DNA of 64,000 bases, taken from the NCBI GenBank assembly GCA_049295655.1, contig JBAQRB010000024.1, forward strand, positions 554 through 64,553. The letters run 5' to 3'. This DNA comes from Rhodocyclaceae bacterium. GTDB lineage: Bacteria > Pseudomonadota > Gammaproteobacteria > Burkholderiales > Rhodocyclaceae. Of the stretch, positions 1 to 64,000 are shown piece by piece. The translations under genes and the position numbers were made by a program. Under the pieces are notes generated by a model. That model searched no databases and had not been told where the DNA came from. It saw nothing but the letters and a program-made list of their open reading frames with translations. Every line of letters starts with the position of its first letter. The first letter of the stretch is position 1.

Positions 1-1
1 G

Positions 2-67
2 GAAGTCCTCGCCCGGCTGATCGATGAATTCCTGGCCCTGAAGGGCGAAGGCGAGACGCCGTTCTAG
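2..67 (+). CDS. 3' end of an unidentified CDS (partial, runs off window)
   Basis: Open frame from the window edge to TAG at 65-67 (..EVLARLIDEFLALKGEGETPF*). Only 21 codons are visible, so no product can be assigned. Confidence 0.3.
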   Translation, partial: EVLARLIDEFLALKGEGETPF

Positions 68-85
68 CCCGGCGTCAGCGCCGGA

Positions 86-1327
86 TCAGGAAGCGCCCTG
101 GATGTAGTAATCGACCCGGCCGCGCGGTGCGAGATATTCGACGACGCCAAGCGGCAAGGTCGCCGGGTTGAGCGCGCTGGTCACCGAAATGTCGGTCCCG
201 CGCAGGTCGAGCATGATCGCCTCGCTACGCGGCACTTCGGTGTCGTGCAGCATCAACAGCGGGTGCAGGATGTCGGCCGAGTTGGACTCGATCACCAGTC
301 CGACCGCACCGTTCGACAGCGCGACGAAACTGCCGGGCGGATAGACGCCGAGCGTCTTGACGAATGCCTTGAGCAGTTCGCCCTGAAAAAGCGCCGCTTC
401 GCTCTTGAAAAGATAGGCGATCGTTCCGGCCGGCGTCTTCGCCTGCTTGATGTCGAACGGGTTGCACAGGTTGTCGTAGCGGTTGGCGAGCGCGACCAGT
501 CTGGCGAGCTTGGGAATTTTTTCGGCGACCAGATGGTTCGGATAGCCGCTGCCATCCCAGCACTCGTGATGGCAGGCAATGATGTTCCTGACCGGCGTCT
601 CGAGATCGCGGATGCCGGCGACCGCCTTGATCCCGTAGCCGATATGGGCGCGGTAGAAATCCTCTTCGGGTCGCGTGCGGTTGCTCGACAACAGGATGCG
701 CGACGGCACCTCGTTCTTGCCGACGTCGTGCAGCAGCGCGCCCATCCCCAGCCACTTCATTTCGTCCTCGGACAACCCGATCGCCTTGCCGAGCAGCAAC
801 GAAAGCATCATCACATTGACCGAATGCGCGGCCAGCCCGCCGTCCTTGGCCTTGCTGTTGACCAGGTGGATGACCTCGCTCTGCGCGCCGATCAGGCTGC
901 TGACCAGTCGTCCGACCAGTGCCCTGGCCTGCGCGTGCGCCTCAAGCGGGCGGCCGGCGACGGTCTTCAGGATGTCGCCGGCGGCGACCATGTCTTTTTC
1001 GTACTCGCGCTCGCGCCGGGCGAACTGATCGCGCAGGACGCGCACGCGCTCGCTGCGCGAACGCTTCTCGTCGAGCATGCCGGCCAGCGCGCTGCCCCCG
1101 AAATCCTCCTCCTCGAGAACGGCCACCGCGGAATCCGACAAGGGTTGCACCGTACTGCGCTCGGGGTCCCAGGAAATCTCCCGCAAGCCCATTTCGCGCA
1201 GGGTCTGAATCTGCTTCTCGCTGGAGATGCAAAAATCGCTGAGAACGAAAGGGTGCTTCAGCCAGCCGATCTCCGAAAGCGAAATGAAGATGCCGGGTTG
1301 CAGGTGATCGACGCGTATTTTCTGCAT
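86..1327 (-). CDS. HD-GYP domain protein (putative c-di-GMP phosphodiesterase) with N-terminal extension
   Basis: 413-aa ORF with ATG at 1327. HD and GYP signatures are present (LLHDVGK ... HHECWDGSGYP). The plus-strand ORF 245..1360 is a shadow ORF. Confidence 0.85.
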   Translation of the reverse strand: MQKIRVDHLQPGIFISLSEIGWLKHPFVLSDFCISSEKQIQTLREMGLREISWDPERSTVQPLSDSAVAVLEEEDFGGSALAGMLDEKRSRSERVRVLRDQFARREREYEKDMVAAGDILKTVAGRPLEAHAQARALVGRLVSSLIGAQSEVIHLVNSKAKDGGLAAHSVNVMMLSLLLGKAIGLSEDEMKWLGMGALLHDVGKNEVPSRILLSSNRTRPEEDFYRAHIGYGIKAVAGIRDLETPVRNIIACHHECWDGSGYPNHLVAEKIPKLARLVALANRYDNLCNPFDIKQAKTPAGTIAYLFKSEAALFQGELLKAFVKTLGVYPPGSFVALSNGAVGLVIESNSADILHPLLMLHDTEVPRSEAIMLDLRGTDISVTSALNPATLPLGVVEYLAPRGRVDYYIQGAS

Positions 1328-1548
1328 GGTGTTGATTCAGTCCTGATCGCTTTTCCGTAATTGTAGCGGACAACAACAACCGGCAAGGGTTCAGCGCATG
1401 GCGGAATGGCGCGCGGCGCTTCGATCCGCACGAAAAAGACAGCGAACTTTTCCCGCCCGGAAGTGCCCAATTGGTGTCGAACCGTCGGGAATATCCGCGC
1501 CTGACGCCAAATCGCACATTCGCCTACCCACTCAAGAAGGAATCGAAC

Positions 1549-2052
1549 ATGGCAAACACCGTAACGCTGGGCGGCAACGCGCTGCAGGTCGATGGCAATT
1601 TCCCGCAAAAGGGTCAGACAGCGCCTGACTTCAGTCTGGTCGGCAAGAATCTGGCGGACGAGACCCTCGCCAGCTTCGCTGGCAAGCGCAAGATCCTGAA
1701 CATTTTCCCGAGCATCGACACGCCAACCTGTGCAACCTCGGTGCGCAAGTTCAACCAGACCGCCAACGATCTCGACAATACCGTCGTGCTCTGCATTTCC
1801 GCCGACCTGCCTTTCGCACAGGCCCGCTTCTGCGGCGCGGAAAACCTCGCCAACGTCGTCACCCTGTCGACCATGCGCGGCGCCGACTTCCTCAAAAATT
1901 ACGGCGTCGCCCTGAGCAGCGGCCCGCTCTGCGGCGTTGCCGCACGCGCCGTCGTCGTTCTTGACGAAAACAACAAGGTGCTGCACAGCGAACTGGTCGG
2001 CGAAATCAAGGACGAACCCGATTACGACGCAGCGCTCAAGGCGCTCGCCTGA
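1549..2052 (+). CDS. tpx: thiol peroxidase (Tpx, atypical 2-Cys peroxiredoxin)
   Basis: Tpx-like sequence ([17 protein letters not shown]; [18 protein letters not shown]). The ORF track starts at 1471, but ATG 1549 preceded by AAGAAGG gives the canonical ~167-aa length. Confidence 0.9.
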
Positions 2053-2189
2053 ACGCAGGGTTTCCCCGTTTTTTCGCGGCGGGGTGCGCTGCTGGCGCCC
2101 AGCCGCGACGTTCCATGCCGCCGCAATGAAAACAGAATAAATAGCGCCAGCCGGGAAGCCGCCGTTTCCCCTGTGGCATACTCCGACGG

Positions 2190-5100
2190 ATGACCGAACC
2201 TCATCCGACCGCCATCTCGCCCAGCCTTTCCCCCGCCGCCTTCCTGGCCCGCTGGCAACATGCCGACGGCTCCGAACTTGCCAATTACCAGCTTTTCGTC
2301 GCCGACCTGTGCAATCTGCTCGGCGTCCCATCGCCCGACCCGGCGCGCGAGGACACGCGCGACAACGCCTACGTCTTCGAGCGCCGCATCACCTTTCGCC
2401 ACGGCGACGGTAGTGTCTCGATGGGGCGCATCGACTGCTACCAGCGCGGCCGCTTCGTGCTCGAAGCCAAGAAGATCAAGCTCGGCGCCTCGACCAAGGG
2501 CTTCGACGACGCCCTGCAGCGCGCTCGCGGCCAGGCCGAAGGCTACGCCCGCGCCTTGCCGTCCGACGAAGGCCGGCCACCGTTCCTGATCGTCGTCGAC
2601 GTCGGCCACGTCATCGAGTTGTACGCCGACTTCACGCGCTCCGGCGCCACCTACACGCCCTTCCCAGACCCGCGCTCGCATCGCATCCGGCTCGCCGATT
2701 TGTGCGACCCCGCCGACGACAGCGCCCGCCAGCGCCTCAAAACCGTCTGGCTCGACCCACTGGCGCTTGATCCAACGCGCGCTTCGGCCAAGGTCACGCG
2801 CGAGATCGCCGAACATCTGGCGAAGATCGCCAAGACGCTCGAAGGCGCCGGCCACCATCCCGAACTCGTCGCCGGCTTCCTCACGCGCTGCCTGTTCTCG
2901 ATGTTCGCCGAAGATGTCGGCCTGCTGCCCAGGCAGAACGGCAAGGGTGCTTTCACCGCACTTCTCGAAACCCTGCAGGGCAACCCGCAGCAATTAGTTC
3001 CGCTGCTCGCTGCGCTCTGGCGCGAGATGGATAGCGGCGGCTTCTCCGTGGTCCTGCGCGAAACGCTGCCGCGCTTCAACGGAAAGCTGTTCAAACGGCC
3101 CGACGTAATTCCGCTCGACCGCGACCAGATCGGCCTGCTGATCGAAGCCGCCAAAGCCGACTGGACACAGGTAGAGCCAGCCATCTTCGGCACCCTGCTC
3201 GAACGCGCCCTATCGACCACCGAGCGCCACGCCCTCGGCGCCCACTACACGCCGCGCGCCTACGTCGAACGCCTCGTCCTGCCCACCGTCGTCGAACCGC
3301 TGCGCGAGCAGTGGCGCAACGTGCAGGCCGCCGCACTACTGCTTGCCAACGAAGGCAAGCTCGACGCGGCACGCGGCGAAGTCGACGCCTTCCACCACCG
3401 CCTGTGCCAGATTCGCGTGCTCGACCCGGCCTGCGGCTCGGCCAACTTCCTGTACGTGACACTCGAACACATGAAGCGCCTCGAAGGCGAAGTGCTCGAC
3501 CAGATGCAGGCGTTCGGCGCCGGACAACAAAGGCTCGAGGCCGAAGGCCTGACCGTCGACCCGCACCAGTTTCTCGGCCTCGAACTCAACCCGCGCGCCG
3601 CGGCGATTGCCGAACTCGTGCTGTGGATCGGCTACCTGCAATGGCACTTCCGCACCAACGGCAGCGGCCTGCCGCCACAACCGATCCTCAAGGATTTCAG
3701 AAACGTCGAATGCCGCGACGCCGTGCTGGCGTGGGACAGCGTCGAAACCGTGCTGGGCGAAGACGGCGTGCCGGTCAGCCGCTGGGACGGCGTGACGACC
3801 AAAACACACCCGGTCACCGGCGAACAAGTGCCCGACGAAATGGCCCGCACGCCACTGCAGCGCTACATCAACCCGCGCAAGGCCGAATGGCCGGCCGCCG
3901 ACTACATCGTCGGAAATCCGCCCTTCATCGGTAACAAACGCATGCGCGATGCGCTCGGCGACGGCTACGTCGAAGCATTGCGCGGCGCCTGGCCGGAGGT
4001 TCCCGAATCAGCCGATCTCGTCATGTTCTGGTGGCACCACGCCGCACAACTCGTCGCGCAAGGCGCGGTGCGGCGTTTCGGCCTGATCACCACCAACAGC
4101 CTGACGCAAACATTCAATCGCCGCGTCGTTCAGGGCGCGCTCGACCAGGGCGTATCGCTCGCTTTTGCCATCCCCGATCACCCATGGGTCGATGCTGCCG
4201 ACGGCGCGGCGGTGCGCATCGCCATGACCGTTGGCGCGATGGATGGTGGCGAAGGGCGCTTGCTCAGCGTCACCGACGAGCGCGAAGGCAAGGGTGAAGG
4301 ACTGGACGTAACCTTGCAGGAACAGGTCGGGCTGCTGCACGCAGATTTGCGGGTTGGGGCTAACGTGGCCGGTACGCGACCGTTGAGTGCAAACGCTGGC
4401 GTAAGCTCAATGGGTTTCATGCTCGCAGGCTCTGGATTTATTGTTACTTCCGAAGAAAGCACTCATCTCGACCCTAATGCGCCGATAAAGGCATACCGGA
4501 ATGGCAAAGACCTGACCGATACGCCGCGCGGTGTTTTTCTTATTGACTGTTATGGCTTCTCGGCGGAACAGCTACGGTTCACCTATCCCGCAACCTACCA
4601 ATGGCTTCATGAACGAGTGAAACCCGAGCGTGACCACAACAATCGACCCAGACTCAAAGAGCAGTGGTGGCTTTTTGCGGAATGCCGAAAAACATTGCGA
4701 TCAGCCTTGACTGGGCTTCCTCGCTACATTGCAACTGTTGAAACCTCGAAGCATCGGCATTTCCAATTTTTGGGCTCCACAATCGCCCCCGATCATCGAT
4801 TGATCGCTATCGCAAGCGCCGATTCATTGCACCTTGGTGTTTTATCGTCTCGAGTTCACGTTACGTGGGCACTTGCATCCGGCGGAACACTTGAGAATCG
4901 TCCGGTTTACAACAAGTCCCGCTGCTTTGATCCGTTCCCCTTCCCCGTCGCCACCCCCGAACAAGCCACCCGCATCCGCGACCTAGCCGAACAGCTCGAC
5001 GCGCACCGTAAGCGCCAGCAGGCCGCGCATGCCGGCCTGACGCTGACCGGCCTATACAACGTGCTTGAGAAATTGAAGAGCGGCGAAGCGCTGAGCGCCA

Positions 5101-5651
5101 AGGAAAAAACCATCCACGAGCAAGGTCTGGTCAGCGTGCTGAAAACCCTGCATGACGAACTCGACGCCGCAGTGCTGGAGGCCTACGGCTGGCGCGACCT
5201 CGCGCCGATGCTGGCCGACCCGGCGCGCAAGGAAGCCGCCAGCGAAACCCTGCTCGTCCGCCTCGTCGCGCTCAACGCCGAACGCGCCGCCGAAGAAGCG
5301 CAGGGCCAGATCCGCTGGTTGCGCCCGGAATTCCAGCACCCGGCCGGAGAGCCAATAAATACGGGCATCTCCATTAACGATGCCGGGAGAACAAGCAAAG
5401 ACGCGGCTTCCAGCGATGCCATTGCGCAGATCGCCATTCCGCGCGCCTCCTGGCCTGCCACCCTGCCCGAACAGGTCGCCGCCGTCGCCCGCGTCCTTGC
5501 CGCCTCGCCCATCCCGCTCAGCCAGGCCGACCTCGCCGCCCGCTTCACCGGCAAGGGCCCGTGGAAGAAACGCCTGCCGCAGATCATCGACACGCTCGAA
5601 GCACTGGGCCGCGTGCGGCGGCAGGGCGATGTCGTGACCGCCACATCTTAA
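2190..5651 (+). CDS. single-polypeptide type IIG/IIL restriction-modification enzyme (MmeI-like: PD-ExK nuclease + N6-adenine methyltransferase + TRD)
   Basis: 1153-aa ORF. It has an N-terminal D..EAK motif (GRIDCYQRGRFVLEAKK), SAM motif I (LDPACGSANFLY) and motif IV (VGNPPFIG). An AT-richer patch at ~4330-4920 sits where the target-recognition domain lies in this family. Confidence 0.8.
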   Translation: MTEPHPTAISPSLSPAAFLARWQHADGSELANYQLFVADLCNLLGVPSPDPAREDTRDNAYVFERRITFRHGDGSVSMGRIDCYQRGRFVLEAKKIKLGASTKGFDDALQRARGQAEGYARALPSDEGRPPFLIVVDVGHVIELYADFTRSGATYTPFPDPRSHRIRLADLCDPADDSARQRLKTVWLDPLALDPTRASAKVTREIAEHLAKIAKTLEGAGHHPELVAGFLTRCLFSMFAEDVGLLPRQNGKGAFTALLETLQGNPQQLVPLLAALWREMDSGGFSVVLRETLPRFNGKLFKRPDVIPLDRDQIGLLIEAAKADWTQVEPAIFGTLLERALSTTERHALGAHYTPRAYVERLVLPTVVEPLREQWRNVQAAALLLANEGKLDAARGEVDAFHHRLCQIRVLDPACGSANFLYVTLEHMKRLEGEVLDQMQAFGAGQQRLEAEGLTVDPHQFLGLELNPRAAAIAELVLWIGYLQWHFRTNGSGLPPQPILKDFRNVECRDAVLAWDSVETVLGEDGVPVSRWDGVTTKTHPVTGEQVPDEMARTPLQRYINPRKAEWPAADYIVGNPPFIGNKRMRDALGDGYVEALRGAWPEVPESADLVMFWWHHAAQLVAQGAVRRFGLITTNSLTQTFNRRVVQGALDQGVSLAFAIPDHPWVDAADGAAVRIAMTVGAMDGGEGRLLSVTDEREGKGEGLDVTLQEQVGLLHADLRVGANVAGTRPLSANAGVSSMGFMLAGSGFIVTSEESTHLDPNAPIKAYRNGKDLTDTPRGVFLIDCYGFSAEQLRFTYPATYQWLHERVKPERDHNNRPRLKEQWWLFAECRKTLRSALTGLPRYIATVETSKHRHFQFLGSTIAPDHRLIAIASADSLHLGVLSSRVHVTWALASGGTLENRPVYNKSRCFDPFPFPVATPEQATRIRDLAEQLDAHRKRQQAAHAGLTLTGLYNVLEKLKSGEALSAKEKTIHEQGLVSVLKTLHDELDAAVLEAYGWRDLAPMLADPARKEAASETLLVRLVALNAERAAEEAQGQIRWLRPEFQHPAGEPINTGISINDAGRTSKDAASSDAIAQIAIPRASWPATLPEQVAAVARVLAASPIPLSQADLAARFTGKGPWKKRLPQIIDTLEALGRVRRQGDVVTATS

Positions 5652-5690
5652 CTATTGCCATATAATGCACAACGTTATACGATCATCGGC

Positions 5691-5969
5691 ATGATTCAGT
5701 CATTCGCCTGCAAGAACACTGCATCACTGTTTGCCGGAAACAACGTGCTGCTCTTCGGAAATTTTCGTGCAGTCGCTGAACGCAAACTACAGATGCTGCA
5801 TCACGCGATCCGGCTGGATGACTTGAGAATCCCGCCACAAAACCGGCTGGAGAAGTTACGCGGCGACCGTGCCGGGCAGTGGAGCATCCGAATCAATGAT
5901 CAGTGGCGCTTATGTTTCCGCTTCGACGACGGCAATGCCTTTGATGTCGAGATTGTCGATTATCACTAG
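5691..5969 (+). CDS. higB: HigB-family (RelE/ParE superfamily) toxin, 'plasmid maintenance system killer'
   Basis: The sequence ends ..RLEKLRGDRAGQWSIRINDQWRLCFRFDDGNAFDVEIVDYH, typical of HigB. ATG 5691 gives 92 aa; the ORF track starts at 5655. A higA-type gene follows 9 nt downstream. Confidence 0.8.
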   Translation: MIQSFACKNTASLFAGNNVLLFGNFRAVAERKLQMLHHAIRLDDLRIPPQNRLEKLRGDRAGQWSIRINDQWRLCFRFDDGNAFDVEIVDYH

Positions 5970-5978
5970 GAGAAAACC

Positions 5979-6290
5979 ATGACTATCAAGAACGGCATGC
6001 GCCCCATCCACCCGGGCGAAATTCTGCGGGAGGAATTCCTGCTCCCACTCAAGCTCTCTGGGCACGCGTTGGCGCTGGCGTTGCGCGTACCGGCGCCGCG
6101 CATCAACGACATCGTCCGCGAAAAACGCGGCATCAGCGCCGACACCGCGCTGCGTCTGGCCCGCTACTTCGGCACCAGCGCCGAATTCTGGCTCGGGCTG
6201 CAGGTTGATTTTGACTTGCGAGCGGCGGAAATCGCCGACGGTGAGCGGATCGTCCGTGAAGTGATGCCGGCTGAACCTCTGGCGGCATAA
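5979..6290 (+). CDS. higA: HigA-family antitoxin (XRE-type HTH)
   Basis: N-terminal IHPGEILREEFLLPL plus an HTH (INDIVREKRGISADTALRLARYFGTSAEFWLGLQVDFDL) are typical of HigA antidote proteins. It lies directly downstream of higB. Confidence 0.85.
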   Translation: MTIKNGMRPIHPGEILREEFLLPLKLSGHALALALRVPAPRINDIVREKRGISADTALRLARYFGTSAEFWLGLQVDFDLRAAEIADGERIVREVMPAEPLAA

Positions 6291-6342
6291 CGGTACTTGC
6301 CATGCAACGCGCGGGCAACCGAAACGAACGCAAGGAGCCAGC

Positions 6343-6540
6343 ATGCGAACCACTTACTACGACGAAGACGATATTTTTGTGATCCGCCTTTCCGACAAGC
6401 CCATCGTGCGCGAGGTTTCACAAGACTGGAACACGCATATCAGCTATGCGGAGGATGATACAGCCGTCGAAATCGTGCTGCTCGACGCACGCGCTTTTGG
6501 CGTACTGCCGATGGAGACGCTGCACGGCAGGGCGGCGTGA
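6343..6540 (+). CDS. DUF2283-like small protein
   Basis: 65-aa ORF (YDEDDIFVIRLSDKPIVREV...TAVEIVLLDA) resembling DUF2283. Its TGA overlaps the GTG of the next ORF (GTGA at 6537-6540). Confidence 0.7.
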   Translation: MRTTYYDEDDIFVIRLSDKPIVREVSQDWNTHISYAEDDTAVEIVLLDARAFGVLPMETLHGRAA

Positions 6541-6764
6541 AACTCGATCCTCACGTAGTCGACGTTTCGTTTGACGAGGCGGCAGTTCACATCGTTCTGG
6601 CCGACGGTCGGGATATTTCCGCACCACGGGCGTGGTTTCCTCGACTGCGGGATGCCTCCCCTACGCAACGCAGCAACTGGCGTTTGATCGGCAAAGGCGT
6701 TGGGGTGCATTGGTCAGAAGTCGATGAAGATATTGCGGTCAGTACGCTGATGCGCAATCACTGA
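6537..6764 (+). CDS. DUF2442-like small protein
   Basis: 75-aa ORF (VSFDEAAVHIVLADGRDISAPRAWFPRLRDASPTQRSNWRLIGKGVGVHWSEVDEDI) resembling DUF2442. GTG start, 4-nt overlap with the upstream ORF. Confidence 0.7.
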   Translation: MKLDPHVVDVSFDEAAVHIVLADGRDISAPRAWFPRLRDASPTQRSNWRLIGKGVGVHWSEVDEDIAVSTLMRNH

Positions 6765-6835
6765 CTGAGCGATGCGGGTTCGCCTAGCTGCCTGAAACCT
6801 TCTGCCAGCGAGCCGAAACGGCTAAAATCCGCCGC

Positions 6836-7423
6836 ATGCCGCCGAACGCCCTGCCTACCGACTACCCGCTCTCCCTGCGCTGCCACCCCGCAACCCCTGC
6901 CCCGCTGGTGCGCACGCTCGAAGCTTGCGTTGCCTTCCAGCCCGATGGCAGCCTGCTGCTGACCTACCGGCTGCGCGGCGAGATCGCCCGCCTGCGCATC
7001 CCCGGGCCACAGGACGCCGAGCGCACCGACGGCCTCTGGCAGCACAGCTGTTTCGAGGCCTTCGTCGGCCGCCAGGGCGACCCGGCCTACCGCGAGTTCA
7101 ACTTCTCGCCGTCGGGGCAATGGGCAGCCTACGCTTTTTCGGACGAGCGGCTGCGCGACGCGGCGAACGACCCGAACGACGCACCGCAGATCACGGTCCA
7201 CCGCTTCGCCGACCGGATCGAACTCGCAGCGATCATTTGCGCAGCCGCCCTGCCGCCCGGCACCGCCGTGCTGCAGATCGGCCTTGCTGCGGTCGTCGAA
7301 GCAACGGAAACGGTCGACGGCGGCCACAGCTACTGGGCGCTGACCCACCCTGCCGACCGCCCCGATTTTCACCGGCGCGCCGCCTTCGCCCTTGAACTGG
7401 CCGACCCGCGCCAAACTGTTTGA
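6836..7423 (+). CDS. DOMON-like / carbohydrate-binding-like domain protein (hypothetical)
   Basis: 195-aa ORF with good GC3 bias. The motif CFEAFVG..YREFNFSPSGQWAAYAF recalls DOMON-like proteins. The assignment is from memory only. Confidence 0.5.
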   Translation: MPPNALPTDYPLSLRCHPATPAPLVRTLEACVAFQPDGSLLLTYRLRGEIARLRIPGPQDAERTDGLWQHSCFEAFVGRQGDPAYREFNFSPSGQWAAYAFSDERLRDAANDPNDAPQITVHRFADRIELAAIICAAALPPGTAVLQIGLAAVVEATETVDGGHSYWALTHPADRPDFHRRAAFALELADPRQTV

Positions 7424-7434
7424 AAGCCCACGCC

Positions 7435-8646
7435 ATGCCCGCCATCCAGTTTGGACTCGACCGCCTGCTGACCGACGCCACGCTACGCCGCCCGCTCGCC
7501 GGCAAACGAATCGCCCTGCTCGCGCACCCCGCTTCGGTGAGCGCCGACCTGACGCACGCGCTCGACGCACTCGCCGCGCTGCCCGACCTCGAGCTCACTG
7601 CCGCCTTCGGCCCGCAACACGGCCTGCGCGGCGACAAGCAGGACAACATGGTCGAGTCGCCCGACTATCTCGATCCGCTGCTCGGCATCCCGGTCTTCAG
7701 CCTGTACGGCGAAGTGCGCCGCCCGACGGCGGCGATGATGGACAGCTTCGACGTGCTGCTGATCGACCTGCAGGATCTCGGCTGCCGCATCTACACCTTC
7801 ATCACGACGCTGCGCTACCTGCTCGAAGCGGCAGCCGAACACGGCAAGCAGGTGTGGATACTCGACCGGCCGAATCCCGCCGGCCGTCCGGTCGAAGGTC
7901 TGCTGCTGCGCCCCGGCTGGGAAAGCTTCGTCGGCGCCGGCCCGCTGCCGATGCGGCACGGCCTGACGATGGGCGAGCTGGCGCGCTGGTTCATCGCGGC
8001 ACTCAAGCTCGACGTCGACTGCCAGGTCATCGCCATGCACGGCTGGTCGCCCGCTGCCGGGCCGGGCTACGGCTGGCCGCTCGGCGAACGGACGTGGATC
8101 AACCCGAGCCCGAACGCGCCCAATCTCTCGATGGCGCGCTGCTACGCCGGCACCGTGCTGCTCGAAGGCACGACGCTCTCCGAGGGAAGAGGCACGACCC
8201 GCCCGCTCGAACTCTTCGGCGCCCCGGACATCGACGCGCGCGCGCTGATCGGCGAAATGCACGCGCTGGCGCCGCAATGGCTGTGCGGCTGCCGCCTGCG
8301 CGACTGCTGGTTCGAGCCGACCTTCCACAAGCACGCCGGCCAGCTATGCAACGGCGTGCAGATTCACGTCGAGGACGCCAGCTACCAGCATGCCGACTTC
8401 CGCCCGTGGCGCCTGCAGGCGCTCGCCTTCAAGGCGCTGCGCCGCCTGCAGCCCGACTACGCGATCTGGCGCGACTTCGGCTACGAGTACGAACACGAGC
8501 GGCTGGCCATCGACCTGATCAACGGCAGTCCGCTGCTGCGCGAGTGGGTCGACGATGCGCAGGCAACGCCGGCCGACTTCGACGCGCTGGTTGCGCCGGA
8601 CGAAGCGGCTTGGGAGGCGGAGCGGAAGGCATTTTTGTTGTATTGA
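7435..8646 (+). CDS. namZ: DUF1343 family protein (NamZ-like exo-beta-N-acetylmuramidase)
   Basis: ~403-aa protein with the overall DUF1343/YbbC pattern (FGLDRLL..GKRIALLAHPASV.. FGPQHGLRGD). The ORF track starts at TTG 7420; ATG 7435 is preferred. Confidence 0.75.
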   Translation: MPAIQFGLDRLLTDATLRRPLAGKRIALLAHPASVSADLTHALDALAALPDLELTAAFGPQHGLRGDKQDNMVESPDYLDPLLGIPVFSLYGEVRRPTAAMMDSFDVLLIDLQDLGCRIYTFITTLRYLLEAAAEHGKQVWILDRPNPAGRPVEGLLLRPGWESFVGAGPLPMRHGLTMGELARWFIAALKLDVDCQVIAMHGWSPAAGPGYGWPLGERTWINPSPNAPNLSMARCYAGTVLLEGTTLSEGRGTTRPLELFGAPDIDARALIGEMHALAPQWLCGCRLRDCWFEPTFHKHAGQLCNGVQIHVEDASYQHADFRPWRLQALAFKALRRLQPDYAIWRDFGYEYEHERLAIDLINGSPLLREWVDDAQATPADFDALVAPDEAAWEAERKAFLLY

Positions 8647-8654
8647 CAAAAGAC

Positions 8655-8767
8655 GGTTTAACCACAACGGGCACAACGAACACAACGAAAACCAGAAGAT
8701 AAATGTTTTTGAATTTCGTTGTGCCCGTTGTGCCCGTTGTGGTTAATGCCTCTTTCGTTGTGGTTAA
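8655..8767. repeat. intergenic inverted-repeat element built from tandem 9-nt units (copy A)
   Basis: Left arm TTAACCACAACGGGCACAACGAACACAACGAAA (8658-8690). Right arm TTTCGTTGTGCCCGTTGTGCCCGTTGTGGTTAA (8714-8746). The 33-nt arms are complementary except for 2 positions. An extra partial unit TTTCGTTGTGGTTAA lies at 8753-8767. Confidence 0.85.
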
Positions 8768-8785
8768 TATCTCTTTAAATCCCCC

Positions 8786-9961
8786 ATGACCCCGCCCCGC
8801 CGTATCGCCCACCTCGACATGGACGCCTTCTACGCGTCGGTCGAGCTGTTGCGCTATCCCGATCTGCGCGGCCAGCCGGTGGTGATCGGCGGGCGCGGCG
8901 ACCAGCAGCCGGTAACGCTGGCCGACGGCAGCCGGCGCTACGCGCGCCTGCGCGACTACACGGGGCGCGGCGTGATCACCACCTCGACCTACGAAGCGCG
9001 CGCGCTCGGCATCTTCTCGGCGATGGGCGTCATGAAGGCGGCGAAACTCGCGCCGGACGCGATCCTGCTGCCGGTCGATTTCGACGCCTACCGCCACTAC
9101 TCGCGCCGCTTCAAGGCAGCCGTCGCCGGCATCGCACCGCTGATCGAGGACCGCGGCATCGACGAGATCTACATCGACCTGAGCGGACTGTGCGAGCTGC
9201 CCGACGAAATGCAGGCGCTCGCCAGACACCTCAAGCAGGCCGTGTTCGACGCCACCGGCCTGACCTGCTCGATCGCCATCACGCCGAACAAGCTGCTCTC
9301 GAAAATCGGCTCCGACCTCGACAAGCCGGACGGCATCACGCTGCTCGGCGAGCACGATATCGCCACGCGCATCTGGCCGTTGCCGGTGCGCAAGATCAAC
9401 GGCATCGGCCCGAAGGCGGGCGAAAAGCTCGCCGCGCTCGGCATCAAGACCATTGCCGAACTGGCGCAGACCGAACCGGAATTCCTGCTGCTGCACTTTG
9501 GCCGCAGCTATGGCGCCTGGCTGCACGCAGCGGCCAACGGCATCGACGAGCGCCCGCTGGTGACCGAGAGCGAACCGAAGTCGATCAGCCGCGAAACGAC
9601 CTTCGAGCGCGACCTGCACCCGGTTCACGACCGCGCGACGCTGACCGAGGTCTTCACCGGCCTGTGCCGGCGCGTCGCCGACGACCTGCAGCGCAAGGGC
9701 TATCTTGGCCGGACGATCGGCATCAAGCTGCGTTTCGAGGATTTCTACACGGTGACGCGCGACGTGCGGCTGCCCGCAGCGACCGCCGACGCCGCCACCA
9801 TCCGCCGCGCCGCCGGCGAATGCCTGCGCCGCATTCCGCTCGACAAGAGACTTCGCCTGCTCGGCGTGCGGGCCAGCGCGCTGTCGTCGACAAGCACCGT
9901 GCGCGCGGCCGAAAGTTCGCCGCAGGGCGAGCTGGCGCTGCTGCCGGCGGACGGCGCCTAA
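8786..9961 (+). CDS. dinB: DNA polymerase IV (Y-family translesion polymerase)
   Basis: The N-terminus IAHLDMDAFYASVELLRYPDLRGQPVVIGG and the ~391-aa length are typical DinB. Confidence 0.92.
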   Translation: MTPPRRIAHLDMDAFYASVELLRYPDLRGQPVVIGGRGDQQPVTLADGSRRYARLRDYTGRGVITTSTYEARALGIFSAMGVMKAAKLAPDAILLPVDFDAYRHYSRRFKAAVAGIAPLIEDRGIDEIYIDLSGLCELPDEMQALARHLKQAVFDATGLTCSIAITPNKLLSKIGSDLDKPDGITLLGEHDIATRIWPLPVRKINGIGPKAGEKLAALGIKTIAELAQTEPEFLLLHFGRSYGAWLHAAANGIDERPLVTESEPKSISRETTFERDLHPVHDRATLTEVFTGLCRRVADDLQRKGYLGRTIGIKLRFEDFYTVTRDVRLPAATADAATIRRAAGECLRRIPLDKRLRLLGVRASALSSTSTVRAAESSPQGELALLPADGA

Positions 9962-9979
9962 GGCCACGGACAAGCAGGA

Positions 9980-10333
9980 TCAAACCAGGACGTGGCGGGT
10001 TTCTGAAAAGAAGCGGTGGATTTGCTGCTCGATGTCCGGATCGATCATTTCTGCCGGCCGCCGCCCGTTCGGGCAGGCAAGGCGCGGCGTCGTGCCGAAC
10101 AGGCGGCAAATCAGCGGTCGCTCGAGATAGACGCGGCAACCGTCGCTGCCAAGGTGCGGACAACTCAGATCGGCCAGCGCCGCCGCATGCAGCGCTTCGC
10201 TGAGCACCGGCAAACGGGACATTTCCTCGCTGGAAGTGGTCACCGGCCCGCAGCAGTCGTGGCATCCCGGCTGGCAGTCAAACGCCGGAATGCGCTGACG
10301 GAAAAACCGGATCTTCTGGCTGACGCCGCTCAC
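9980..10333 (-). CDS. YkgJ-family cysteine-cluster protein (putative Fe/Zn binding)
   Basis: 117-aa ORF with a GTG start. The Cys pattern CQPGCHDCCGP ... CPHLGSDGCRVYLERPLICRLFG is typical of UPF0153/YkgJ. Confidence 0.7.
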   Translation of the reverse strand: MSGVSQKIRFFRQRIPAFDCQPGCHDCCGPVTTSSEEMSRLPVLSEALHAAALADLSCPHLGSDGCRVYLERPLICRLFGTTPRLACPNGRRPAEMIDPDIEQQIHRFFSETRHVLV

Positions 10334-10420
10334 TGAACGGCTTTCCGTTCATGGCCAGGCCACGAGGCGCCAGCGTGCGCGACGGCGCTCTTGCCGGAGC
10401 GGGGCGTCGGCAAGACGAAA

Positions 10421-10549
10421 CTACAAAGCCGTATTGGTCGAGATGAAGCGCGAGCAGGCAACCGACAACTGGCGTACGCGTTCGGCCATTTCCGTATCGC
10501 CCGTTGCAGAGCCATTCAGCAGATCCATCAAATATTGCAGCTTGTACAT
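10421..10549 (-). CDS. candidate small protein (42 aa), unknown function
   Basis: Below the ORF-track size cutoff. Reads GGAGACGAGATC-ATG (SD-like GGAGA) then MYKLQYLMDLLNGSATGDTEMAERVRQLSVACSRFISTNTAL*. GC3 is moderately high. It sits in an otherwise empty ~400-nt gap. Confidence 0.25.
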   Translation of the reverse strand: MYKLQYLMDLLNGSATGDTEMAERVRQLSVACSRFISTNTAL

Positions 10550-10731
10550 GATCTCGTCTCCAGAAATATTCGCACCTGATTTCGGGAACACGAGCCTGAC
10601 GCTTTGGGGTTTGCCGCTTTTTCCACAGAGGTGGCAATTTTTGCCGATTCACCCTGATCCGCTGCCGCTGCAAGCCCGAATCGATGCTCCCGCAGCTACT
10701 AAAGCAGGATGCATGCCAAACCATTCGAGAA

Positions 10732-11646
10732 TCACTCGGCGCGTTGCAGGAAGCCCTCAAGGACTCGGGCGACGCGCTCCGGCTGGTCGTGCTGCAGATT
10801 GTGCCCGCAGTCGGCAATCGTCACGACGTCGGCGTCGGCAAAGCAGCCGATTCGCCGTGCATACTCGTCCGGGTCGTCGCCGAAGCGCTCGTGCACAAAG
10901 CCCTGCTCGGCGATCAGCAGCAGGAGCGGCGACGCAACGCTGCGCCAGCAGGCCAGCGCCTCGTCGATCCGGTAGAGCGTCGGTGCGGCGACCTTGTGCC
11001 AAGGATCGCAGGCCAGTTCGACCCGTCCGTCGGCAAGGCGGCGGCTGCCGTGCTCGGCGAGAAAATCGGCACGCTGTACGGTGAGGCGGGGATTGACCGA
11101 TCTGAGGCGCCGCGCCAGCGCCGCGTGGTCGGCGTAGGCGCGCAACGCCGGCGTCTGGCTCTGGGCATCGAGCCAGCGGGCGAGATGGGTCGGCGCGGCC
11201 GACGCAGCGCTCGCCGGCAGGCCAAGAAAATCGAGCATCGCCAGTTGCGCGACGCGTTGCGGCCGCGCCGCCGCGTAGATGCTCGCGATGTTGGCGCCCA
11301 TGCTGTGGCCGACCAGCCGCGCCGGCTGCTGCGGCGAGTAATGCTGCAACAGGCAGTCGAGATCGGCGTAATAGTCGGGAAACCAGTACGGCCGCCCGAG
11401 CCACTCGGAACCGCCGTAGCCGCGCCAGTCCGGCGCGATGACGTGCCATGGCTCGGACAGCGCATCGACGACGAACTGGAAGGTGACCGACGAATCCATC
11501 CAGCCGTGCAGCAGGAAAAGTTGCGGCGCATCGGGCGCCCCCCAGTGGCGAACGTTGTAGCGCAGCCCGCGCACATCGAGCGTTTCAACCCGGGATTCGA
11601 GAAATGGCGGCATGGCTTGCGGACTCGGCAAACGAAACGAGGGCAT
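10732..11646 (-). CDS. alpha/beta-fold hydrolase
   Basis: 304 aa with an HGW oxyanion region (LFLLHGWMDS) and nucleophile elbow GHSMGA. Its ATG overlaps the upstream kinase stop by 1 nt (TGATG). Confidence 0.85.
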   Translation of the reverse strand: MPSFRLPSPQAMPPFLESRVETLDVRGLRYNVRHWGAPDAPQLFLLHGWMDSSVTFQFVVDALSEPWHVIAPDWRGYGGSEWLGRPYWFPDYYADLDCLLQHYSPQQPARLVGHSMGANIASIYAAARPQRVAQLAMLDFLGLPASAASAAPTHLARWLDAQSQTPALRAYADHAALARRLRSVNPRLTVQRADFLAEHGSRRLADGRVELACDPWHKVAAPTLYRIDEALACWRSVASPLLLLIAEQGFVHERFGDDPDEYARRIGCFADADVVTIADCGHNLQHDQPERVARVLEGFLQRAE

Positions 11647-14636
11647 CAGTGTAGGTTGTTCGAACCCAAAAAACTTGCTACCGGATCATGCCGCGCATCG
11701 CCGGAACCGGCGAATTGCCGCAGAGAAGCGATGGTCTCGCGCGCACTTTCAAAGTCAAAACGCTGAATTTGCTGGTCAAGGATCAGCGCCCTTGCCCCGA
11801 GGGCCGCCTGGAACAACGCCGCGTTCTCGTCGATGAACACGACAGCTGCGGTGTCGTGCTGCGCCAGCAGCACATCGATCTCGTCAAGCAGGCTCCCGAG
11901 CAAGCCGATATGCGGCATGCTCCCGGCCGGAACGAGGACTGCCGGCGGGATTGGCAGCGCAGCGGCGAGGGCGGAAAACTCTAGGCCGACGGCCTGCGTT
12001 GCCAAGCCGATTTCGTCACACCCGCGCTCTTCCTGACTCGCTCGCAACAGCGCTTCCAGATGCCCTGCCGCTGCCGCCAGCCGGTCTGCGCCAATCGTCG
12101 CCGCAGCGCCCTTGAGCGTGTGGGCAAGATGGCGAGCTGTTTGATGATCGTTTGCCGACAGGCTCGCCTCAAGCCGCAGCATGTCGTCGGCACGCGCTGC
12201 GATGAAGAAGCGCAGCAGTTCGAGATACTTTTTGCTGTTGCCGCGCAACGCGGCCAAGCCACGCGTCACGTCGAAGCCCGGCAAGCCGGCGAGGTGCGCC
12301 AATACGGCGTCGGCACCGGGGTCGGAAGCCAAGGGCGGCGGACCATCGGGAAATCCAGCCGTCCCTTCCGCCATGCCGCCAGCGGCCGCCGGCAGCCAGC
12401 GCAGCAAGGCGCTGTAAAGCACGACAGGCTCGACCGGTTTGGCGATGAAGTCGTTCATGCCGACCGCTTCGCAGGCGATGCGGTCTTCGGCAAAGGCATT
12501 GGCCGTCATCGCCAGGATCGGTTTTGCCTCCCAGCCAGCCAGGGCGCGGATCGCACGGGTTGCCGCGAGGCCGTCCATGCGGGGCATTTGCATGTCCATC
12601 AGGATCAGGTCGTAGGACTGGCTTGTCGCCTTCTCCACGGCGACACCGCCGTCTTCTGCCGTATCCACCGTCAGACCGACGCCGTGCAACAACTCCAGCG
12701 CAACTTCACGATTGATCGCGTTGTCCTCGACCAGCAGCAAGCGCGCGGCACCGTGCTGACGGCGCAGTTGCGTCTCGGCGTCCACGGCATCCGTATTCGA
12801 TGCGGCGGGCATGATGCCGTGCCCACGCTGCAGGCGGGCAGTGAACCAGAAGATGCTGCCCGGCCCGGAGCGGCTGTCGATGCCGACTTCCCCGCCCATC
12901 AGATGCACCAGTCGCCGGGTGATCGCCAGCCCGAGGCCGGTTCCTCCGTACTTGCGCGTCGTCGAGCTGTCGGCCTGCGTAAATGCGTGGAAAAGACGCG
13001 CCACCTTGTCCGGTGCAACGCCGATACCGGTATCGGCAACCTCGAAACGCACCAGCAATTCGCCATCGCGCTCTTCCAGCAAGCGGGCGCGCAGGGCGAC
13101 GGCCCCCTGCTCGGTGAACTTGACGGCATTGCTGGCGTAGTTGAGCAAGGCCTGGCGCAAGCGGGTCGGATCGCCGCGCAGCCACAGCGGAACGGCATCG
13201 CTGTCGACTTCAATCGCCAGCCCCTTGGCGCGCGCCGATTCACCGATGATGGACGCGACATTGTCGAGGACGACAGAAAGGGGGAAATCGGTTCTTTCGA
13301 GCTGCAAGCGGCCGGCTTCGATCTTCGAGAGATCGAGAATGTCGTTGATGATGGACAGCAGATGCCGCCCGGCGCCTTCTATCCGGAGCAGCCGCTCGGC
13401 CTGCTCCCCTGATGCGCCGGAACGCCGCAGCAGATGGGTCAGGCCGATGATGGCGTTCATCGGGGTGCGGATTTCGTGGCTCATGTTGGCCAGAAAGGCG
13501 CTCTTCGCCAGATTGGCCGCATCGGCCTGCTGCCTTGCCGTGACGAGCTCTGCCGTGCGCTCCTCGACCAGTTGCTCGAGATGATGGCGATGCTGCGCCA
13601 GTTCGTCGCCGAGCCGCTTTTTCTCGGTGATGTCTTCCTTCACCGCGACATGATGGCTGAGCGTGCCATCGGCCTGGCGCAACGGGGTGATGATGGCGAA
13701 TTCGAGATACTCGCTGCCGTCCTTGCGCCGGTTGATGAACTCGCCCTTCCACGTCTCGCCGCGCTGCAGGGCCGCCCACATTTTGACGAACCTCTCCGGC
13801 GGCGTCCTGCCCGATTGCAGCAGGCGCGGATTCTTGCCGAGCACCTCGTCGCGACGGTAGCCGGTCGATTGCACAAAAGCTTCATTCACGTACTCGATCT
13901 CGCCGTCCAGATTGGTGATGACGACACTTTCCGGGCTTTGCTCGACGGCCTGCGCCAGCTTGCGCAGCTGCTCCTCCATCTGCTTGCGTTCGGTGATGTC
14001 GCGAGAGACCCCGAACATGCCGATAATCCGCCCGTCGCCATCGCGCAACGGCCCCTTGGTCGACAGATAGATGCGCTCGCCATCGACCGTCGACACCATT
14101 TCCTCGAAGGTATCGATCATGTTGTCGGCAAGAACACGCAGGTCGTTGGCACGAATGATCCCGGCCTGTGCCGGCGGAAAGAGCACCGTATCGTCCAGCC
14201 CCAAGGCAAGCTCGGCCACCTTGCCGGTGACCCGCGAGGTTTCGTGGTTGAACAGCAGATAACGGCCGGCAAGATCCTTGGCAAAAATCGCATCGGTCGA
14301 ACTATCGACAATGGCCGCGAGCAGTTGCTGGCTGCGCATTTTTTCGGCCTGTGCCGCATGCTCGCGCAGCGATGCAGCCAGCGCCTGGGCAAGCAGGCGG
14401 CGGACCAGGATATAGAGCAGCAGCGAGGTAACCGCAACGAACAGCCAGCCCTTCAGCATGCTGACCAGCGTCATCTGGCGCGGATCGAGAAACAGCAGCG
14501 CCACCGCCTTGTCGGACAGCAGGATCCAGAGGCTGGCAAAAACAGCGTAAATCAGCACCAGGCGCAACGCAGCACCGCTTGCCGGCATCTTGCTACCCGT
14601 CGCCAGGGGCTCGCCAGTCAAATACAGCGCCTTCAT
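11646..14636 (-). CDS. membrane-bound hybrid sensor histidine kinase (PAS x2-3, HisKA, HATPase, REC, HPt)
   Basis: N-terminal TM helices and PAS regions. H-box [15 protein letters not shown]-boxes DTGIGV..GGTGLGL, REC ([25 protein letters not shown]) and C-terminal HPt ([12 protein letters not shown]). ATG 14636 overlaps the upstream stop. Confidence 0.9.
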
Positions 14637-15751
14637 CAAAACGCCGGCTCAACGTGCTCCGCCGCGTCTCGATAACGCTGGGCAATGGCCACAAAGTCAG
14701 CAAATCCGGCAAGAAAGACGTCGACCACATCGGGATCGAAGTGCTTGCCGCGCCCAGCGGCGATGATCGAGCGCGCTTCGGCGTTGGGCATCGCCGGTTT
14801 GTAGACGCGGACCGAAACCAGGGCATCGAACACATCGGCGACGGCCATCAGGCGCGCAGAAATGGGGATCGCATCGCCGGCCAGACCGTCCGGGTAGCCG
14901 CTGCCATCCCATTTTTCGTGGTGCCAGTGGGCAATTTCCTTGGCCAGCGACAGAAAATCCAGCGGCATTTCGATATCGTGTTCGGCCTGCTCGATGGCAT
15001 CGCTGCCCAGCCTGGCGTGCGTCTGCATGACCGCCCACTCTTCCGGCGTGAGCTTTCCGGGTTTGAGCAGGATGTAATCGGGAATGCCGACCTTGCCGAT
15101 ATCGTGCAAGGGCGCCGAACGGGAGAGTAGGCTGATATAGCGTTCGCTCAGCATCGAGGCAAAGCGGGGATGTTCGCGCAGCCCGAGCGCCAGTCGTTCG
15201 ACGTAGCCTTGGGTGCGCAGGATATGGTTGCCGGTTTCCGGATCACGGATTTCAGCCAGATGCGCCAGCGCCCGGATGCTGACGCGCTGCGTCAGATCGT
15301 TCTCGGTCATGCGCCGGGCGACTTCGGCCTCAAGCGTTGCGTTCTGATCCTTCAGCCAGTCGCGCGCCTGCTTGGCCTCAAGCTGGGTGCGCACGCGGGC
15401 GAGCACGACGGTCGGGTTGATCGGCTTGGTGATGTAATCGGCAGCCCCCAGCAGCAGGCCGCGCTCCTCGTCCTCGACGCTCGCCTGGGCGGTGAGGAAA
15501 ACGACCGGAATATCACGGGTCGCAGCGACTTCGCGCAAACGGGCAAGCACGGCATAACCGTCCATTCCCGGCATCATCACATCGAGCAGGATGAGGTCGG
15601 GCTTGGTCGTGCCATTCGCCACCCGCAAACCTGCAGCCCCCGAAGTGGCGGCCAGGACTCGATAACGCGGACGCAGCAAGGTGCTTAAAACACTCAGGTT
15701 TTCGGCTGAGTCGTCAATGATCAGGATGACGGAGCTAAGTAGGCGCTTCAT
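14636..15751 (-). CDS. response regulator with HD-GYP output domain (RpfG-like)
   Basis: REC ([26 protein letters not shown]) followed by HD-GYP ([10 protein letters not shown] ... [11 protein letters not shown]). Confidence 0.9.
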
Positions 15752-15877
15752 ACGGATTTGTCACCAGCTTGGTAATAGTATGCGAGTCTAAGCCCATTTC
15801 ATTTCTACGGGAATCGGGCAGAATTGCGCCACCCCTGCGCTGGAGACAATTCCAGACTTCCCTTGCAAAGCCTTCCG

Positions 15878-16558
15878 ATGCGCTTCCCCGCCCTGCACCT
15901 GACTCCGCACCTTACCCTATTCCTTGCCGCTTTCCTTGTCGGTGCCAGCCGGGCGGACGAATGCGACCAACTACCGCCCCCTTCGGTGACGGTCAAGCGG
16001 CTTGACGAGCGCTTTAGCGTGACGACCCAGTACGGCTACAAGGAACTGAACCACCTCGGATCGGCGCTTGCCCAGCGGGGGCAGCAGATCCTCGGGCTGA
16101 CCCGGGGCCACGCCGTCGCACAGTTCACGACCCGTACGCCGCTTTATGTCGACCGGAGCGGCCACAACGAGTGCGCCAGTCCGCAGCTCACGTTGACCCT
16201 CGGCTTCAGTCCGCTGAGCGTCTATGTGGCGAAGGAGTTCCCCCCCGGCAGTTGTGCCTATCAGGAGATTTACCAGCACGAACTACGTCACGTCAAAACC
16301 TACCAGTCGCACCTTGCCAGCATCGAGAAGGATCTCCTCGCTACGCTGAACCGCCGCTTCGCCACCGGCAGCCCTTGGCGCGGACCGGCGGGCCAGACAC
16401 GAACCCGGCTGCAACAGGAACTCAACGAACGCTGGCTGCCCTACATCCAGCGCGAAATCGCCCGCGGCGATGATGCCCAGGCGCTGATCGACACCGACGA
16501 GGAATACGCCCGCGTCACTAGGGCCTGCGACGGCGAAATCAGGAAGCGCATCCACTGA
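15878..16558 (+). CDS. secreted hypothetical protein with HExxH motif (possible DUF922-like metallopeptidase)
   Basis: ATG 15878 gives a signal-peptide-like N-terminus (MRFPALHLTPHLTLFLAAFLVGASRA). An HELRH motif is present. The family assignment is tentative. Confidence 0.45.
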   Translation: MRFPALHLTPHLTLFLAAFLVGASRADECDQLPPPSVTVKRLDERFSVTTQYGYKELNHLGSALAQRGQQILGLTRGHAVAQFTTRTPLYVDRSGHNECASPQLTLTLGFSPLSVYVAKEFPPGSCAYQEIYQHELRHVKTYQSHLASIEKDLLATLNRRFATGSPWRGPAGQTRTRLQQELNERWLPYIQREIARGDDAQALIDTDEEYARVTRACDGEIRKRIH

Positions 16559-16630
16559 CCGGCCACGGATTGCCGCTCGCCGCGCGAATTCGGATAAAGT
16601 AGGCGGGATTCATCCGACAAGAACCCGACC

Positions 16631-17596
16631 ATGCTCATCAACTGCGCCGCCTACCAGAAGGGCAGGAAGCTCACCGACATTCCGGTCGCCGAGATCAGCG
16701 ATTACCTTGACCGTCCCGACTGTTTCGTCTGGGTCGCCCTGCGTGACGCCGAACCGGCCGAACTCGAGGAAATGCGCGGTGAATTCGGGCTGCACGAACT
16801 GGCCGTCGAGGATGCCCACCACGGCCATCAGCGGCCGAAAATCGAGGAGTACGACGAATCGATTTTTGCCGTGATGCACCTTGTCGAGATGACCGGCGGA
16901 AAGCTGAATTTCGGTGAAGTCGATGTGTTCGTCGGCAAGAATTACGTGCTCTCGGTACGCAACCACAGCGAACAGGATTTCCTCGGCGTACGCAGCCGCT
17001 GCGAACGCGAACCGCACCTGCTCAAGCTCGGCGCCGGCTTTGTTTTCTACGCGCTGATGGATGCCGTGGTAGACCGCTACTTCCCGGTCGTCGACGCGCT
17101 GGAATCGGAACTCGAGCTGATTGAAGAGCAGATTTTCTCGAAGGGTACGGCCCGTTCGAACATCGAGCGGCTCTATGAACTGAAGCGCAAGGTGATGCTG
17201 CTCAAGCACGCGGTCGCCCCGCTGACGGAAGCGGCCGGCAAGCTTTTCAGCAGCCGTGCGCCTGTGGTCTGCATCAACACCCGGCACTATTTCCGTGACG
17301 TCTATGACCACCTGAGCCGCATCAACACGTCGATCGACGCGATCCGCGAAACCATCGGCACGGCGATCCAGGTCAATCTTTCACTGGTCACCATCGAGGA
17401 AAGCGAAGTCAACAAGCGCCTCGCGGCATGGGCCGGCATCTTTGCCGTCGCCACGGCCTTCGCCGGCATCTGGGGAATGAACTTCAAGGCCATGCCCGAA
17501 CTGCAATGGCAGTACGGCTATCCGGCGGCGCTGGCCATCATCGCGACGACCTGCGCCCTGCTCTACCGCCGCTTCAAGCGCGCCGGCTGGCTGTGA
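16631..17596 (+). CDS. corA: magnesium/cobalt transporter CorA
   Basis: 321 aa with the C-terminal GMNF signature (GIWGMNFKAMPEL) and two terminal TM helices. Confidence 0.92.
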   Translation: MLINCAAYQKGRKLTDIPVAEISDYLDRPDCFVWVALRDAEPAELEEMRGEFGLHELAVEDAHHGHQRPKIEEYDESIFAVMHLVEMTGGKLNFGEVDVFVGKNYVLSVRNHSEQDFLGVRSRCEREPHLLKLGAGFVFYALMDAVVDRYFPVVDALESELELIEEQIFSKGTARSNIERLYELKRKVMLLKHAVAPLTEAAGKLFSSRAPVVCINTRHYFRDVYDHLSRINTSIDAIRETIGTAIQVNLSLVTIEESEVNKRLAAWAGIFAVATAFAGIWGMNFKAMPELQWQYGYPAALAIIATTCALLYRRFKRAGWL

Positions 17597-17605
17597 CGCA
17601 GTTTT

Positions 17606-17742
17606 TCAACCACAACGGGCACAACGAATACATTTGATTTTGCTGGCCTTGATGAATGAAGCCGCAAATCATTGTTTTTCGCCGTCCCCCAAGGGGAGGC
17701 TTCGCGCTGTTCGTTGTGCCCGTTGTGCCCGTTGTGGTTAAC
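17606..17742. repeat. intergenic inverted-repeat element built from tandem 9-nt units (copy B)
   Basis: Left arm TCAACCACAACGGGCACAACGAA (17606-17628). Right arm TTCGTTGTGCCCGTTGTGCCCGTTGTGGTTAAC (17710-17742). The ~80-nt spacer contains a small CCCC-caa-GGGG hairpin. The right arm is identical to that of copy A. Confidence 0.85.
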
Positions 17743-17764
17743 TACTTTTCAAGAAACGGTCTCG

Positions 17765-19435
17765 CTATTTCGCTGCCCCATCCCGCAATTCGCGACGCAG
17801 TATCTTGCCGACGTTGGTCTTCGGCAAGTCATCGCGGAATTCGACGCGATGCGGCACCTTGTAGGCGGTGAGGTTGTCGCGGCAATGGGCGATCAGCGCC
17901 TCGGCGGTCAATGACGGGTCCTTCCTGACTACGTAGATTTTCACCGCTTCGCCGGTTTTTTCGTCCGGCACCCCGACGGCAGCCACTTCCAGAATGCCGG
18001 GGTGCATGGCGACAACATCCTCGACTTCGTTCGGATACACATTGAAGCCCGAGACGAGGATCATGTCTTTCTTGCGATCGACGATGCGCACGAAGCCCTT
18101 GGCGTCCATCACGGCAACGTCGCCGGTCTTCAGGAAGCCGTCGGGCAGGAAGGCGAAGGCAGTCTCCTCGGGGCGCCGGTAGTAGCCCTTCATCACCTGC
18201 GGGCCGCGGATGCACAGTTCGCCGCGCTCGCCGAGTGCGACATCAACGCCGTAATCGTCGCGAATCGCCACTTCGGTCGACGAAATCGGCAGACCGATCG
18301 AGCCGTTGTATTCCGGAATGTCGAGCGGATTGATCGTCGCCGCCGGCGACGTCTCGGTCAGGCCGTAGGCTTCGATCAGCGGCTTGCCGGTGACCCGCTT
18401 CCATTTCTCGGCAACGGCCTTCTGGACGGCCATGCCGCCGCCTAGCGTGACTTTCAGCGGCCGAAAATCAAGCGCAGCAAACGCTTCGTTGTTGAGCAGC
18501 GCGTTGAACAGGGTATTGACGCCGGTAATCACCGTAAAGGGGTATTTTCCGAGCTCCGCGACAAAGCCGGGAATGTCGCGCGGATTGGTGATCAGCAGGT
18601 TGCTGGCGCCGATCTTGACAAAGGTGAAGCAGTTCGCGGTCAGCGCAAAGATGTGATAAAGCGGCAGCGCCGTGACGACCAACTCGGCGCCCTCCTGCAC
18701 CGCCGGCTTGATCCAGGCATGCGCCTGCGCCACGTTGGCCAGGATGTTGCGGTGCGTCAGCATCGCCCCCTTCGCAACGCCCGTTGTCCCGCCGGTATAT
18801 TGCAGGAAGGCAAGGTCTTCCTGCGTCACCTTGACCGGCTTGAAGCCGGCGCTCGCCCCCTGCGCCAGGGTCGCCTGAAAGTCGGTGCAGGCCGGCAGAT
18901 GCCAGGCGGGCACCATTTTCTTGATGTGCTTGACGACGAAATTGACGACCAGGCGCTTCGGAAAGCCGAGCATGTCGCCAAGCCGGGTCATGACGATGTG
19001 CCGGACCTGCGTCCTGGCGAGCACCGGCTCCAGCGTGTGCGCGAAATTCTCCAGGATGACGATCGCCTCGGCACCCGAATCCGCCAGCTGGTGCTCAAGC
19101 TCGCGCGGCGTATAGAGCGGATTGACATTGACCACCGTGTAACCGGCGCGCAAGGCCCCGAACATGCACACCGGGTACTGCAGCATGTTCGGCATCATGA
19201 TCGCAAGACGCGCGCCCTGCGGTAGCTTGAGCACGGATTGCAGGTACGCGGCAAAGTTGCGCGACTGAACGTCGAGCTCCGCATAGGTCAGGCTCGCGCC
19301 CATATTGATGTAAGCCACGCGATCGCCGTAACGGGCGACGCTTTTTTCGAACATCTCGCCAAGCGAGGCAAACTCGCTCAGATCGATTTCAGCAGGCACG
19401 CCGGCCTGATAGCTTTGCAGCCATATCTTGTCCAT
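17765..19435 (-). CDS. fadD: long-chain fatty acid--CoA ligase
   Basis: AMP-binding motifs ([20 protein letters not shown]; GYGLTETSP; [12 protein letters not shown]). ATG 19435 (MDKIWLQSY) is preceded by GGAGGAGA; the ORF track starts at 19483. Confidence 0.9.
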
Positions 19436-19594
19436 CTGGTCTCCTCCTGTACTGCACTGTTTATTTGAAAATCGAACTATCACGCACCGGATGTCGTTCT
19501 ACGGACGCTCCACCGGTGCTTCTTGCTGCGTTGTGTGCAGTGCTGCCAATGACTGAGATGCTGAAAACCAGTTACCCGCCGCAAGGCGGTGAGC

Positions 19595-20047
19595 CTATTC
19601 CTGCGGCTGCTCGCCCTCCGGCCAGTTGCGGATGTAATTCTTCAACATGCGGTTCTCGAAGCTCTGCTCTTCAAGAACCGCCTTGGCCACATCGAGGAAC
19701 GAGATGACGCCCATCAGCACCGCACCGTCCATGACCGGGATATAGCGCGAGTGGGTGTCGATCATCAAGCGGCGCAGATCGTCGACTTCCATGTCGGGCG
19801 GCACGGTCACCGGGTCGCGTACCATGAAGGCATCGACCGTCACCGAGTTGTTCTTGTGCTGATCGACCGCCTTGATGACCTCGCGGAACGTAAGCATGCC
19901 GAGCATCTTGCCGCCACCCATGACGACCAGAGAGCCGACATCGTGCTCCGCCATTGCGGCCACGGCATCGCTCAGCAACTGTTGCGGCATGGCTGTAAAC
20001 AGCGTCGATCCCTTGACGCGCAAAATTTCCCGCACTTGCATTCTCAT
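19595..20047 (-). CDS. CBS domain pair protein
   Basis: 150 aa with two CBS-like repeats (VGSLVVM..; IPVMDGAVLMGVISFLDV). Confidence 0.8.
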   Translation of the reverse strand: MRMQVREILRVKGSTLFTAMPQQLLSDAVAAMAEHDVGSLVVMGGGKMLGMLTFREVIKAVDQHKNNSVTVDAFMVRDPVTVPPDMEVDDLRRLMIDTHSRYIPVMDGAVLMGVISFLDVAKAVLEEQSFENRMLKNYIRNWPEGEQPQE

Positions 20048-20295
20048 CCCCTCGGTTTGTACATCCAGCCTGAACGGGCCGGAATTCCACCATCAGATGT
20101 TATTCGATCTGGCTGCTTTCGGAAAGCATTCGTGCAGTCGCTCGCCGTACGCTCAGCGCACCATTCCCCGGCAAATGTCGCCGGATAGCAAAAAACGGAA
20201 GTAAACACGGGGTTTTTTACAAGCAAAAACCCGCCCGCTTCAGTTTGCCATTAAAATCCCGCGCAGCCGATTCTGAAAAAATTGAGGCACATAAT

Positions 20296-20988
20296 ATGGC
20301 GCAGGAAGATATCAGCTTTACCGATTTCATCGCATCATCGATTCATGACATGAAGAACTCGCTGAACATGCAGGTCAGCGCGCTGGAAAAAATTGCCGTT
20401 CAATGCCGGCAACAGGGTGATGCCCCGACCTTTGAAAGCCTTGGCCTGGTCATCTACCAGGCCAACCGGATGAATTCGAACCTGATTCAACTGCTCAGCC
20501 TCTACAAACTCGGCAAATCGATCTATCCGGTCGATATTGCAGAGCAATCCATCGCCGACCTGATCGAGGAAGCGCTGCTGCAAAACAAGTCGATCACCGA
20601 ATTCAAAGGAATATCGGTTTCGGTCGACTGCGATGCAAGTCTCTACTGGTACTTTGACCGGGACCTGCTGACCGGCGTTTTGATCAATGCCTTGAACAAC
20701 GCGTATAACTATACATCCGACAAAATCCGGGTTGCCGTCGGCATCGACGATGGCTATCTCGAACTTCGCGTCGAGGACAACGGCCAGGGCTACCCGGAAC
20801 ACATGCTGCTGAATGACGCGATTCTGGCGGACAAGGGCATCAGTTTCTCAAGCGGCAGCACCGGGCTTGGCTTCTACTTTTCCTCCCGGGTAGCGAAAAT
20901 GCACAAAAATGGCAACCGCCAAGGCTCTCTGACCATCGAAAATGGCGGCGCCTTTGGCGGTGGATGTTTCGTGCTCAGACTTCCATAG
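20296..20988 (+). CDS. cytoplasmic sensor-less histidine kinase
   Basis: H-box FIASSIHDMKNSLN, N-box LINALNNAYNY and G-boxes DNGQGYP..GSTGLGF. No TM or sensor domain. ATG 20296 is preferred over TTG 20245. The region is visibly AT-richer than its flanks. Confidence 0.8.
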   Translation: MAQEDISFTDFIASSIHDMKNSLNMQVSALEKIAVQCRQQGDAPTFESLGLVIYQANRMNSNLIQLLSLYKLGKSIYPVDIAEQSIADLIEEALLQNKSITEFKGISVSVDCDASLYWYFDRDLLTGVLINALNNAYNYTSDKIRVAVGIDDGYLELRVEDNGQGYPEHMLLNDAILADKGISFSSGSTGLGFYFSSRVAKMHKNGNRQGSLTIENGGAFGGGCFVLRLP

Positions 20989-21012
20989 CACGCTGGACGA
21001 AAGATACAGACG

Positions 21013-22626
21013 ATGACGCCTCACTTACAAGAAGCCAACATATTGATCATCGACGACTTCCAGGGCATGCGCACCATGCTCAGGAATTTCGTCAAAGCCA
21101 TGGGAGTCACCAAGGTCGACACCGCGGGTACCGGCAAGGAAGCCATGACCCAGCTGCGGGCCACCAAGTACGACATCGTGATTTGCGATTACAACCTCGG
21201 GGCCGGCCAGAACGGGCAGCAGATCCTGGAAGAGTCGAAACTGCGCAACTATATTGGCGTATCGACGATCTGGATGATGGTCACTGCGGAAAAGACCTCC
21301 GACATGGTCATGGGTGCCGCCGAAGTCAAACCCGACGACTATCTGCTCAAGCCGATCAACCAGGGCCTGCTGGAAAGCCGGCTGGAAAAGCTGATCGCCA
21401 AGAAGCAGTCTCTGAGCGGCATCGAAGCGGCGATCAGTGCGCAGAACTACCCTGCCGCCATTGTCCAGTGTGACCAGCAGCTAAGATCGAAGCCTTTGAA
21501 TCCGCAGGAAATCATGCGCATCAAGAGCGATCTGCTGTTGACCATCGGCGAGCACGAGGCCGCCAAAACGCTGTTCGAGGGAATTCTCGCCGTCCGCAGC
21601 ATTCCCTGGGCCAGAACAGGTCTGGGCAAGATCCATTTTCACGCCGGAGAACATCTGGCGGCAAAAAAAATCTTCGAGCAGGTCCTCGACGAGAACGGCA
21701 TGTACATGGAGGCCTCCGACTGGCTGGCAAAAACGCTGGCGATACTCGGTGAACACGAACGCGCCCAGGAAGTGCTGGTCGACGCCGTGAAGCGCTCGCC
21801 CAACTCGCCGACACGACAGAAACTTCTCGGCGATACGGCGCTCAAGAACGGGGCACTGGACGTCGCGCAGACCGCCTTTGAAAGAACGATCAAGATCAGC
21901 GAGTTTTCGCCGCACAAGAACCCGGCGGTGTACGCGGGACTGGCCAAGGTCTTTTCCGAAAAGGACTTGCCCGAGGAAGCCCTGAAAATCCTCGAGCGCA
22001 GCAAGGGGGATTTCAAGGACAACCCGGAGGCCGCGATACAGACCGCCGCCGCCGAAAGCGTCGTCTATAGCAAGATCGGCCAGACGGCCAAAGCCGAAGC
22101 GGCAATGGCCTCGGCCGAGCGCCTGATGGAATCACTGCCGAGCAAGGCGAGCGCCGAACTGACGATGGAAATAGCGACGTCGCTACTCAAGCTTGGAAAA
22201 AAAGACAAGGCTTGCGCCCTGCTGCGCGATGTGGTCAAAAACAACCATGAAAATACCGAAATATCGAGCCAGATCCAGGCGGTTTTCGATAACGAGCAGC
22301 TCGGCGAGGAAGGACTGACGCTCGTCAAGGAATCCCGTGAGGAAGTCGTCAACATCAACAACCAGGGCGTCATGCTGGCCAAGCAGGGCGAATTCCAGGA
22401 AGCGGCCAAGCTGCTGCGAAAGGCCGTCGAAAACCTGCCGAACAACGAAGTGATCATCATGAACCTGTGCGGCCTGCTGATCGGCTTGATGAAGCGGGAA
22501 GGGAAAAATGATGCGCTGGTGCTCGAAGCCAAAGGCCTGCTCGACCGGGTCCACGACTTGAACCCGGCCAACAAGAAATTTCATGAGTACGCAGCCGCGC
22601 TGGGCCGGATTGCGCAAGGAAAATAG
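21013..22626 (+). CDS. response regulator (REC) fused to TPR-repeat domain
   Basis: REC (ILIIDDFQGMRTML..IVICDYNLGAGQNG..LLKP) followed by ~400 aa of TPR-like helical repeats. Confidence 0.85.
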   Translation: MTPHLQEANILIIDDFQGMRTMLRNFVKAMGVTKVDTAGTGKEAMTQLRATKYDIVICDYNLGAGQNGQQILEESKLRNYIGVSTIWMMVTAEKTSDMVMGAAEVKPDDYLLKPINQGLLESRLEKLIAKKQSLSGIEAAISAQNYPAAIVQCDQQLRSKPLNPQEIMRIKSDLLLTIGEHEAAKTLFEGILAVRSIPWARTGLGKIHFHAGEHLAAKKIFEQVLDENGMYMEASDWLAKTLAILGEHERAQEVLVDAVKRSPNSPTRQKLLGDTALKNGALDVAQTAFERTIKISEFSPHKNPAVYAGLAKVFSEKDLPEEALKILERSKGDFKDNPEAAIQTAAAESVVYSKIGQTAKAEAAMASAERLMESLPSKASAELTMEIATSLLKLGKKDKACALLRDVVKNNHENTEISSQIQAVFDNEQLGEEGLTLVKESREEVVNINNQGVMLAKQGEFQEAAKLLRKAVENLPNNEVIIMNLCGLLIGLMKREGKNDALVLEAKGLLDRVHDLNPANKKFHEYAAALGRIAQGK

Positions 22627-22631
22627 CGTAC

Positions 22632-22673
22632 GGACAGACGGCGAGACGTTGCGCAATGCCTCGCTGTCTGTTC
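22632..22673 (+). terminator. stem-loop immediately after the REC-TPR stop (possible terminator)
   Basis: GGACAGACGGCGAG (22632-22645) pairs with CTCGCTGTCTGTTC (22660-22673). That gives 14 bp, including 2 G-U pairs possible only in plus-strand RNA. It is followed by an A-run, not a U-run, so it is atypical. Confidence 0.3.
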
Positions 22674-22829
22674 GCAAAAAAATCCGGCAGTGACCGACAC
22701 CGGCATGATGCGCTCCCTGGTCCCGGCTGCGCACCGCAAGCAATGCCCGGTCAAAGGTCGCTATACTGATAGCCACTGGCCGGCTCCGTTGCTCCATCTC
22801 ACCGCAGCTCGCGCGACAACCAATCGACA

Positions 22830-25163
22830 ATGACCAACCCCGTTCACTCCTCCGTGCCTGCCGCCCCTGCCCCAACGGTCACCTTGCCGCAGTCAACGCA
22901 GGCGCTACCTGCGGCTTGGGCAATGCCCGTCACGGCGCAACTCGCCGAGGATGAAAAAATCCTGGCCTGGCTGGAAACCGACCTTGACCTGCAACTGCAG
23001 TTTTCCGCCGCGCTGGTCGTTCTCACCAACCGGCGGCTGCTCGCCGGTTCGGCAGAAAGCAAGGCGTGGCAGGAGTGGACGTACCAGCCGGGTCTGACGC
23101 TGCAGCGGCACGACCATTGCGGCGTCGGCAGCCTCGAGTTGTTCGATGCCAGTGAACGCCTTGCGTTGTGGCGCTACACGCTGGGCAACGACATTGCCGC
23201 CGGCCGCCTGAGCGAGCAGTTCACGCAGCAGCTGACCTATCGACTCACCGGGCAACTACCGCCCGCCCCGGCGCAGACGCTGTGCCCGAACTGCGAGACG
23301 CCGCTGCTCGCCGGCCAGGAAGAATGCCCGGTGTGCAGCAAGGAAATCCACACGCCGCCGTCGACCTGGACACTCTTCCGCCTGTGGCGCTTCGCCCACC
23401 CCTACCGCTGGCGCCTGCTGGCCGGTTTCGTCCTGTCGCTGATCTCGACGGCGGCGACGCTGGTACCGCCGTACCTGACCATGCCGCTGATGGACAAGGT
23501 GCTGATTCCGTACCAGAACGGCAAGCCAATCGATACCGGCCTCGTCACGCTCTATCTCTCCGGCCTGCTCGGCGCCGCAGTCGTCGCCTGGGTTCTCGGC
23601 TGGGCACGCACTTACCTGCTGGCGCTGGTTTCCGAGCGCATCGGCGCCGATCTGCGCACGACGACCTACGAGCACCTGCTGAAGCTCTCGCAGGAATACT
23701 TCGGCGGCAAGCGCACCGGCGACCTGATGGCACGCATCGGTTCGGAAACCGACCGCATCAACATCTTCATCTCGCTGCATTTTCTCGACTTCGTCACCGA
23801 CGTGCTGATGATCGTCATGACCACGGTGATCCTCGTTTCGATCAACCCGTGGCTGGCGCTCGTCACGCTCTTGCCGCTGCCGATCATCGCCTGGCTGATC
23901 CACACCGTCCGTGAAAAGCTGCGCACCGGCTTCGAGCGCGTCGACCGCATCTGGGCCGAGGTGACCAACGTGCTCGCCGACACCATTCCCGGCATCCGCG
24001 TGGTCAAGGCCTTTGCCCAGGAAAAACGCGAGGCGGCACGCTTCCGCGCGGCCAACGACCACAACCTCGAAGTCAATGACCGGGTGAACAAGGTCTGGTC
24101 GCTGTTCACGCCGAGCGTCACGCTGCTCACCGAAATCGGCCTGCTGGTCGTCTGGGCGTTCGGTATCTGGCAGGTATCGCGCGACCAGATCACGGTCGGC
24201 GTGCTCACTGCCTTCCTCGCCTACATCAGCCGCTTCTACCTGCGCCTCGATTCGATGAGCCGCATCGTCTCGGTGACGCAGAAAGCCGCCGCCGGCGCCA
24301 AGCGCATCTTCGACATTCTCGACCACGTCTCGAGCGTCCCCGAGCCGGCTAACCCGGTGCACCTGCCGGCCGTCACCGGCGCCATCGAGCTGCGCAACGT
24401 CGGCTTCCGCTACGGCACGCGCAGCGTGACGCGCGACATCAGCATCAAGATCGAACCGGGCGAGATGATCGGCCTCGTCGGCCACTCGGGCTCGGGCAAG
24501 AGCACGATGGTCAACCTGATCTGCCGCTTCTACGACGTCACCGAAGGCGCGATCCTGATCGACGGCGTCGACATCCGCGCGCTGCCGGTCGCCGAATACC
24601 GCAAGCACATCGGCCTCGTATTGCAGGAGCCTTTCCTGTTTTTCGGAACGATCGCCGAAAACATCGCCTACGGCAAGCCCGAGGCGACGCGCGCCGAAAT
24701 CGTCGCCGCAGCCCGTGCCGCGCATGCGCACGAATTCATCCTGCGCCTGCCGTTCGGCTACGACTCGCTGGTCGTCGAGCGCGGCCAGGCGCTGTCGGGT
24801 GGCGAGCGGCAGCGCATCTCGATTGCTCGCGCGCTGCTGATCGACCCGAAGATACTGATCCTCGACGAAGCCACCTCGTCGGTCGACACGACGACCGAGA
24901 AGGAAATCCAGAAGGCACTCGACAACCTGGTGCGCGGCCGGACGACGATCGCCATTGCGCACCGCCTGTCTACGCTGCGCGAAGCCAACCGCCTGGTCGT
25001 CCTCGACCGCGGCAGCGTCGTCGAAGTGGGCAACCACGACGAACTGATGGCGCGCGAAGGCCACTACTTCAGCCTCTATCAGGCGCAGGCGCGCAACGTC
25101 GATAACGAAGACGAATTGCGCCGACTCGATACCGCCCCCCGCACCGATGGAGACCGCGAATGA
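22830..25163 (+). CDS. ABC exporter (fused TMD-NBD) with ~190-aa N-terminal extension; cyanophycin-cluster associated
   Basis: Walker A GHSGSGKST, signature LSGGERQR, Walker B ILILDEATS and a 6-TM exporter domain. The N-terminal extension carries CPNC..(x12)..CPVC. The stop overlaps the next gene (ATGA). Confidence 0.9.
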   Translation: MTNPVHSSVPAAPAPTVTLPQSTQALPAAWAMPVTAQLAEDEKILAWLETDLDLQLQFSAALVVLTNRRLLAGSAESKAWQEWTYQPGLTLQRHDHCGVGSLELFDASERLALWRYTLGNDIAAGRLSEQFTQQLTYRLTGQLPPAPAQTLCPNCETPLLAGQEECPVCSKEIHTPPSTWTLFRLWRFAHPYRWRLLAGFVLSLISTAATLVPPYLTMPLMDKVLIPYQNGKPIDTGLVTLYLSGLLGAAVVAWVLGWARTYLLALVSERIGADLRTTTYEHLLKLSQEYFGGKRTGDLMARIGSETDRINIFISLHFLDFVTDVLMIVMTTVILVSINPWLALVTLLPLPIIAWLIHTVREKLRTGFERVDRIWAEVTNVLADTIPGIRVVKAFAQEKREAARFRAANDHNLEVNDRVNKVWSLFTPSVTLLTEIGLLVVWAFGIWQVSRDQITVGVLTAFLAYISRFYLRLDSMSRIVSVTQKAAAGAKRIFDILDHVSSVPEPANPVHLPAVTGAIELRNVGFRYGTRSVTRDISIKIEPGEMIGLVGHSGSGKSTMVNLICRFYDVTEGAILIDGVDIRALPVAEYRKHIGLVLQEPFLFFGTIAENIAYGKPEATRAEIVAAARAAHAHEFILRLPFGYDSLVVERGQALSGGERQRISIARALLIDPKILILDEATSSVDTTTEKEIQKALDNLVRGRTTIAIAHRLSTLREANRLVVLDRGSVVEVGNHDELMAREGHYFSLYQAQARNVDNEDELRRLDTAPRTDGDRE

Positions 25164-25633
25164 GCCACACGCCGGACTATCAATTGAGCAAAAACACCTT
25201 CGGGCGACTGGTTTTTACCGGGGAAGACGGTATTGCGCAGGAAGGCGTTGTTCCAGTACGCGCCTTCCCGATCGCCGCCGCCGATCAGGGCATCGCACTG
25301 GTCGATCCGCATGGCCACGAACTGGCGTGGATCGAACGCTTGGCCGACCTGCCCGATGACCGGCGGGCACTCGTCGAAGCCGAACTGGCAAGCCGCGAGT
25401 TCATGCCCGAAATCCTGCGCATCATCAGCGTTTCAAGTTTTGCCACGCCGAGTACCTGGCGCGTCGAGACCAGCCACGGCGAAACCAGCTTCGTGCTCAA
25501 GGGAGAGGAAGACATCCGCCGCCTGGCTTCACCGGCCCTACTGATCGCCGACAGCCACGGCATCCACTTCCTGATCCGCGACCGCTATCTCCTCAATGCG
25601 CACAGCCGGAAAATCCTCGACCGTTTCCTGTAG
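25160..25633 (+). CDS. DUF1854-like protein (cyanophycin-cluster associated)
   Basis: 157 aa, translationally coupled to the ABC gene (ATGA at 25160-25163). I recall this pairing upstream of proteobacterial cphA genes; the family call is from memory. Confidence 0.65.
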   Translation: MSHTPDYQLSKNTFGRLVFTGEDGIAQEGVVPVRAFPIAAADQGIALVDPHGHELAWIERLADLPDDRRALVEAELASREFMPEILRIISVSSFATPSTWRVETSHGETSFVLKGEEDIRRLASPALLIADSHGIHFLIRDRYLLNAHSRKILDRFL

Positions 25634-25763
25634 AAATCCTGCTTAATTATTTCACCCGGCGGTAGTCGGATTGGCGCGAGCGGCGTTAATCTGATACCCA
25701 AGCATATAACTCCGATTCTGTTCCATGCCGGCCTGACTCCGGCAAACTGCAAAAGCTGATGAA

Positions 25764-27917
25764 ATGAAAAAGAAAGACATCAAGTTTCTCGAAATCCGTC
25801 ACCTGAACGGACCGAACATCTGGACTTATCGCCCGGTTCTCGAGGCGATTGTCGACATCGGGGAACTTGAGGATTCCCCGTCCAACACCATCCCGGGCTT
25901 CTACGAGCGCCTGCGCGCCTGGTTGCCTTCGCTGATCGAACACCGCTGCAGCTACGAGGAGCGTGGCGGCTTCCTGCGCCGGGTCGAGGAAGGCACGTGG
26001 CCGGGGCACATTCTCGAACACGTCACGCTTGAGCTGCAAAATCTGGCCGGCATGCCCGGCGGCTTCGGCAAGGCGCGCGAGACGCCGATCCGCGGCGTGT
26101 ACAAGGTGGTCGTCCGGGCCTGGCATGAAGAAGTGACACGCGCCGCGCTGTTCGCCGCCCGCGAGTTGATTCTGGCCGCGATGGACGACCTGCCCTACGA
26201 CGTTGAAGCGACGCTCGAAAACCTGCGCGACATGGGCGACTCGCTGTGCCTCGGTCCATCGACCGCCTGCATCGTCGATGCGGCCGACGACCGCGATATC
26301 CCGGCGATCCGCCTCCTGTCGAAAGCCAATCTGGTGCAGATCGGCTACGGGGCAAAAAGCCGCCGCATCTGGACGGCCGAGACCGACCGCACCAGCGCCA
26401 TTGCCGAAACCATCTCGCGCGACAAGGATCTGACTAAGTCATTGCTCCAGTCCTGCGGTGTGCCGGTTCCCGAGGGACGCATGGTCGATAGCCCGGAAGA
26501 TGCCTGGGAGGCCGCTGAAGATATCGGTCTGCCGGTCGTTGTCAAACCCTATGACGGCAATCATGGCCGCGGCGTCTTTATCGAACTGACCCGGCGCGAG
26601 GAAGTCGAGTCCGCCTACAGGATCGCGCTTGACGAAGGCAGCGGCGTGCTCGTCGAGCGCTGCATCCCAGGCACCGAACACCGTCTGCTGGTCGTTGGCG
26701 GTCGTCTCGTGGCGGCCAATCGCGGCGACATGGTATGGGTCAGCGGCGACGGAAAACAGACGATCAACGAACTGATTGCCAGCCAGATCAACTCGGACCC
26801 GCGTCGCGGCATGACCGAAGATCACCCGCTCAACGTCATTCGCATCGATTCTGCGGCCCGGATGGAAATTACCCGCCAGGGCTTCACGCCGGATTCGGTA
26901 CCGCCGGCCGGCCAGGACGTCCTGATCCAGCGCAACGGCAACCACGCCTTCGACGTCACCGACGAAGTGCATCCCACCATCGCCGCTGCCGCCTCGCTGG
27001 CCGCACGGATCGTCGGCCTCGACATCGCCGGCATCGACCTCGTTTGCGAGGACATTTCGCGTCCGCTCGCCGAACAGGGCGGCGCCATCGTCGAAGTCAA
27101 CGCCGGCCCCGGTCTGCTCATGCACATCAAGCCGGCCGTCGGCACACCGCGCCCGGTCGGCAGGGCGATCGTCGACCACCTCTTCCCGCAGGACAACGAC
27201 GGGCGGATTCCCGTCGTCGGCATCACCGGCAGCTACGGCAAGACGGCACTCGCGCGGATTGTTGCCCATCTGCTCGTACCCTCCGGAAAAACGACCGGCC
27301 TGGCCTGCAGCGACGGGCTTTTCCTCGATCGCCGCCAGGTGGAAAAAGGCGACTGTGCCAACTGGGGTGCCGCGCACCGGACGCTGAAAAACCGCTCGGC
27401 CGAAGCTGCCGTCTTCGAAAATGGCAGCGACACGATTCTCGGCGATGGCCTCGCCTACGACCGCTGCCAGGTCGGCGTGGTCACCAACGTCGACCCGCAA
27501 AAACACCTTGGCCGTTTTTATGTCGACGACCCGGACAAGGTCTTTTCCATCCTGCGCACGCAGATCGATGTCGTGCTGCCGTCCGGAGCCGCCGTGCTCA
27601 ATGCTGCCGACCCGCTATGCGTCGCGATGGCGCCGCTCTGCGACGGCGATGTCATCTACTTCGCAAGTGAAGGCGGCAGCGAAGTGCTGGCCGCACATCG
27701 TGCCGAAGGAAAACGGGCTGTCCTCATGCAGGACGGCAACATCATTCTTGCCACCGGCAGCGAACAATCCGTTCTGATGCCGTACGACGCCGCACCGCTG
27801 GCCAGCGGCCCAGCGCATCATGCCGATAACGTGCTGGCCGCCGTTGGCACCGCCTGGGCACTCGGGCTGACGCCGGAACTGATACGCACCGGGATTGAAA
27901 CCTTTACCCTCGCTTAG
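25764..27917 (+). CDS. cphA: cyanophycin synthetase paralogue, short form (N + ATP-grasp G domain + truncated/degenerate Mur-ligase M domain)
   Basis: 717 aa, collinear with the downstream cphA through the N and G domains. The M-domain P-loop is GSYGKT rather than GTNGKT. The protein ends where the Mur-ligase C-terminal domain should begin. Confidence 0.85.
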   Translation: MKKKDIKFLEIRHLNGPNIWTYRPVLEAIVDIGELEDSPSNTIPGFYERLRAWLPSLIEHRCSYEERGGFLRRVEEGTWPGHILEHVTLELQNLAGMPGGFGKARETPIRGVYKVVVRAWHEEVTRAALFAARELILAAMDDLPYDVEATLENLRDMGDSLCLGPSTACIVDAADDRDIPAIRLLSKANLVQIGYGAKSRRIWTAETDRTSAIAETISRDKDLTKSLLQSCGVPVPEGRMVDSPEDAWEAAEDIGLPVVVKPYDGNHGRGVFIELTRREEVESAYRIALDEGSGVLVERCIPGTEHRLLVVGGRLVAANRGDMVWVSGDGKQTINELIASQINSDPRRGMTEDHPLNVIRIDSAARMEITRQGFTPDSVPPAGQDVLIQRNGNHAFDVTDEVHPTIAAAASLAARIVGLDIAGIDLVCEDISRPLAEQGGAIVEVNAGPGLLMHIKPAVGTPRPVGRAIVDHLFPQDNDGRIPVVGITGSYGKTALARIVAHLLVPSGKTTGLACSDGLFLDRRQVEKGDCANWGAAHRTLKNRSAEAAVFENGSDTILGDGLAYDRCQVGVVTNVDPQKHLGRFYVDDPDKVFSILRTQIDVVLPSGAAVLNAADPLCVAMAPLCDGDVIYFASEGGSEVLAAHRAEGKRAVLMQDGNIILATGSEQSVLMPYDAAPLASGPAHHADNVLAAVGTAWALGLTPELIRTGIETFTLA

Positions 27918-28006
27918 GCAGGGCTGACCGCATCGTCCCGGGGAATAAAATTTCCGGAACGATGAAAACAATAAATGTCGCGACCAGCAACACGAGGAAA
28001 CTGTTC

Positions 28007-30580
28007 ATGGAAGTCTCTCGCATCCGCGCCTTGCGCGGCCCCAACCTGTGGAGCCGGCACACGGCCATCGAAGCCATCGTCTCCTGCAGCGAAGCCGAAC
28101 GTGCGATTGGCGGCATCGCCGGTTTTGAAGCCCGCTTGCGCGAACGCTTCCCGGAAATCGCCGTCCTCCAGCCGGCCGGCCATGACGACGCGGTCAGCAT
28201 GGCGCATGTGCTGGAATTCGCGGCACTGGGGCTGCAGGCGCAGGCCGGCTGCCCGGTGACCTTCAGCCGCACGGCGCAAACGCTGGAGAGCGGCATCTAT
28301 CAGGTGATCGTCGAATACAGCGAGGAAGTCGTTGGCCGGCTCGCCTTCGAACTGGCACAGCAGTTGTGCCGTGCAGCGGTCGATGACAGCCCGTTCGATC
28401 TGGCCGACGCACTGTACCGCCTGCGCGAACTCGACGAGGACGTACGCCTCGGGCCGAGTACCGGCGCCATCGTTTACGCCGCCGTCGCGCGCGGCATCCC
28501 CTACCGCCGGCTGACCGAAGGCAGCATGGTTCAGTTCGGCTGGGGCAGCAGGCAGCGGCGCATCCAGGCCGCCGAAACCGACCAGACCAGCGCGGTCGCC
28601 GAAGCCATCGCGCAGGACAAGGAGCTGACCAAGATCCTGCTGCACGCCGCTGGCGTGCCCGTACCGACCGGACGACCAGTACTCAGTGCGGAAGACGCCT
28701 GGGCAGCCGCCTGCGAGATTGGCGGGCCGGTCGTCGTCAAGCCGCAGGACGGCAATCAGGGCAAGGGCATCTCGGTCAATCTCATGACGCGCGAGCAGGT
28801 CGAGTCGGCTTACGCCGCCGCCGTCGAGGTCAGCGACGACGTGCTCGTCGAACGCTTCCTTCCGGGCTACGATTACCGCGTGCTGGTGATCGGCAACAAG
28901 CTGATCGCCGCCGCCCGCCGCGAACCGCCGACGGTGGTCGGCGACGGCGTGCGCAGCGTGCGCGAGCTCGTCGAGCTGGTCAATAGCGACCCGAAGCGCG
29001 GCGAAGGCCATGCCACGTCGCTGACCAAAATCCGTTTCGACGACATCGCCCTCGCCCGCCTGGCAAACGAAGGGCTGACTGCCGATTCCGTTCCGGCCAA
29101 AGGGATGCGCGTCGTCCTGCGCAACAATGCCAATCTATCGACCGGCGGTACGGCCACCGACGTCACCGACGACGTGCACCCCGACTTTGCCGCGCGCGCC
29201 ATTGCTGCGGCGCAAACCATCGGTCTCGATATCGCTGGCGTCGACGTCGTCTGCGACAGCGTCCTGCGGCCACTCGAGGACCAGGGCGGCGGCATCGTCG
29301 AACTGAATGCTGCACCCGGCCTGCGCATGCACCTGCAGCCCTCGTTCGGCAAGGGACGCGCCGTCGGCGAGGCAATCATCGCCAACATGTTCGCCGATGG
29401 CGACGATGCGCGCATCCCGCTCGTCGCCGTCGCCGGCACCAACGGCAAGACCACGACCGTTCGCCTGATCGGCAGCATTCTCGGCCACCATGGCCTGCGC
29501 GTCGGGATGACCAGCACCGATGGCGTCTATATCGAGGGGCAGCGCATCGACACCGGCGATTGCAGCGGCCCGAAGAGCGCAAAGAATGTCCTGCTCCATC
29601 CCGACGTCGATGCGGCGGTCTTCGAGACCGCGCGCGGCGGCGTGCTGCGCGAAGGATTGGGCTTTGATCGCTGCGACGTTGCGGTAGTCACCAACATCGG
29701 CATGGGCGACCATCTCGGCCTGTCGTACATCAGCACGGTCGAGGACCTCTCGGTCGTCAAGCGGGTCATCGTCCAGAACGTCAAACCGGACACCGGTGTC
29801 GCCGTGCTCAACGCCGCCGATCCGATGGTCGTGTGCATGGCCAAGGCCTGCGCCGGCAAAGTCACCTTCTTCGCCTGCGACCGCAACCAGCCGGTGATGG
29901 CCATGCACCGGGCGCAGGGCAAACGCGTGGTTTACCTCGACGGCGATGCGATCATCGCTTCCGAGGGGGGCGTCGAACAGCGCATTGCACTGGCACAAAT
30001 TCCGGTCACCCAGAATGGCGCCATCGGCTTCCAGATCGAAAATGCCATGGCGGCGGTCGGCGCCGGCTGGGCGCTTGGTGTCGACTGGGCGACGATCCGA
30101 ACCGGCCTGGCCGGTTTCATGAACGACGCGCAAAGCGCACCGGGGCGCTTCAACCTGTTCAGTTACCGCGGCGCGACGCTGATCGCCGACTACGGCCACA
30201 ATCCCGATGCGATTCAAGCGCTGGTTGGCGCCATTGACAACCTGCCGGCCAAGCGGCGCTGCGTGGTGATCAGCGGCGCAGGGGACCGGCGCGACGAGGA
30301 CATCCGCCAGCAAACCGAGATCCTCGGCGACGCCTTTGACACGGTCGTTCTCTATCAGGATCAGTGCCAGCGTGGCCGCGCCGACGGTGAGGTGCTCGCC
30401 CTGCTGCGCGATGGACTGAAAAATGCCAAGCGCACCAGCGAAGTCAAGGAGATCACCGGCGAGTTCCTGGCCATCGACACGGCGCTCGCCAGCCTCCAGG
30501 CCGGCGATCTGTGCCTGATCCTGATCGATCAGGTCGAGGAAGCGCTGGCGCACATCGCCAGGCGGGTGGACGAAGGCTGA
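28007..30580 (+). CDS. cphA: cyanophycin synthetase (full length)
   Basis: ATP-grasp G domain and a complete Mur-ligase-like M domain (AGTNGKTTT; ETARGG; DYGHNP). ATG 28007 (MEVSRIRALRGPNLWS) aligns with the N-terminus of the paralogue; the ORF track starts at 27962. Confidence 0.9.
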   Translation: MEVSRIRALRGPNLWSRHTAIEAIVSCSEAERAIGGIAGFEARLRERFPEIAVLQPAGHDDAVSMAHVLEFAALGLQAQAGCPVTFSRTAQTLESGIYQVIVEYSEEVVGRLAFELAQQLCRAAVDDSPFDLADALYRLRELDEDVRLGPSTGAIVYAAVARGIPYRRLTEGSMVQFGWGSRQRRIQAAETDQTSAVAEAIAQDKELTKILLHAAGVPVPTGRPVLSAEDAWAAACEIGGPVVVKPQDGNQGKGISVNLMTREQVESAYAAAVEVSDDVLVERFLPGYDYRVLVIGNKLIAAARREPPTVVGDGVRSVRELVELVNSDPKRGEGHATSLTKIRFDDIALARLANEGLTADSVPAKGMRVVLRNNANLSTGGTATDVTDDVHPDFAARAIAAAQTIGLDIAGVDVVCDSVLRPLEDQGGGIVELNAAPGLRMHLQPSFGKGRAVGEAIIANMFADGDDARIPLVAVAGTNGKTTTVRLIGSILGHHGLRVGMTSTDGVYIEGQRIDTGDCSGPKSAKNVLLHPDVDAAVFETARGGVLREGLGFDRCDVAVVTNIGMGDHLGLSYISTVEDLSVVKRVIVQNVKPDTGVAVLNAADPMVVCMAKACAGKVTFFACDRNQPVMAMHRAQGKRVVYLDGDAIIASEGGVEQRIALAQIPVTQNGAIGFQIENAMAAVGAGWALGVDWATIRTGLAGFMNDAQSAPGRFNLFSYRGATLIADYGHNPDAIQALVGAIDNLPAKRRCVVISGAGDRRDEDIRQQTEILGDAFDTVVLYQDQCQRGRADGEVLALLRDGLKNAKRTSEVKEITGEFLAIDTALASLQAGDLCLILIDQVEEALAHIARRVDEG

Positions 30581-30702
30581 TTGACCGCGGCGACACGGCG
30601 TGCACGGCGAAGAACCTCGATTCTTCAGACGCGCAACAAGAGATACCAAAGCAATACAAGCCACTGGCTTTTCGCCGTGTACGCCGTGTCGCCGTGGTTA
30701 AC
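30581..30702. repeat. intergenic inverted-repeat element, sequence-variant copy (copy C)
   Basis: Left arm TTGACCGCGGCGACACGGCGTGCACGGCGAA (30581-30611). Right arm TTCGCCGTGTACGCCGTGTCGCCGTGGTTAAC (30671-30702). Same architecture and GTGGTTAAC end as copies A and B, but the 9-nt unit core is CACGGCG instead of CACAACG in both arms. Confidence 0.8.
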
Positions 30703-30714
30703 CGCTTTTTAAAA

Positions 30715-31755
30715 TCACTCCGCCGGCTGCCGAACCGGCAGCGTGATGCGGAAAGCGGTTCCCTTGCCCACCTCGCTGGACACCTCGATTCGCCCGTGGT
30801 GCTTCTGCACGATGCCATAGGACAGCGACAGGCCGAGCCCGGTCCCCTGCCCGATCGGCTTGGTGGTAAAAAATGGGTCAAAAATCTTCTGCATGTTTTC
30901 CGGTGGAATGCCGCAGCCATCGTCGGCGATTTCGATCCATACGGTGTCGTGATCGCCCATTCCGCTGCGCACGAAAATCTTGCCGCGCCGCTCGCTGCTC
31001 ATGGCGTGCGCCGAGTTGACCAGCAGGTTCATGAAAATCTGATTCAGTTGCGAGGCCATGCACTCGACCTGCGGAATATCGCCATATTCCTTGACGACGT
31101 CGGCCTTGTAACGGATTTCGTTGGCGACGATATTGAGCGTCGAATCGATGCCCTGATGCAGATCGGCCCAGAGATACTTCCCTTCGTCGGTATGCGAGAA
31201 GTCCTTCAGATCCTGAACGATCTTCTTCACCCGGTCGATGCCTTCTTTCGATTCGGCGAGGATCGCCAGCATGTCGGTTTTCAGGTAATCGACATCCAGC
31301 CGTCGACGGAGCTCGGCCAGCGCATCGCGTTCGGCCTGCGGCAAAGCGGCCTCCGCCGACTCGTAGGCAGCGATCAACTCGAGCAGGTCGCCGGCATAGT
31401 CGCCCAGCGTTGACAGGTTCGAATTGACGTAGCCAATCGGGTTGTTGATTTCGTGCGCCACCCCCGCCGCCAGCTGGCCGATCGACGCCATTTTCTCGGA
31501 TTGCAGCAACTGGTTGTGTGCCTGCTCGAGCTTGCCGATCAGTACGGTCTGCTCGTCTTTCTCGCGCAGCAGCGCTTCGTGGCGCTGCGTCAACTCGCTC
31601 GACATGATATCCAGCGAGCGCTCGACCAGCACTCTGTCGCTATCGGCCTTGCCGTAGGCTTCATTGACCGCGGCAATGAAGGCGTGCCAGTTCTCTGGAA
31701 TATCCTTGAGGGAACCAAAATTCCGCCGGATCTGGCGTTCAAGCAAGCGATGCAT
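30715..31755 (-). CDS. cytoplasmic histidine kinase (short N-terminus, HisKA + HATPase)
   Basis: H-box [23 protein letters not shown] and G-boxes [22 protein letters not shown] lies 7 nt upstream of ATG 31755. It is a paralogue of the kinases at 34099 and 37836. Confidence 0.85.
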
Positions 31756-31859
31756 TTTTTACTCCAGAAGTTTCGCGCCGTCAGTTTTCCGCCTCGCCAT
31801 GACAATCGCTGTTTTTTCAGTTACCGCCCGACTGCTCGCGCCGCGCCGGAGCGCGGCTC

Positions 31860-34091
31860 TTATTCCGGTTCCGGCCCGAGGACGCGGAGCACTTCCGCGA
31901 GGCTCGTCTCACCGAGCGAAACCTTCTTCCAGGCATCGACCCACAGCGATTCATGGCCACTCGAACGCGCGTGCGCGGCGATCTCCTTGATGCTGGCACT
32001 GCGCGCAATCAGGTCGCGCATGGCTTCATCCGGCAACAGTATTTCGTACAACCCGAGCCGGCCGCGGTAACCGCTGCCGGCGCATTCGGCGCAACCCAGC
32101 CCGACGAAGCTGGCGACCGGCTGGGAGCGGAAAAGTGGGCCGAGGCGCGCGGCTGCCGCGGCATCGAAGGCGATTTCATGGCGGCAGTGGCGGCAGATCC
32201 GGCGTACCAGCCGCTGCGCGATGACGCCCTCGAGCGCGCTGGCCACGATGAAGGGTTTCAGACCGAGATCGAGCAGGCGGGCAATCGTCGCCAGCGCCGA
32301 ATTGGTATGCAGCGTGGATAACACCTGATGGCCGGTCAACGCTGCGTGAAACGCCACCTCGGCCGTTTCGAAGTCGCGAATCTCGCCGATCAGCACGACA
32401 TCCGGATCCTGCCGCAGGATCGAGCGCAGCACCACCGGAAAGGATAGCCCGATCTTCTCGCGGACCAGCACCTGACCAGCCATGTCGAGGTAGTACTCGA
32501 CCGGATCCTCGATCGTGATGTAGTTCTTGGTGGGCGAAGCATTGGCCTGCAGCAATGAATACAGGGTGGTCGTCTTGCCGCTGCCAGTCGGCCCGGTGGC
32601 CAGCAGCAGGCCTTGCGGCTTGTCGACCATGGCCCGTACCTTGACCAACCCGTTCTCGCCGAAACCGAGCCCGGCCAGACTGAGTACCGCCGAATTACGG
32701 TCGAGGATGCGCATGACCACTTTTTCACCGTTGATCGTCGGCAGCGTCGAGATACGCAGATCGACGATGCGGACCGGCGACTTGACCGTAAGGCGCCCGT
32801 CCTGCGGCCGGCGGCGCTCCGAGATGTCGAGCTCGGCCATGATCTTCAGGCGGGAGACCAGCGGACTGTGCAGCGCGTGGGGAATGTGGATCTTGTCGTG
32901 CAGGACGCCATCGATACGCAGCCGCACCACGACGTTCTTGGTGCGCGGCTGGATGTGGATGTCGGATGCGCCGAGGCGCATGGCCTCGAGAATAATCGCG
33001 TTGGCCAGCCGGATGGCCGGCAGTTCGATGCACGAGGCCAGCAGTTCGTCGAGCGGCACGTTGTCCTCGTCGTCGATGACGATCTCGATGCCTTCGTAGG
33101 GATCGACGCTGCCGGCCAGGGTCTCGAGGTCGCGGATGTCGACGCCGTCGCTGTCGCCGTACACCTCGACAATTTTAGCGCGGATGGCCGCGGCGTCAGC
33201 CATCACTACCTTGAGGTCGAGTCCGGCGGTGAACCGGACATCGTCGATCAGGCCGGCGTCCATCGGGTCGGCGACCGCCAGCATCAGCCGGCGACCTTCG
33301 AGCTTGAGCGGCACGACCAGTTGTTTGTCGCAGAAGCTGCGCGGAATCAGCTCGGCGACGACGCTATCGACGCGAAATTCGCTGAGCGCCACTTCCTCGA
33401 CCAGCAGGTCTTCGCGCAAAATCTTGCGCAGCGACTTCTCGGCGACCCAGCCGCGATCGAGCAGCAGCTTGATCAGCGGCTCCTTGTGGATGCCCTGCAG
33501 GCGAGTCAGCTCCTGCAACTGCGCGCTGGACAGCAGATTCTTCTTGTGCAGCATCATGCCGAGCTGGCTGCGGTTGGAGACAGCGAGGCGCGAGAGCGCC
33601 GTGATCTCCTTCGACTTCTTGGCATTCTCGAGGCTGAGCGCCCGGTTCTTCTGCACCAGATCGAACTGCTCCAGCGCCAACGCGACCGTCACCCGCAGAT
33701 CATCGTCGTTCCACGGCTTGAGGATGAATTTGTAGACGGCGCCCTCGTTGACGGCGCCCATCACCGCCCCGGTGTCGGCATGGCCGGTGAGCATGATGCG
33801 CAGGGTATCCGGATGGCGGTGCTTGACCTCCTTGAGCAACTCGGCGCCGTTCATGCCGGGCATCATGTAGTCGCTGATCACGACATGGACCGGCGCCTCA
33901 GTCAGCCGCTCCAGCGCCTCCTTGCTGTCGCCGGCGGTGAGAACCTCATAAGCTTCGGAACGGAACGTACGGGTCAGCGCCTTGAGAATACCGGGCTCGT
34001 CGTCGACGATCAGGATGCGATAACGTTTCGCCGGCGCAGTCTCGTGCGGCGCGTCGCCTTGTCCGGTGAAATAGGCGGCGTAGTTGCTCAT
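31860..34091 (-). CDS. REC - T2SSE_N/MshEN-like - GspE/PilB-family secretion-type ATPase fusion
   Basis: N-terminal REC (ILIVDDEPGILKAL..VISDYMMPGMNG..FILKPWNDDDL). Central LGMMLHKKNLLSSAQLQELTRLQ-type repeats. Walker A GPTGSGKTTT, Walker B DPDVVLIGEIRD, His box LSTLHTNSA and tetra-Cys CRHC..CAEC. Confidence 0.9.
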   Translation of the reverse strand: MSNYAAYFTGQGDAPHETAPAKRYRILIVDDEPGILKALTRTFRSEAYEVLTAGDSKEALERLTEAPVHVVISDYMMPGMNGAELLKEVKHRHPDTLRIMLTGHADTGAVMGAVNEGAVYKFILKPWNDDDLRVTVALALEQFDLVQKNRALSLENAKKSKEITALSRLAVSNRSQLGMMLHKKNLLSSAQLQELTRLQGIHKEPLIKLLLDRGWVAEKSLRKILREDLLVEEVALSEFRVDSVVAELIPRSFCDKQLVVPLKLEGRRLMLAVADPMDAGLIDDVRFTAGLDLKVVMADAAAIRAKIVEVYGDSDGVDIRDLETLAGSVDPYEGIEIVIDDEDNVPLDELLASCIELPAIRLANAIILEAMRLGASDIHIQPRTKNVVVRLRIDGVLHDKIHIPHALHSPLVSRLKIMAELDISERRRPQDGRLTVKSPVRIVDLRISTLPTINGEKVVMRILDRNSAVLSLAGLGFGENGLVKVRAMVDKPQGLLLATGPTGSGKTTTLYSLLQANASPTKNYITIEDPVEYYLDMAGQVLVREKIGLSFPVVLRSILRQDPDVVLIGEIRDFETAEVAFHAALTGHQVLSTLHTNSALATIARLLDLGLKPFIVASALEGVIAQRLVRRICRHCRHEIAFDAAAAARLGPLFRSQPVASFVGLGCAECAGSGYRGRLGLYEILLPDEAMRDLIARSASIKEIAAHARSSGHESLWVDAWKKVSLGETSLAEVLRVLGPEPE

Positions 34092-34098
34092 TGTCCAC

Positions 34099-35292
34099 TC
34101 ATACAGGGAGTTCGATCATCACCGTCGTGCCACCTTCGATCGGATTGAGCACCGACAGCGAACCGCTGTGCGCGAGAATGATGTCGCGCGCCACCGTCAG
34201 CCCAAGTCCGCTGCCGCTACCCACCGCGCGGGTGGTAAAAAAAGGATCGAAGACTCGCGGCATCACGTCTTCCGGGATGCCCGGGCCGTTATCCGCAATG
34301 CGCACCGTGATCCGCTCGGCAGTCGCCCGCGTGCAAACGCTGACCCGACCCTGCTCGCCGACCGCCAGCAGGGCGTTCTGCAGGATATTGAGAAAGGCCT
34401 GGTTGAGGTGGCCGGGCAGGCACAGCAGGGGCGGCAGCGCGGCAAAATCGGCGTCGAGGGTCACACCAGCCGGTTTTTGCCCGCCGATCACCGAAAGCAG
34501 CGATTCGAGCTGCGCGTTGAGATCGACGATCTGCTCGTCGGGCTGGTCGATGCTGGAAAACCCCTTGAGATCCTTGACGATGCGCGCGATGCGATCGATT
34601 CCGGCGCGCGAATCCTTGAACAGTTCGGCAAAGTCATCGAGCGCGAAGTCGAGGTCAAGTGCCTTCCATGCCTCGGCAGGCACCGACGGGCGAAGCTCGG
34701 CAAAATCGGCGACGTAGCGCTCGGCCGACGACAGATTGCTGCTGATGAAACCGAGCGGATTGTTGATTTCGTGCGCCACACCGGCTGCCAGCTGACCGAT
34801 CGAGGCGAGGCGCTCGGCCTGATAGAGCTGGCGTTGCCGCTCGTCGATAATCACCAATTGCTCCTTGACCTTGGCATCGAGCGCTTCAGACAGTTCACGG
34901 TATCTCGTTTCAGAGGCTTTCAGCGCTGCGTTCTGCTGTTGCAGCTTGGCGTAGTCGGCGCGGATGGCCTCCATGTGCAGATCGGAAACCATGCGAAAGC
35001 GGGCGCGCGAGAGCAGCCCCCAGCGTACGGCGCGGGCGGCGGCGGCCAGCGCTTCGGGCGCGCAGGCGCAGGCGAGAAACCCCACCGGCTCGAGTTCCAG
35101 GATCAGCGGCGCGCGGAGCGTGCCGGCGAGAAGCGGGCTATCGGCACCGCCAAAGCGCACCCCACCCGCGTCGAGCACCGCCACCGGGCTGCCCAGCATG
35201 GCCTGCAGGGCCGTCGCCATCTCGTCGGCGTCCCGGATCGTGATCAGATCGTCGAGGATGAAGTCACGGTCGAAGGCGACGTCGCTGCTCAT
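34099..35292 (-). CDS. histidine kinase with uncharacterised ~150-aa N-terminal domain
   Basis: H-box [23 protein letters not shown] and G-boxes DNGPGIP..GSGSGLGL. ATG 35292 overlaps the stop of the upstream GTPase gene (ATGA); the ORF track starts at 35337. Confidence 0.85.
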   Translation of the reverse strand: MSSDVAFDRDFILDDLITIRDADEMATALQAMLGSPVAVLDAGGVRFGGADSPLLAGTLRAPLILELEPVGFLACACAPEALAAAARAVRWGLLSRARFRMVSDLHMEAIRADYAKLQQQNAALKASETRYRELSEALDAKVKEQLVIIDERQRQLYQAERLASIGQLAAGVAHEINNPLGFISSNLSSAERYVADFAELRPSVPAEAWKALDLDFALDDFAELFKDSRAGIDRIARIVKDLKGFSSIDQPDEQIVDLNAQLESLLSVIGGQKPAGVTLDADFAALPPLLCLPGHLNQAFLNILQNALLAVGEQGRVSVCTRATAERITVRIADNGPGIPEDVMPRVFDPFFTTRAVGSGSGLGLTVARDIILAHSGSLSVLNPIEGGTTVMIELPV

Positions 35293-35945
35293 GCGGGGGC
35301 TCCGCCGATCACTGCGGCGACGAAGCGGTCTTCGCACAGCCCGTGCTCACGGGCCAGGCCAAACTCGTCCGCGTAGCGTTGCCAGACGCCGTGGAGCAGC
35401 GCGGCGCAGGTTTCACGCACCCCCTGCCCCTGGACTGCCGCCGAAAATATCAGCGGCCACGGCGCCCCGGCGTAACGCTTGCGGATCTCGTCCTCGGGCA
35501 GGATGTCCTGCAGGTCGCGCTTGTTGAACTGGACAACGAGCGGCAAACGATCGAGGTCAAGGCCGACCCGCGCGAGGTTCTCGACGAGATTGTCGAACGC
35601 CTCGCCGTTATTGGTCGACTGCGTGCGCTGCGAATCGGCGACAAAAACCACGCCGTCGGCCCGCGACAACACCGCCTTGCGGGTGCCGTCATGCGCCACT
35701 TGCCCAGGCACCGTAAATAGACGAAAACGGATGGTCAGCCCCGACGAGGTACGAAAGCCGAGCGGTAGGAGGTCAAAAAACAGCGTACGGTCGTGCTGCG
35801 TCTCGAGCGTCATCAATTCCCCCTTCATTTCGGCGCCGACCAGATCGTGCAACTGCATCAGGTTGGTCGTCTTGCCGCTCTGCGCCGGCCCGTAATAGAC
35901 CAGTTTGAAGGTGAGGCGATTGGCCTCGCGCACAAGTTCCGGCAT
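35289..35945 (-). CDS. MglA-family Ras-like small GTPase
   Basis: Collinear with Myxococcus MglA as I recall it: KLVYYGPAQSGKTTNL (G1), DRTLFFDLLPL, LFTVPGQV (MglA-type G3), VVFVADSQ, QFNKRDL (G4). ATG 35945 shares 1 nt with the upstream stop (TGATG). Confidence 0.85.
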   Translation of the reverse strand: MPELVREANRLTFKLVYYGPAQSGKTTNLMQLHDLVGAEMKGELMTLETQHDRTLFFDLLPLGFRTSSGLTIRFRLFTVPGQVAHDGTRKAVLSRADGVVFVADSQRTQSTNNGEAFDNLVENLARVGLDLDRLPLVVQFNKRDLQDILPEDEIRKRYAGAPWPLIFSAAVQGQGVRETCAALLHGVWQRYADEFGLAREHGLCEDRFVAAVIGGAPA

Positions 35946-36523
35946 CAGGGCCGCTCCCGCGCCTGAACTTGTTCCTCGGCATCGAACAGGGACTCGTCGA
36001 GCAGAACCGAACCGTCCGGCCCCCATTTGACCTTGGTAATCCCCGGCTCGTCGGCTTCCAGACGCTGCATTTCGATTTCCTCGACGCTCATGTCGCCCTG
36101 CAGCAGGCGCGCCTCGTCGGCCAGACGGCGGTCTTCAAGGAGTTGCTCGTGCCGCGTCAAACCCAGCCTGACCGTGGCCACCAGATTGTCGTCGTCCCAC
36201 GGCTTGGTGAGATAGCGAAAAATTTCGGCCTCATTGAGCGCGCTCATCAGCGCATCGAAATCGGTCGATGCCGAAAGAATCAGGCGCACGCTATCCGGCT
36301 GCAACTGCCGTACTCTCTTCAAAAAGGTTACCCCATCCATCGGCGGCATGCGGAAGTCGGAGATGACCAGATCGAACATCGTGTTACCGAGCCGCTCAAG
36401 CGCCAAACGCGGGTCGTCGAACGTCTCGAGATGCAGATCTTCGCCGGCGAAGGCACGCTGCAGCGTGCGGCGCAACGCCCTGAGCACGTTGTTTTCGTCG
36501 TCTACGATCAGCATTCGTTTCAT
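35945..36523 (-). CDS. single-domain response regulator with ~70-aa acidic C-terminal tail
   Basis: REC (MLIVDDENNVLRAL..VISDFRMPPMDG..YLTKPWDDDNL). ATG 36523 lies 2 nt after the upstream stop; GTG 36529 is an alternative. Confidence 0.85.
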   Translation of the reverse strand: MKRMLIVDDENNVLRALRRTLQRAFAGEDLHLETFDDPRLALERLGNTMFDLVISDFRMPPMDGVTFLKRVRQLQPDSVRLILSASTDFDALMSALNEAEIFRYLTKPWDDDNLVATVRLGLTRHEQLLEDRRLADEARLLQGDMSVEEIEMQRLEADEPGITKVKWGPDGSVLLDESLFDAEEQVQARERP

Positions 36524-36525
36524 TT

Positions 36526-37839
36526 TCACTTCCGCTCTGGGCGAACATAAATCGTCAGACGGACGCCCTCGCTCGCCTCGAAATCCTGAATCTGGCGGAT
36601 CAGGTTGGCGTCGAGCATGTAGTCTGCGGCGAGCAGCAGGACGCCGCTCCGGCTGACCAGATCGCGCGCCATCGCCATGCCCGGCTTCAACTCGGCCGCC
36701 ATCAGCGCAATCTCGTTACGGTGTTCCTGCTCGACGCTGCCGGTGATCTGCAGAAAGGCATCGACCACCTGCGGATCGTAGCGCTTGCCGCGCCCATCGA
36801 CGATCAGCTTCTTCGCGTCTTCCGGATTGAGGCGGCGCGCGGCGACGATGCCGATCTGCAAGCCGTCGAAATCATTCACCAGCGCCAGAATGCGCGCGCC
36901 GATCGGGATCGCCAGCCCGGCCACGCCGTCCGGATACCCTTGCCCGTCGAAACGCTCGTGGTGCGAGCGGATCAGTTTGGCGACGCCGCGCAGTTCGGCC
37001 AGCGCCATCAGCGATTGCTCGCCCTTGACCGGATGCTTGCGATACAGCCCGAGGTCTTCGCCACTCATCTGCGTCACCGCTCTGCTCAGCAACGCGTCGG
37101 GCAAGCCGATCTTGCCGATGTCATGCAACAGACCGGCCACGAACACGTCCTGCGCATCGCGCGGGGAAAGTTCGAGCTTGTTGGCAATTTTGCGCGAAAG
37201 GTCAGCGACCCGACGCGAATGACCGGCGAGCGTGCTCTCGCGCAGGTCGATCAGATTGGCAAAGACCTTGATCGACGTCAGGAAGCTCGTCTTCAGCTTT
37301 TCGTTGGCAGCGGCCAGTTCGGCGGTACGCGCCTCGACTTTGCTCTCCAGGCTGGCGTTGAGCGCCTTGAGTTCCTCGTTCTGGCGCAGCGTCAGCGCTT
37401 CGAGACGCGTCTTCTCGCGCTCCAGCGCCTTGCGTTCGAGCGCATGGCGGACGATCAGCAACATATCGTTGTCGTCCCACGGCTTCGATATATAGCGAAA
37501 GATCTGGCCCTTGTTGATCGCATCGACGGTCGAGGCGATATCGGCATAGCCGGTGAGCAGGATGCGGACCGTCTCCGGCCAGCGTGCACGCACCTGCTCG
37601 AGAAAGCGTGCGCCATCCATCTCGGGCATGCGCATGTCCGAGATGACCAGGTCGAAATGTTCGTTCTCCAGCGCCTGCAGGCCCTCGGCACCGCTATTGG
37701 CGACCACCACCTGATAGGCGCTCTGGCGGAACAGCCGGCGCAGCGACGAAAGGATATTCGGTTCGTCGTCAACGCACAGCAAGCGCCAAGGTGCCGTTGT
37801 CTCATTCCCGGCTTCCCCGGGGTTTGTCGTTTCGCTCAT
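36526..37839 (-). CDS. response regulator with HD-GYP output domain
   Basis: REC (LLCVDDEPNILSSL..VISDMRMPEMDG..YISKPWDDNDM), a coiled coil, then HD-GYP (LLHDIGKIGLP..HHERFDGQGYP). ATG 37839 overlaps the upstream kinase stop (ATGA). The first 126 codons of the ORF-track entry are rejected. Confidence 0.9.
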   Translation of the reverse strand: MSETTNPGEAGNETTAPWRLLCVDDEPNILSSLRRLFRQSAYQVVVANSGAEGLQALENEHFDLVISDMRMPEMDGARFLEQVRARWPETVRILLTGYADIASTVDAINKGQIFRYISKPWDDNDMLLIVRHALERKALEREKTRLEALTLRQNEELKALNASLESKVEARTAELAAANEKLKTSFLTSIKVFANLIDLRESTLAGHSRRVADLSRKIANKLELSPRDAQDVFVAGLLHDIGKIGLPDALLSRAVTQMSGEDLGLYRKHPVKGEQSLMALAELRGVAKLIRSHHERFDGQGYPDGVAGLAIPIGARILALVNDFDGLQIGIVAARRLNPEDAKKLIVDGRGKRYDPQVVDAFLQITGSVEQEHRNEIALMAAELKPGMAMARDLVSRSGVLLLAADYMLDANLIRQIQDFEASEGVRLTIYVRPERK

Positions 37840-39686
37840 AGTGACCAGTCGGGCTCGGGCGTCGATCCGTTCGTCGGTTCGGTGTGTTTGATCGGTAGCG
37901 TAATGCGGAAGGTCGTTCCCTTGCCGACCTCGCTCTTCACCGTCAGATGTCCGTTGTGATTCTGGATAATGCCGTAGGACAAGGACAGGCCAAGCCCCGT
38001 CCCCTTGCCGACCGGCTTGGTGGTAAAGAACGGATCGAATATTTTCGGCAGGACATCGGCGGGAATACCGCTGCCGGTATCGGCGATTTCGATCCACACG
38101 TTGGCGCCGGTACACCCGCTGCGGATGGTTATCTTGCCGCGCACATTGTCGCTCATGGCGTGCGCGGCGTTGACACAGAGATTCATGATCACCTGGTTGA
38201 TCTGCGACGGCAGGCACTCGACGTCGGGCAGGTCGCCGTACTCCTTGAGCACATCGGCCTTGTACTTGATCTCGTTGGCGACGATGTTGAGCGTCGAGTC
38301 GATGCCATGATGCAGATTCGCCAACTGGTACTGATCGGTACTGTCGACGTGCGAGAAGTCTTTCAGGTCCTGGACGATTTTCTTGACCCGGCTGATCCCT
38401 TCCTTCGATTCCTTCATCAACAGCGGGATATCCTCGCGCAGAAATCCGATGTCGAACGCCTTGTGCAGGGCTTTCACCGTCTCCGACGCTTCGTCCGCCT
38501 CGTAGGCGGCGAGCAGGGTAAAGACGTCATCGAGATATTTTTCCAGCGCACAGATATTCGAATGCACGTAACCGATCGGGTTGTTGATCTCATGCGCGAC
38601 GCCGGCTGCCAGCTGGCCGATCGACGCCAGCTTCTCCGCCTGCACGAGCTGCTGCTTGGCTTCCGAGAGCCGGGTATTGAGTTCGCTGACCTCGGTGTAG
38701 CGTTTGCGCAGCTCCTGCTCGGTCGCTTCGCGGCGCTCGATATCTTCGGCCAGCATTTTGTTGCTCGCTGCCAGCTGCTGCGTCCGGCGTTCGACGAGTT
38801 CCTCGAGCCCGGCTTGCGCCTTGCGTAATTTCTCTTCGGCCAGCCGGCGCTCGGTGACATCCTGCAAGGTTTCAATGGCACCGATGATGCGGCCCTCGGC
38901 GTCGCGCAGGGGCGCTGCGGTAAAGAACAGCCAGCGACCGCCAGTGCCGAAATGCGGAAAAAAATCCTCGGCTTCGTACGCCCCGGTCGCCACCGTCGAG
39001 CGCTTGAACTTGCTGTGATAAAGGCTGCCGAACTCCGCTTCGATGACGCCATCAACCACCAGGTCGGCCATTACCGGACGCTCGGCGGGGTAGAAGGGCT
39101 GCCATTGCCGGCGGGTTCCCAGCAGGTCGATTGCCGGCACGCCGGTAATTTCCGCGCAGGCCTTGTTCCAGTGCGTAATCTGGTGCCGTTCATTGATGAC
39201 CAGGGTCGGTACCGGGTTGCCATCGATGATTTGCCCGAGCACCTGCTGCATGTGGCGCTGCACGGCATCGGCACGTTTGCGCTCGGTCATGTCGGTTAGC
39301 GAGGCGACGACCGTCGGCATTCCATCCAGATCCAGCAAGGCCAGGTTGGCCTCGACCCAATGTTCCAGACCATCCTTCGCCGCAAGCCGAAATTCGTAGC
39401 GTGGCACCACCGCCTCGCCGCGCAGGCGCGCCATGCCGCGCTGCCGGATGAGGTCACGCGCGTCGGGATGGGCGATCTGATCGAAATCCATCGCCAGCAG
39501 TTCGTCGCGGCCAAAACCGGTCAGCACCTCGAGTGCCGTGTTGGCGTAGAGAATGTGGGCACCGCGGTGCAGCATGATCGCCGCCCCGATTGCCTCGATC
39601 AGATTGAGACAGGCCGGATCCGGACTTGCCGATTGCTCGGCGACAGACTTCGCTGCTGTTTGCGCTTGCTCCACACTCCCCCCCAT
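37836..39686 (-). CDS. multi-PAS cytoplasmic sensor histidine kinase
   Basis: Two to three PAS-like regions, H-box [23 protein letters not shown] and G-boxes [16 protein letters not shown]. Confidence 0.9.
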
Positions 39687-39692
39687 GTCCTG

Positions 39693-40577
39693 TCAGCCTA
39701 CCAGCATTTCGCAGCCCCCCGCGAACTGTGTTTCAACCTCGCTGAAAATTTCCTGATAGTCGTCCTCGCCAAGCGCCAAAGAGTCCCAAACGACACTCGA
39801 CAGCGGCGGAACGAAACAATACCCGTTTTTGGCAAATTCAAGGGCATGGGCAATCGCATCGGCGATGTGCACGATACCTGAGAGCGGCGTGTGCACGCCG
39901 GCCTCCAGCAGGTGATGTCGGCCAACGGCTTCCTGGATCAGGGGCGGAAAGTTCCAGTGCGCGGCCAGTACTTCTCCGATCATGGCATGATCGACACCGA
40001 GCACGTCGCGTTCCGCCTCCAGCAACAGGCAATCGCACTCGGCGCGATAGGCCAGCACTGCCGCGAGATGCGCAGGAAAGCACGAAGCCAGCACCAGACG
40101 GCCGACATCGTGCAGCAACGCGGCGGTGAAGGCGTTCTCCTCGCTTATCTGCGTCCGCCGGGCAAGCGCTTTCGCACACAGCGCCGTGCCCATGCAGTGT
40201 CGCCAGAAACCGTGAAAATCGAAACCCGGCACCGCGTTGTGGCTGGTAAAGCTGCCGGTGACCGCCGCCGCCATCGCCAGCGTACGCACGCTCCGCATGC
40301 CCAGAACGACGATCACGTCCTGGATCGAGGAAACCTTGCCCTGCAGGCCGTAAAACGACGAATTGGCGACGCGCAGCATCTTCGCCACGAGGGCCTGATC
40401 GGACGCAATCTTCTTGGCGAGCAGATGGGTGTCGACGTTGTCGTCGGAAAGGCTCTGGATCAACTCGAGAATCACCGCCGGCAGTGAAGGAAGCGTCCCG
40501 ATCTGGCCGACCACCTGCGCCAAATCGAGTTTCATGGCCGGCGCCGACAGCCCTTCTCGCGCATTGCGCAGCGTCAT
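39693..40577 (-). CDS. HDOD domain protein
   Basis: 294 aa with the typical HDOD N-terminus (LPSLPAVILELIQSL..D..LAKKIASDQALVAKMLRVANSSFYG) and a degenerate HD region (LLHDVGRLVL). Confidence 0.85.
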   Translation of the reverse strand: MTLRNAREGLSAPAMKLDLAQVVGQIGTLPSLPAVILELIQSLSDDNVDTHLLAKKIASDQALVAKMLRVANSSFYGLQGKVSSIQDVIVVLGMRSVRTLAMAAAVTGSFTSHNAVPGFDFHGFWRHCMGTALCAKALARRTQISEENAFTAALLHDVGRLVLASCFPAHLAAVLAYRAECDCLLLEAERDVLGVDHAMIGEVLAAHWNFPPLIQEAVGRHHLLEAGVHTPLSGIVHIADAIAHALEFAKNGYCFVPPLSSVVWDSLALGEDDYQEIFSEVETQFAGGCEMLVG

Positions 40578-40759
40578 TGCGGCAGCCTCCAGCGATACTC
40601 GATCACCATGTGCATCAGTTGCCGCACGGGTTCGCCGTCGCCGGCGAGACGAAAAATATCTCGCAAGCGCTGCTCGATCTTCGCCCGCCTTGCAGCTTCA
40701 TCCGCAGCATCGTCAGGCGTCGCGCCGTCGACTGGCAGTTCTCCGTGTCCATCGCTCAT
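40574..40759 (-). CDS. small hypothetical protein (61 aa)
   Basis: GAAGGAGG lies 4 nt upstream of ATG 40759. The stop overlaps the HDOD start (ATGA). Acidic N-terminus plus a predicted helix. No family recognised. Confidence 0.5.
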   Translation of the reverse strand: MSDGHGELPVDGATPDDAADEAARRAKIEQRLRDIFRLAGDGEPVRQLMHMVIEYRWRLPQ

Positions 40760-40769
40760 CGTGCCTCCT

Positions 40770-41603
40770 TCAATAGACAAACAGCATCAGCTTGCCATGG
40801 GACTGGGAATGTTCGCCCATCACGCGGCAAGTCACCCGCCAATCACGTCCATCATCCAGCCAAACGATCGTGCTGCCGTCACCGGCCGTCAGCAGTGCTT
40901 GCAGAGCGTCCGGCAAACGCTCTTTGGCAAAGCTGCCGACCAGCGGCTGACCTTTGGCGATCACGCGTTCGGCCTCGATATTGGCAAAAACGATCATTCC
41001 CTCGTCGTCAAAGCCGATGACCGGCAAAGGCACGCGCTGCAGGATTTCCTGCGCGACGTTGAGCGTCACATTGTCGATCGCCAGCTGCCTCTCGCGCTCG
41101 GCAAGCAAGACGCGCAACTGCTCGTTGACCACCGCCAGCCCCCAGTTGGCGCGTTGAATCTCCTCGTTCAAGCGCAAATTGTCATCGGCAAGTTCCTTGT
41201 GCCGAAAGGCCTCGGCGATATTGGCGCGCAGCTGTTCGTCATCCCACGGTTTGGTCAGGAATTTGTAGATCGCCCCCTCGTTGATCGCATCGGTGATCGA
41301 CTGCAACTCGGTATATCCCGACAGCACCATGCGCACGGTATCGGGATAAGACTCCTTGACGCGACGCAGAAACTCGACGCCCGTCATGTTCGGCATGCGC
41401 TGGTCGGAGAGGATGACGTCGACCCGATGCTGCTCCAGCAATTCAAGCCCTTGCGCGCCGCCGTTGGCAATCAGGATTTCATACCCCTCCCGGCGCAGCA
41501 GACGGCGCAGGGAGGTCAGGATGTTTTCCTCGTCATCGACGAGCAGCAAGGTGCGTTTGCGCACCACGTCGGTCGCAGATTCGGCGTTTGTCATGTCGCT
41601 CAT
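40770..41603 (-). CDS. response regulator (REC + coiled coil + PAS-like C-terminal domain)
   Basis: REC (LLLVDDEENILTSL..ILSDQRMPNMTG..FLTKPWDDEQL). ATG 41603 is chosen; the ORF track starts at 41735 in a low-quality region. Confidence 0.85.
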   Translation of the reverse strand: MSDMTNAESATDVVRKRTLLLVDDEENILTSLRRLLRREGYEILIANGGAQGLELLEQHRVDVILSDQRMPNMTGVEFLRRVKESYPDTVRMVLSGYTELQSITDAINEGAIYKFLTKPWDDEQLRANIAEAFRHKELADDNLRLNEEIQRANWGLAVVNEQLRVLLAERERQLAIDNVTLNVAQEILQRVPLPVIGFDDEGMIVFANIEAERVIAKGQPLVGSFAKERLPDALQALLTAGDGSTIVWLDDGRDWRVTCRVMGEHSQSHGKLMLFVY

Positions 41604-41987
41604 GTTTTCCCCGTTCGCACGATGTGCCAAAACACTATATACCCAAGCCGCCACCAGCGACAAACGAACCCGGAAACGATTTTCCCGCCCGCGCTTGCGA
41701 CGGACAGATTCGAGCCTGGAATGCGGCAGAACCATGACAGAAGTATAGGTCCTGCAGCAATACCTCGTCGGACATCATTTTCTTCGGAAAAAGGCAGATG
41801 AGGGCGTTCATCTTTTCGCCGGCACCGCCCAGCCAAGAGGCACGAGGACGGGCGATCGGAAAAGAGCGGGACGTCCGTTCATCAAGCATGGCGGCGGACG
41901 GCAACTGACCGCTGTCGACAAAATTTCCTTCCCGGTCTCCAAAGCGAACATATCGGGCCATGCACGCGGAGCGAAAGTTCGCGAAGC

Positions 41988-44249
41988 TTACCCCTCTCCC
42001 GCAGGCACGGCGAGCGATGCGCGTGCCGCTATTTCCTGAGCATAATGAATAAAGGCTTCGTGAATCTGTTCGCGCAGCTCGTCGTCGTCCCATGGCTTGG
42101 TCAGGAAACGGAAAATGGCGCCGTGATTGATCGCATTGGTCAGCGAAGCCAGATCGCTGTAGCCTGAGAGCACCATGCGCACGGTTCGTGGATAAAGCGC
42201 TTTGACGCGGCTGAGAAACTCGGTTCCGTTCATGTACGGCATGCGCTGGTCGGAAACGATCACCTGCACCTCGTTCAATGCCAGCAGTTCGAGTGCGGCA
42301 GCACCGGAAGTGGCGCACAGAATGCGGTAACCGCTGTGCCGCAGCAGACGTTTCAGTGTATTCAGGATATCTTCCTCGTCGTCGACGAGGAGCAGCGTGC
42401 GTAGCGCGGGGTCTGCCTCAGCGCTGCTCAGCGGCAGGTGCTCGGCGCGCTCGATGAAGTCGCGAAAGCCATCGGCCGGCAGCGGTTGCGAGAAGAAATA
42501 GCCCTGTAACTGTTCGCAATTCTGCTGGCGCAGATAGCGCATCTGGCTTTCGGTTTCGACGCCCTCGGCCACCACGTACAGCCCCAGGCTGTGCGCCATG
42601 GCGATGACGGCAATGGCGATCAATGCATCGTCGGGTTCGGTGGTGATGTTCTGTACGAAGGAGCGGTCGATCTTCAGGCAATCGAACGGAAAGCGCTTGA
42701 GGTAACCGAGGCTGGAATAGCCAGTGCCGAAATCGTCCATCGCCAGACTGACGCCAAGCGCCTTGAGTCGCCGCAGCACACTCTCCGCCGTATCGAGATT
42801 CTGCATGACCATCGACTCGGTCACTTCGATCTGTAGCCATTTCGGGGCAAGACCGGCATCACCCAGCGCCGATGCGACGATCTCGACGATATTTTCCTGC
42901 CGGCACTGGCGCGCCGAAAGGTTGACCGCAATGGTCAGCGCCTGCAAGCCCTCGCGTTGCCAACGCGCCGCTTGCAGGCAGGCTTCGCGCAATACCCATT
43001 CGCCGATCGGCAGGATGATTCCCGACTCTTCGGCGAGCGGAATGAAGTGGGCCGGCAGAACCAGACCTTTCGCCGGATGCTGCCAGCGAATCAGCGCCTC
43101 GGCGCCGCAGATCTCGCCGGAATACAGATCGGCCTTGGGCTGATAATAAAGCTTCAGTTCGCCGCGCTCCAGCGCACCACGCAAGCCGGCTTCAAGCTCG
43201 GCCTCCTCCTGGGCGCGCTCGTTCATCACCTGTGCGTAACAGTTGAAACCGTTGCGCCCGCCGGCCTTGACCTGATACATGGCAAGATCGGCCAGGCGCA
43301 GCAGCGACGGCGCATCGCTCGCGTCCTGCGGATAAAAGCTGATGCCAATGCTGGGCGTGACGAACAACTCGCGGCCATCGAGATCGAAAGGCTGCGCCAA
43401 CAAGGCGAGTAATTTTCGGGCGAGCATCGTCGCGTCTTCATGCCGGGCCAGCTCGCTCAACACGAGAACGAACTCGTCGCCGCCGATGCGGGCAACGGTA
43501 TCGCCTTCGCGAACGCTTCCCTCTAGGCGTGTCGCCACGGCCTTCAACAGGCTGTCGCCAAGGCTGTGGCCCAGGCTGTCATTCACCTGCTTGAAGCGAT
43601 CCAGATCGATCAACAGGACGGCGGCGATGCTCCCGTCGCGCGCACTGTGCGTGACGGCCTGCGTCAGCCGGTCGGCGAGCAGCGTGCGGTTGGCCAAACC
43701 GGTCAGCATATCGTGGGTGGCCAGATACGCTACCTGGCTATCCCGGAATACCTGCTCGCTGACGTCGTCAAGAATGCTGACATAATGACCGATCGCCCCC
43801 TGGGCGTCGGGCGCCGGCACGACGGAAAGCTGGTTCCAGAAGGACGAACCGTCCTTGCGGCAGCACTGCACCATGGCCTGCCCCGAGTCATGCGAGCGCA
43901 ATGCGTGCCGGATGACGTCAAGTGCCGGCTGGTCGAGCGCCTCGCCGAGCAGGAAATGCGCGCTGCGACCGATCGCCTCTTTTGCCGGATAACCGGTGAT
44001 GCGCTCAAAAGCCGGGTTAACGTAGATAATCGGGTGCTGCGGCGCCACGGCATCGGTCATCATGATGCCATTGGACGATGACTCGACGGCGCGTACAAAC
44101 AACTGTAAGCAACGCCATGCCGCCTCGCTGTGCGTGCCAGCCGCCGGCGCTCCCGACAGCGCGCGCAGCAGGGACGATGCATCGAAGCGCTGCCCGCCTT
44201 CGGGGCTATCGAGAAAATCCTTCAGTGCATCGGAGATCGGCATGGTCAT
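41988..44249 (-). CDS. PAS - GGDEF - EAL - REC multidomain c-di-GMP turnover protein
   Basis: PAS regions. An intact GGDEF (ARIGGDEFVLVL) is preceded by RxxD (REGD). Intact EAL (GAEALIRW, DDFGTGYSSL). C-terminal REC (LLLVDDEEDILNTL..IVSDQRMPYMNG..FLTKPWDDDEL). The start is uncertain (ATG 44249/44243 or TTG 44279). Confidence 0.9.
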   Translation of the reverse strand: MTMPISDALKDFLDSPEGGQRFDASSLLRALSGAPAAGTHSEAAWRCLQLFVRAVESSSNGIMMTDAVAPQHPIIYVNPAFERITGYPAKEAIGRSAHFLLGEALDQPALDVIRHALRSHDSGQAMVQCCRKDGSSFWNQLSVVPAPDAQGAIGHYVSILDDVSEQVFRDSQVAYLATHDMLTGLANRTLLADRLTQAVTHSARDGSIAAVLLIDLDRFKQVNDSLGHSLGDSLLKAVATRLEGSVREGDTVARIGGDEFVLVLSELARHEDATMLARKLLALLAQPFDLDGRELFVTPSIGISFYPQDASDAPSLLRLADLAMYQVKAGGRNGFNCYAQVMNERAQEEAELEAGLRGALERGELKLYYQPKADLYSGEICGAEALIRWQHPAKGLVLPAHFIPLAEESGIILPIGEWVLREACLQAARWQREGLQALTIAVNLSARQCRQENIVEIVASALGDAGLAPKWLQIEVTESMVMQNLDTAESVLRRLKALGVSLAMDDFGTGYSSLGYLKRFPFDCLKIDRSFVQNITTEPDDALIAIAVIAMAHSLGLYVVAEGVETESQMRYLRQQNCEQLQGYFFSQPLPADGFRDFIERAEHLPLSSAEADPALRTLLLVDDEEDILNTLKRLLRHSGYRILCATSGAAALELLALNEVQVIVSDQRMPYMNGTEFLSRVKALYPRTVRMVLSGYSDLASLTNAINHGAIFRFLTKPWDDDELREQIHEAFIHYAQEIAARASLAVPAGEG

Positions 44250-44353
44250 TGCGATGGGTCTATCAACTGAGGCAATCAATAGGTAGAAATATTCTCACTT
44301 ACCAAAGGGCAGTGTAAAGCAAATGCGCGACACGAAACGCGCAAGCGTCCGTC

Positions 44354-44842
44354 TCAAGCACCGATGCGCAGACCGGTCTTCTTGAGTATCTGCGTCGAGA
44401 ACAGCACGTCGTGCGCCCGGAAATCGGCGCCGAGCAGTTCGGCGATCTGAGCGACCTTGCTCAGCACCTCTTCACGCGAACTGCCGTGCACCATGGCGAA
44501 CAGGTTGTACGGCCACGCCGGCAGCTTGCGCGGCCGATGGTAGCAGTGCGTCACGAAATCCAGCGCGCCGATGCGCGCACCGAGCTCGTCGATGCGCTCG
44601 TCCGGCACGTCCCAGACACTCATGCCATTCGCCGTGTAGCCGATCGCGTAGTGATTGGGCACGGCACCGATGCGGCGGATGACGCCGCGTTCGAGCATGC
44701 TGGCAAGGCACGCCATGACCTCCTCGACCGGTGCGCCCAGCTGCTCGGCCAGTGCATGGTAGGGGCGCGGCACGAGCGGCAGACCGCCCTGTGTGGCGAC
44801 GACGAGACGGCGCTCCAGATCATCAACCGTAATGGTATTCAT
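44354..44842 (-). CDS. nirH: siroheme decarboxylase subunit NirH (Lrp/AsnC-like, heme d1 biosynthesis)
   Basis: 162 aa. An AsnC-like HTH is followed by a ..NLFAMVHG.. region typical of NirD/L/G/H. ATG 44842 overlaps the nirG stop (ATGA). The first 82 codons of the ORF-track entry are rejected. Confidence 0.8.
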   Translation of the reverse strand: MNTITVDDLERRLVVATQGGLPLVPRPYHALAEQLGAPVEEVMACLASMLERGVIRRIGAVPNHYAIGYTANGMSVWDVPDERIDELGARIGALDFVTHCYHRPRKLPAWPYNLFAMVHGSSREEVLSKVAQIAELLGADFRAHDVLFSTQILKKTGLRIGA

Positions 44843-45327
44843 GAACACACCGCCAGCTTCATTTCGACGAAGAACTCCTTGAGTTTGGGGAAAGGAAAGA
44901 CCGGCAGGCCGGTAGCGTCTTCGATCTTCTGCACGGCGCTGGCAATCCCTTCCGGCGTCTCGGTGGCCAAGACGAACCACATATTGAACTCGCACTGCCG
45001 GGCGCTCTCGCGGCGGTAGTTGTGCGCGACTTCCGGAAAGGCGTTCACCGCGGCCAGCACGCGATCCCAATCGGCGTCCGGCACGCACATGGCCGCCAGC
45101 ACGAAGGCGCCGCCCATGCGCTCGACCTGGAACATCGGGCCGAAGCGGGTCAGCACGCGGGTGTCGAGCATGCGCTGCAGGCGCGAGAGCAGCGCTTCTT
45201 CGCTGATGCCGAGCGCTACGGCGGCCTCGGCGTAGGGTCGCTCGCAGATCGGGAAATCGCCCTGCAGGCGATCGATGATCGCGCGGTCGATCTCGTCGAT
45301 CGCTTTGATGGTCGCGGTTTCACGCAT
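44839..45327 (-). CDS. nirG: siroheme decarboxylase subunit NirG
   Basis: ~162 aa NirD/L/G/H-family paralogue (IDRAIIDRLQGDFPICERPY..EVAHNYRRE..NMWFVLA). ATG 45327 is preferred to GTG 45336. Confidence 0.8.
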   Translation of the reverse strand: MRETATIKAIDEIDRAIIDRLQGDFPICERPYAEAAVALGISEEALLSRLQRMLDTRVLTRFGPMFQVERMGGAFVLAAMCVPDADWDRVLAAVNAFPEVAHNYRRESARQCEFNMWFVLATETPEGIASAVQKIEDATGLPVFPFPKLKEFFVEMKLAVCS

Positions 45328-46300
45328 AACGGGCACCGGTCTGCTTGAAACGGGTCAGTGAAAACAGGGTGTCGTGTGCGTAAGCAGAAAGCTTGAGGCG
45401 CTCGCGCAGTTCGGCAATTTTTGCTTCGACTTCAGTGCGCGCCTGCCCGTGAATCATGCAAAAGAGGTTGTACGGCCAGTCCGGCCGCACGCGCGGGCGC
45501 TGATAGCACAGGGTGACGCCCGGTTCGCCCGCCAGCATCTCGCCGAGCGTCCCGACCAGCGGATCGGGAATATCCTGCACCAGCATGGCATTGGCCGTGT
45601 AGCCAAGCTCATGGTGGCGAACGACGACGCCGAAACGCTTGATGACGCCCTCCTCGCACCAGCGGCTGATCCTTTCGAGCACTTCGCTCTCTTCGCAGCC
45701 GACCCGGTTGGCGAGGACCTGGAAGGGGCGGATGAAGAGCGGCAGGCCCTCCTGCAGCGCCATCACCAGACGCCGTTCGAGTTCGCCGAGCTGCCTCGGC
45801 GGCATGAAGGGACGGGCCTGCACCGCGCGCTTCTCCTCCTTGCCGTTCAGCGAGAAACCGAGGTCGATGTGGTATTCCCGCTCGAGTGGCAACTTCAGCA
45901 CCGGATAGCCGGCGGCCTGCGCGATGGCGCCAAGCGCCGCCTGCAGCCGGCCTTCCGAACCGGCGGTGACGACGAACCACAGGTTGTAGCGGTGTTCGCG
46001 TTGGTAATTGTGATTGACCTCGGGAAAACGATTGACCGACTCGGCAACGCGCGCCAGCTTCTCGGGCGGCACGGCCATGGCGGCCAGCGTGCTGGCGCCG
46101 ATCCGCTTCGGCGCGAAGACGGCGCCGACGCGCGAAATCTTCCCTTCGCGGCGCAGTTCCTCGAGCATGCGCAGCACCGCGCCCTCGGCGACGCCAAGCG
46201 TCGCCGCGAGTTCGGCGAACGGCGCCGGGCAAAGCGGAAAATTTCGCTGGAAATTGTTGAGCAGGCGAAAGTCGAGTGTTTCTTCCATTGCTTCTTCCAT
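45320..46300 (-). CDS. nirDL: fused siroheme decarboxylase NirD-NirL
   Basis: 326 aa made of two tandem NirD/L/G/H-type modules (..EVNHNYQREHRYNLWFVV.. and ..TLCYQRPRVRPDWPYNLFCMIHG..). Its position after nirF matches the Paracoccus-type nirF-DL-G-H order. Confidence 0.85.
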   Translation of the reverse strand: MEEAMEETLDFRLLNNFQRNFPLCPAPFAELAATLGVAEGAVLRMLEELRREGKISRVGAVFAPKRIGASTLAAMAVPPEKLARVAESVNRFPEVNHNYQREHRYNLWFVVTAGSEGRLQAALGAIAQAAGYPVLKLPLEREYHIDLGFSLNGKEEKRAVQARPFMPPRQLGELERRLVMALQEGLPLFIRPFQVLANRVGCEESEVLERISRWCEEGVIKRFGVVVRHHELGYTANAMLVQDIPDPLVGTLGEMLAGEPGVTLCYQRPRVRPDWPYNLFCMIHGQARTEVEAKIAELRERLKLSAYAHDTLFSLTRFKQTGARYA

Positions 46301-46307
46301 CGCTCGA

Positions 46308-47474
46308 TCAGAATCCGGTGCGGCTGGCGCGGCTGGTGAAGAAAATGCCGCTCGGGCTGTCGGCGGCGAACTCGCCGATCCTGGCGAAAGTCGCCGTATC
46401 GTAGATCAGGACCTTGTTGTCGTCGCGCGCCGAGAGCCAGACGTGCTCGCCGCGCGGCGTGAATTCCATGTGCAGGATGGCCTTGCCGGGCTCCATCGTC
46501 TTGACGATCTTGCCGGTCAGCGTGTCGATCACTTCAACCGACGAATTGTCGGGAAAAGCGTAATTGACCCAGATCTGCCGCCCGTCCGGCCGCGCCATGA
46601 CAAACACCGGCTGCCCCTTGACCTTGATCCGGCCGACCTCGCGCCAGTTGTCGGCATCGACCACCAGCACTTCGTGGCGGCCGATCGCCGGCAGGTAGGC
46701 ATGGCCCTGCGCCATCGACCAGCCGCGCAGATGCGGCATCTTGAAGACCGGCAGCTTCTCCTGTCCGCGCCCGTAGTTCGCGAGGATCTTGCGCGCCCCC
46801 TGCTGCGGCAGCCAGGTATCGAGCAGGGCAATGCCATCCTCACCGAACAGCCCGGTCATGTAGAAACGCCCATCCGGCGTGACCAGCCCGTCGTAGGGCT
46901 GCTGTCCGGCAGGGAAACGCTGCGTTGTCGGATGCCGCGGATCGGAAAAGTCGCTCACCCAGATCTCGCCGCCTTCGAACAAGGCATAGCCGAAGCGGTT
47001 GCCCGACAGATCGGCCAGTCCGACGACCTTGGAAAATTTGCCCGGCGCGTATTCGGCCGGCACCTCGGAGAGCAGTTCGAGCGTATCGACGTCGAACGCC
47101 TTGATGCCGCCCGGCGTGTAATTCTGAGCAACGACGATGCGGCCATCCTGCGAGATCGAGCCGCCGATCGAGTTGCCGGCCTGCATGATGCGCTTGACGA
47201 CGCGCGCTTCGAGCAGATCGACCTTGGTCAGGCCGCCATCGCGACCGAAAATGAAGGCGTAGCGCCCATCGCGCGAATAGACGGCGGAGGCATGCGAGAG
47301 GTCGCCCAGTCCCTCGATCCGGGCATAGGGCGCGCGCTTGCTGGTATCGACCAACGTCAGCTTGCCGCTGGCGCGTTCGATGACCAGACCGAGATCGCCG
47401 GTGCCGCGCAGTTGTGGCGGCGTAGCGCAGGCGGAAAGGAGGACGACGGACAGGAGGGCGAGAATTTTTCGCAT
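46308..47474 (-). CDS. nirF: NirF (d1-type beta-propeller protein, heme d1 biosynthesis), lipoprotein
   Basis: ATG 47474 gives MRKILALLSVVLLSAC (lipobox). A cytochrome d1-type 8-bladed propeller-like sequence with no CXXCH, so it is not NirS. Confidence 0.85.
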   Translation of the reverse strand: MRKILALLSVVLLSACATPPQLRGTGDLGLVIERASGKLTLVDTSKRAPYARIEGLGDLSHASAVYSRDGRYAFIFGRDGGLTKVDLLEARVVKRIMQAGNSIGGSISQDGRIVVAQNYTPGGIKAFDVDTLELLSEVPAEYAPGKFSKVVGLADLSGNRFGYALFEGGEIWVSDFSDPRHPTTQRFPAGQQPYDGLVTPDGRFYMTGLFGEDGIALLDTWLPQQGARKILANYGRGQEKLPVFKMPHLRGWSMAQGHAYLPAIGRHEVLVVDADNWREVGRIKVKGQPVFVMARPDGRQIWVNYAFPDNSSVEVIDTLTGKIVKTMEPGKAILHMEFTPRGEHVWLSARDDNKVLIYDTATFARIGEFAADSPSGIFFTSRASRTGF

Positions 47475-47555
47475 GGACGATCTCAAGGGCTGATCAAACA
47501 AAAACGGCACAGCCCGAAGGATGCGCCGCCCGCTAGCGGAATACTTTGGCTTAGG

Positions 47556-48083
47556 TCAAAGGATGGGCTTGATCGCCGCTTCCATCTCGGCCTTGCTCAT
47601 GGCGCCGAGTTTCTTGGCGACGATCTTGCCGCTGCGGTCGATGACCACCGTGAACGGCAGGCCGGATTTCGGGTTGCCGAGCGCCTGCATCAGTTCGATG
47701 CCGCCCTGCGCACCGGCAATGACCAGCGGGTAGCTCATTTCGTAGGCCTTGGCGAACTCGCGAACGCTGTCGCGGTTGGCAGGATCCTCGACGGCAACGC
47801 CGACAATGACCAGGCCCTTGCCTTTGTATCTGGCGTGCATCTCGGCCAGATCGGGGATTTCCTTGCGGCACGGGCCGCACCAGCGCGCCCAGAAATTGAC
47901 GACGAGCGGCTTGCCCTTCAGCGAGGCGAAAGCGAGCGGCTGCTCGTCCGGCGTGTTCATCGTCAGCGCGAAGAAAGCCGCGGCTGACGTCGTTTCATCG
48001 GCACCGGCGGGGATGGCCGCAAACAGCCCCAGCAGGGCCAGGAGCGCCAACGTGTCGCCGGCCAGCTTTCTCAAGCGTGCCAT
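47556..48083 (-). CDS. TlpA-family periplasmic thiol:disulfide oxidoreductase
   Basis: 175 aa with a signal anchor and a thioredoxin CxxC (NFWARWCGPCRKE). ATG 48083 shares 1 nt with the nosY stop. The ORF-track N-terminal extension to 48614 is rejected. Confidence 0.85.
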   Translation of the reverse strand: MARLRKLAGDTLALLALLGLFAAIPAGADETTSAAAFFALTMNTPDEQPLAFASLKGKPLVVNFWARWCGPCRKEIPDLAEMHARYKGKGLVIVGVAVEDPANRDSVREFAKAYEMSYPLVIAGAQGGIELMQALGNPKSGLPFTVVIDRSGKIVAKKLGAMSKAEMEAAIKPIL

Positions 48084-48925
48084 CACGGCAGGTCCGAGCG
48101 GCGGAAGGTCAGGTAGCCGACCAGCGCACAGAGCGAACCAATCAGCACCGGGTAGACCAGCGCGTAGACCTGATAAGCGGTTGCGCCGAAAAGATCGAGG
48201 ATGACGTAGGCCGACGGCCCGAGGACGATCAGCTGCGGATCGAACATGGCCAGCGCCGCCGTGCGGAAAACCTGCAGCGGGTTGGCCAGTGCGATGCTCA
48301 CCGCGACCTCGGGGGCGACGTGGCCCTGGATCATGATGCCGAGCAGGATCAGGTCGAGGAAAAGCAGCATCGTCAGCCAGACCATGAAGGCCGCGCCCTG
48401 TGCCACGTCGGTGCTGCGCGCCAGCGTCGAAATCAGCATGCCGATACCGAGAAAGCACCAAGCCATCGCCGCGAGCAGCGCGGTGTAGTAGAAGAACATT
48501 CCCCACGGCACTTCGACGCCCTGGATCAGCGACCAGACCACCGAGCCGAGCATGGCGACGAAAACCGGCAGGAAAATGGTGACGTAGCGGCCGATGATCT
48601 TGCCCCAGAACCATGCCGAAAGCGACACCGGCAACGAGAGCAGATATTCGAAAACGCCGGCCTCGCGGTCGCCGGCAACCGAACGCACCGTCGTGATCAG
48701 GACAAAGACCGGCAGGATGGCCATGGTCAGCTGGATGTAGGTGACCAGCAGGCGCGACAGGCCGATAAAACCGAGCACGCGCGACTCGGTGAGGCCGAAG
48801 GCGAAGAGCAGCGCGACGATGCCGCCGAAGACCAGGCTGTAGATCAGGAACCAGCGCGCACGCAAGGATTCGACGATATCGAGCTTGGCGGTCAGAAAGA
48901 GTGTGTTCATGCTTTGCTTATCCAC
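48083..48925 (-). CDS. nosY: NosY, ABC-2 type permease of the NosDFY complex
   Basis: ~275-280 aa polytopic membrane protein with 6 predicted TM helices. Start is GTG 48925 or ATG 48910. It lies within the nos cluster. Confidence 0.85.
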   Translation of the reverse strand: MDKQSMNTLFLTAKLDIVESLRARWFLIYSLVFGGIVALLFAFGLTESRVLGFIGLSRLLVTYIQLTMAILPVFVLITTVRSVAGDREAGVFEYLLSLPVSLSAWFWGKIIGRYVTIFLPVFVAMLGSVVWSLIQGVEVPWGMFFYYTALLAAMAWCFLGIGMLISTLARSTDVAQGAAFMVWLTMLLFLDLILLGIMIQGHVAPEVAVSIALANPLQVFRTAALAMFDPQLIVLGPSAYVILDLFGATAYQVYALVYPVLIGSLCALVGYLTFRRSDLP

Positions 48926-49363
48926 TCATTTGCCGCGCGAAAGAATGCGCTTTTTCATTTCGGCATAGGGAATCGCCCCGTCTTCGGGCTTGGCGAGCGC
49001 GGCAAAGTGATAACCCATCGGGCTCTTCTTGCCTTCGAGATAGAAAGCCTTGCGCGCATCGAGCCAGCCGCCGTACTGGTAGTCGGCGACCCAGTACTCG
49101 GTATTCGGCGTCTGCTCGCTGAAAGTCTGCTGCATCAGCCAGAACATCGCGCAGCCGATGTCGTCGAACTTCCAGGGCTTGCGGTTGGCATCGCGGATCT
49201 GCGCGGCGAAACGCTTGTCGCTGATCACCATGCTGCAGCGCGGATCGGTTTCGCGATCCCATTTGATATCGACCGGGCCGGAGTTCGGCTCGCCACGGCA
49301 GCCGGCGAGTGAAAGCCCGAGAGCAGCAGCCGGCAGCGCGGCACAGAAATGGCGTCGTTTCAT
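48926..49363 (-). CDS. nosL: NosL copper-binding lipoprotein
   Basis: ATG 49363 gives MKRRHFCAALPAAALGLSLAGC (lipobox). NosL-like DPRCSMVISDKRFAAQ. The long ORF-track extension to 50104 is rejected. Confidence 0.85.
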   Translation of the reverse strand: MKRRHFCAALPAAALGLSLAGCRGEPNSGPVDIKWDRETDPRCSMVISDKRFAAQIRDANRKPWKFDDIGCAMFWLMQQTFSEQTPNTEYWVADYQYGGWLDARKAFYLEGKKSPMGYHFAALAKPEDGAIPYAEMKKRILSRGK

Positions 49364-49365
49364 AT

Positions 49366-50238
49366 TTATTGCAATGTAATCGATGGATCGACTTCGGCCA
49401 TCTCGATCCGCACCAGCAGACCGACATAACGCGAAACCATGCCGAGAAAGCGCAGGCGATCGGGGCCCGAAACGAGACCATGCCACTCCAGCCCGTCGCG
49501 CCGGTCGGCAAACTGCCAGGAAACGAGCGTCTTGGCGATCGCCTGGTCGGCACGCGCCAGCGTCAGCCGGCACTCGAACAGTGCCGACAGCTTGGATTCC
49601 TCGGCAACGCGGTCGTCGAGGACGACCTTGCCCATGTCCATCTCGACGACCCGATTGACCAGTGAGGCCACTTCGTCGAGACGGTGGCTGGAGATGATCA
49701 TCGTCGTATTTTCCAGGCGCTCGGCAAGCAGCTGGAAGAAGATGTGCCGCGCTTCGGGGTCGAGGTTGGCCGCCGGCTCGTCCATCACCAGCACCTGCGT
49801 ATCGCGGCCCAATGCAATGGCGATCAAGAGCTTCTGCTTCATGCCGCCGGACAGGCGGTTGAACGGACGCGCCAGAATCTCTTCGACATCGAGCCCAAGA
49901 CGCGTCGCGATGCCGTGAATACGCTTCGGATCGGAGTGGCAGACCGCCGCGGCAAAATTGACCAGCTGGCCGACCGGCATCTTGAGCGGCGGCGGCAACT
50001 GCGGCACGAAACCGACCTTGCCGAGTACGCTGGTGCGTTCGTTGCGCGGACTCTGGGCGTCGATGCTGACCTTGCCGTCGTGCGTGTATTCGCCGAGCAG
50101 GCAACGGATCAGTGTCGTTTTCCCCGCACCGTTCGAGCCGATCAGCGCGATGCGCTCGCCGAGTTGAATATCCAGACTGACGCCATCGAGAACCCGATTG
50201 CGCTTGAAGAGTTTGCTTACATTTTCAAAACGAATCAT
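49366..50238 (-). CDS. nosF: NosF ABC ATPase
   Basis: Walker A GSNGAGKTT, signature LSGGMKQK and Walker B VLVMDEPAANLD, in nos context. Confidence 0.9.
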   Translation of the reverse strand: MIRFENVSKLFKRNRVLDGVSLDIQLGERIALIGSNGAGKTTLIRCLLGEYTHDGKVSIDAQSPRNERTSVLGKVGFVPQLPPPLKMPVGQLVNFAAAVCHSDPKRIHGIATRLGLDVEEILARPFNRLSGGMKQKLLIAIALGRDTQVLVMDEPAANLDPEARHIFFQLLAERLENTTMIISSHRLDEVASLVNRVVEMDMGKVVLDDRVAEESKLSALFECRLTLARADQAIAKTLVSWQFADRRDGLEWHGLVSGPDRLRFLGMVSRYVGLLVRIEMAEVDPSITLQ

Positions 50239-50250
50239 TGACGACTTTAC

Positions 50251-51216
50251 TCAGAGCAGCTTGCTCAAACCTTTTACATCGAAAACCAGCGCACCACTCG
50301 GACAAACATCGACGCACAGGCCGCAGCGCGTGCAGTCGGGACCGATCGCCATATGCTTGTCGGGGGCACGCCCCTTGATGACGACATCGAGAACGTGCGG
50401 CACCAGACAGACCTTGCGGCAATCGCCCTCGTGGAAACAGTTTTCCAGCCGGTATTGAATGCGCAGGGGTGAAATGGCGCCCACCATACCATAGGTCAGG
50501 CCGATCGGGCAGACGTAGCGGCACCAGGCGCGACGCGAATAGACCACCTCGAAGACCAGCAGCAGCAGAACCCAGCCGAGCGCCAGCGACGGCCCGTAGA
50601 TCAATGCCCGTGACAGGATGCCGGTCGGCGAGATGGTCTCGAAAACGGTATAGCCGCTGACCAGCGCCATGACCGAGAAGAGCAGCCAGAAAACGGTGCG
50701 CGTCCCGCGATGGAACTCGTGATCGCTGACCAGCTTCTTGTCGACGAGCTTCAGATGCAGCCACTCGAATCCCTCGGCAACCAGATGATACGGACAGACC
50801 CAGGAGCAGAACGAACGCCCGCCGAGCGCCGCCCACAAGACGAAGACCGTCGCCGTCCCGATGAACAGGTTCACGATGATGTGCTTGTGCGCGAGCATCA
50901 CCTGCAGCGCGGAATTGAGATCGATCAGGTGGAAGCCGGCAAAGCGCGAGGCGGTCAGCGCGCCTTCGAGCAACTGGATGTCGAGCCAGAATGAGACGGT
51001 AAACAGCAGGTTGGTAAACAGCAGCACCGCCCAGCGCCGGTTACGCCATTTGTGCGAAACCAGTTGATGCTCGCGCGCATGCTGCTTCTGGGCCTCGAAA
51101 TCGGCCTTGCTCATGCGCTTCATTTCATGAATCTGGCGCGCTTCGGGCGTAAATTCGACGGCCTTCTGCGGCTGCGCGCCGAGCATGACCTTGATCCGTT
51201 CAAAGGCACCCATCAT
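50251..51216 (-). CDS. nosH: NosH (NapH-like membrane 4Fe-4S protein)
   Basis: Four TM helices with CxxxCP motifs (FCSWVCP, WCRYVCP). C-terminal ferredoxin-like CTRCGLCVDVCP. Confidence 0.8.
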   Translation of the reverse strand: MMGAFERIKVMLGAQPQKAVEFTPEARQIHEMKRMSKADFEAQKQHAREHQLVSHKWRNRRWAVLLFTNLLFTVSFWLDIQLLEGALTASRFAGFHLIDLNSALQVMLAHKHIIVNLFIGTATVFVLWAALGGRSFCSWVCPYHLVAEGFEWLHLKLVDKKLVSDHEFHRGTRTVFWLLFSVMALVSGYTVFETISPTGILSRALIYGPSLALGWVLLLLVFEVVYSRRAWCRYVCPIGLTYGMVGAISPLRIQYRLENCFHEGDCRKVCLVPHVLDVVIKGRAPDKHMAIGPDCTRCGLCVDVCPSGALVFDVKGLSKLL

Positions 51217-52058
51217 GCACTCCAGGCTTTACGTTCTTCGACGACGATGGCCGTCGGCTCAACCGGGCAGATCATTTCGCAAACACCGCAGCCGACGCAT
51301 TGTTCGAGCACGACCGGCCGGTAGCGCTTGACGCCGTCGGCGCCAACCGTCTGCTCAAGCTTGATCGCATCCTTGATCGGGCATTCGGTGACGCAAAGAT
51401 CGCAGATATCGCGCTCGTAGGGATGATCGCGCACGGCGATCGGCTTCCAGCGATCGACCTCCATGTAACGCATGCGGCCCGTGAAACCAGCGCCGCGGGC
51501 CTGCCCCTTGAAGCCCTTGCCCTGCACCGCAAGACAGGCTTCCGGACGCGACAAACGGGCGATCCCGGTACGCTCCTTGAGGTTGAGCGTCGGCTCGGCG
51601 TCCTTCTCCTTGGCCTTGAGCACCGGCGCATGGGCAAGCTTCATGCCTTCGCGCAGGTCGGCAAAAGGCGGCTTGATGTAGGTCAGCGCGCCGGTCGGAC
51701 AGGCCAGAATGCACTGCACCGCATCGCACGAAAAGTCGCACGCCTGCTGGCGCGAATCGATGTAGGGCACGCCGATGCCGAACCCGGAATCGATGTCGTC
51801 GAGCTTGATTGCCGCGACCGGACAGACCTGGACGCACTGGCCGCACTTGATGCACGACGAAAGGAAATCATGCTCTTCGAGCGCCCCCGGCGGCCGCATC
51901 CGTGACTTGCGGGCATTGGCGACCGGCAGATAGCCGAGCATCGATAGTCCGACGACACCACCGGTCAGCAGCACCGAGCGAATGAACTTACGGCGATTGG
52001 CTTGCTTGCGAACCGGCGCCACGGGACGCTTTACGGTGGGTTTGTTCTCATCGCTCAT
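51213..52058 (-). CDS. nosG: NosG (NapG-like periplasmic poly-ferredoxin, Tat signal)
   Basis: Twin-arginine N-terminus (NRRKFIRSVLLTGGVVG) and multiple CxxCxxCxxxCP clusters (CIKCGQCVQVCP, CVGCGVCEMICP). Confidence 0.8.
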   Translation of the reverse strand: MSDENKPTVKRPVAPVRKQANRRKFIRSVLLTGGVVGLSMLGYLPVANARKSRMRPPGALEEHDFLSSCIKCGQCVQVCPVAAIKLDDIDSGFGIGVPYIDSRQQACDFSCDAVQCILACPTGALTYIKPPFADLREGMKLAHAPVLKAKEKDAEPTLNLKERTGIARLSRPEACLAVQGKGFKGQARGAGFTGRMRYMEVDRWKPIAVRDHPYERDICDLCVTECPIKDAIKLEQTVGADGVKRYRPVVLEQCVGCGVCEMICPVEPTAIVVEERKAWSA

Positions 52059-53472
52059 GGCTGGACCGCCTGCTCAACTGCTGAGGTTTATTGAAGATCG
52101 GTTTCTCGTCGCGCAGAATCAGCGTCGGTGTTGAGAACGGCGCCAGACGTTCGAGAAAATCGAGCGTTTCCATCATCGGCGCGTTGCGGAAGAATCGCGC
52201 GTAGGGCACTTCCATCCAGACCTGATCGGCAAAGGCATACAGTTCGTGCGCCATGTCGCCGATATTGTCGCCGTTACGGTCGAAGCCCTTGTAATCGTCC
52301 CAGTAGTTGCCGCGCCAGACGTTGTTGCGGGCACTGCCGGTATCGCCCAGGGCAACCTGGGTCAGGTTTCCTTCGAAAGCATTGCCCTCGACAATAGTGC
52401 CTTCCTTGTCGGCCAAAAAACTCAGTCCAATGCCGTTGTAGGCGATCCGGTTGTTGCGGATCGTGATCGTACTGTCCGGCTCGAAGGGCGACATGTCGAG
52501 ACCGACGCCAACGCCGCAGTAGATGATTTCGTTGCCTTCGACGATGACGTCGGAAGCTTCCTTGAAGCCGACCGCCATGCCGGTCGGACCGTTGGCGTGC
52601 GAAAAGACGTTATTGCGGATTGCGCCGCCGCCGGAATACATGATGTAGACGCCGACTGCGTTGTCGTAGAAGCGATTGCCCTCGATCAGATTGTTGGCGG
52701 CGAACATGAAATGAATCGAATAGCGGCTGCGCCGGCCGACGTTGTTGAGGTAATAGTTGTCGTTCGAATACCACGCGACCATGTCCCGCGAATCCTCGAT
52801 GGTATTGGCCTCGATCAGGTTCTTGTTGCTGTACCACAGGCGCAAGCCATCGCCGCGCGTGCCGAGATCGAAGGGTTTTGAACGAATGGTGTTGCGGCGA
52901 ACGATGTTGCTGTTCGACTTCTTCAGGTCGATGCCGAACAGGCAGTTGTCGATGCGGATATCTTCGATCACGTTGCGGTCGCCGCGCACGTTGAGACAGG
53001 CATCGTCCGAATCGTGCGACGAACCGGAGTTGGTCAGGTGCAGGCCGCGCAAGACGGCGTCGCTCGCCTCGAGGACGAAGACGGTGCCGCTGCCGCCGCC
53101 ATCAACGACCACCTGACCGCCGCCTTCGATGGTCAGCGTCTTGTTGACGACCACCGGACCGGAATAGCGCCCGGGCTTGAGCTTGAGGAGAGAACCCGCC
53201 GGCGCGTCATTGACCAAGTCCTGCAGGAACGGCAGACCCGCGACGCGCGGCGTCGTCGGGATCGCCGCCTTTTCGTCGGCACTGCCCCAGCCCGCCGAAG
53301 CCGGCGCGCCCATTCCGTCGGACTTGGCGGCTGCCGGCCGGGCGCCATCGGACTGACTCCCCCGGACACCGCTGCGCTGCAGTGCCATCAGCGCATCCTC
53401 GGCACCGCCCAGCGAGGGCATCATGAGGGCAATCCCGAAAGAAAGCCCGACGACTAGCGCACGACCGTACAT
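52048..53472 (-). CDS. nosD: NosD periplasmic parallel beta-helix protein
   Basis: Repetitive beta-helix sequence typical of NosD, with a signal peptide. ATG 53472 lies 7 nt after GGAG and 4 nt after the nosB stop; the ORF track starts at GTG 53496. Confidence 0.9.
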   Translation of the reverse strand: MYGRALVVGLSFGIALMMPSLGGAEDALMALQRSGVRGSQSDGARPAAAKSDGMGAPASAGWGSADEKAAIPTTPRVAGLPFLQDLVNDAPAGSLLKLKPGRYSGPVVVNKTLTIEGGGQVVVDGGGSGTVFVLEASDAVLRGLHLTNSGSSHDSDDACLNVRGDRNVIEDIRIDNCLFGIDLKKSNSNIVRRNTIRSKPFDLGTRGDGLRLWYSNKNLIEANTIEDSRDMVAWYSNDNYYLNNVGRRSRYSIHFMFAANNLIEGNRFYDNAVGVYIMYSGGGAIRNNVFSHANGPTGMAVGFKEASDVIVEGNEIIYCGVGVGLDMSPFEPDSTITIRNNRIAYNGIGLSFLADKEGTIVEGNAFEGNLTQVALGDTGSARNNVWRGNYWDDYKGFDRNGDNIGDMAHELYAFADQVWMEVPYARFFRNAPMMETLDFLERLAPFSTPTLILRDEKPIFNKPQQLSRRSSHER

Positions 53473-53476
53473 CTTT

Positions 53477-54463
53477 CTACTCCGCCGAACCTTCACGCAC
53501 CTGCTTGCGCCGAATCAGGATGGCCAGCGCCAGACAGGCGGAAACGACGAGCAGCATGGCATAGCCCCAGTAGGGGTAGGAATAGGTACTGAACTGGGCG
53601 ACCTTGCCTTCGCCGAAGACGGTCGGCATGAAAGGCTTGACCGTGAACGCGCCCCACGGGTGCATGTTGTGACCGAAGAACCAGAGCCAGCCAGCATAGG
53701 TGATCACGAAAAACACCGGCAGCAGCGCGGGAACAAGCGCCAGCAGCAAGGAGAAGTTGCCGACCGTAGCGACGCCGGCAACGACGATCCCCATCGCAAC
53801 AATGAGACCGACAATCGCAAGGTGGGTCACATTGCGCACGTTATCGCCCCAGGTCTTGATCTTTTCCGGCTCGTTGAAGAAGGTCGCCGCATCGTTGACG
53901 TAGCTTGCAACGTGGGCATCGAGCGCCCCCAGGGCGTATTGATCGACCAGCATCCAGGCCGCAACGGCGGCGAAGCCAGCCGAAAGAACGAGCACGCGGG
54001 TTTTGCGTTTTGGCGCCATGAAGCCGGCGAGCATCACGGCAAAGAAAGCGAAGAAGAATTTGGCCAGCGGCTTCTCGACCGGTGCGCCGGTGGAAATCGG
54101 GAACATGCCGACGTAGTGATTGATGGTATTCATCTCATGGACGCAATCAAGCCCCTCGGCGCCCTTATTGAGATCTTTTTTCACATCGGTAATCGGGTTG
54201 TAGCGCTCGTCCTCGTGCGACAGATCCTTCTGGATGATCTCGTTGGCCATGCGCGTACCCTTGCCGGCGGCCTTGCAGCCGTTGTACACGCCGTCAAAAT
54301 GGAAGTGGATACGGATGCCATCCGGGAAAGCATCCTTCGGGTAATTCGGTGCGGTCAGCGAGACCCACCAGATGGGTGCAAAGTAGGCGGCGATCATCAC
54401 CACCATGGCGACGAAAGTCAGGCCACCGACGATGAGATTCTGTTTCTTGGCTTGCGCGGACAT
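53477..54463 (-). CDS. nosB: NosB-like integral membrane protein (clade II nos clusters)
   Basis: 328-aa polytopic membrane protein lying between the nos cytochromes and nosD, the position occupied by nosB in atypical nos clusters. The call rests on context and general resemblance. Confidence 0.65.
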   Translation of the reverse strand: MSAQAKKQNLIVGGLTFVAMVVMIAAYFAPIWWVSLTAPNYPKDAFPDGIRIHFHFDGVYNGCKAAGKGTRMANEIIQKDLSHEDERYNPITDVKKDLNKGAEGLDCVHEMNTINHYVGMFPISTGAPVEKPLAKFFFAFFAVMLAGFMAPKRKTRVLVLSAGFAAVAAWMLVDQYALGALDAHVASYVNDAATFFNEPEKIKTWGDNVRNVTHLAIVGLIVAMGIVVAGVATVGNFSLLLALVPALLPVFFVITYAGWLWFFGHNMHPWGAFTVKPFMPTVFGEGKVAQFSTYSYPYWGYAMLLVVSACLALAILIRRKQVREGSAE

Positions 54464-54572
54464 TTCACGATCCTTTGTTGACCCGGCGGCATGAAGGCTT
54501 GCTGTTCCCGTTGCCGCTCAAAAACTCCGTATTACAGCATATGCTGATTTACTAACTTTCACTGTAGTACAA

Positions 54573-54598
54573 AGCCCGCCACTGGAAAGTAGCGGGCT
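54573..54598 (-). terminator. hairpin between di-heme cytochrome gene and nosB (possible attenuator/terminator)
   Basis: AGCCCGC (54573-79) pairs with GCGGGCT (54592-98). It is flanked by an A-run and a T-run. On the minus strand it is followed by UUUGU only, so it is weak in the operon direction. Confidence 0.3.
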
Positions 54599-54622
54599 TT
54601 TTTACTGCCGAAAACCCCCTGC

Positions 54623-55396
54623 TTACTTTTTCTTTGCGCCAGCCTTCGGCTTGCACATGTTACCCGGCATGACCAGACTCGCCTGATAAGCCGAAATCGA
54701 AACCAGCTGGTTGTTGTCGTATTTCTTGATGATCTTGACCATGTCCGGATTGGCGTTACGACGCTTGCCGTCACGAATTTCGGTCATCTGGCGCAGCAGA
54801 TACTTGTAGTGCTGACCGGCGATCACGGGATAGAACTTTTCCTTGTTACCCTCGCCGTTGACGCCGTGACACTCCTTGCACTCCTTCTCGTACAGCGCCT
54901 TGCCTTCGGCCAGACGCTGAGCGGTATCGGCCGGAGCCTTCCAGTTCTTGTCGGTATTGTCGAGCGGCTTCATGTCGTAATGGCCGTGATCGATCGGGAT
55001 GCACAGACCTTCGATGTAAGCCGAAACGTCAGCCAGTTCCTGCGCATCGGTCAGTGTCGCGGCGAACGGATACATCGTCGGATTGTCGCGCAGTCCGGCG
55101 CGAATATCGGCCATCTGCTTGATCAGCACGGTGGTGTGCTGACCGGCGAGTTGTGGGAAGGTGCCGTCGGTGCGACCGGCGCCGGAAGGCAGGTGGCAGG
55201 CGGCGCAGGTTTCATAACCTTCTTCGCCGCGCTTCTTGTCACCCTTCTTGGTGAGCGCCTCAATCTTCTCGCCCTCCTGGGCATTCCACTTGTAATCCTT
55301 GCCCTCGATACCCTGCTGCTTGGGAGCAGGTGGGGAGGCGTGGACAGCGCCAACGGCGATCATCGCCAGGGAAACCGCCAGAATCAGTTTTTTCAT
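54623..55396 (-). CDS. di-heme c-type cytochrome (nos-associated)
   Basis: Signal peptide and two CXXCH motifs (CAACH, CKECH). Confidence 0.85.
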   Translation of the reverse strand: MKKLILAVSLAMIAVGAVHASPPAPKQQGIEGKDYKWNAQEGEKIEALTKKGDKKRGEEGYETCAACHLPSGAGRTDGTFPQLAGQHTTVLIKQMADIRAGLRDNPTMYPFAATLTDAQELADVSAYIEGLCIPIDHGHYDMKPLDNTDKNWKAPADTAQRLAEGKALYEKECKECHGVNGEGNKEKFYPVIAGQHYKYLLRQMTEIRDGKRRNANPDMVKIIKKYDNNQLVSISAYQASLVMPGNMCKPKAGAKKK

Positions 55397-55461
55397 TGAA
55401 AATCCTTTGCGCGAAGAAAATAAAACACAAAACAGCCTACCTGACAGATGCAGCCGTTGCC

Positions 55462-55475
55462 TTGACGTGCATCAA
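55462..55475 (-). promoter_or_regulatory. FNR/DNR/NNR-type box upstream of the di-heme cytochrome gene
   Basis: TTGACGTGCATCAA. On the transcribed minus strand it reads TTGAT-GCAC-GTCAA. Its centre is ~72 nt upstream of ATG 55396. A TAGGCT -10-like hexamer sits at the spacing expected for a -41.5 site. Confidence 0.5.
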
Positions 55476-55522
55476 GCAGGGCGTCCCACGAAAACAAACC
55501 TGACGCCCCGCCCAGACAGGCA

Positions 55523-55831
55523 TTACTTCATCTGCGAGACGAACTCAGCGAGGTCCTTGATTTCTGCATCGCTGACAATTTCCATCACGCCTTTCATCGC
55601 AGCGCTATTGCCATTGGCACGCGTACCACTCTTGATGTCCTTCATCTGCTTTTCGATGTAGGCCTTGTTCTGGCCGGCAATCTTCGGATAGTCAGGCATC
55701 AGGGTCTTCTTGCCATCCTTGCCGTGACACGCCGTACAGGTCTTTTCGGCGTACAGCTTGGCGCCATCGGCAGCCAGCGCAGCAGTGGAAGCAAAAGCGG
55801 CGAGGGCGATAAAAGCCATTACTTTTTTCAT
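55523..55831 (-). CDS. mono-heme class I c-type cytochrome (nos-associated)
   Basis: Signal peptide, one CTACH motif and a distal Met region (NSAAMKGVM). ATG 55831 is preceded by AGGA at suitable spacing; ATG 55837 is an alternative. Confidence 0.85.
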   Translation of the reverse strand: MKKVMAFIALAAFASTAALAADGAKLYAEKTCTACHGKDGKKTLMPDYPKIAGQNKAYIEKQMKDIKSGTRANGNSAAMKGVMEIVSDAEIKDLAEFVSQMK

Positions 55832-55845
55832 GGTCATCCTTCTTT

Positions 55846-55880
55846 CATAAGAAAACGGGGAGCAGTCTAATCTGCTCCCC
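55846..55880 (-). terminator. intrinsic terminator-like hairpin after nosZ
   Basis: A perfect 9-bp stem GGGGAGCAG / CTGCTCCCC (55857-55880) with a 6-nt loop. On the minus strand it is followed by CGUUUUCUUAUG. Confidence 0.6.
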
Positions 55881-55892
55881 GCCTTAACAACT

Positions 55893-55906
55893 TTGAGTTA
55901 CATCAA
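55893..55906 (-). promoter_or_regulatory. weaker FNR/DNR-like box between nosZ stop and mono-heme cytochrome gene
   Basis: TTGAGTTACATCAA; on the minus strand it reads TTGAT-GTAA-CTCAA. Its centre is ~68 nt upstream of ATG 55831. One half-site is degenerate. Confidence 0.35.
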
Positions 55907-55912
55907 GAGGGC

Positions 55913-58210
55913 TTACTTGACCTTCTTGGCACCATTCTGCTCAAGGAAGGTTTTGGCGCGCAGACCGAGGTCGGCAGTCTTGACCTGGTATTGCCAAATC
56001 TGCTCGGTCCAGAGGGCTGCCTGGTTCCAGTCCTTCTTCGCCGCGGCTTCATCAGCCTTGGCCTTGGCTTCCTTGCCCTTGCTCAGCTGGTCGAATGCAT
56101 CATCAACCATGTTGACCACATCCGGGAAGTCCTTGTAGTTGACGCTGGTAATGTAGGCAACGACGGAATCGATGACTGCCTGCGTATCGGCAACCTTCTT
56201 CACCTGAGCCTTGTAATCCGCTTCGGTGTAGGTGGTACCGGCACTTGCCGTCATCTTGGTCGGCTTCCAGCCCTTTGGCTTGACCAGCAGGTAACCCTGC
56301 ATTTCAAGGTGCAGCGCGGAACAGAATTCCGTGCAGTAGTACGGATACACACCTTCCTTGTCAGCCTTGAACTTGACCTGGACGGTCTTGCCCGGCTCAA
56401 CCGATGCATGCACGTTGTAGGTCGAAACCGTGAAGCCGTGGGTTTCATCCTGAGCGCGCTCGAGGTTGGTCAGGTTGATCGTGATTTCGTCGCCAACTTC
56501 AGCCTCGATGGTTTCCGGGGTGATGTGCGAACGGATCAGCGTACCGAAGACTTCGATCTTGTTGCCCTTCTTGACCGTCTTCTCTTCACCGGCACGAACC
56601 ATACCGGCATGCGGCTTGTCCGTACGGCTGTCGGTGCCCACCTTGTAGCGAACGCCCGGCTTCAGCTTGGTCGCTTCGATGGCAACCGCGTAGTGCGGCT
56701 CACCGAGCGGCAGCGGCATGTCGTACAGCAACTGCATCTTGTCGTTGCTGATGTCGATCAGCTGGTGGTTCTGCGGATGCAGCGGACCAACCGGAACGAA
56801 ACGATCGATTGCCAGCTTGTTCAGCGCGACCAGGAAACGGCCCTTCGGATCCATGGAATCACCTTCCATGGCCATCAGGTGACCGATGTTGTAGTGGACG
56901 GAAAGCTTGTCGAGGACCTTGCCTTCACAGTAGTTCCACTTGGCAACCTGCGAGTCGACGTAGAGCGAGGTGTAGGCAATACACGGCTTCGAGTCGTACT
57001 GGGTGTGTAGCGGGCCGAGTCCGAGCTGAACCTGCTTCTCCAGGGCGTCCTTCATGGCGATCACCGGGATGCCGTAAGGATCCTTCGATTCGAAGTTACC
57101 GGCCTTGATGGCAGCCTGGATCTTGTCGAAGGAGTAAACCGAAACGTGCGTATCGAGCTTGCCGGAAACGACGATGAACTTGCCGTCCGGAGTAACGTCG
57201 GCACCGTGCGGCGACTTGGGTTCCGGCACCAGGAAGAGGATGCCTTCCTTGATTGCCGTTTCCATCATCAGCACGTTGTGGCCGTTGATTTTCTTGGCCT
57301 TGCCGGCAGCGACCAGTTCAGCCGCCTTTTTCCAGTTGATCACGTGCAGATAGTCGGTGTCCTTGGCGGAACAACCGGCTTCATACGGCGGACGACCCTT
57401 TTCAATGCCGCCGACGTAACGCTCGGAACAGAAGGAGTTGGTGAACGACCAGCCGTCGGACGGGCCTTTACCGGCATCCGACAAGTCCTGCGAGTAAGGC
57501 GGCAGCTCGAGCGAGAACGAATCCTTCGGCTGGATGCGGCCTTCCTTGCGGTCGAACTTCCAGTAGGTGATGCCGCCGCGGTATTTCTCGTTGAACTCCT
57601 CGAGCGGGAAGAACTTCTTGTTCTCCAGCGGCGAGGCGTACTGAGCCGCTTCGATGATGTAGTCGGTATTCGGCGTCACGAAGGCGCCGCCGTGCTCGGA
57701 CTTGAAGATCGGGTTGACGACGATCTGCTTGGTTTCGAAGTCGCGCAGGTCGATCACGGCGAGGCGCGGGTTGGCCTTGTCGTTGATGAAAAGGAACTGG
57801 CCGTCGTACTTGCCCTGCGTTTCGGAAATCGCCGGGTGGTGCGTATCACCCCAGGTGATGTCTTTACCGTCGATCTTGCCCTGCGCCAGAACGGCCTTCG
57901 AGCTTTCGTCGAAGCCATAGCCCTGCCAGGGTTCTGGTGTAAACACACCGATGTACTTGAGGATGCGCATGGACGGAATGCCGTACACGATCATCTGCCC
58001 GGACTGACCGCCCGAGCTGAACACGACGAAATCGTCGCGCTTGCCGGTCGGCACGTAGGTTTTGGACGCAGCCAGCAGATCCTGCTGCGACAGATTGCGG
58101 CGCTTCATCACATCTTGCAGCGATTCGGCCGAATACGCAGCGCCAGCTGCAGCGAAGCCGAGACCGGCTGCCAGCAGCATGGATGCGGTTTGCTTCATAC
58201 GGACTTTCAT
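55913..58210 (-). CDS. nosZ: nitrous-oxide reductase NosZ, clade II (Sec-dependent) type
   Basis: CuA motif YCTEFCSALHLEMQG and a His-rich beta-propeller CuZ domain. The N-terminus MKVRMKQTASMLLAAGLGFAAAGAAYSA has no twin-arginine motif. GGGAGA lies 9 nt upstream of ATG 58210. The nosB/G/H and cytochrome context fits clade II. Confidence 0.95.
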   Translation of the reverse strand: MKVRMKQTASMLLAAGLGFAAAGAAYSAESLQDVMKRRNLSQQDLLAASKTYVPTGKRDDFVVFSSGGQSGQMIVYGIPSMRILKYIGVFTPEPWQGYGFDESSKAVLAQGKIDGKDITWGDTHHPAISETQGKYDGQFLFINDKANPRLAVIDLRDFETKQIVVNPIFKSEHGGAFVTPNTDYIIEAAQYASPLENKKFFPLEEFNEKYRGGITYWKFDRKEGRIQPKDSFSLELPPYSQDLSDAGKGPSDGWSFTNSFCSERYVGGIEKGRPPYEAGCSAKDTDYLHVINWKKAAELVAAGKAKKINGHNVLMMETAIKEGILFLVPEPKSPHGADVTPDGKFIVVSGKLDTHVSVYSFDKIQAAIKAGNFESKDPYGIPVIAMKDALEKQVQLGLGPLHTQYDSKPCIAYTSLYVDSQVAKWNYCEGKVLDKLSVHYNIGHLMAMEGDSMDPKGRFLVALNKLAIDRFVPVGPLHPQNHQLIDISNDKMQLLYDMPLPLGEPHYAVAIEATKLKPGVRYKVGTDSRTDKPHAGMVRAGEEKTVKKGNKIEVFGTLIRSHITPETIEAEVGDEITINLTNLERAQDETHGFTVSTYNVHASVEPGKTVQVKFKADKEGVYPYYCTEFCSALHLEMQGYLLVKPKGWKPTKMTASAGTTYTEADYKAQVKKVADTQAVIDSVVAYITSVNYKDFPDVVNMVDDAFDQLSKGKEAKAKADEAAAKKDWNQAALWTEQIWQYQVKTADLGLRAKTFLEQNGAKKVK

Positions 58211-58327
58211 CTCTATGACTCTCCCGTTGAACAATAAAAATTCTTTTTTCCCACCCTCATCACCCTGCGACGAAACGCCACTGCGGCAATATGTCGCACA
58301 TTCTCAGCATAAGGCGCCACCGTTCAT

Positions 58328-58341
58328 TTGACATAGATCAA
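58328..58341 (-). promoter_or_regulatory. FNR/DNR/NNR-type box in the nosZ / Cu-chaperone divergent promoter region
   Basis: TTGACATAGATCAA; on the minus strand it reads TTGAT-CTAT-GTCAA. Its centre is ~124 nt upstream of nosZ ATG 58210 and ~143 nt upstream of the divergent ATG 58478. Confidence 0.6.
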
Positions 58342-58477
58342 GTTTGCCTAATGAACTTCTTCCGACAATGAGCGCCGACCATCGTCCAGGGTTGCAACGA
58401 TGTCCGCAAAGCCAACAATGGCGGAAGGTTTCGGTCGATAATGGACAGCTCGCGCCTTACCTCTACGATATCAAGCC

Positions 58478-58939
58478 ATGACCAAGAAATTGCTGCTCGA
58501 CATCGCCATCCTGCTCGCACTCGCCGTACTGGGTGTCGCCGGCTACAAACTCGCGCCGCTTCTCAACCCGAAAACCGATATCACCCTGCCGCTATCGAGT
58601 TGCAATCTCGCCGTGCAGTCCTGCCTTACCGCACTCCCGGACGGCAGTCAGCTGGAGTTTTCGATTGAACCGCGCCCGATTCCATCACTCAAGCCGCTCA
58701 AGCTGCAGGCCACGCTGAGGGGCGGCGAAGCGCACAAGATCGAGGTCGATTTCGCCGGCACCGACATGAAGATGGGCTACAACCGTCCGTTGCTTGAAAG
58801 CAGCAACGGGCGCTTCAATGGACAGGCTCATCTGCCGGTGTGCGTTACTGGCAAAATGGAGTGGGATAGCACGGTACTCATAGAAACCGGCAAGGCTCGG
58901 ATCGCCATTCCGTTCCGCTTCGAAACATTCGGCGAATGA
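58478..58939 (+). CDS. membrane-anchored hypothetical protein, first gene of SCO/PCuAC operon
   Basis: 153 aa with an N-terminal TM helix (LLLDIAILLALAVLGVAGY), then a beta-rich domain with CNLAVQSC and LPVCVTGKMEW. No family recognised with confidence; it may be FixH/YtkA-like. Confidence 0.6.
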   Translation: MTKKLLLDIAILLALAVLGVAGYKLAPLLNPKTDITLPLSSCNLAVQSCLTALPDGSQLEFSIEPRPIPSLKPLKLQATLRGGEAHKIEVDFAGTDMKMGYNRPLLESSNGRFNGQAHLPVCVTGKMEWDSTVLIETGKARIAIPFRFETFGE

Positions 58940-58949
58940 AGCCGGCGCG

Positions 58950-59582
58950 ATGAAAACGAAGGCACCCCTGATCGCCTTGATCGCCGCCCTGAGTGCGCTC
59001 CTGATCTGGCTCGCCGTATTCTGGGAACCGGTCGCCCCGCGGACGATCACTCACGGTCCGACGGAGAACCGGCCTCTGCTTGCTGAAGCGCCCAAAGGTG
59101 GCGATTTCACGCTGCAGGGAAAAGATGGCTCCGTCGCGCTCAGGGATTACCGTGGCAAGGTCGTCCTGCTTTATTTTGGTTACACCTTCTGCCCGGATGT
59201 CTGCCCGACCTCGCTGTCCCTGATGGCGCAGGCGCTTTCCGCACTCACCCCGGCCGAACGCGAGCGCGTGCAGGGCATCTTCGTTTCGCTCGACCCCGAG
59301 CGCGACACGCTGGAGCGACTGAAGGAATACGCCCCCTTTTTCCACCCGGCAATCGTCGGCATTACCGGCACGCCCGAGCAACTGGCCGCAGTCGCCGGAC
59401 AGTACGGCGCCAGCTACATGAAACAAAAGCCCGACAGCAAAGGTCTGTATGCCGTCGACCACTCGTCGATTACCTACGTAATCGACCCGCAGGGGCAACT
59501 CGCAGCCAGCCTGCCGCACGCTTCGACGCCGCAACAGATCATCGAGGCCGTACGCCCGCTACTGGCCGGCAGCGGCAAATAA
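58950..59582 (+). CDS. SCO1/SenC family copper chaperone / thiol-disulfide oxidoreductase
   Basis: CxxxC motif in FGYTFCPDVCPTSL, the conserved distal His (VDHSS) and an N-terminal membrane anchor. Confidence 0.9.
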   Translation: MKTKAPLIALIAALSALLIWLAVFWEPVAPRTITHGPTENRPLLAEAPKGGDFTLQGKDGSVALRDYRGKVVLLYFGYTFCPDVCPTSLSLMAQALSALTPAERERVQGIFVSLDPERDTLERLKEYAPFFHPAIVGITGTPEQLAAVAGQYGASYMKQKPDSKGLYAVDHSSITYVIDPQGQLAASLPHASTPQQIIEAVRPLLAGSGK

Positions 59583-59623
59583 GCCCCCCGCCTTTCCGAA
59601 CCACTTTCCGAGGACCACCTGCC

Positions 59624-60112
59624 ATGACCATCCGACTTCGCCGCCTTGTCCTGCTGCTGACGGCAGCGGCCACATCAACGCTCTTGCAAGCAGCCGAGGC
59701 CGACATTTCGGTAAGCGATGCCTACGTCCGCATGGCGCCGCCAGGAACGCCGACCACCGGTGCGTTCATGACCATCAAGAACAGTGGCAGCGCCGATCGC
59801 AAGCTGCTCAGGGTCGATAGCCCGATTGCCAAGACCGTCGAACTGCACAACCACATCAACGACAACGGCGTGATGAAAATGCGCCCGGTCAAGGAAATCG
59901 ACGTCAAATCCAACGGGCAAGCCGAACTCAAGCCGGGCAGCTACCACGTGATGCTGATCGACCTGAAGCAGGCGCTGCAGGAGGGCGAGAAAGTGCCGAT
60001 GACGCTCTCGTTCGATGACGGCAGCACGAAAAACATCGACGCACCGGTGAAGAAGCCGCAGGCGATGCTGAAGATGACCGACGATCACAACCACGGCAAG
60101 ATGAAGCATTGA
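59624..60112 (+). CDS. PCu(A)C copper chaperone (DUF461)
   Basis: Signal peptide. H(M)x10Mx21HxM-type pattern (ELHNHINDNGVMKMRPV ... GSYHVMLI). His/Met-rich C-terminal tail (MLKMTDDHNHGKMKH). Confidence 0.9.
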   Translation: MTIRLRRLVLLLTAAATSTLLQAAEADISVSDAYVRMAPPGTPTTGAFMTIKNSGSADRKLLRVDSPIAKTVELHNHINDNGVMKMRPVKEIDVKSNGQAELKPGSYHVMLIDLKQALQEGEKVPMTLSFDDGSTKNIDAPVKKPQAMLKMTDDHNHGKMKH

Positions 60113-60230
60113 TTCAGCGTTCCATCAACAGAACCGAAGCCAGAAGAGAAAAAGCGCTCCCGCCTTTTTCAGGCGAGCAGTCCAAATGGCGGGGAACATC
60201 AAAAAACCAGCCTTCGCAGCAAAAAAAGCG

Positions 60231-61436
60231 TCAATGCAGCGGAAAGACGCGCATCCCTTCGTTTGCCGTGTGCCAGAAGGCGTACAGACGTTCACCACGC
60301 CACAACGCGCGCGGCTGGTCGGAAGGCCCCGCAGAAACGGCAAGATCGAGCGAGCGGAAGGTCTTCCCGCCATCCTCGGACAGTTCGGCCTGAAGTTTTG
60401 CCTGCGCACCGTCGAACGCTTTCCAGACCACCGCCACGCGCTTACCGGCAACCGCCAGATCGGCATGCTCGGCACGCGCATCACCCACGGTGCGCTGCCC
60501 ATCGACAGCCCCTGCCGCGGCATCGGCGCTCAAGCGGCCATAAAAGACACGACCTTCGCCATCCTTCTGGTTGAACCACACCGCATGGCGAACCCCATCG
60601 CGATCGACGGCCAGCGATGGGCCGTGGTGCGGACAGCCGTCGATTTTCCAACGGTCGAAGGTGGCGCGCTGCAACATTTCCGGCGAGCCATCCGCCTTGA
60701 CGCGAACGATGGCGTGATCACGCTCGTTCGGCGCGAAAACATGCCGCCACATGAAAAGCGGCGTGCCATCGGCATCGCTCGCCGAAGTCAGCCGGCAGCA
60801 TTCGCAGGAATGATCGGCCAGTTTCCTTTCCGGCAGGAAGCTGCGCCCGCCATCGCTCGAAACGGCGGCGTAGATTGCCGCGCCGCGATACGCCTCCTTG
60901 CCGGCCTTGGCTTTCTCCAGATCGCGCTTGTCGATCCAGGCCAGCAGCACCCGACCATCCCCCGTCACCAGCATCGATTCGAAACGATGCGTGATTTCGG
61001 CACGGTCCTGATGCACGGTGATCGGTGCGGAAAAATGTTCGCCATCCGCCGCGCGTGCCAAGCGTATTTCGCCGGTATTGGGCTTGCTCAACGGCTTGGT
61101 CCATGAGACAAGCAGCGCCCCCTCACGCGTAAAAGCGAGTTTCGGACGATTCTCGCCATCGGCGGAGATCGCCTCGGGCTGCGCGTTGACCACCACCGGC
61201 GCCATCCAGCTGGCCCCTTCGTCAGGGCTGCGATAAAGCAGCAAATGCTCGCCCTGCCTGGCAACCGCATAGAGCTGGCCATCCGGGGCGAACGCGGCAG
61301 AAGCGCCGAGCTCGACTCTCGCTTTTTTTGCCTTCGCCAGCATGGCGGGCGTATCGGCGGACAGAGCCGGCCCCGAAAAAACGAGCAGCACGGTCGCTGC
61401 ACACAACAAACGACGGGCAATGGAAGAGATGATCAT
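60231..61436 (-). CDS. periplasmic BNR/sialidase-like beta-propeller protein
   Basis: ATG 61436 gives a signal peptide (MIISSIARRLLCAATVLLVFSGPALSA). BNR SxDxGxxW/F motifs are present (SPDEGASW, SSDGGRSF, SEDGGKTF), plus a Cys/His cluster (HSCECC, DGCPHHG). The ORF-track extension to 61568 is rejected. Confidence 0.75.
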   Translation of the reverse strand: MIISSIARRLLCAATVLLVFSGPALSADTPAMLAKAKKARVELGASAAFAPDGQLYAVARQGEHLLLYRSPDEGASWMAPVVVNAQPEAISADGENRPKLAFTREGALLVSWTKPLSKPNTGEIRLARAADGEHFSAPITVHQDRAEITHRFESMLVTGDGRVLLAWIDKRDLEKAKAGKEAYRGAAIYAAVSSDGGRSFLPERKLADHSCECCRLTSASDADGTPLFMWRHVFAPNERDHAIVRVKADGSPEMLQRATFDRWKIDGCPHHGPSLAVDRDGVRHAVWFNQKDGEGRVFYGRLSADAAAGAVDGQRTVGDARAEHADLAVAGKRVAVVWKAFDGAQAKLQAELSEDGGKTFRSLDLAVSAGPSDQPRALWRGERLYAFWHTANEGMRVFPLH

Positions 61437-61462
61437 CGGGCTTCCCGGGCGCAATGCGCGTG

Positions 61463-63895
61463 TCAATAGTCGAACTTCAGGCTGGCAAAGAAGGTTCGCT
61501 GTGCGTAAGGATACCAAGTGAAATACTTGGCGTTGCCGATGTTGTCGACACCGACCGATGCGGACCACTGCTTGGTGACCTTGTAGAGTACCTTGGCATC
61601 AAAAACATGGAAAGAACTCCGCCCGCCGTAAACGTTGGGATTGGGGTCCGGGTACTGCCGGGTCGTGGGGTTGAAAAGACCGCTATGCTGTCTTCCGCTG
61701 AAACGATAACCAAGGCTGTAGGAAAGCGCGTCCGACGCATGATAGGTACCGAGCAGCGACGCACGCCAGACGGGAACGAGCGGCAGTTCCGTATTCTCCA
61801 GACCGGGGGCCGCGACATCTTTCACGATACGCGAATGGATGTACGCAAGACTGCCGCTCAGATCCAGGCCACGCACCCACATATCGCTCGTTTGCAAAGC
61901 GGTTTCGACCCCGTAGGTGCGCACCTTATCGACGTTCTGGACACTGCTGATGCTGAAACCCGGCAGCGTCGCAATATCGCTCTGCGAGATGAGCGCATCC
62001 TTTTTCTCCTCCCCGAACAGCGAAGTGCGCCAGACGCCATTCTCGAGGAAACGCTCCATGGTGAGCTCCCACGCATCGGCAGTCTCCGGCTTGAGATTCG
62101 GATTATTGGTCAGCACCGAGTTATACGGCGCGGGGAACCCGGCGATTTGTGCAGGCGTGGCGTTCCCCCCGCCCACCGCCGTAATGCCGACGTTCTTGAA
62201 CAGCTCGCCGACCGTCGGAAAGCGCGTGCCCCGGCCAAAAGAGCTCCGCAACGTCCAATCCCGGGCGGCCTGGTAGGAAAGCGAAGCTTTGGGCGAGAAC
62301 GCATAAACCGTTTTGTCCTGATAGCTCACGTTGGCTCCGTTGGCGAAATTGCTCCCCCTGGACGCCTGCCATTTCTCGCCACGCCCCCCCAGCACCAGCT
62401 TCAGACTGGGGGAAAGTTGCCATGCATCCTGCGCATAGATCGCTTCGGTCGAGGTTTCCCCTCGGGAAGAGGTTCTCAGCGCACCGCTCGCGCTGCCCAG
62501 CCAGTTTCCTGCAGCGAGGGCATATTGATCCGACTTGGTCGTATAGGTATCGGTGTGGAAACCGAAGCTCAGCTGATGCCGGCTTTTTGCATGTCCATCG
62601 GGTCGCCAGATACCGCGCAGATCAAGGTTCTGCCAGCCGGTTCCGTCGGCAAAAGTGATGGTACCTGCCGTGGCTTCCGTGCTCGGTGTCATCCCAAAAT
62701 TGCCCGAAGAAGCACGGGTAACATCCTTGTTCTGATTGAAAGCACTGGCATTGACCTCCCAATCCCATGCCCCGCCGCTATTCGACTTCACCGCCAGCCC
62801 ATGCATGTGATATTCGCTGTCGGAGCGGCTGACACTCGGCGCGGTGACCGAGTAATCCTGGCCGTTGATCCGCACATACCGGAAGGGACCCGGTGTCGTA
62901 CTGGTGCCATAGATCGTGTTGCCGGCGACGTCCTTCAGGTAGCTGTCTATCTGTTTGTCGGATGTATTCTGCCAAACGTTGAAGGTATAAGTGGCGCGCA
63001 CCGTGGGTGAAAAATCATAGGCGACCTTGAGCGTGCCATCGTTCTTGACGGTATGGTCGATGCTGGTTGCCGCCGTGGTGACCCTGGCTTTGTTGGCGAT
63101 ATCCCGGTCGAACTGCGCGCCGCTGACCACGGTGTATTGTCCTGCGGCGGCAGCGGCACCTGTCTTGGCGCTAGCCGGCGTGAAATCGGTCGGATGGCTC
63201 TGGTTATCCAGATGGTCGGCGCTCAACCAGAACGACCAGTCGCCCACCTTGTCGCCCAGCGTTACCGCGCCATGCTTCCCGGTAAAGTTTTTGTCCGTGC
63301 CGTACAGCTTGAAATTTTCGCCGAAGACATCAACCTTCGCGTGCGCTTCAAACTTGCTCGGCATGTGCGTACTCATCAGCACGACACCGCCGATTGAATT
63401 TCCAGGATAAAGCGCAGAGAAAGGGCCATACATGACATCGACGCGGTCGATCGAGTCCTGCGATACCATGCCCCAGCGCGGGCCGGGGCAACAGCTGTTG
63501 TTGAGAAAGTTCGAGAGCAGCAGCCCATCCGCATAAACCATGGTTTGTGCGCTGGAATTGACGCCATACATGCGCATTGCCAAGCCGCCATTGACGTCGC
63601 CGATAAAGCGTTCGCGAACATGGACGCTTGGCAGATACAGCAGCGCACCAGCCGACGACACCGAATTGACACTTTCGGCGATTTGCTTGGCTGTCACACT
63701 TTCGACCGTATTGGGCGTGTTGGCCGGCACCGCGGGCTTGTCGGTCCCCGCTGAAATGTTCATTTCCTTGAGCTTGATTTCGCTTTCTTCGGCCCGGAGA
63801 TTGCCGGCGCAGAAAACACCCAGTGCTGCCACGACGGCAAGGGATAACGGGCTACGTTGACAAATCGTGGCAACATCCAGGGGTTTGCGACTCAT
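61463..63895 (-). CDS. TonB-dependent outer-membrane receptor
   Basis: Signal peptide, a plug domain with a TonB-box-like region, a large beta-barrel and the C-terminal ..FFASLKFDY terminal aromatic. It lies 26 nt upstream of the BNR gene, so the two are probably co-transcribed. Confidence 0.9.
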   Translation of the reverse strand: MSRKPLDVATICQRSPLSLAVVAALGVFCAGNLRAEESEIKLKEMNISAGTDKPAVPANTPNTVESVTAKQIAESVNSVSSAGALLYLPSVHVRERFIGDVNGGLAMRMYGVNSSAQTMVYADGLLLSNFLNNSCCPGPRWGMVSQDSIDRVDVMYGPFSALYPGNSIGGVVLMSTHMPSKFEAHAKVDVFGENFKLYGTDKNFTGKHGAVTLGDKVGDWSFWLSADHLDNQSHPTDFTPASAKTGAAAAAGQYTVVSGAQFDRDIANKARVTTAATSIDHTVKNDGTLKVAYDFSPTVRATYTFNVWQNTSDKQIDSYLKDVAGNTIYGTSTTPGPFRYVRINGQDYSVTAPSVSRSDSEYHMHGLAVKSNSGGAWDWEVNASAFNQNKDVTRASSGNFGMTPSTEATAGTITFADGTGWQNLDLRGIWRPDGHAKSRHQLSFGFHTDTYTTKSDQYALAAGNWLGSASGALRTSSRGETSTEAIYAQDAWQLSPSLKLVLGGRGEKWQASRGSNFANGANVSYQDKTVYAFSPKASLSYQAARDWTLRSSFGRGTRFPTVGELFKNVGITAVGGGNATPAQIAGFPAPYNSVLTNNPNLKPETADAWELTMERFLENGVWRTSLFGEEKKDALISQSDIATLPGFSISSVQNVDKVRTYGVETALQTSDMWVRGLDLSGSLAYIHSRIVKDVAAPGLENTELPLVPVWRASLLGTYHASDALSYSLGYRFSGRQHSGLFNPTTRQYPDPNPNVYGGRSSFHVFDAKVLYKVTKQWSASVGVDNIGNAKYFTWYPYAQRTFFASLKFDY

Positions 63896-64000
63896 GATGC
63901 TTGACTCCATTTTCTGATTTAATCGAATTTCAAATACCCGGCAGCGATTAGCGCGCCGGCTCGGTCACAAACGCAATCTTCACAATCCCCGCCCGCTGCG

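What the first reader, a model, noticed from the sequence alone, without database searches (positions are those of the whole stretch)
30715..44249. Twelve-gene co-directional signalling supercluster coupling c-di-GMP turnover, an MglA GTPase and an orphan secretion-type ATPase
On the minus strand, in order: PAS-GGDEF-EAL-REC; REC-PAS-like; a 61-aa protein; HDOD; multi-PAS HK; REC-HD-GYP; single REC; MglA-type GTPase; HK with an unknown N-domain; REC-MshEN-like-GspE ATPase; short HK. From 41603 to 31860 the spacings are -4, -4, -1, -4, +2, +6, +7 and +10 nt (ATGA/TGATG overlaps), so the genes are very likely co-translated at fixed stoichiometry. The set holds a c-di-GMP writer/eraser, an eraser, a possible reader (the MshEN-like region), a polarity-type GTPase and a hexameric motor ATPase. 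There is no pilus, secretion, chemotaxis or DNA-binding component. I do not know a described system with this composition. A working hypothesis is a phosphorelay- and c-di-GMP-gated polarity or motor module.
Basis: inference. Interest (0 to 1): 0.75.

Follow-up and report, generated by a model that had tools for sequence, protein, structure and literature searches.

The report
Conserved GTPase–kinase–pilus-ATPase signalling operon
This run of signalling genes is a real operon whose core (a lone receiver protein, a Ras-like MglA GTPase, a dedicated histidine kinase and a receiver-fused pilus-type motor ATPase) recurs in at least four bacterial phyla, and I found no paper describing it.

Summary
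There are 11 co-directional ORFs, not 12. The domain calls are right, and the eight tight junctions (+10, -4, +6, -4, +2, -1, -4, +7 nt) are as stated.

A four-gene core recurs in Betaproteobacteria, Gammaproteobacteria, Desulfobacterota and Nitrospirota:
- a single REC protein with a conserved C-terminal PGIT..WG.DGSV motif
- an MglA-family GTPase
- a histidine kinase (HK) with a private GAF-like N-domain
- a REC-MshEN-PilB/GspE-like ATPase

The start/stop overlap at the GTPase-to-HK junction is kept in most of these loci. Myxococcota keep only the GTPase-HK pair.

The c-di-GMP enzymes are frequent but dispensable: REC-HD-GYP in 17 of 21 loci, GGDEF in 13, EAL in 11, HDOD in 7. The MshEN "reader" motifs are degenerate across the whole family, so phosphorylation of the fused REC, not c-di-GMP binding, is the likelier control of the ATPase. 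There is no MglB/Roadblock GAP, and the kinase N-domain is not Roadblock-like.

The best reading is a G-protein-coupled multikinase network whose output is a phospho-regulated PilB-type motor ATPase, with c-di-GMP turnover as a co-output. The closest analogues are the Myxococcus MglA polarity module, the actinobacterial conservon and NosK/NosR. Nine literature searches found no description. I rate it a new variant of a known kind. The mechanism is inferred, not shown.

The parts
41988..44249 (-). g1: PAS-GGDEF-EAL-REC (753 aa). A potentially bifunctional c-di-GMP cyclase/phosphodiesterase with a C-terminal receiver. Accessory member of the system.
   Evidence: Pfam: EAL 253 bits, GGDEF 160, REC 79, PAS_9 69. 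GGDEF at residue 256, with an RxxD I-site (REGD) five residues upstream. EALIR, DDFGTG and EGVE are intact. The same architecture lies next to the cassette in L001, L003, L005, L006, L011 and L012. In Sulfuricella L007 it is fused to the g2 C-domain.
41604..41987 (-). 384-nt intergenic region between g1 and g2, with a promoter-like site at 41663-41634. Possible start of the g2-g10 transcription unit.
   Evidence: TTGTCG-18-TATAGT, 9/12 matches. The number of such sites in the region is not above chance (4 found, 3.2 expected). No Rfam family matched.
40770..41603 (-). g2: REC, coiled coil and a PAS-like C-domain (277 aa).
   Evidence: Pfam REC 90.5 bits, and no hit for residues 140-277. Proteins of about 270 aa with the same layout precede REC-HD-GYP in L003, L008, L013, L015, L017 and L021. 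The C-domain begins with a PAS-like Q.IL..LP..V.G.D..G....AN pattern.
40574..40759 (-). g3: 61-aa ORF with a GGAGG ribosome-binding site. Lineage-specific small protein, or possibly not a gene.
   Evidence: No Pfam or NCBIfam hit. The only related sequence is a syntenic ORF in Sulfuricella L007 (phmmer E 0.03). There is no such ORF in L003, where the REC-X and HDOD genes overlap.
39693..40577 (-). g4: HDOD protein (294 aa, or 280 aa if it starts at ATG 40535). Accessory.
   Evidence: Pfam HDOD 200.8 bits. Present in 7 of 21 cassette loci, all Beta/Gamma.
37836..39686 (-). g5: PAS-PAS sensor histidine kinase (616 aa). The upstream sensor HK of the cassette.
   Evidence: Pfam: PAS_3, PAS_4, PAS_9 and HATPase_c. 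H-box AHEINNP. A sensor HK with a variable PAS or GAF input holds this position in L003, L005, L007, L008, L010, L013, L015, L019 and L021.
36526..37839 (-). g6: REC-HD-GYP response regulator (437 aa), predicted to be an active c-di-GMP phosphodiesterase.
   Evidence: Pfam HD_5 138 bits and REC 92 bits. NCBIfam NF053512 'NosR family' 574.9 bits, above the 400 cut-off. HD at 239, HHER at 293 and DGQGYP at 298 are intact. Present in 17 of 21 cassette loci.
35945..36523 (-). g7: single-domain REC with a conserved C-terminal peptide (192 aa). Core member. Its stop codon overlaps the GTPase start by 1 nt.
   Evidence: Pfam REC 77 bits. The C-terminal motif LE.E.PGIT.V.WG.DGSV.LD is conserved from Betaproteobacteria to Geomonas (L015) and Thermodesulfovibrio (L017). 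The same 1-nt overlap with the GTPase start occurs in L001, L085 and L014.
35289..35945 (-). g8: MglA-family small GTPase (218 aa) with a subfamily-specific C-terminal tail. Core member.
   Evidence: PDB 3t12 (Thermus MglA) E 9.2e-46, and M. xanthus MglA E 1e-44. K25/T26 of the P-loop, R53 (intrinsic arginine finger position), the TVPGQ motif with Q82, and N141, K142 and D144 of the NKxD motif are invariant in alignment A1. The C-terminal tail HGL.E..FV is conserved. No MglB was found in the cluster.
34099..35292 (-). g9: histidine kinase with a private small GAF-like N-domain (397 aa). Core member. Its start overlaps the GTPase stop by 4 nt.
   Evidence: Pfam HisKA and HATPase_c. The N-domain HMM hits only the HK immediately downstream of the GTPase in every cassette locus (E 2e-9 to 5e-31). 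AlphaFold2 of the N-domain: pLDDT 91.5, pTM 0.81, alpha-beta-beta-beta-beta followed by a long helix. Foldseek gives only weak GAF-like matches (CodY, SpoVT; E >= 0.015) and no Roadblock fold. Of the 20 GTPase-to-HK junctions measured, 14 overlap (-4, -8 or -11 nt) and 6 are gaps of +3 to +40 nt.
31860..34091 (-). g10: REC-MshEN-PilB/GspE-like hexameric ATPase (743 aa). Core member and probable output.
   Evidence: Pfam T2SSE 411 bits, REC 90, MshEN 68. PDB 6olj (Geobacter PilB) E 1e-127. Walker A GPTGSGKT and the CxxC...CxxC pair are present. It scores below the NCBIfam cut-offs for PilB (526 < 675.65) and GspE (521 < 630.25). The MshEN motifs are degenerate: QLG...TRLQ and PLI...RED. All of the 120 best homologues share the three-domain architecture.
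31840..31857 (.). GC-rich palindromic hairpin immediately after the g10 stop codon. Possible partial terminator or mRNA-stability element ahead of g11.
   Evidence: (7 G-C pairs) and the sequence. No T-run follows it on the coding (minus) strand.
30715..31755 (-). g11: short histidine kinase without a sensor domain (346 aa). Frequent accessory in Beta/Gamma loci.
   Evidence: Pfam HATPase_c 96 bits. NCBIfam T2SS_HK 388 bits, below the 450 cut-off. An HK follows the ATPase in L001, L005, L011 and L085.

Best explanation
This is a conserved and, as far as I could find, undescribed signalling operon: a G-protein-coupled multikinase network.

Composition. The invariant core has four genes. They are a single-domain receiver with a conserved C-terminal peptide (g7), an MglA-family GTPase (g8), a soluble histidine kinase whose small GAF-like N-domain occurs only in this context (g9), and a PilB/GspE-type hexameric ATPase with an N-terminal receiver (g10). 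Lineage-specific additions are sensor kinases (g5, g11), a REC-PAS-like adaptor (g2), and the c-di-GMP enzymes or partners REC-HD-GYP (g6), PAS-GGDEF-EAL-REC (g1) and HDOD (g4).

Proposed mechanism (inferred):
1. The nucleotide state of the GTPase is read by the GAF-like N-domain of g9 and sets its balance between kinase and phosphatase activity.
2. g9, together with the sensor kinases, phosphorylates one paralogous family of 'KPW' receivers.
3. Phosphorylation of the receiver on g10 switches the ATPase on or off, or changes its localisation. In this way it controls a type IV pilus-like or type II secretion-like machine encoded elsewhere.
4. In parallel, phospho-control of HD-GYP and GGDEF-EAL adjusts c-di-GMP.
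5. The single receiver g7 feeds back on the GTPase, as a GEF- or GAP-like partner or as a phosphate sink. This gives switch-like behaviour comparable to the MglA/RomR module.

What is shown: the domain content, the intact catalytic motifs, the conservation of the gene set and of most of its overlapping junctions, the exclusivity of the g9 N-domain, and the degeneracy of the MshEN motifs.

What is inferred: every protein-protein and phosphotransfer step, and the pilus or motor output.
For: 1. Conservation as a unit.
- A genome scan seeded with the GTPase family, followed by a tblastn domain map, found GTPase -> g9N-HK -> REC-MshEN-T2SSE in the same order and on the same strand. The hosts are Azoarcus CIB, Sulfurimicrobium, Azonexus, Rhodoferax, Sulfuricella, Azospira, a gammaproteobacterial MAG, two Marinobacter, Geobacterales, Geomonas, Desulfoluna, Desulfuromonadales, Thermodesulfovibrionales and Thermodesulfovibrio.
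- 18 of 21 loci carrying the GTPase-HK pair also have the ATPase. Two of the other three are cut by a contig end just after the HK.
- Fourteen contig lengths recur among the top hits of the GTPase, ATPase and HK searches, which suggests the three genes share contigs.

2. Tight coupling.
- Of 20 GTPase-to-HK junctions measured, 14 overlap by 4, 8 or 11 nt, including two Myxococcota loci. The other six have gaps of +3 to +40 nt.
- The stop of the upstream gene overlaps the GTPase start by 1 nt in the window, L001, L085 and L014 (where that gene is the single REC) and in L013 (where it is REC-HD-GYP).

3. The g9 N-domain is private to this context and folds confidently (pLDDT 91.5).

4. GTPase catalytic residues are invariant (K25/T26, R53, Q82; N141, K142 and D144 of the NKxD motif), and there is a subfamily-specific C-terminal tail.

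5. All five receivers keep DD...D...T/S...KPW. All three kinases carry AHEINNP, which fits the H-E-x-x-N phosphatase motif discussed for NosK in PMC12570481.

6. The ATPase has an intact Walker A and Zn-finger cysteines, and aligns end to end with PilB.

7. Minimal loci (L016, L014, L085) contain only g9-type (plus g11-type) kinases and the g7 and g10 receivers. By parsimony, g9 signals to g7 and g10.

8. A Rosetta-stone fusion of g1 and g2 in Sulfuricella ties g1 to the unit despite the 384-nt gap.

9. Canonical mglA genes sit next to pilB/pilT-like genes in three other loci (L053, L068, L075). Published work links MglA to PilB/PilT positioning (PMC4316618 introduction; PMC11580455).
Against: - No interaction or phosphotransfer has been tested. 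No complex prediction was available here.
- No pilus or secretion platform gene (PilC/GspF, PilM-Q, pilins) lies in this window's cluster or in any related locus, so the ATPase's client machine is unknown. It may not be a pilus at all.
- No GAP (MglB/Roadblock) or GEF (RomX-like) protein is recognisable, so how the GTPase cycles is open.
- The signal could run the other way, with the kinase or receiver controlling the GTPase, as proposed for the conservon.
- The fold assignment of the g9 N-domain is weak (Foldseek E >= 0.015).
- Promoter and terminator calls are at chance level, so single-transcript status is not shown.
Confidence: 0.5

Rival explanations
1. Reverse wiring. The kinases and receivers are the input, and the GTPase is the output, as proposed for the actinobacterial conservon. 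Phospho-g7, or the g9 N-domain, acts as a GEF or GAP for the MglA-like GTPase. The GTP-bound form then recruits or activates the PilB-like ATPase at a cell pole.
For: - g7 is translationally coupled to the GTPase and has a conserved C-terminal peptide.
- In M. xanthus a receiver protein (RomR, with RomX) is the MglA GEF, and MglA-GTP stimulates type IV pilus formation (PMC9481161, PMC11580455).
- Wuichet and Sogaard-Andersen posit the GTPase as the conservon output (PMC4316618).
- The absence of a recognisable MglB leaves room for an unconventional regulator.
Against: - g10 carries its own receiver, so it has a direct phospho-input that needs no GTPase.
- Myxococcota keep the GTPase-HK pair without g7 or g10. 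This fits a direct GTPase-HK partnership better than a g7-centred one.
- Nothing distinguishes the two directions computationally.
Confidence: 0.25
2. It is a nitric-oxide- or denitrification-responsive c-di-GMP system of the NosP/NosK/NosR type. The purpose of the cluster would be c-di-GMP control downstream of the adjacent nos/nir genes, with the GTPase and ATPase as peripheral passengers.
For: - g6 scores 574.9 bits against NCBIfam NF053512 'response regulator c-di-GMP phosphodiesterase, NosR family' (cut-off 400).
- g9 and g11 resemble NosK: a soluble HK with about 130 aa of unassigned N-terminus and an HEINN motif (PMC12570481).
- The cluster lies directly downstream of nirF/DL/G/H and a nosZ/nosD block on the same strand.
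Against: - No FIST/NosP or H-NOX sensor is in the cluster, or among the roughly 40 larger ORFs of the window that I scanned with Pfam.
- Synteny with denitrification genes is absent in the related loci whose flanking genes were annotated (L001, L003, L085).
- HD-GYP is missing from some cassettes (L085, L016, L011), while the GTPase, HK and ATPase are kept wherever the contig extends far enough (L018 excepted).
- The Geomonas REC-HD-GYP also passes the NosR cut-off (467.7 bits), so this family model evidently covers REC-HD-GYP proteins more broadly.
Confidence: 0.1
3. g10 is an MshE-type c-di-GMP receptor ATPase. The cluster would then be a self-contained c-di-GMP circuit (writer g1, erasers g1 and g6, reader g10).
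For: - A Pfam MshEN domain is present (68 bits).
- REC-MshEN architectures are listed among candidate c-di-GMP receptors, and an MshEN-containing response regulator (Bd2402) binds c-di-GMP although its motifs are imperfect (PMC5013675).
- Motif I keeps LG, L17 and Q24, and has a conserved Arg two residues upstream.
Against: - Motif II has lost the RLG triplet in all 16 family members aligned (PLI, FIA, FLS and similar), and its terminal Q is variable (D in the window).
- Motif I lacks Arg at the canonical position. The non-binding XpsE carries a comparable substitution at the motif II glycine (G40L), among several other motif changes (PMC5013675).
- The c-di-GMP enzymes are dispensable members of the cassette.
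Confidence: 0.1
4. The arrangement is a fortuitous pile-up of unrelated two-component and c-di-GMP genes with no joint function.
For: - The window is rich in such genes elsewhere: a second REC-HD-GYP with a hybrid HK at 11646-15751, a DUF3391-HD-GYP at 86-1327 and a REC-TPR protein at 21013-22626.
- The accessory genes vary between lineages.
Against: - The core order and most of the overlapping junctions are conserved across four phyla.
- One domain (g9N) is found only in this context.
- There is a g1-g2 gene fusion in Sulfuricella.
Confidence: 0.05

Closest known systems
Myxococcus xanthus / Thermus / Bdellovibrio MglA polarity module (MglA, MglB, RomR-RomX, acting on type IV pilus ATPases)
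   Same: g8 is a Group-1-type MglA, about 50% identical to crystallised MglAs, with the intrinsic Arg and the TVPGQ glutamine. Receiver-domain proteins are partners, and a PilB-type ATPase is the plausible downstream target.
   Different: There is no MglB/Roadblock GAP and no RomX. The partners are encoded in one operon with histidine kinases, and the PilB homologue itself carries the receiver. The GTPase has an extra conserved C-terminal tail. The system occurs in Beta/Gammaproteobacteria, Desulfobacterota and Nitrospirota.
Actinobacterial conservon (CvnA HK, CvnB Roadblock, CvnC, CvnD GTPase)
   Same: An MglA-family GTPase is encoded in a conserved operon with a dedicated histidine kinase. 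This is the only other known conserved pairing of a G protein with a histidine kinase in bacteria.
   Different: The conservon HK is membrane-bound with a HAMP domain and a C-terminal LPxR motif. The conservon has Roadblock and CvnC proteins and no response regulator. The present system has a soluble HK with a GAF-like N-domain, several receivers and an ATPase output, and neither Roadblock nor CvnC.
NosP-NosK-NosR (NahK) nitric-oxide-responsive c-di-GMP two-component systems
   Same: Both have a REC-HD-GYP regulator (g6 passes the NCBIfam NosR-family cut-off). Both have a soluble HEINN-type HK whose N-terminal region of about 130 aa has no recognised sensor and is controlled by an accessory protein.
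   Different: The FIST/NosP haem sensor is absent, and a small GTPase occupies the 'accessory protein next to the HK' position. The HD-GYP here is catalytically intact, whereas B. pseudomallei NosR reads HG-GTP.
MshE / PilB / GspE c-di-GMP-binding extension ATPases
   Same: The MshEN plus T2SSE architecture, Walker A, the tetracysteine motif and full-length alignment to PilB.
   Different: There is an N-terminal receiver fusion. Both c-di-GMP-binding motifs are degenerate. The protein falls below the equivalog cut-offs for PilB and GspE. No pilus or secretion genes lie in the neighbourhood.
Xanthomonas RpfC/RpfG (REC-HD-GYP) signalling to type IV pili. This comparison rests on my own knowledge and was not checked here.
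   Same: A KPW-type REC-HD-GYP regulator is functionally linked to a PilB-type pilus motor and to GGDEF proteins.
   Different: In Xanthomonas the link runs through protein interactions among unlinked genes (GGDEF proteins, PilZ, FimX). There is no GTPase and no receiver-fused ATPase.

Membership tests
MglA family of prokaryotic Ras-like GTPases (Group 1 sensu Wuichet and Sogaard-Andersen 2014) | Sequence similarity to characterised MglA over the whole G domain | tested here: met
   phmmer against the PDB: Thermus MglA 3t12 E 9.2e-46, M. xanthus MglA 5ymx/6hjh E 1.1e-44, query residues 8-185 aligned.
MglA family of prokaryotic Ras-like GTPases (Group 1 sensu Wuichet and Sogaard-Andersen 2014) | Intrinsic arginine finger in switch I, and a G3 motif TVPGQ with the catalytic glutamine (Thr in place of the usual Asp) | tested here: met
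   DRTLFFD with R53, and TVPGQ with Q82. Both residues are invariant in 26 family members.
MglA family of prokaryotic Ras-like GTPases (Group 1 sensu Wuichet and Sogaard-Andersen 2014) | A cognate MglB (Roadblock/LC7) GAP encoded within about four genes (true of 390 of 449 MglAs in PMC4316618) | tested here: not met
   No product of the 11 genes has a Roadblock hit. The only unassigned domain next to the GTPase (g9N) models as a small GAF-like fold, not Roadblock. The rest of the genome could not be searched. By that paper's definition the protein is an 'orphan' MglA.
MshE-type c-di-GMP receptor ATPases | Two tandem 24-residue motifs RLGxxL(V/I)xxG(I/F)(L/V)xxxxLxxxLxxQ separated by 5 residues | tested here: not met
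   Motif I reads QLGMMLHKKNLLSSAQLQELTRLQ (R1 to Q, L21 to T). Motif II reads PLIKLLLDRGWVAEKSLRKILRED (R1 to P, G3 to I, Q24 to D). The motif II RLG is absent in all 16 orthologues aligned. Binding itself cannot be tested here.
MshE-type c-di-GMP receptor ATPases | C-terminal T2SSE ATPase with Walker A | tested here: met
   PF00437 411 bits. GPTGSGKT at residue 500.
Type IVa pilus assembly ATPase PilB / T2SS ATPase GspE (NCBIfam equivalogs) | Score above the curated equivalog cut-off | tested here: not met
   TIGR02538 526.2 < 675.65. TIGR02533 521.2 < 630.25. The Geomonas orthologue behaves the same way.
Type IVa pilus assembly ATPase PilB / T2SS ATPase GspE (NCBIfam equivalogs) | Encoded with platform, pilin or secretin genes | tested here: not met
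   None in the cluster. My domain map did not include pilus or secretion queries. No such gene was called next to the cassette in the annotated loci (L001, L003, L085), and none is among the ORFs read in L015.
NosP/NosK/NosR NO-sensing system | REC-HD-GYP regulator of the NosR family | tested here: met
   NF053512 574.9 bits, cut-off 400, full-length match to profile positions 1-422.
NosP/NosK/NosR NO-sensing system | A FIST-domain haem protein NosP encoded with the kinase | tested here: not met
   No FIST hit in any cluster product or in the flanking ORFs scanned.
Actinobacterial conservon | The four-gene set: HK (HAMP, LPxR tail), Roadblock, CvnC and GTPase | tested here: not met
   Only the GTPase-HK adjacency is shared. 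There is no Roadblock or CvnC-like product, and g9 ends ...MIELPV without an LPxR tail.
Catalytically competent HD-GYP phosphodiesterase | Metal-binding HD, HHE and GYP motifs | tested here: met
   HD at 239, HHER at 293, DGQGYP at 298. Enzyme activity cannot be tested here.
Bifunctional GGDEF-EAL protein | GG(D/E)EF active site, and EAL with DDFGTG and EGVE | tested here: met
   GGDEF at 256 with an RxxD I-site at 247. EALIR at 384, DDFGTG at 505, EGVE at 562.

The most novel reading that the evidence does not exclude
Bacteria from at least four phyla would share a second, conservon-independent kind of G-protein-coupled two-component system. In it, an MglA-type GTPase directly gates a histidine kinase through a dedicated GAF-like docking domain. 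The terminal output of the phosphorelay is a receiver-fused PilB-type hexameric motor ATPase. This would be a phosphorylation-switched pilus or secretion motor that replaces c-di-GMP sensing by MshEN, and it would work without an MglB-type GAP.
Probability: 0.35. Interest if true: 0.8.

Novelty: new variant of a known kind. Interest (0 to 1): 0.62.

Why it matters
- **Scope of MglA biology.** MglA-type GTPases are understood almost only from Myxococcus polarity, where their links to two-component signalling and to the pilus ATPases are indirect and the genes are scattered. Here the GTPase, a private kinase, its receivers and a PilB-like ATPase are hard-wired in one operon, in many easily grown denitrifiers, Marinobacter and Geobacter relatives. 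That makes three questions directly testable with a handful of purified proteins: how a bacterial Ras-like switch talks to a histidine kinase, how MglA cycles without MglB, and how a pilus-type motor can be controlled by phosphorylation.
- **Annotation.** Thousands of database entries for these proteins are currently labelled 'T2SS/T4P ATPase', 'TadA', 'SRP receptor beta' or 'globin-coupled histidine kinase'. This work would reclassify them.
- **c-di-GMP receptor surveys.** REC-MshEN ATPases should not be counted as c-di-GMP receptors by default.

Tried and rejected
- **Is the unassigned N-domain of g9 the missing MglB?** I tested whether it is a Roadblock domain. A profile search of the PDB gave only noise-level PAS/GAF hits. 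AlphaFold2 gave a confident small alpha-beta4-helix domain. Foldseek returned weak GAF-like matches and no Roadblock. Rejected.
- **Anti-phage defence association.** PADLOC gave only generic REC, HD and P-loop similarity. Rejected.
- **Riboswitch or other structured RNA in the gaps.** Rfam at gathering thresholds found nothing in 30000-45000.
- **Promoter and terminator scan.** The counts are at chance level. The sites upstream of g1 and g2 are only suggestive.
- **Link to the neighbouring nos/nir genes.** This synteny was not seen in the related loci whose flanking genes were annotated.
- **g3 as a conserved component.** There is only one weak syntenic match.
- **Literature.** Nine full-text searches combined MglA, HD-GYP, GspE/PilB, receiver, MshEN, NosP/NosR, Bd2402, Geobacter and 'MglA-like'. 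None found a paper describing the cassette.
- **Source contig.** An exact look-up of the window's own ATPase was not on record. The protein lists do show 100% identical entries from a 67,093-bp contig of a Rhodocyclaceae MAG.

Full report
**1. What is in the sequence**

The minus strand between 30715 and 44249 carries 11 ORFs, not 12. Pfam and NCBIfam scans give the following, in order:
- g1 41988-44249: PAS-GGDEF-EAL-REC.
- g2 40770-41603: REC plus an unassigned C-terminal half.
- g3 40574-40759: 61 aa, no hit.
- g4 39693-40577: HDOD.
- g5 37836-39686: PAS-PAS-HK.
- g6 36526-37839: REC-HD-GYP.
- g7 35945-36523: REC.
- g8 35289-35945: small GTPase.
- g9 34099-35292: HK with an unassigned N-domain.
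- g10 31860-34091: REC-MshEN-T2SSE.
- g11 30715-31755: short HK.

With the start codons supported by homologue N-termini, the junctions from g2 to g10 are +10, -4, +6, -4, +2, -1, -4 and +7 nt. The g3/g4 value depends on which of two ATGs starts the HDOD gene.

g1 is separated from g2 by 384 nt, and g11 from g10 by 104 nt. The latter gap begins with a GC-rich hairpin. Promoter-like hexamers sit upstream of g1 and g2, but such sites are no more frequent here than in shuffled sequence. No Rfam family matches.

The window comes from a Rhodocyclaceae MAG. Database entries 100% identical to g9 and g10 lie on a 67,093-bp contig.

**2. State of the individual parts**

*c-di-GMP enzymes.* g1 keeps GGDEF, an RxxD I-site, and the EAL, DDFGTG and EGVE motifs. 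g6 keeps HD, HHE and GYP. Both are therefore plausible active enzymes.

*Receivers and kinases.* All five receivers are close paralogues with DD...D...KPW. All three kinases share the AHEINNP H-box. That H-box fits the H-E-x-x-N kinase/phosphatase motif discussed for NosK (PMC12570481).

*GTPase.* g8 is unambiguously MglA family: E 9e-46 to Thermus MglA and 1e-44 to M. xanthus MglA. The intrinsic arginine (R53) and the TVPGQ glutamine (Q82) are invariant in the family. A C-terminal tail (HGL.E..FV) is absent from canonical MglA.

*ATPase.* g10 aligns end to end with Geobacter PilB (E 1e-127) and has Walker A and the tetracysteine motif. It scores below the curated PilB and GspE cut-offs.

*MshEN motifs.* The N-terminal MshEN helices do not carry the two RLG...L...L..Q motifs that bind c-di-GMP in MshE (PMC5013675). 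Motif I has Gln at the Arg position. Motif II reads PLI... and ends in D. The motif II RLG is missing in all 16 orthologues I aligned, from four phyla. The 'possible reader' is therefore doubtful.

**3. Is it a unit?**

Yes. This is the main result.

*Individual loci.*
- Azoarcus sp. CIB: REC-HD-GYP / REC / GTPase / HK / REC-MshEN-T2SSE / HK / PAS-GGDEF-EAL-REC.
- Sulfurimicrobium: GGDEF-EAL protein / REC / HDOD / GAF-HK / PAS-HK / REC-HD-GYP / REC / GTPase / HK / REC-MshEN-T2SSE.
- Azospira restricta: only REC / GTPase / HK / REC-MshEN-T2SSE / HK.

*Genome scan.* I scanned one genome per GTDB species with the GTPase alignment, then built a tblastn domain map and an ORF map. The block GTPase -> HK(g9N) -> REC-MshEN-T2SSE appears in Azonexus, Rhodoferax, Sulfuricella, a gammaproteobacterial MAG, two Marinobacter, Geobacterales, Geomonas edaphica, Desulfoluna, Desulfuromonadales, Thermodesulfovibrionales and Thermodesulfovibrio. 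It is rearranged in Ca. Magnetomicrobium.

*Counts over the 21 loci with the GTPase-HK pair.*

| Component | Loci with it |
|---|---|
| REC-MshEN-T2SSE ATPase | 18 (two of the other three are cut by a contig end) |
| HD-GYP | 17 |
| GGDEF | 13 |
| EAL | 11 |
| HDOD | 7 |
| g3 | 1 (the window) |

*Junctions.* Of 20 GTPase-to-HK junctions measured, 14 overlap by 4, 8 or 11 nt and 6 have gaps of +3 to +40 nt. The upstream gene's stop overlaps the GTPase start by 1 nt in the window, L001, L085 and L014 (single REC upstream) and in L013 (REC-HD-GYP upstream).

*Myxococcota* keep the GTPase and a downstream HK (overlap -4 in the two loci measured, L020 and L022) but no ATPase.

*Canonical mglA loci* (L038-L084) have none of this. 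Three of them have pilB/pilT-like genes just downstream.

*Further links.* In Sulfuricella, g1 and g2 are fused into one protein. This ties g1 to the unit despite the gap. Aromatoleum petrolei has two copies of the core.

**4. Context-specific modules**

*g9 N-domain.* An HMM of this domain hits only the kinase immediately after the GTPase (E 2e-9 to 5e-31), and weakly the Myxococcota kinases. AlphaFold2 models it with high confidence (pLDDT 91.5, pTM 0.81) as helix, four strands, then a long helix running into the DHp. Foldseek finds only weak GAF-like neighbours (CodY, SpoVT; E >= 0.015) and no Roadblock fold. It is therefore not a hidden MglB.

*g7 family.* It has a conserved C-terminal peptide, LE.E.PGIT.V.WG.DGSV.LD, from Betaproteobacteria to Nitrospirota.

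*g2 family.* It consists of REC, a coiled coil and a PAS-like domain of about 95 aa.

**5. How it most likely works**

Shown: composition, motif integrity, synteny, junctions and domain exclusivity. Everything below is inferred.

Parsimony from the minimal loci (L016, L014, L085) makes g9 the kinase for the g7 and g10 receivers. Three observations make the GTPase the best candidate for the accessory regulator of g9, in the position that NosP holds for NosK (PMC12570481) or CvnD for CvnA (PMC4316618, PMC13343842):
- the frequent GTPase-to-g9 overlap;
- the private N-domain of g9;
- retention of just this pair in Myxococcota.

The receiver fused to a PilB-type ATPase, combined with loss of the MshEN c-di-GMP motifs, suggests that phosphorylation has replaced c-di-GMP as the ATPase's switch.

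Known MglA biology concerns the positioning and stimulation of type IV pilus ATPases (PMC4316618, PMC11580455). Together with the mglA-pilB/pilT adjacency seen in other phyla, it makes a pilus-type motor the most likely client. No platform or pilin gene is nearby, so this step is the weakest.

The c-di-GMP enzymes are best seen as parallel, lineage-specific outputs of the same kinases.

The opposite signal direction remains a serious rival: receivers or kinase -> GTPase -> ATPase localisation.

**6. Comparison with known systems and novelty**

The system shares parts with four described systems: the MglA/MglB/RomR module, the conservon, NosP/NosK/NosR and MshE-type ATPases. It fails at least one defining feature of each:
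- no MglB;
- no Roadblock or CvnC;
- no NosP;
- degenerate MshEN motifs, and scores below the PilB and GspE cut-offs.

Wuichet and Sogaard-Andersen noted that Group 1 MglA neighbourhoods 'vary widely' and did not describe this cassette. Nine full-text searches found nothing on it. Source annotations are generic or wrong: 'SRP receptor beta', 'TadA', 'globin-coupled histidine kinase'.

I therefore rate it a new variant of a known kind, namely G-protein-linked two-component signalling. It is widely distributed and experimentally tractable.

**7. Verdict**

The unit is conserved and novel. However, the conserved unit is the 4-7 gene core rather than the whole 11-gene set, and c-di-GMP gating through MshEN is unlikely.
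- Confidence that this is a functional unit is about 0.9. Confidence in the specific mechanism is about 0.5.
- Interest: 0.62.

Noticed in passing
window 44354-58234 (minus strand): Directly upstream on the same strand lies a denitrification block. It holds nirH, nirG and nirDL siroheme decarboxylase-like genes, a nirF-like cytochrome d1 protein, a thioredoxin-like protein, an ABC-2 permease, two 4Fe-4S proteins, NosD, a cytochrome c and a NosZ-like nitrous oxide reductase. The related loci whose flanking genes were annotated (L001, L003, L085) do not share this neighbourhood.
   Followed up: partly
window 25764-30580 (plus strand): Two tandem cyanophycin-synthetase-like genes (Cyanophycin_syn N-domain, ATP-grasp and Mur ligase domains), convergent with the signalling cluster.
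   Followed up: no
window 2190-5651 (plus strand): A 1153-aa MmeI-type fused restriction-modification enzyme (MmeI_N, helicase spacer, methyltransferase and TRD domains), in a stretch of slightly lower GC.
   Followed up: no
window 86-1327 and 11646-15751 (minus strand): Further c-di-GMP and two-component genes in the same window: a DUF3391-HD-GYP protein, and a second REC-HD-GYP translationally coupled to a PAS-PAS-HK-REC-Hpt hybrid kinase.
   Followed up: no
window 20245-22626 (plus strand): An ORF with HATPase_c only, followed by a REC-TPR protein (537 aa), in the lowest-GC part of the window (0.548).
   Followed up: no
L007 1584-5258 (Sulfuricella MAG): The equivalents of g1 and g2 are fused into one 1224-aa open frame (GGDEF-EAL-REC-g2C). 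This Rosetta-stone fusion links the c-di-GMP enzyme to the REC-PAS-like adaptor.
   Followed up: partly
window 35945-36140; L015 14604-15176; L017 7107-7682: The single-receiver family ends in a conserved peptide, LE.E.PGIT.V.(W/R)..DG.(V/I).(L/I), kept from Betaproteobacteria to Nitrospirota. It may be a short docking motif. No known family matched.
   Followed up: partly
L053, L068, L075 (Zixiibacteriota, Ignavibacteria): Canonical mglA genes lie 1-2 kb upstream of a pilB-like and a pilT-like ATPase gene. This is independent genomic evidence for an MglA-to-pilus-ATPase link outside Myxococcota.
   Followed up: no
L020-L037 (Myxococcota): A GTPase 41-52% identical to g8 is followed by a longer histidine kinase (about 466 aa in the two loci measured, where the overlap is 4 nt) whose N-terminus weakly matches the g9 N-domain HMM. 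There is no ATPase. This may be the ancestral dyad.
   Followed up: partly
window 31840-31857: A perfect GC-rich hairpin (GCCGCGC-nnnn-GCGCGGC) sits immediately after the stop codon of the ATPase gene, with no T-run on the coding strand. It may attenuate read-through into g11.
   Followed up: no
window 40574-40759 and L007 5230-5610: The 61-aa g3 product weakly resembles the C-terminal half of a longer syntenic ORF in Sulfuricella. The N-terminal half of that ORF has an L..GM.LA.DV.D..G..LL..G..LT pattern that also occurs at the C-terminus of g6. g3 may be a remnant of a small domain.
   Followed up: partly

Follow-up and report, generated by a model that had tools for sequence, protein, structure and literature searches.

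The window, by which we mean the whole stretch of 64,000 nucleotides that was analysed, contains a gene that joins an N-terminal receiver domain (REC) to a secretion ATPase of the GspE/PilB type. This gene (hereafter the fusion) lies within a group of signalling genes that are all read from the minus strand. The genes, listed from the head of the cluster, and the domains of the fusion are as follows.

41988..44279, minus strand: PAS-GGDEF-EAL-REC protein, head of the cluster (Pfam; REC 44% identical to that of the ATPase)
39693..40577, minus strand: HDOD protein (Pfam HDOD, 2e-59), conserved in distant loci
37836..39686, minus strand: soluble PAS-PAS histidine kinase (Pfam), with an H-box common to the other two kinases
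36526..37839, minus strand: REC-HD-GYP protein, putative c-di-GMP phosphodiesterase (Pfam HD_5 and REC; REC 41% identical to that of the ATPase)
35945..36523, minus strand: REC protein of 192 aa with a single domain and an acidic C-terminal tail (Pfam REC; 40% identical to the REC of the ATPase)
35289..35945, minus strand: MglA-family small GTPase of 218 aa (match to MglA in the PDB, E = 9e-46)
34099..35292, minus strand: soluble histidine kinase with a family-specific GAF-like N-domain, the presumed cognate kinase (Pfam HisKA and HATPase_c)
31860..34091, minus strand: REC-MshEN-T2SSE ATPase gene, the fusion (ORF of 743 aa with an ATG start; Pfam domains)
33684..34016, minus strand: receiver domain of the fusion, residues 26-136 (Pfam PF00072, 2e-25)
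33408..33566, minus strand: degenerate MshEN_N c-di-GMP-type four-helix module, residues 176-228 (24 + 5 + 24; NF053729 alignment)
33147..33392, minus strand: MshEN C-subdomain / N1 domain, residues 234-315 (Pfam PF05157, 7.5e-19)
31884..33020, minus strand: GspE/PilB ATPase core (N2 and C-terminal domain), residues 358-736 (Pfam PF00437, 3.9e-123)
30715..31755, minus strand: short, soluble histidine kinase, its gene located 104 nt downstream of that of the ATPase (Pfam)

The fusion gene is the terminal gene of a translationally coupled cytoplasmic signalling operon, in which it is preceded by a soluble kinase and MglA. The junctions of the operon measure -4, -1, +2 and +7 nt, and all of the encoded proteins are soluble. 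The single-domain REC gene overlaps mglA by TGATG, mglA overlaps the start of the upstream kinase gene by ATGA, and the stop codon of this kinase gene, whose product has no transmembrane segment, is found 7 nt before the start of the fusion. The four REC domains of the cassette are 40-44% identical, and its three kinases share one H-box. The N-domain of the upstream kinase was modelled with AF2 (pLDDT 93.6) and compared with known structures using Foldseek, which returned weak GAF-like matches (CodY, E ~0.01, TM 0.4-0.5) and no Roadblock fold; an MglB-like domain fused to the kinase was therefore rejected.

Full-length orthologues of the fusion have 740-750 aa and identities of 67-93%, and they keep the N-terminus MxxYxxxFTG, which indicates that the annotated ATG start is right. 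The receiver domain scores 89.6 bits against PF00072, above the gathering cutoff of 30.2, and among the NCBIfam models it matches best the one covering REC and linker in HD-GYP response regulators (175 bits). The residues D30, D31, the phospho-acceptor D74 (in VISDYMMPGMNG), T102 and K125-P126 are all present, and none of them varies in alignment A1, which reaches down to 36% identity, or in A3. An acidic pocket lacking its conserved residues would have spoken against a working receiver; the pocket is intact and invariant on alignment. Together with the kinase gene that ends immediately upstream, this makes the phosphorylation control suggested in the preliminary description of the locus a well-supported prediction.

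The ATPase part carries Walker A at residues 500-507 (GPTGSGKT at 500), an Asp box at 525-533 (IEDPVE at 527), Walker B at 562-573 (DPDVVLIGEIRD at 562), a His box at 586-597 (TGHQVLSTLHTN at 586), the N2 arginine motif RRRPQDGR at 426, and the zinc tetracysteine of the GspE/PilB subgroup (C633, C636, C667 and C670). All of these motifs are invariant across 38 orthologues. The structure predicted for the full-length protein, a model of only moderate confidence (pLDDT 70, pTM 0.44), begins with REC, followed by a long helix and a four-helix bundle, after which come N1, a disordered linker, and N2 with the C-terminal domain. The preliminary description had listed a complete REC domain with its phospho-acceptor, two helical repeats of the T2SSE_N/MshEN type and a full secretion ATPase core in the 743-aa protein, and all three are borne out, the repeats corresponding to residues 176-199 and 205-228 in register with the NCBIfam MshE motif model. 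Judged by its motifs, the fusion is a response regulator whose output is a complete, predicted catalytically competent hexameric ATPase of the PilB/GspE family.

It had also been suggested that the ATPase core be placed among PilB, PilT, GspE, MshE or another clade. The placement succeeded in part: the fusion and its orthologues form their own well-supported clade in the GspE/PilB superfamily (support 100/99), apart from the PilB, TfpB, MshE-like, GspE-like and GAF-fused ATPases of the same genome, but the backbone of the tree is a polytomy. A sister relationship to PilB, GspE or MshE was consequently not adopted, the NCBIfam PilB and GspE scores being nearly equal as well. The fusion lies below all NCBIfam equivalog cutoffs: it scores 526.2 bits with the type IVa pilus (T4aP) PilB model TIGR02538 (cutoff 675.65), with which the protein on contig C42 of the same genome scores 818, and 521.2 bits with the T2SS GspE model TIGR02533 (cutoff 630.25). 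Its best matches among solved structures are full-length PilB proteins (residues 173-738, E ~1e-127, PDB). All catalytic motifs are shared with PilB of T4aP systems (Geobacter 5TSG/6OLJ, Myxococcus 3JC8), from which the fusion differs in its score under the TIGR02538 cutoff, in not lying beside pilC/pilD, and in a clade separate from the true PilB of the genome. With the MshE-type c-di-GMP ATPases (V. cholerae MshE, P. aeruginosa PA14_29490) it has in common the MshEN_N arrangement of 24 + 5 + 24 residues, N1, N2 and the ATPase; unlike them, it has an N-terminal REC, replaced binding residues, a sub-threshold profile score and no msh/gsp operon.

The REC-MshEN-T2SSE architecture was catalogued by Wang et al. 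(2016, Nat Commun 7:12481, PMC5013675, Suppl. Table 4), with Gmet_3473 as an example. The domain order in that entry is the same as in the fusion, and the listed range of beta-, gamma- and deltaproteobacteria fits; the entry is confined to the table, and gives no function, neighbourhood analysis, degenerate c-di-GMP site or MglA/kinase linkage. Our literature search for the cassette or for a characterised member of the family found nothing beyond this table. The architecture has been listed since 2016, but its members are not known to have been studied.

The MglA/kinase partnership, which was missing from the preliminary description, is the most telling feature of the locus. The GTPase matches the MglA structures of T. 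thermophilus and M. xanthus, with the motifs DRTLFFD and TVPGQV aligned, and retains the intrinsic Arg finger and the aspartate-less PGQ G3 motif; by these features it belongs to the Group-1-type MglA proteins (groups as in PMC4316618). Rup was considered as well, but the neighbourhood of the Rup Group 1 GTPase (a coiled-coil protein and an OmpA-domain protein) did not match, and the operon GTPase is an MglA. The genome encodes no other MglA, and a Roadblock/LC7 protein (MglB, PF03259) was not found in this 96.6%-complete assembly. Of 72 loci drawn from many genera of beta- and gammaproteobacteria, 70 have both the MglA and the histidine kinase genes directly upstream of the fusion, and 71 have the kinase gene there; the REC-HD-GYP gene is kept upstream in most loci, and the same cassette core can be observed in Sulfuricella, Azoarcus and Methylotenera. 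Of 200 sampled genomes, 16 carry the fusion; MglA was detected in 14 of these, ~2 kb away from the fusion, and in not one of the remaining 184 (0/184). Across the sampled order, MglA was found only beside the fusion.

Myxococcus, Bdellovibrio and Thermus use Group 1 MglA proteins to control the polarity of their type IV pili (PMC4316618). A close parallel is the MglA/MglB module of Myxococcus xanthus, which together with the response regulators RomR and FrzS controls PilB/PilT: a Group-1-type MglA with Arg finger and catalytic Gln is present in both, and receiver proteins and a PilB-type ATPase belong to one pathway. Unlike in M. xanthus, a search of the genome detected no gene for MglB/Roadblock, and a kinase gene occupies the usual place of mglB; moreover, receiver and ATPase form one polypeptide, and the N-domain of the kinase is GAF-like, not Roadblock. 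The actinobacterial conservon (CvnA kinase, CvnB Roadblock, CvnC, CvnD GTPase) likewise encodes an MglA-family GTPase that is presumed to act with a histidine kinase, but its GTPase belongs to a different MglA group, it includes the Roadblock protein CvnB, for which there is no counterpart here, and it is without a response regulator output, which the present operon has in the ATPase (PMC4316618).

When the whole genome was searched by family, the 67-kb contig C24 that carries the fusion had no match to a T2SSF platform, secretin, N_methyl pilin or A24 peptidase, and there are no gsp genes near the fusion. According to the preliminary description, genes for a platform, pilin, prepilin peptidase or secretin were absent for at least 13 kb on either side, and the contig in fact proved free of them for more than 30 kb on each side. 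In the 80 scanned loci, screened for PilC, PilQ, PilM, PilT and CpaF, machine genes occur within 10 kb of the fusion in none (0/80), and the pilin screen, which covered 85 fusion loci, was negative in 84. The remaining case is a genome (G172) in which an orthologue, 62% identical, directly follows pilA, the main pilin gene, and a TPR gene; this adjacency is restricted to one genus, and that genus is without MglA and the kinase. PilM occurs in 16 of 16 fusion genomes, which is weak evidence because ~80% of the genomes without the fusion have it too. The pilB-pilC-pilD set of the genome is found on contig C42, and every GspF-type platform examined has its own adjacent ATPase. Fusion genomes lacking any platform were sought among five and none was found, each having at least two platforms beside their own ATPases, and this comparison does not discriminate between the readings considered below.

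We propose, with a probability of about 0.55, that the fusion is a paralogue of PilB that is switched by phosphorylation and acts on type IVa pili. The upstream kinase would phosphorylate D74 of the receiver, and the signal would pass through a 42-residue helix that runs from REC alpha-5 into the N-terminal bundle, where it may alter oligomerisation or the arrangement of the N-domains and so switch the ATPase. MglA, here without MglB, may modulate the kinase or the motor, and the neighbouring HD-GYP, GGDEF-EAL and HDOD proteins could couple the pathway indirectly to c-di-GMP. The target would be the type IVa pilus machine, with the fusion as a conditionally engaged extension motor or its regulator, and this is the weakest step of the scheme. 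The PilB-like body, the link of MglA to pili and the pilA adjacency in one genus make this target the most likely one; against it, machine genes are rarely near the fusion and the platforms that were examined already have ATPases of their own. A more specific version may be put forward tentatively, at clearly less than even odds, namely that MglA, kinase and REC-ATPase constitute a self-contained, previously undescribed switch in which an MglB-less GTPase gates a dedicated kinase and the phosphoryl group turns a PilB-type motor on or off. If true, the Myxococcus polarity module would have a counterpart in beta/gammaproteobacteria, wired from GTPase to kinase to motor, through which type IV pilus extension would be controlled spatially or conditionally.

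A different wiring would have the MshEN_N module still bind c-di-GMP at physiological levels, so that the ATPase integrates phosphorylation and c-di-GMP directly. Scoring of the two MshEN motifs, which the preliminary description had recommended, gave a divided result: the pair of 24-residue motifs (residues 176-199 and 205-228) and the 5-residue spacer between them (GIHKE) are present in register, covering positions 1-52 of the 53 of the NF053729 model, but the conserved residues and the score fall short. Of 22 consensus positions, 14 are kept, as compared to at most 12 in shuffles, and four helices are predicted at residues 176-229. The fusion reaches 29.9 bits with this profile, short of its cutoff (38); orthologues lie at 19-26 bits, whereas the two MshE-like paralogues of the same genome reach 62-74 bits. 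Arg at position 1 is replaced in both motifs of every orthologue, and in motif 2 Gly3 is always Ile or Val and Gln24 always Asp or Glu. Wang et al. (2016, PMC5013675) report that imperfect MshEN motifs can still bind, and c-di-GMP enzymes are abundant in the operon; on the other hand, the extent of substitution is comparable to that of the non-binder XpsE as listed in the same paper. The alignments indicate that the site has conserved its shape and lost key c-di-GMP-contacting residues throughout the clade. Direct control by c-di-GMP, part of the original suggestion, is thus doubtful and a motor with two direct inputs has a low probability; a link to c-di-GMP through the neighbouring enzymes is more likely.

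The absence of machine genes near the fusion in the 80 loci, along with the ATPases already present at all examined platforms, is also what would be expected if the PilB-type body had been co-opted as an output or scaffold of the MglA/two-component pathway and docked on no filament machine, acting instead by nucleotide-dependent conformational signalling, for example in exopolysaccharide or biofilm control. There is a precedent in M. xanthus PilB, which is reported to act as a signalling protein for exopolysaccharide production (PMC5544727). In two clusters of relatives (P0124 and P0153) the Walker A, Walker B and His boxes are degenerate and REC is intact, which indicates that some relatives are unable to act as motors. 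However, in the clade of the fusion itself the Walker A/B, Asp and His boxes, the N2 arginine motif, N1 and the zinc tetracysteine are fully invariant, as expected of a working motor that docks on partners; one lineage has the orthologue beside pilA, and the MglA association points toward pili. We consider a purely signalling role unlikely, although it keeps a real share of the probability.

It is much less probable that the fusion is the displaced motor of another machine in the genome, such as the MSHA-type mshJKLMN-like locus on contig C86 or the secretin on C166. The preliminary description had held that a pilus or T2SS locus without its own ATPase would make the fusion simply a displaced component, and at face value such a locus exists: C86 ends after the mshN-like gene and lacks mshE, mshG and mshF, and it has neither an ATPase nor a platform. 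The genome also contains five secretins against four platform loci, and is a draft in 324 contigs, 96.6% complete. Nevertheless, the C86-type locus and its secretin are not associated with the fusion (present in 6 of 16 genomes that carry the fusion versus 55 of 184 others), and the fusion was rejected as its missing motor. C86 would miss a platform as well, and an orphan MshE-like ATPase with an intact c-di-GMP motif (74 bits), located on contig C130, fits it better. The synteny of MglA, kinase and REC-ATPase in 70 of 72 loci across many genera and the absence of machine genes around 80 loci support the view that the fusion is more than a displaced part.

The timing and place of type IV pilus extension are understood in few model species. 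The known controls of pilus motors act in trans: c-di-GMP on MshE, PilZ/FimX, PilG/PilH, and MglA via adaptor proteins. Response regulators reported to bind PilB in trans are the PATAN-REC proteins of Synechocystis and PilG/PilH of P. aeruginosa (bioRxiv 10.1101/2021.06.11.447907; PMC10519157). Such systems place a type IV pilus motor under two-component control, as proposed for the phosphorylation-switched paralogue; they differ from the fusion in that its receiver is covalently attached and its dedicated kinase gene lies immediately upstream, in place of a Che-type system. In the present case the receiver is part of the motor, and it is coupled to a kinase and to the sole MglA gene of the genome. 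The carriers include denitrifiers, sulfur oxidisers and floc formers of environmental importance (Aromatoleum, Dechloromonas, Zoogloea, Sulfuricella and Gallionella). Should the proposed wiring hold, crosstalk between a small GTPase and a two-component system, an MglB-less MglA and a phosphorylation-switched PilB hexamer would become directly testable, and part of the surplus of PilB-like ATPases in many genomes would be explained.

No significant terminator separates the ATPase gene from the short kinase gene downstream of it: the terminator scan returned 3 sites where 2.0 +- 1.3 were expected, a number not above chance. This downstream kinase occurs in some lineages only, and can also be observed in the Azoarcus/Aromatoleum loci.

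The REC-ATPase fusion is encoded by a single open reading frame (31860-34091, minus strand; 743 amino acids, ATG), the start of which is fixed by the conservation of the N-terminal residues in an alignment of orthologues. As proposed in the preliminary description, Pfam searches and motif checks identified a receiver (REC, residues 26-136), an MshEN domain (234-315) and a complete ATPase core (T2SSE, 358-736). The acidic-pocket and switch residues of the receiver, D30, D31, the phospho-acceptor D74, T102 and K125-P126, are unchanged in aligned relatives down to 36% identity, so the degenerate receiver considered there as a counter-argument was not found. Walker A, the Asp box, Walker B, the His box, the N2 arginine motif and four cysteines are all invariant in 38 orthologues, and residues 173-738 align with full-length PilB proteins of known structure. 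Taken together, the domains, the motifs and this alignment show a receiver joined to the front of an otherwise complete PilB-like protein.

The two helical segments noticed earlier correspond to residues 176-199 and 205-228 with a 5-residue spacer, which is exactly the 24 + 5 + 24 layout reported for the MshEN_N site (PMC5013675), and four helices were predicted at 176-229. The motifs keep 14 of 22 consensus positions, compared with at most 12 in the best window of shuffled sequences and with 17 and 19 in the two MshE-like paralogues of this genome. The NCBIfam model of the site gives 29.9 bits for the fusion (cutoff 38), 19-26 bits for its orthologues, and 62 and 74 bits for the two paralogues. 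In every orthologue examined, the position-1 Arg is gone from both motifs, and in motif 2 Gly3 is replaced by Ile or Val and Gln24 by Asp or Glu. The register, the above-shuffle match and the predicted helices argue for a homologous and structurally retained module; as a putative c-di-GMP site, however, it is consistently degenerate.

The fusion scored under the curated NCBIfam equivalog cutoffs for PilB (526 vs 676) and GspE (521 vs 630), and also under that for TfpB. The 324-contig draft genome encodes seven GspE/PilB-type ATPases:

C42: true PilB, adjoining pilC and pilD
C200: TfpB equivalog
C130: orphan MshE-like ATPase
C34/C170: MshE-like gene between secretin and platform, split over two contig ends
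C233: GspE-like ATPase, with platform
C109: GAF-MshEN-T2SSE protein
C24: the REC-MshEN-T2SSE fusion

The apparently split gene has its 5' part at C34:14739-16193, after a secretin and a TPR gene, and its 3' end at C170:12527-12748, ahead of a GspF platform; the two contigs probably join there.

In a maximum-likelihood tree of ATPase cores, the fusion falls in a clade of N-terminally receiver-fused proteins (support 100/99), separate from all the other paralogues of the genome. The core could thus be assigned to a clade of its own, but the backbone is a polytomy and does not give its kinship to PilB, GspE or MshE. Other receiver fusions, including C-terminal ones, are of independent origin. Inside the clade, the receiver was secondarily lost in the representative proteins P0127 and P0128, and one branch (P0124, P0153) combines an intact receiver with degenerate Walker A (GPADSGKL/GPADSGRS), Walker B, His box and Asp box; these two look like pseudo-ATPases. 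Distant members (P0122, P0123, P0125, P0126, P0130, P0132 and P0140) are extended at the C-terminus by about 60 residues containing two CxxC...CPxC pairs; this extension, which resembles a double zinc ribbon, is absent from the window's subfamily.

Full-length orthologues (67-93% identity) were found in Azoarcus, Aromatoleum, Azospira, Denitratisoma, Sulfuricella, Sulfurimicrobium and Methylotenera, and the core gene order is repeated in Sulfuricella, Azoarcus and Methylotenera genomes. When species-representative genomes were scanned with the N-terminal half, which is specific to the fusion, 80 loci came up, in Rhodocyclales, Sulfuricellaceae, Gallionellaceae, Methylophilaceae, Hydrogenophilales, Formivibrio, Noviherbaspirillum and several gammaproteobacterial groups. 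MglA and kinase genes both lie directly upstream in 70 of the 72 loci with enough upstream sequence, and none of the 80 has PilC, GspF, PilQ, PilM, PilT or CpaF within 10 kb. Among 200 genomes sampled evenly across the GTDB order, 16 from 12 genera carry the fusion, with one copy each; MglA was found in 14 of these, in each case on the same contig at a distance of about 2 kb, and in 0/184 others. The ATPase and MglA are therefore an evolutionary unit. The cluster comprises, in transcription order on the minus strand:

1: PAS-GGDEF-EAL-REC protein
2: 40770-41735, minus, REC protein, C-terminal half without assignment
3: HDOD protein
4: PAS-PAS kinase
5: REC-HD-GYP protein
6: single-domain REC protein
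7: small GTPase (MglA)
8: kinase
9: 31860-34091, minus, REC-ATPase fusion
10: short kinase, 104 nt past the ATPase gene

Between the PAS kinase and the ATPase, successive genes meet at junctions of ATGA, +2, TGATG, ATGA and +7 nt. A perfect GC-rich hairpin (31840-31857, GCCGCGC-n4-GCGCGGC) right after the ATPase stop codon has no U-run after it on the coding strand and may attenuate read-through into the downstream kinase. No transmembrane segments were found in the cluster's proteins. The four REC domains compared share 40-44% identity, and the three kinases have one H-box in common, which suggests a branched phosphorelay. The GTPase is a genuine MglA, which matches Thermus and Myxococcus MglA (E = 9e-46) and keeps the intrinsic Arg finger and the catalytic Gln; it is the only copy in the genome, where no Roadblock/MglB gene was found. 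The N-terminal ~100 residues of the upstream kinase (34888-35292, minus) form a family-specific domain with zero Pfam matches and the signature FDRE...ELEPxGyL...ARYxMASxLHxE, seemingly restricted to this cassette's kinases. In a confident model (pLDDT 93.6), a small alpha-beta4 domain leads into a long helix; the domain is only weakly GAF-like and does not have a Roadblock fold.

The REC-MshEN-T2SSE architecture is already catalogued, in the supplementary table of Wang et al. 2016 (PMC5013675; beta-, gamma- and deltaproteobacteria, example Gmet_3473), as is GAF-MshEN-T2SSE. Literature searches found no functional study of either, nor any paper on an MglA-kinase-ATPase cluster, and database names are generic. 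The finding is more interesting than a stray ATPase: two features appear to be undescribed, namely the obligate cassette of MglA, kinase and motor and the decay seen consistently in the c-di-GMP site.

On the 67-kb contig, whole-genome family searches found neither a platform or secretin gene nor one for a pilin or prepilin peptidase, bearing out the reported lack of machine genes around the fusion. In this genome an ATPase of its own adjoins every platform locus, as in five other fusion-bearing genomes, which also share the surplus set of REC-fused, GAF-fused and TfpB-type ATPases. On its face, a pilus locus without an ATPase, which according to the preliminary description would make the fusion a displaced component, does exist: the MSHA-type locus on C86 (L025, 13884-17402; 13277-17829), ordered mshJ-K-L(secretin)-M(ExeA-like)-N(TPR), ends without mshE, mshG and mshF and has neither ATPase nor platform. 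We nevertheless rejected the displaced-component reading, because C86-type secretins show no association with the fusion (6/16 fusion genomes vs 55/184 others) and the orphan MshE-like ATPase on C130 is a better match for the locus. The C86 locus is followed on the opposite strand by a comF-like gene and bioB, and the draft does not account for its motor and platform.

Three observations, none of them strong, point to type IVa pili. PilM is present in 16/16 fusion genomes, but its background in genomes without the fusion is about four fifths. Control of type IV pilus polarity is an established function of Group 1 MglA proteins (PMC4316618). Finally, one genus (G172, G040) has the fusion without MglA and kinase; there a true orthologue, at 62% identity, comes directly after pilA, which encodes the major pilin, and a TPR gene, and pilA is flanked on its other side by the genes for a GAF-ATPase and a GAF-HD-GYP protein. 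The C109 locus of this genome has the same order as far as pilA, where the contig ends. At all the other fusion loci, no pilin gene was found.

The best-supported model, which builds on the observed anatomy of the fusion and its linkage to the cassette, is that of a PilB paralogue switched by phosphorylation; we infer the phosphotransfer, what MglA does and which machine is the target. D74 would receive its phosphoryl group from the upstream kinase, a predicted 42-residue helix running from the receiver into the N-terminal bundle would relay the signal, and MglA would act on the kinase or the motor, while the surrounding HD-GYP, GGDEF-EAL and HDOD proteins would tie the pathway indirectly to c-di-GMP. 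A purely signalling role is a serious rival, favoured by the missing machine genes near the fusion and by the existence of relatives with dead catalytic sites.

The GAF-ATPase is a second sensor-fused PilB-type ATPase, situated at a pilin locus. Its cluster (L006, C109:29525-33763, up to 34478) encodes a PP2C phosphatase, an FHA protein, an MBL-type cyclic-nucleotide phosphodiesterase, the GAF-ATPase, GAF-HD-GYP and the major type IVa pilin PilA, with two large CHASE2-like proteins upstream; the order is repeated in an unrelated genus (G172, L111:978-7926). Receiver proteins are unusually dense in the window, which also encodes a REC-HD-GYP protein (14636-15751, minus) and a sensorless kinase followed by a REC-TPR protein (20245-22626, plus). 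A near-identical second pilT-pilU pair (C315:75-1697, a 1.7-kb contig, vs C178:14062-16451) points to heterogeneity among strains or to a duplicate collapsed in the assembly.

Follow-up and report, generated by a model that had tools for sequence, protein, structure and literature searches.

A SofG-like GTPase without MglB in a conserved gene cassette with a PocR-type histidine kinase and a receiver-fused PilB/GspE-like ATPase

MglA-family Ras-like GTPases are the best-understood bacterial polarity switches and, to our knowledge, the actinobacterial conservons are the only described class of bacterial kinase-G-protein system. Group-1 MglA proteins are distinguished by the G3 motif TVPGQ, in which a threonine takes the place of the universal aspartate, and by a catalytic glutamine (PMC4316618). 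MglB does not stimulate SofG, for which no GAP is known and which positions PilB and PilT (PMC4316618; PMC4085708), and MglA proteins with alanine or serine at position 21 occur without MglB (PMC3983030). Kinase-GTPase systems exist in the conservons (PMC13343842), and the combination of a receiver (REC) with MshEN has been listed by Wang et al. 2016 (PMC5013675).

We have analysed here a 64-kb window (the whole stretch of DNA under study) which encodes a GTPase of this family next to a histidine kinase and a motor-type ATPase. A literature search that included the locus tags of relatives found no publication on this GTPase-kinase-REC-GspE cassette, and Wuichet 2014 lists the relatives of the cassette only as orphans, with Daro_0968 (Dechloromonas aromatica) and Gmet_3475 (Geobacter metallireducens) among them (PMC4316618). 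We propose, with a probability of about 0.6, that the locus in the window is a copy of a conserved, horizontally mobile cassette in which an MglB-independent GTPase works with the kinase and the ATPase.

Organization and conservation of the locus

The features of the locus, with the evidence for each, are as follows.

30715..31755 (-), soluble histidine kinase, 346 aa, a paralogue of the cassette kinase without the PocR-type domain (Pfam)
31860..34091 (-), REC-MshEN/T2SSE_N-GspE/PilB-type hexameric ATPase, 743 aa (Pfam T2SSE 411 bits, Response_reg, MshEN)
34099..35292 (-), soluble histidine kinase, 397 aa, with a reduced PocR-type N-domain, a long coiled-coil/signalling helix, HisKA (His174) and HATPase_c (Pfam, AF2, Foldseek)
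34957..35292 (-), kinase residues 1-112, minimised PocR sensor domain (AF2, hhalign, Foldseek)
35289..35945 (-), MglA-family (Group 1, SofG-like branch) small GTPase, 218 aa (PDB phmmer, alignment A1, tree placement, start/stop overlaps)
35945..36523/36529 (-), single-domain receiver, 192-194 aa (Pfam Response_reg, orthologue alignment)
36526..37845 (-), REC-HD-GYP c-di-GMP phosphodiesterase-type response regulator (Pfam HD_5, Response_reg)
37836..44279 (-), block of upstream co-directional signalling genes (Pfam), comprising the next four
37836-39686 (-), PAS-PAS-HK (Pfam)
39693-40577 (-), HDOD (Pfam)
40770-41735 (-), REC and an unknown region (Pfam)
41988-44279 (-), PAS-GGDEF-EAL-REC (Pfam)

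The TGA stop of the single-domain receiver gene and the ATG of the GTPase gene have one A in common (...CCC TGATG CCG), with GGGAG 9 nt upstream of the GTPase start, and the GTPase TGA lies inside the ATGA at the kinase start (GCA TGA GC). Both overlaps were read directly at the junctions and are as the initial annotation had given them. The ATG of REC-GspE follows 7 nt after the kinase stop; that REC-GspE belongs to the cassette as its third constant gene had been overlooked in that annotation.

Among the matches listed, the GTPase gene overlaps or closely abuts the kinase gene in all of the related loci (16/16), and of the 14 loci with enough sequence on that side, 13 have REC-GspE downstream of the kinase; the contig scan behind these loci omitted the closest relatives, which were recovered by a separate genome search. 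The order GTPase, kinase, REC-GspE/PilB-like ATPase is found in beta- and gamma-proteobacteria and in Thermodesulfobacteriota, and the cassette is present in culturable bacteria. GTPase genes of the sister branch are also directly followed by genes for PocR-HisKA-HATPase_c kinases, and in Myxococcota the pairing is kept with no ATPase gene adjacent, so that it is the pair as such that is conserved. The distance matrices of the three cassette proteins correlate (Spearman 0.77-0.88, Mantel p<=0.0005), which reflects co-inheritance and is no proof of contact. GTPase, kinase and ATPase form a fixed, co-inherited cassette, and the link suggested earlier between a two-component kinase and a Ras-like switch is borne out genetically, with the GTPase-kinase coupling seen in every related locus listed and across phyla.

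The surrounding genes recur with the cassette as well. REC-HD-GYP is a frequent upstream neighbour, present in most related loci among the matches listed, the 346-aa paralogous kinase sits downstream of REC-GspE here and in the same place in genomes G056 and G026 and locus L006, and PAS-PAS-HK, HDOD, REC with its unknown region, and PAS-GGDEF-EAL-REC are found again near the cassette at other loci, their order differing from locus to locus. Three kinases and six receivers are encoded in the cluster in all, and its HD-GYP, HDOD and GGDEF-EAL proteins, together with the additional REC and kinase neighbours, would tie the module to c-di-GMP signalling.

The single-domain receiver is a frequent accessory of variable position and is not always adjacent to the GTPase gene. 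It had been likened to RomR on account of an acidic tail, and RomR consists of a REC domain, a 250-aa proline-rich region and a glutamate-rich tail (PMC2034494). The likeness does not survive comparison with the orthologues: the tail of the receiver is only about 70 aa, its acidic end is not conserved, and what is conserved is a different C-terminal element, RLE…PGITKV.WGPDGSV.LD (PGIT.V.WG.DGSV.L).

The GTPase and the absence of MglB

Searched against the PDB with phmmer, the GTPase matches Thermus MglA best (3t12, E 9e-46), with Myxococcus MglA at E 1e-44 (5ymx), and the next match after the MglA structures is an Arl6 at E 0.006; with this gap between E ~1e-45 and 0.006, membership in the MglA family is far beyond chance. 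Every one of the MglA motif blocks quoted in the initial annotation is found in the translation (KLVYYGPAQSGKTTNL, DRTLFFDLLPL, TVPGQV, VVFVADSQ and NKRDL). The P-loop is G19-P-A21-Q-S-G-K25-T26 (GPAQSGKT) and G4 is NKRD, of the canonical form [NT]KxD, as in Group 1. The Group-1 G3 motif TVPGQ (residues 78-82) is invariant in alignment A1, as are D52-R53-T54, in which R53 aligns with R53 of solved MglA, the intrinsic arginine finger. A21, R53 and Q82 are likewise invariant in this alignment; across the cassette clade Ala21 is invariant, and Arg53 and Gln82 are conserved in every member except one. The GTPase thus has an alanine at the position of Ras Gly12, its switch II reads GQVAHD where canonical MglA has GQVFYD, and these two departures fit a loss of MglB control. 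It also carries a conserved C-terminal extension of about 30 aa (…HGL.E..F…), and it is single-copy in the source genome.

The tree separates the canonical, MglB-adjacent rows from the orphan branch at 100/100, and the GTPase stands apart from all 23 MglB-adjacent rows. The SofG-like orphan branch is a 34-row clade (98/87) holding the cassette GTPases and myxobacterial orphans of about 240 aa, within it the 16 cassette rows group together without exception (100/98), and the sister group of the cassette clade consists of Myxococcota/Bdellovibrionota rows of 220-245 aa. The lengths of these sister rows agree with those of the SofG-group (orphan) entries in Wuichet Table S2, and cassette GTPases and myxobacterial orphans have a C-terminal extension motif in common, [HF]G[LVI]….F. 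From their taxonomy and protein length, we infer that the myxobacterial sister rows are SofG orthologues.

A six-frame search of the source genome (3.50 Mb, 324 contigs, 96.6% complete) with Pfam Robl_LC7 found no MglB, the best E value being 0.2 and all matches lying within long unrelated ORFs, and no Robl_LC7 gene is present in the 64-kb window. At E<=0.01, none was found in eight of nine family genomes that carry the GTPase, including the closed genomes G026 and G056, in which the gene order is identical to that of the window operon. The same search does find matches in nine other family genomes and, as controls, in Thermus and Deinococcus. The absence is judged by Pfam Robl_LC7; an MglB HMM of our own, refined over successive rounds on locus ORFs, came to pick up long unrelated ORFs and served only to mark MglB-adjacent loci. 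The earlier observation that MglB is missing therefore extends to the whole genome and to its two closed relatives. The description of the protein as a genuine MglA-family GTPase needs to be divided: its motifs and phmmer scores place it in Group 1 as a genuine family member, but MglB is absent, residue 21 is alanine and the protein belongs to a separate branch outside the MglB-coupled clade, which together indicate that it is not an MglA orthologue.

The kinase, the ATPase and how they may act with the GTPase

The N-terminus of the cassette kinase had been described as matching no known domain, and it indeed has no Pfam match even at E<=10; Pfam PocR (PF10114) likewise gives no match at E<=10 for the window N-domain or for six cassette kinases. 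However, hhalign aligns the window-type N-domain with the PocR regions of SofG-partner kinases at 97.1% (E 5e-11), with motifs in common and an invariant linker histidine, and the sister-branch kinases, encoded at the same gene position, score Pfam PocR at 41-74 bits. Because two large deletions relative to full PocR cut the domain to about 80 residues, with about half of the length lost, we call it a reduced PocR derivative. The AF2 model of the full-length kinase (pLDDT 86) matches only kinase cores in Foldseek (ZraS, CckA and HK853), and residues 1-112 were therefore refolded alone (pLDDT 91.8), giving a helix (19-33), four strands (37-41, 46-49, 59-65 and 68-75) and a linker helix that begins at residue 79 and bears the invariant His106. 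The top 50 Foldseek matches of this model in the PDB are GAF-like (CodY, SpoVT and KdpD GAF) or DUF336/HbpS, and are weak (best E 0.011). Alignment and modelling together assign the N-domain as a reduced PocR sensor domain with a predicted GAF/PAS-like fold. A Roadblock/MglB fold is ruled out, none being present among the top 50 matches of the pLDDT-92 model. Pfam finds no other sensor domain in the kinase, its catalytic residues are invariant in alignment A2, and those of kinase and receiver are intact.

The 743-aa ATPase carries Walker boxes and a tetra-Cys motif, and by reading of the sequence its c-di-GMP motif is only partly conserved. It scores below the NCBIfam equivalog cut-offs for both PilB (TIGR02538, 526 vs 676) and GspE (TIGR02533, 521 vs 630), and is best described as a predicted member of the PilB/GspE superfamily with no equivalog assigned. 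Next to the cassette there is no gene for a platform protein, pilin or secretin, and the ATPase stands without any pil, gsp or msh operon. It is probably the phospho-acceptor of the cassette kinase, although the three kinases and six receivers of the cluster count against a firm assignment of these two as phospho-partners.

The physical interactions among the cassette proteins, and their direction, we infer as follows. The co-translated histidine kinase would be the dedicated partner of the GTPase, its PocR sensor having shrunk to a small GAF/PAS-like platform through which a GTPase-kinase complex would couple nucleotide state to kinase activity; either the kinase would regulate the GTPase as MglB does in other systems, or it would itself be gated by the GTPase. 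The kinase would then phosphorylate the receiver domain of the PilB/GspE-like ATPase, and the GTP-bound GTPase would engage the same ATPase, as SofG and MglA do with PilB and PilT in Myxococcus. The outcome would be that a type IV pilus or type II secretion-like motor, with its other parts encoded elsewhere, is switched or positioned. Arg53 and Gln82 are kept, and the GTPase would therefore still cycle.

A more specific form of this proposal, which we put forward only tentatively, is that SofG-type GTPases have in the PocR-type kinase their missing cognate regulator, as GAP, as GEF or as both, and that the resulting hybrid switch gates a PilB-type motor ATPase by both binding and phosphorylation. 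The N-domain is a possible GAP/GEF or docking surface for the GTPase. However, its sequence conservation is poor (mean 31%) and it is very short in Marinobacter and Pseudomonas, which would be odd for a precise GAP surface and counts against the kinase as regulator. A word-based homologue search with the N-domain returned close Rhodocyclales relatives only, and its wider diversity was drawn from the loci.

Several other models can be considered, with differing degrees of probability. The GTPase could be essentially GTP-locked by Ala21, much as has been proposed for Bdellovibrio MglA-S21, and so need no regulator; it would serve the ATPase only as an adaptor, or as a factor for its localisation, that is always on, with the kinase controlling the ATPase independently through its receiver. 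The invariance of Ala21 in the cassette clade is consistent with this, as are the locking of MglA by G21V and the serine at position 21 that accompanies MglB loss in Bdellovibrio (PMC3983030), and SofG and MglA do act on PilB and PilT. We nevertheless consider it unlikely, in that only a single cassette member departs from Arg53 and Gln82, a sign of selection on hydrolysis, the GTPase-kinase pair is kept in Myxococcota without an adjacent ATPase gene, and SofG needs its own GTPase activity (PMC4085708). Rather less probable still is a model in which the GTPase is an input sensor that reports guanine-nucleotide or energy state to the kinase and replaces small-molecule sensing by the degenerated PocR domain, with output only via phosphotransfer to REC-GspE, the 194-aa receiver and REC-HD-GYP. 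The loss of about half of the PocR domain, probably including the ligand pocket, the lack of any other sensor domain and the constant presence of the GTPase are all in keeping with it, although SofG-partner kinases retain a full PocR domain and are paired with a GTPase all the same, and we know of no precedent for a Ras-like protein as metabolic sensor of a histidine kinase. Finally, an ordinary MglA/MglB system with an unlinked MglB overlooked through its divergence or an assembly gap is highly improbable despite the 324 contigs and 96.6% completeness of the source assembly and the divergence of MglB sequences, given the same operon without Robl_LC7 (E<=0.01) in closed G026 and G056 by a search that works on controls, the position of the GTPase outside the MglB-coupled clade and the insensitivity of SofG to MglB.

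Comparison with known systems

The cassette in which we propose that an MglB-independent GTPase works with kinase and ATPase is closest to SofG (M. xanthus MXAN_6703), an orphan Group-1 MglA paralogue that is likewise MglB-independent and has the intrinsic arginine finger and TVPGQ. The SofG-sized Myxococcota orphans, which are presumably SofG, form the nearest branch and share the C-terminal extension and a translationally coupled PocR-type kinase; the known function of SofG concerns the PilB and PilT ATPases, and a PilB-like ATPase is encoded in the cassette operon. Unlike the SofG-like rows, the cassette GTPases come from Proteobacteria and Thermodesulfobacteriota and group in a clade of their own (100/98), with an invariant Ala21 where Cystobacter-type rows keep glycine, a kinase PocR domain cut to about 80 residues, and a gene for a REC-fused ATPase attached. 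The whole MglB-less branch, probably with SofG included, thus appears genetically welded to a PocR-type histidine kinase, and in proteobacteria the gene order indicates that the pair is also welded to the receiver-fused PilB/GspE ATPase. SofG and other MglB-less members are without a known regulator, and the PocR-type kinase is a concrete candidate.

The GTPase shares about 50% identity, all G motifs and the layout of the catalytic site (intrinsic Arg53, Gln82, and Thr78 where Asp would stand) with MglA of the MglA/MglB switch of M. xanthus and Thermus thermophilus, but differs in the lack of MglB, alanine for Gly21, AH rather than FY in switch II, 20-25 extra C-terminal residues and a position in the tree apart from the MglB-coupled clade (100/100). 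The MglA of Bdellovibrio bacteriovorus (Bd3734) is also a natural MglA without MglB with a non-glycine residue 21 (Ser), and is linked to type IV pilus function; it differs from the cassette GTPase in its length of 197 aa, its synteny with canonical mglA loci and the lack of a kinase or ATPase coupled to it, and its working partners are RomR and a TPR protein. The third cassette gene resembles MshE/PilB-type ATPases with MshEN in its T2SSE_N/MshEN and T2SSE ATPase domains, Walker boxes and tetra-Cys motif, but is without their pil, gsp or msh operon and falls below the PilB and GspE equivalog cut-offs. The cassette suggests a convergence of two-component phosphorylation, c-di-GMP and a G protein on a pilus or secretion motor.

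The conservons (AGPS, CvnA-D, with a Group-2 MglA) resemble the cassette in that a sensor histidine kinase and an MglA-family GTPase are encoded in one operon. However, they need the Roadblock protein CvnB as well as CvnC, their kinase is membrane-bound, they have no ATPase, and their GTPase has GTPGQ, no arginine finger and a deviant G4, whereas that of the cassette is of Group 1. The lack of Robl_LC7, the operon content by Pfam and the Group-1 motifs rule out that the locus is an actinobacterial conservon, and if the kinase is indeed the regulator of the GTPase, the cassette would represent a second type of kinase-coupled G-protein system, Roadblock-independent and distinct from the conservons.

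The GTPase, its gene cluster and its family

The GTPase is encoded within a minus-strand cluster with the following gene order:

36526-37845, minus strand: REC-HD-GYP gene (Pfam)
35945-36523/36529, minus strand: single-domain receiver, 194 aa (Pfam)
35289-35945, minus strand: 218-aa GTPase (ORF and PDB matches)
34099-35292, minus strand: 397-aa histidine kinase (Pfam)
31860-34091, minus strand: 743-aa REC-MshEN/T2SSE_N-GspE-type ATPase (Pfam)
30715-31755, minus strand: second soluble kinase (Pfam)

Direct reading of the junctions confirms the two overlaps claimed in the initial annotation, with one base common to the receiver stop and the GTPase start (TGATG), and the GTPase stop TGA lying inside the kinase start (ATGA). 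A Shine-Dalgarno sequence (GGGAG) is situated 9 nt upstream of the GTPase start, and 7 nt separate the kinase stop from the ATPase start. We also note that denitrification genes (nirDL/G/H-like siroheme decarboxylase genes, nirF-like cytochrome d1, nosDFY-type genes and nosZ; 44839-58234, minus strand) lie directly upstream of the cluster, and that two cyanophycin synthetase genes and an ABC exporter with DUF1854 lie downstream on the plus strand.

The GTPase is a genuine MglA-family protein, as initially proposed, with all of the motifs quoted in its favor present and its best PDB matches being Thermus MglA (3t12, E 9e-46) and Myxococcus MglA (5ymx, E 1e-44), well ahead of Arl6 as the next hit (E 0.006). 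It has the G3 sequence TVPGQ, an intrinsic Arg53 beside the G2 threonine and a canonical NKxD, and by the sequence criteria of Wuichet and Sogaard-Andersen (PMC4316618) it belongs to MglA Group 1. No second MglA-family gene accompanies it in the genome.

A maximum-likelihood tree of 80 MglA-family members from public genomes, among the matches listed, splits (100/100) into a canonical group containing each of the 23 rows that have MglB next to the GTPase, and an MglB-less branch of 35 rows that includes the window GTPase. The reference that we take to be M. xanthus MglA falls in the canonical group. The 16 rows with kinase and ATPase neighbors, the window among them, form one clade (100/98; the cassette clade), and its sister comprises proteins of about 220-245 aa from Myxococcota and Bdellovibrionota. 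The myxobacterial genomes catalogued in Table S2 each encode exactly three paralogues of Group 1: a 195-aa MglA with MglB, a PATAN-linked protein of ~370 aa, and an orphan of ~237-242 aa, the class that includes SofG (MXAN_6703; 239 aa) (PMC4316618 and its Table S2). Because this set has one orphan of matching size, the sister rows, matched by paralogue class and length, are most probably SofG orthologues.

Within the cassette clade, position 21 (Ras Gly12) is invariably Ala, switch II is GQVAHD as against GQVFYD in MglA, and a conserved C-terminal extension (…HGL.E..F…) is common to the sister branch. Milner et al. (PMC3983030) tied Ser/Ala21 to MglB absence and proposed a GTP-locked state, and the GTPase could be a GTP-locked adaptor. 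However, hydrolysis seems to be retained despite Ala21, because Arg53 and Gln82 stay invariant in all but one Burkholderiales MAG, and we consider a locked adaptor possible but unlikely. The exception (locus L019, 1711-3590) is a degenerate copy with Y18D, R53H and Q82D, just upstream of an intact kinase that no REC-GspE gene follows, and might represent a pseudo-GTPase form of the GTPase-kinase pair.

The kinase and its N-terminal domain

Kinase residues 1-150 give no Pfam match even at E<=10, and to that extent the earlier view that the N-domain resembles no recognized domain stands, but profile comparison reveals a reduced PocR. An AlphaFold2 model of residues 1-112, built on a 17-sequence alignment (pLDDT 91.8), has a helix at 19-33, four strands and a long helix into the DHp domain, and Foldseek against the PDB gives weak GAF-like matches (CodY, SpoVT, KdpD GAF; best E 0.011). 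A Roadblock fold was absent from the top 50 Foldseek PDB matches. In the sister branch, too, the GTPase gene is directly followed, in many cases with an overlap, by a histidine kinase gene, and the N-terminus of these kinases is PocR by Pfam (41-74 bits). Profile-profile alignment of window-type N-domains with these regions gives 97.1% probability (E 5e-11), with common motifs (L..LL, LG.P..V.D..G, TS.MHLA / M.S.LH.E) and two large deletions relative to PocR. We conclude from these comparisons that the N-domain is a minimized PocR sensor, and that the GTPase-PocR-kinase pair is older than the split of the two branches, since both couple the GTPase to kinases with homologous PocR-type N-domains. 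The GTPase of such a pair might instead be an input sensor for its kinase, which we regard as distinctly unlikely.

The linker-helix histidine of 'M.S.LH.E', His106 (34975-34977, minus strand), is invariant in all cassette kinases, as is its counterpart ('TS.MHLA') in the PocR kinases adjoining SofG-like genes, and is distinct from the phospho-accepting His174. His174 and the N, G1 and G2 boxes are also invariant, and the catalytic part looks active. The kinase core (34099-34900, minus strand) matches NCBIfam NF038348 'T2SS_HK' over the C-terminal half of that model with 196 bits (against a cut-off of 450), which points to a relationship with kinases linked by NCBI to type II secretion-like systems.

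MglB and the receiver

The reported lack of MglB in the window is borne out, and a six-frame Pfam search of the whole genome (3.50 Mb, 324 contigs, 96.6% complete) is likewise negative for the Roadblock/LC7 model Robl_LC7, with a best E of 0.2 and all matches (E >= 0.2) inside long unrelated frames; the same search detects Robl_LC7 in Thermus and Deinococcus controls. The search was extended to 60 other family genomes so as to rule out an assembly gap. The GTPase is present in eight, seven of which lack a Robl_LC7 match at E<=0.01, and as these include two closed genomes (G026 and G056), an MglB that is present but missed is highly improbable. The order REC-HD-GYP, REC, GTPase, kinase, REC-GspE, kinase is identical in both of these and in a more distant relative, G319. 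Clear Robl_LC7 proteins occur in 9/61 family genomes and probably belong to Group-3 MglA systems, as in beta- and gamma-proteobacteria (Wuichet 2014); only one of the nine, G029, also has the GTPase. The G029 copy is 54% identical with an in-frame TGA (coordinates listed for this genome are C163:18685-19326 and C192:12532-12780), and its Robl_LC7 gene, the only one among the nine GTPase-bearing genomes, is on another contig.

The receiver (194 aa) is of the RpfG type, and its position within the cluster varies between loci. The element after its receiver domain, RLE…PGITKV.WGPDGSV.LD (35945-36150, minus strand), is conserved in orthologues at six other loci and covered by no Pfam family; the acidic tail that follows shows no conservation. 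RomR consists of REC, a ~250-aa Pro-rich region and a Glu-rich tail (PMC2034494), whereas the window receiver has the PGIT-type element instead, and the likeness to RomR drawn initially from the acidic tail is thus unsupported.

The cassette and its plausible mechanism

The kinase directly follows the GTPase in 16/16 related loci among the matches listed, often with overlapping stop and start, and the kinases are homologous end to end, N-domain included. These loci are both beta-/gamma-proteobacterial (Azonexus, Sulfuricella, Rhodoferax, Marinobacter, Pseudomonas zhanjiangensis, Aquisalimonas) and from Thermodesulfobacteriota (Geomonas, Desulfoluna, Desulfobacteraceae, Desulfuromonadales). Several genes recur around the GTPase, kinase and ATPase, with no fixed order: a single receiver, REC-HD-GYP, HDOD, REC+unknown, PAS-GGDEF-EAL-REC and additional kinases. 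When pairwise distances are compared between the three core proteins, the matrices are correlated (Spearman 0.77-0.88, Mantel p<=0.0005), and the three therefore move together, although contact is not thereby proven; their co-inheritance appears obligatory, the ATPase coming next in 13 of the 14 loci long enough to show it. The GTPase tree departs from the species phylogeny, with a Desulfocapsaceae row nested among Rhodocyclales, and the distribution is patchy (8/60 other family genomes, 2/400 other genomes sampled across the phylum, and missing from the only other genome belonging to this genus), which together indicate horizontal spread.

The ATPase has a complete receiver and Walker motifs, and the genome encodes another five GspE/PilB paralogues, along with several PilT-like genes. 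We infer that the GTPase and kinase would associate in a complex by way of the mini-PocR platform, coupling nucleotide state to kinase activity, that the kinase would phosphorylate the ATPase receiver, and that the GTP-form GTPase would engage the ATPase. Together they could switch a motor of the pilus or secretion type, or set its position, with the motor using machinery encoded elsewhere. Type IV pili are stimulated by MglA-GTP.

MglB-less MglA-family GTPases are a known kind, including SofG, Bd3734 and the 59 orphans among 449 catalogued MglA proteins, which were left unanalysed there; relatives such as Daro_0968 (214 aa), HCH_00229, Metme_1144 and Gmet_3475 were entered merely as '<MglA' (PMC4316618 and its Table S2). 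Our literature search turned up no publication that describes the GTPase-kinase-REC-ATPase cassette or reports that the SofG branch is paired with PocR kinases. SofG is not stimulated by MglB and its GAP is unknown (PMC4316618), and it depends on hydrolysis of GTP and directs the positioning of both PilB and PilT (PMC4085708). Conservons also couple a kinase to an MglA, of Group 2 (PMC13343842, PMC13621833), but include Roadblock and CvnC proteins, whereas the window encodes an MglB-independent Group-1 GTPase.
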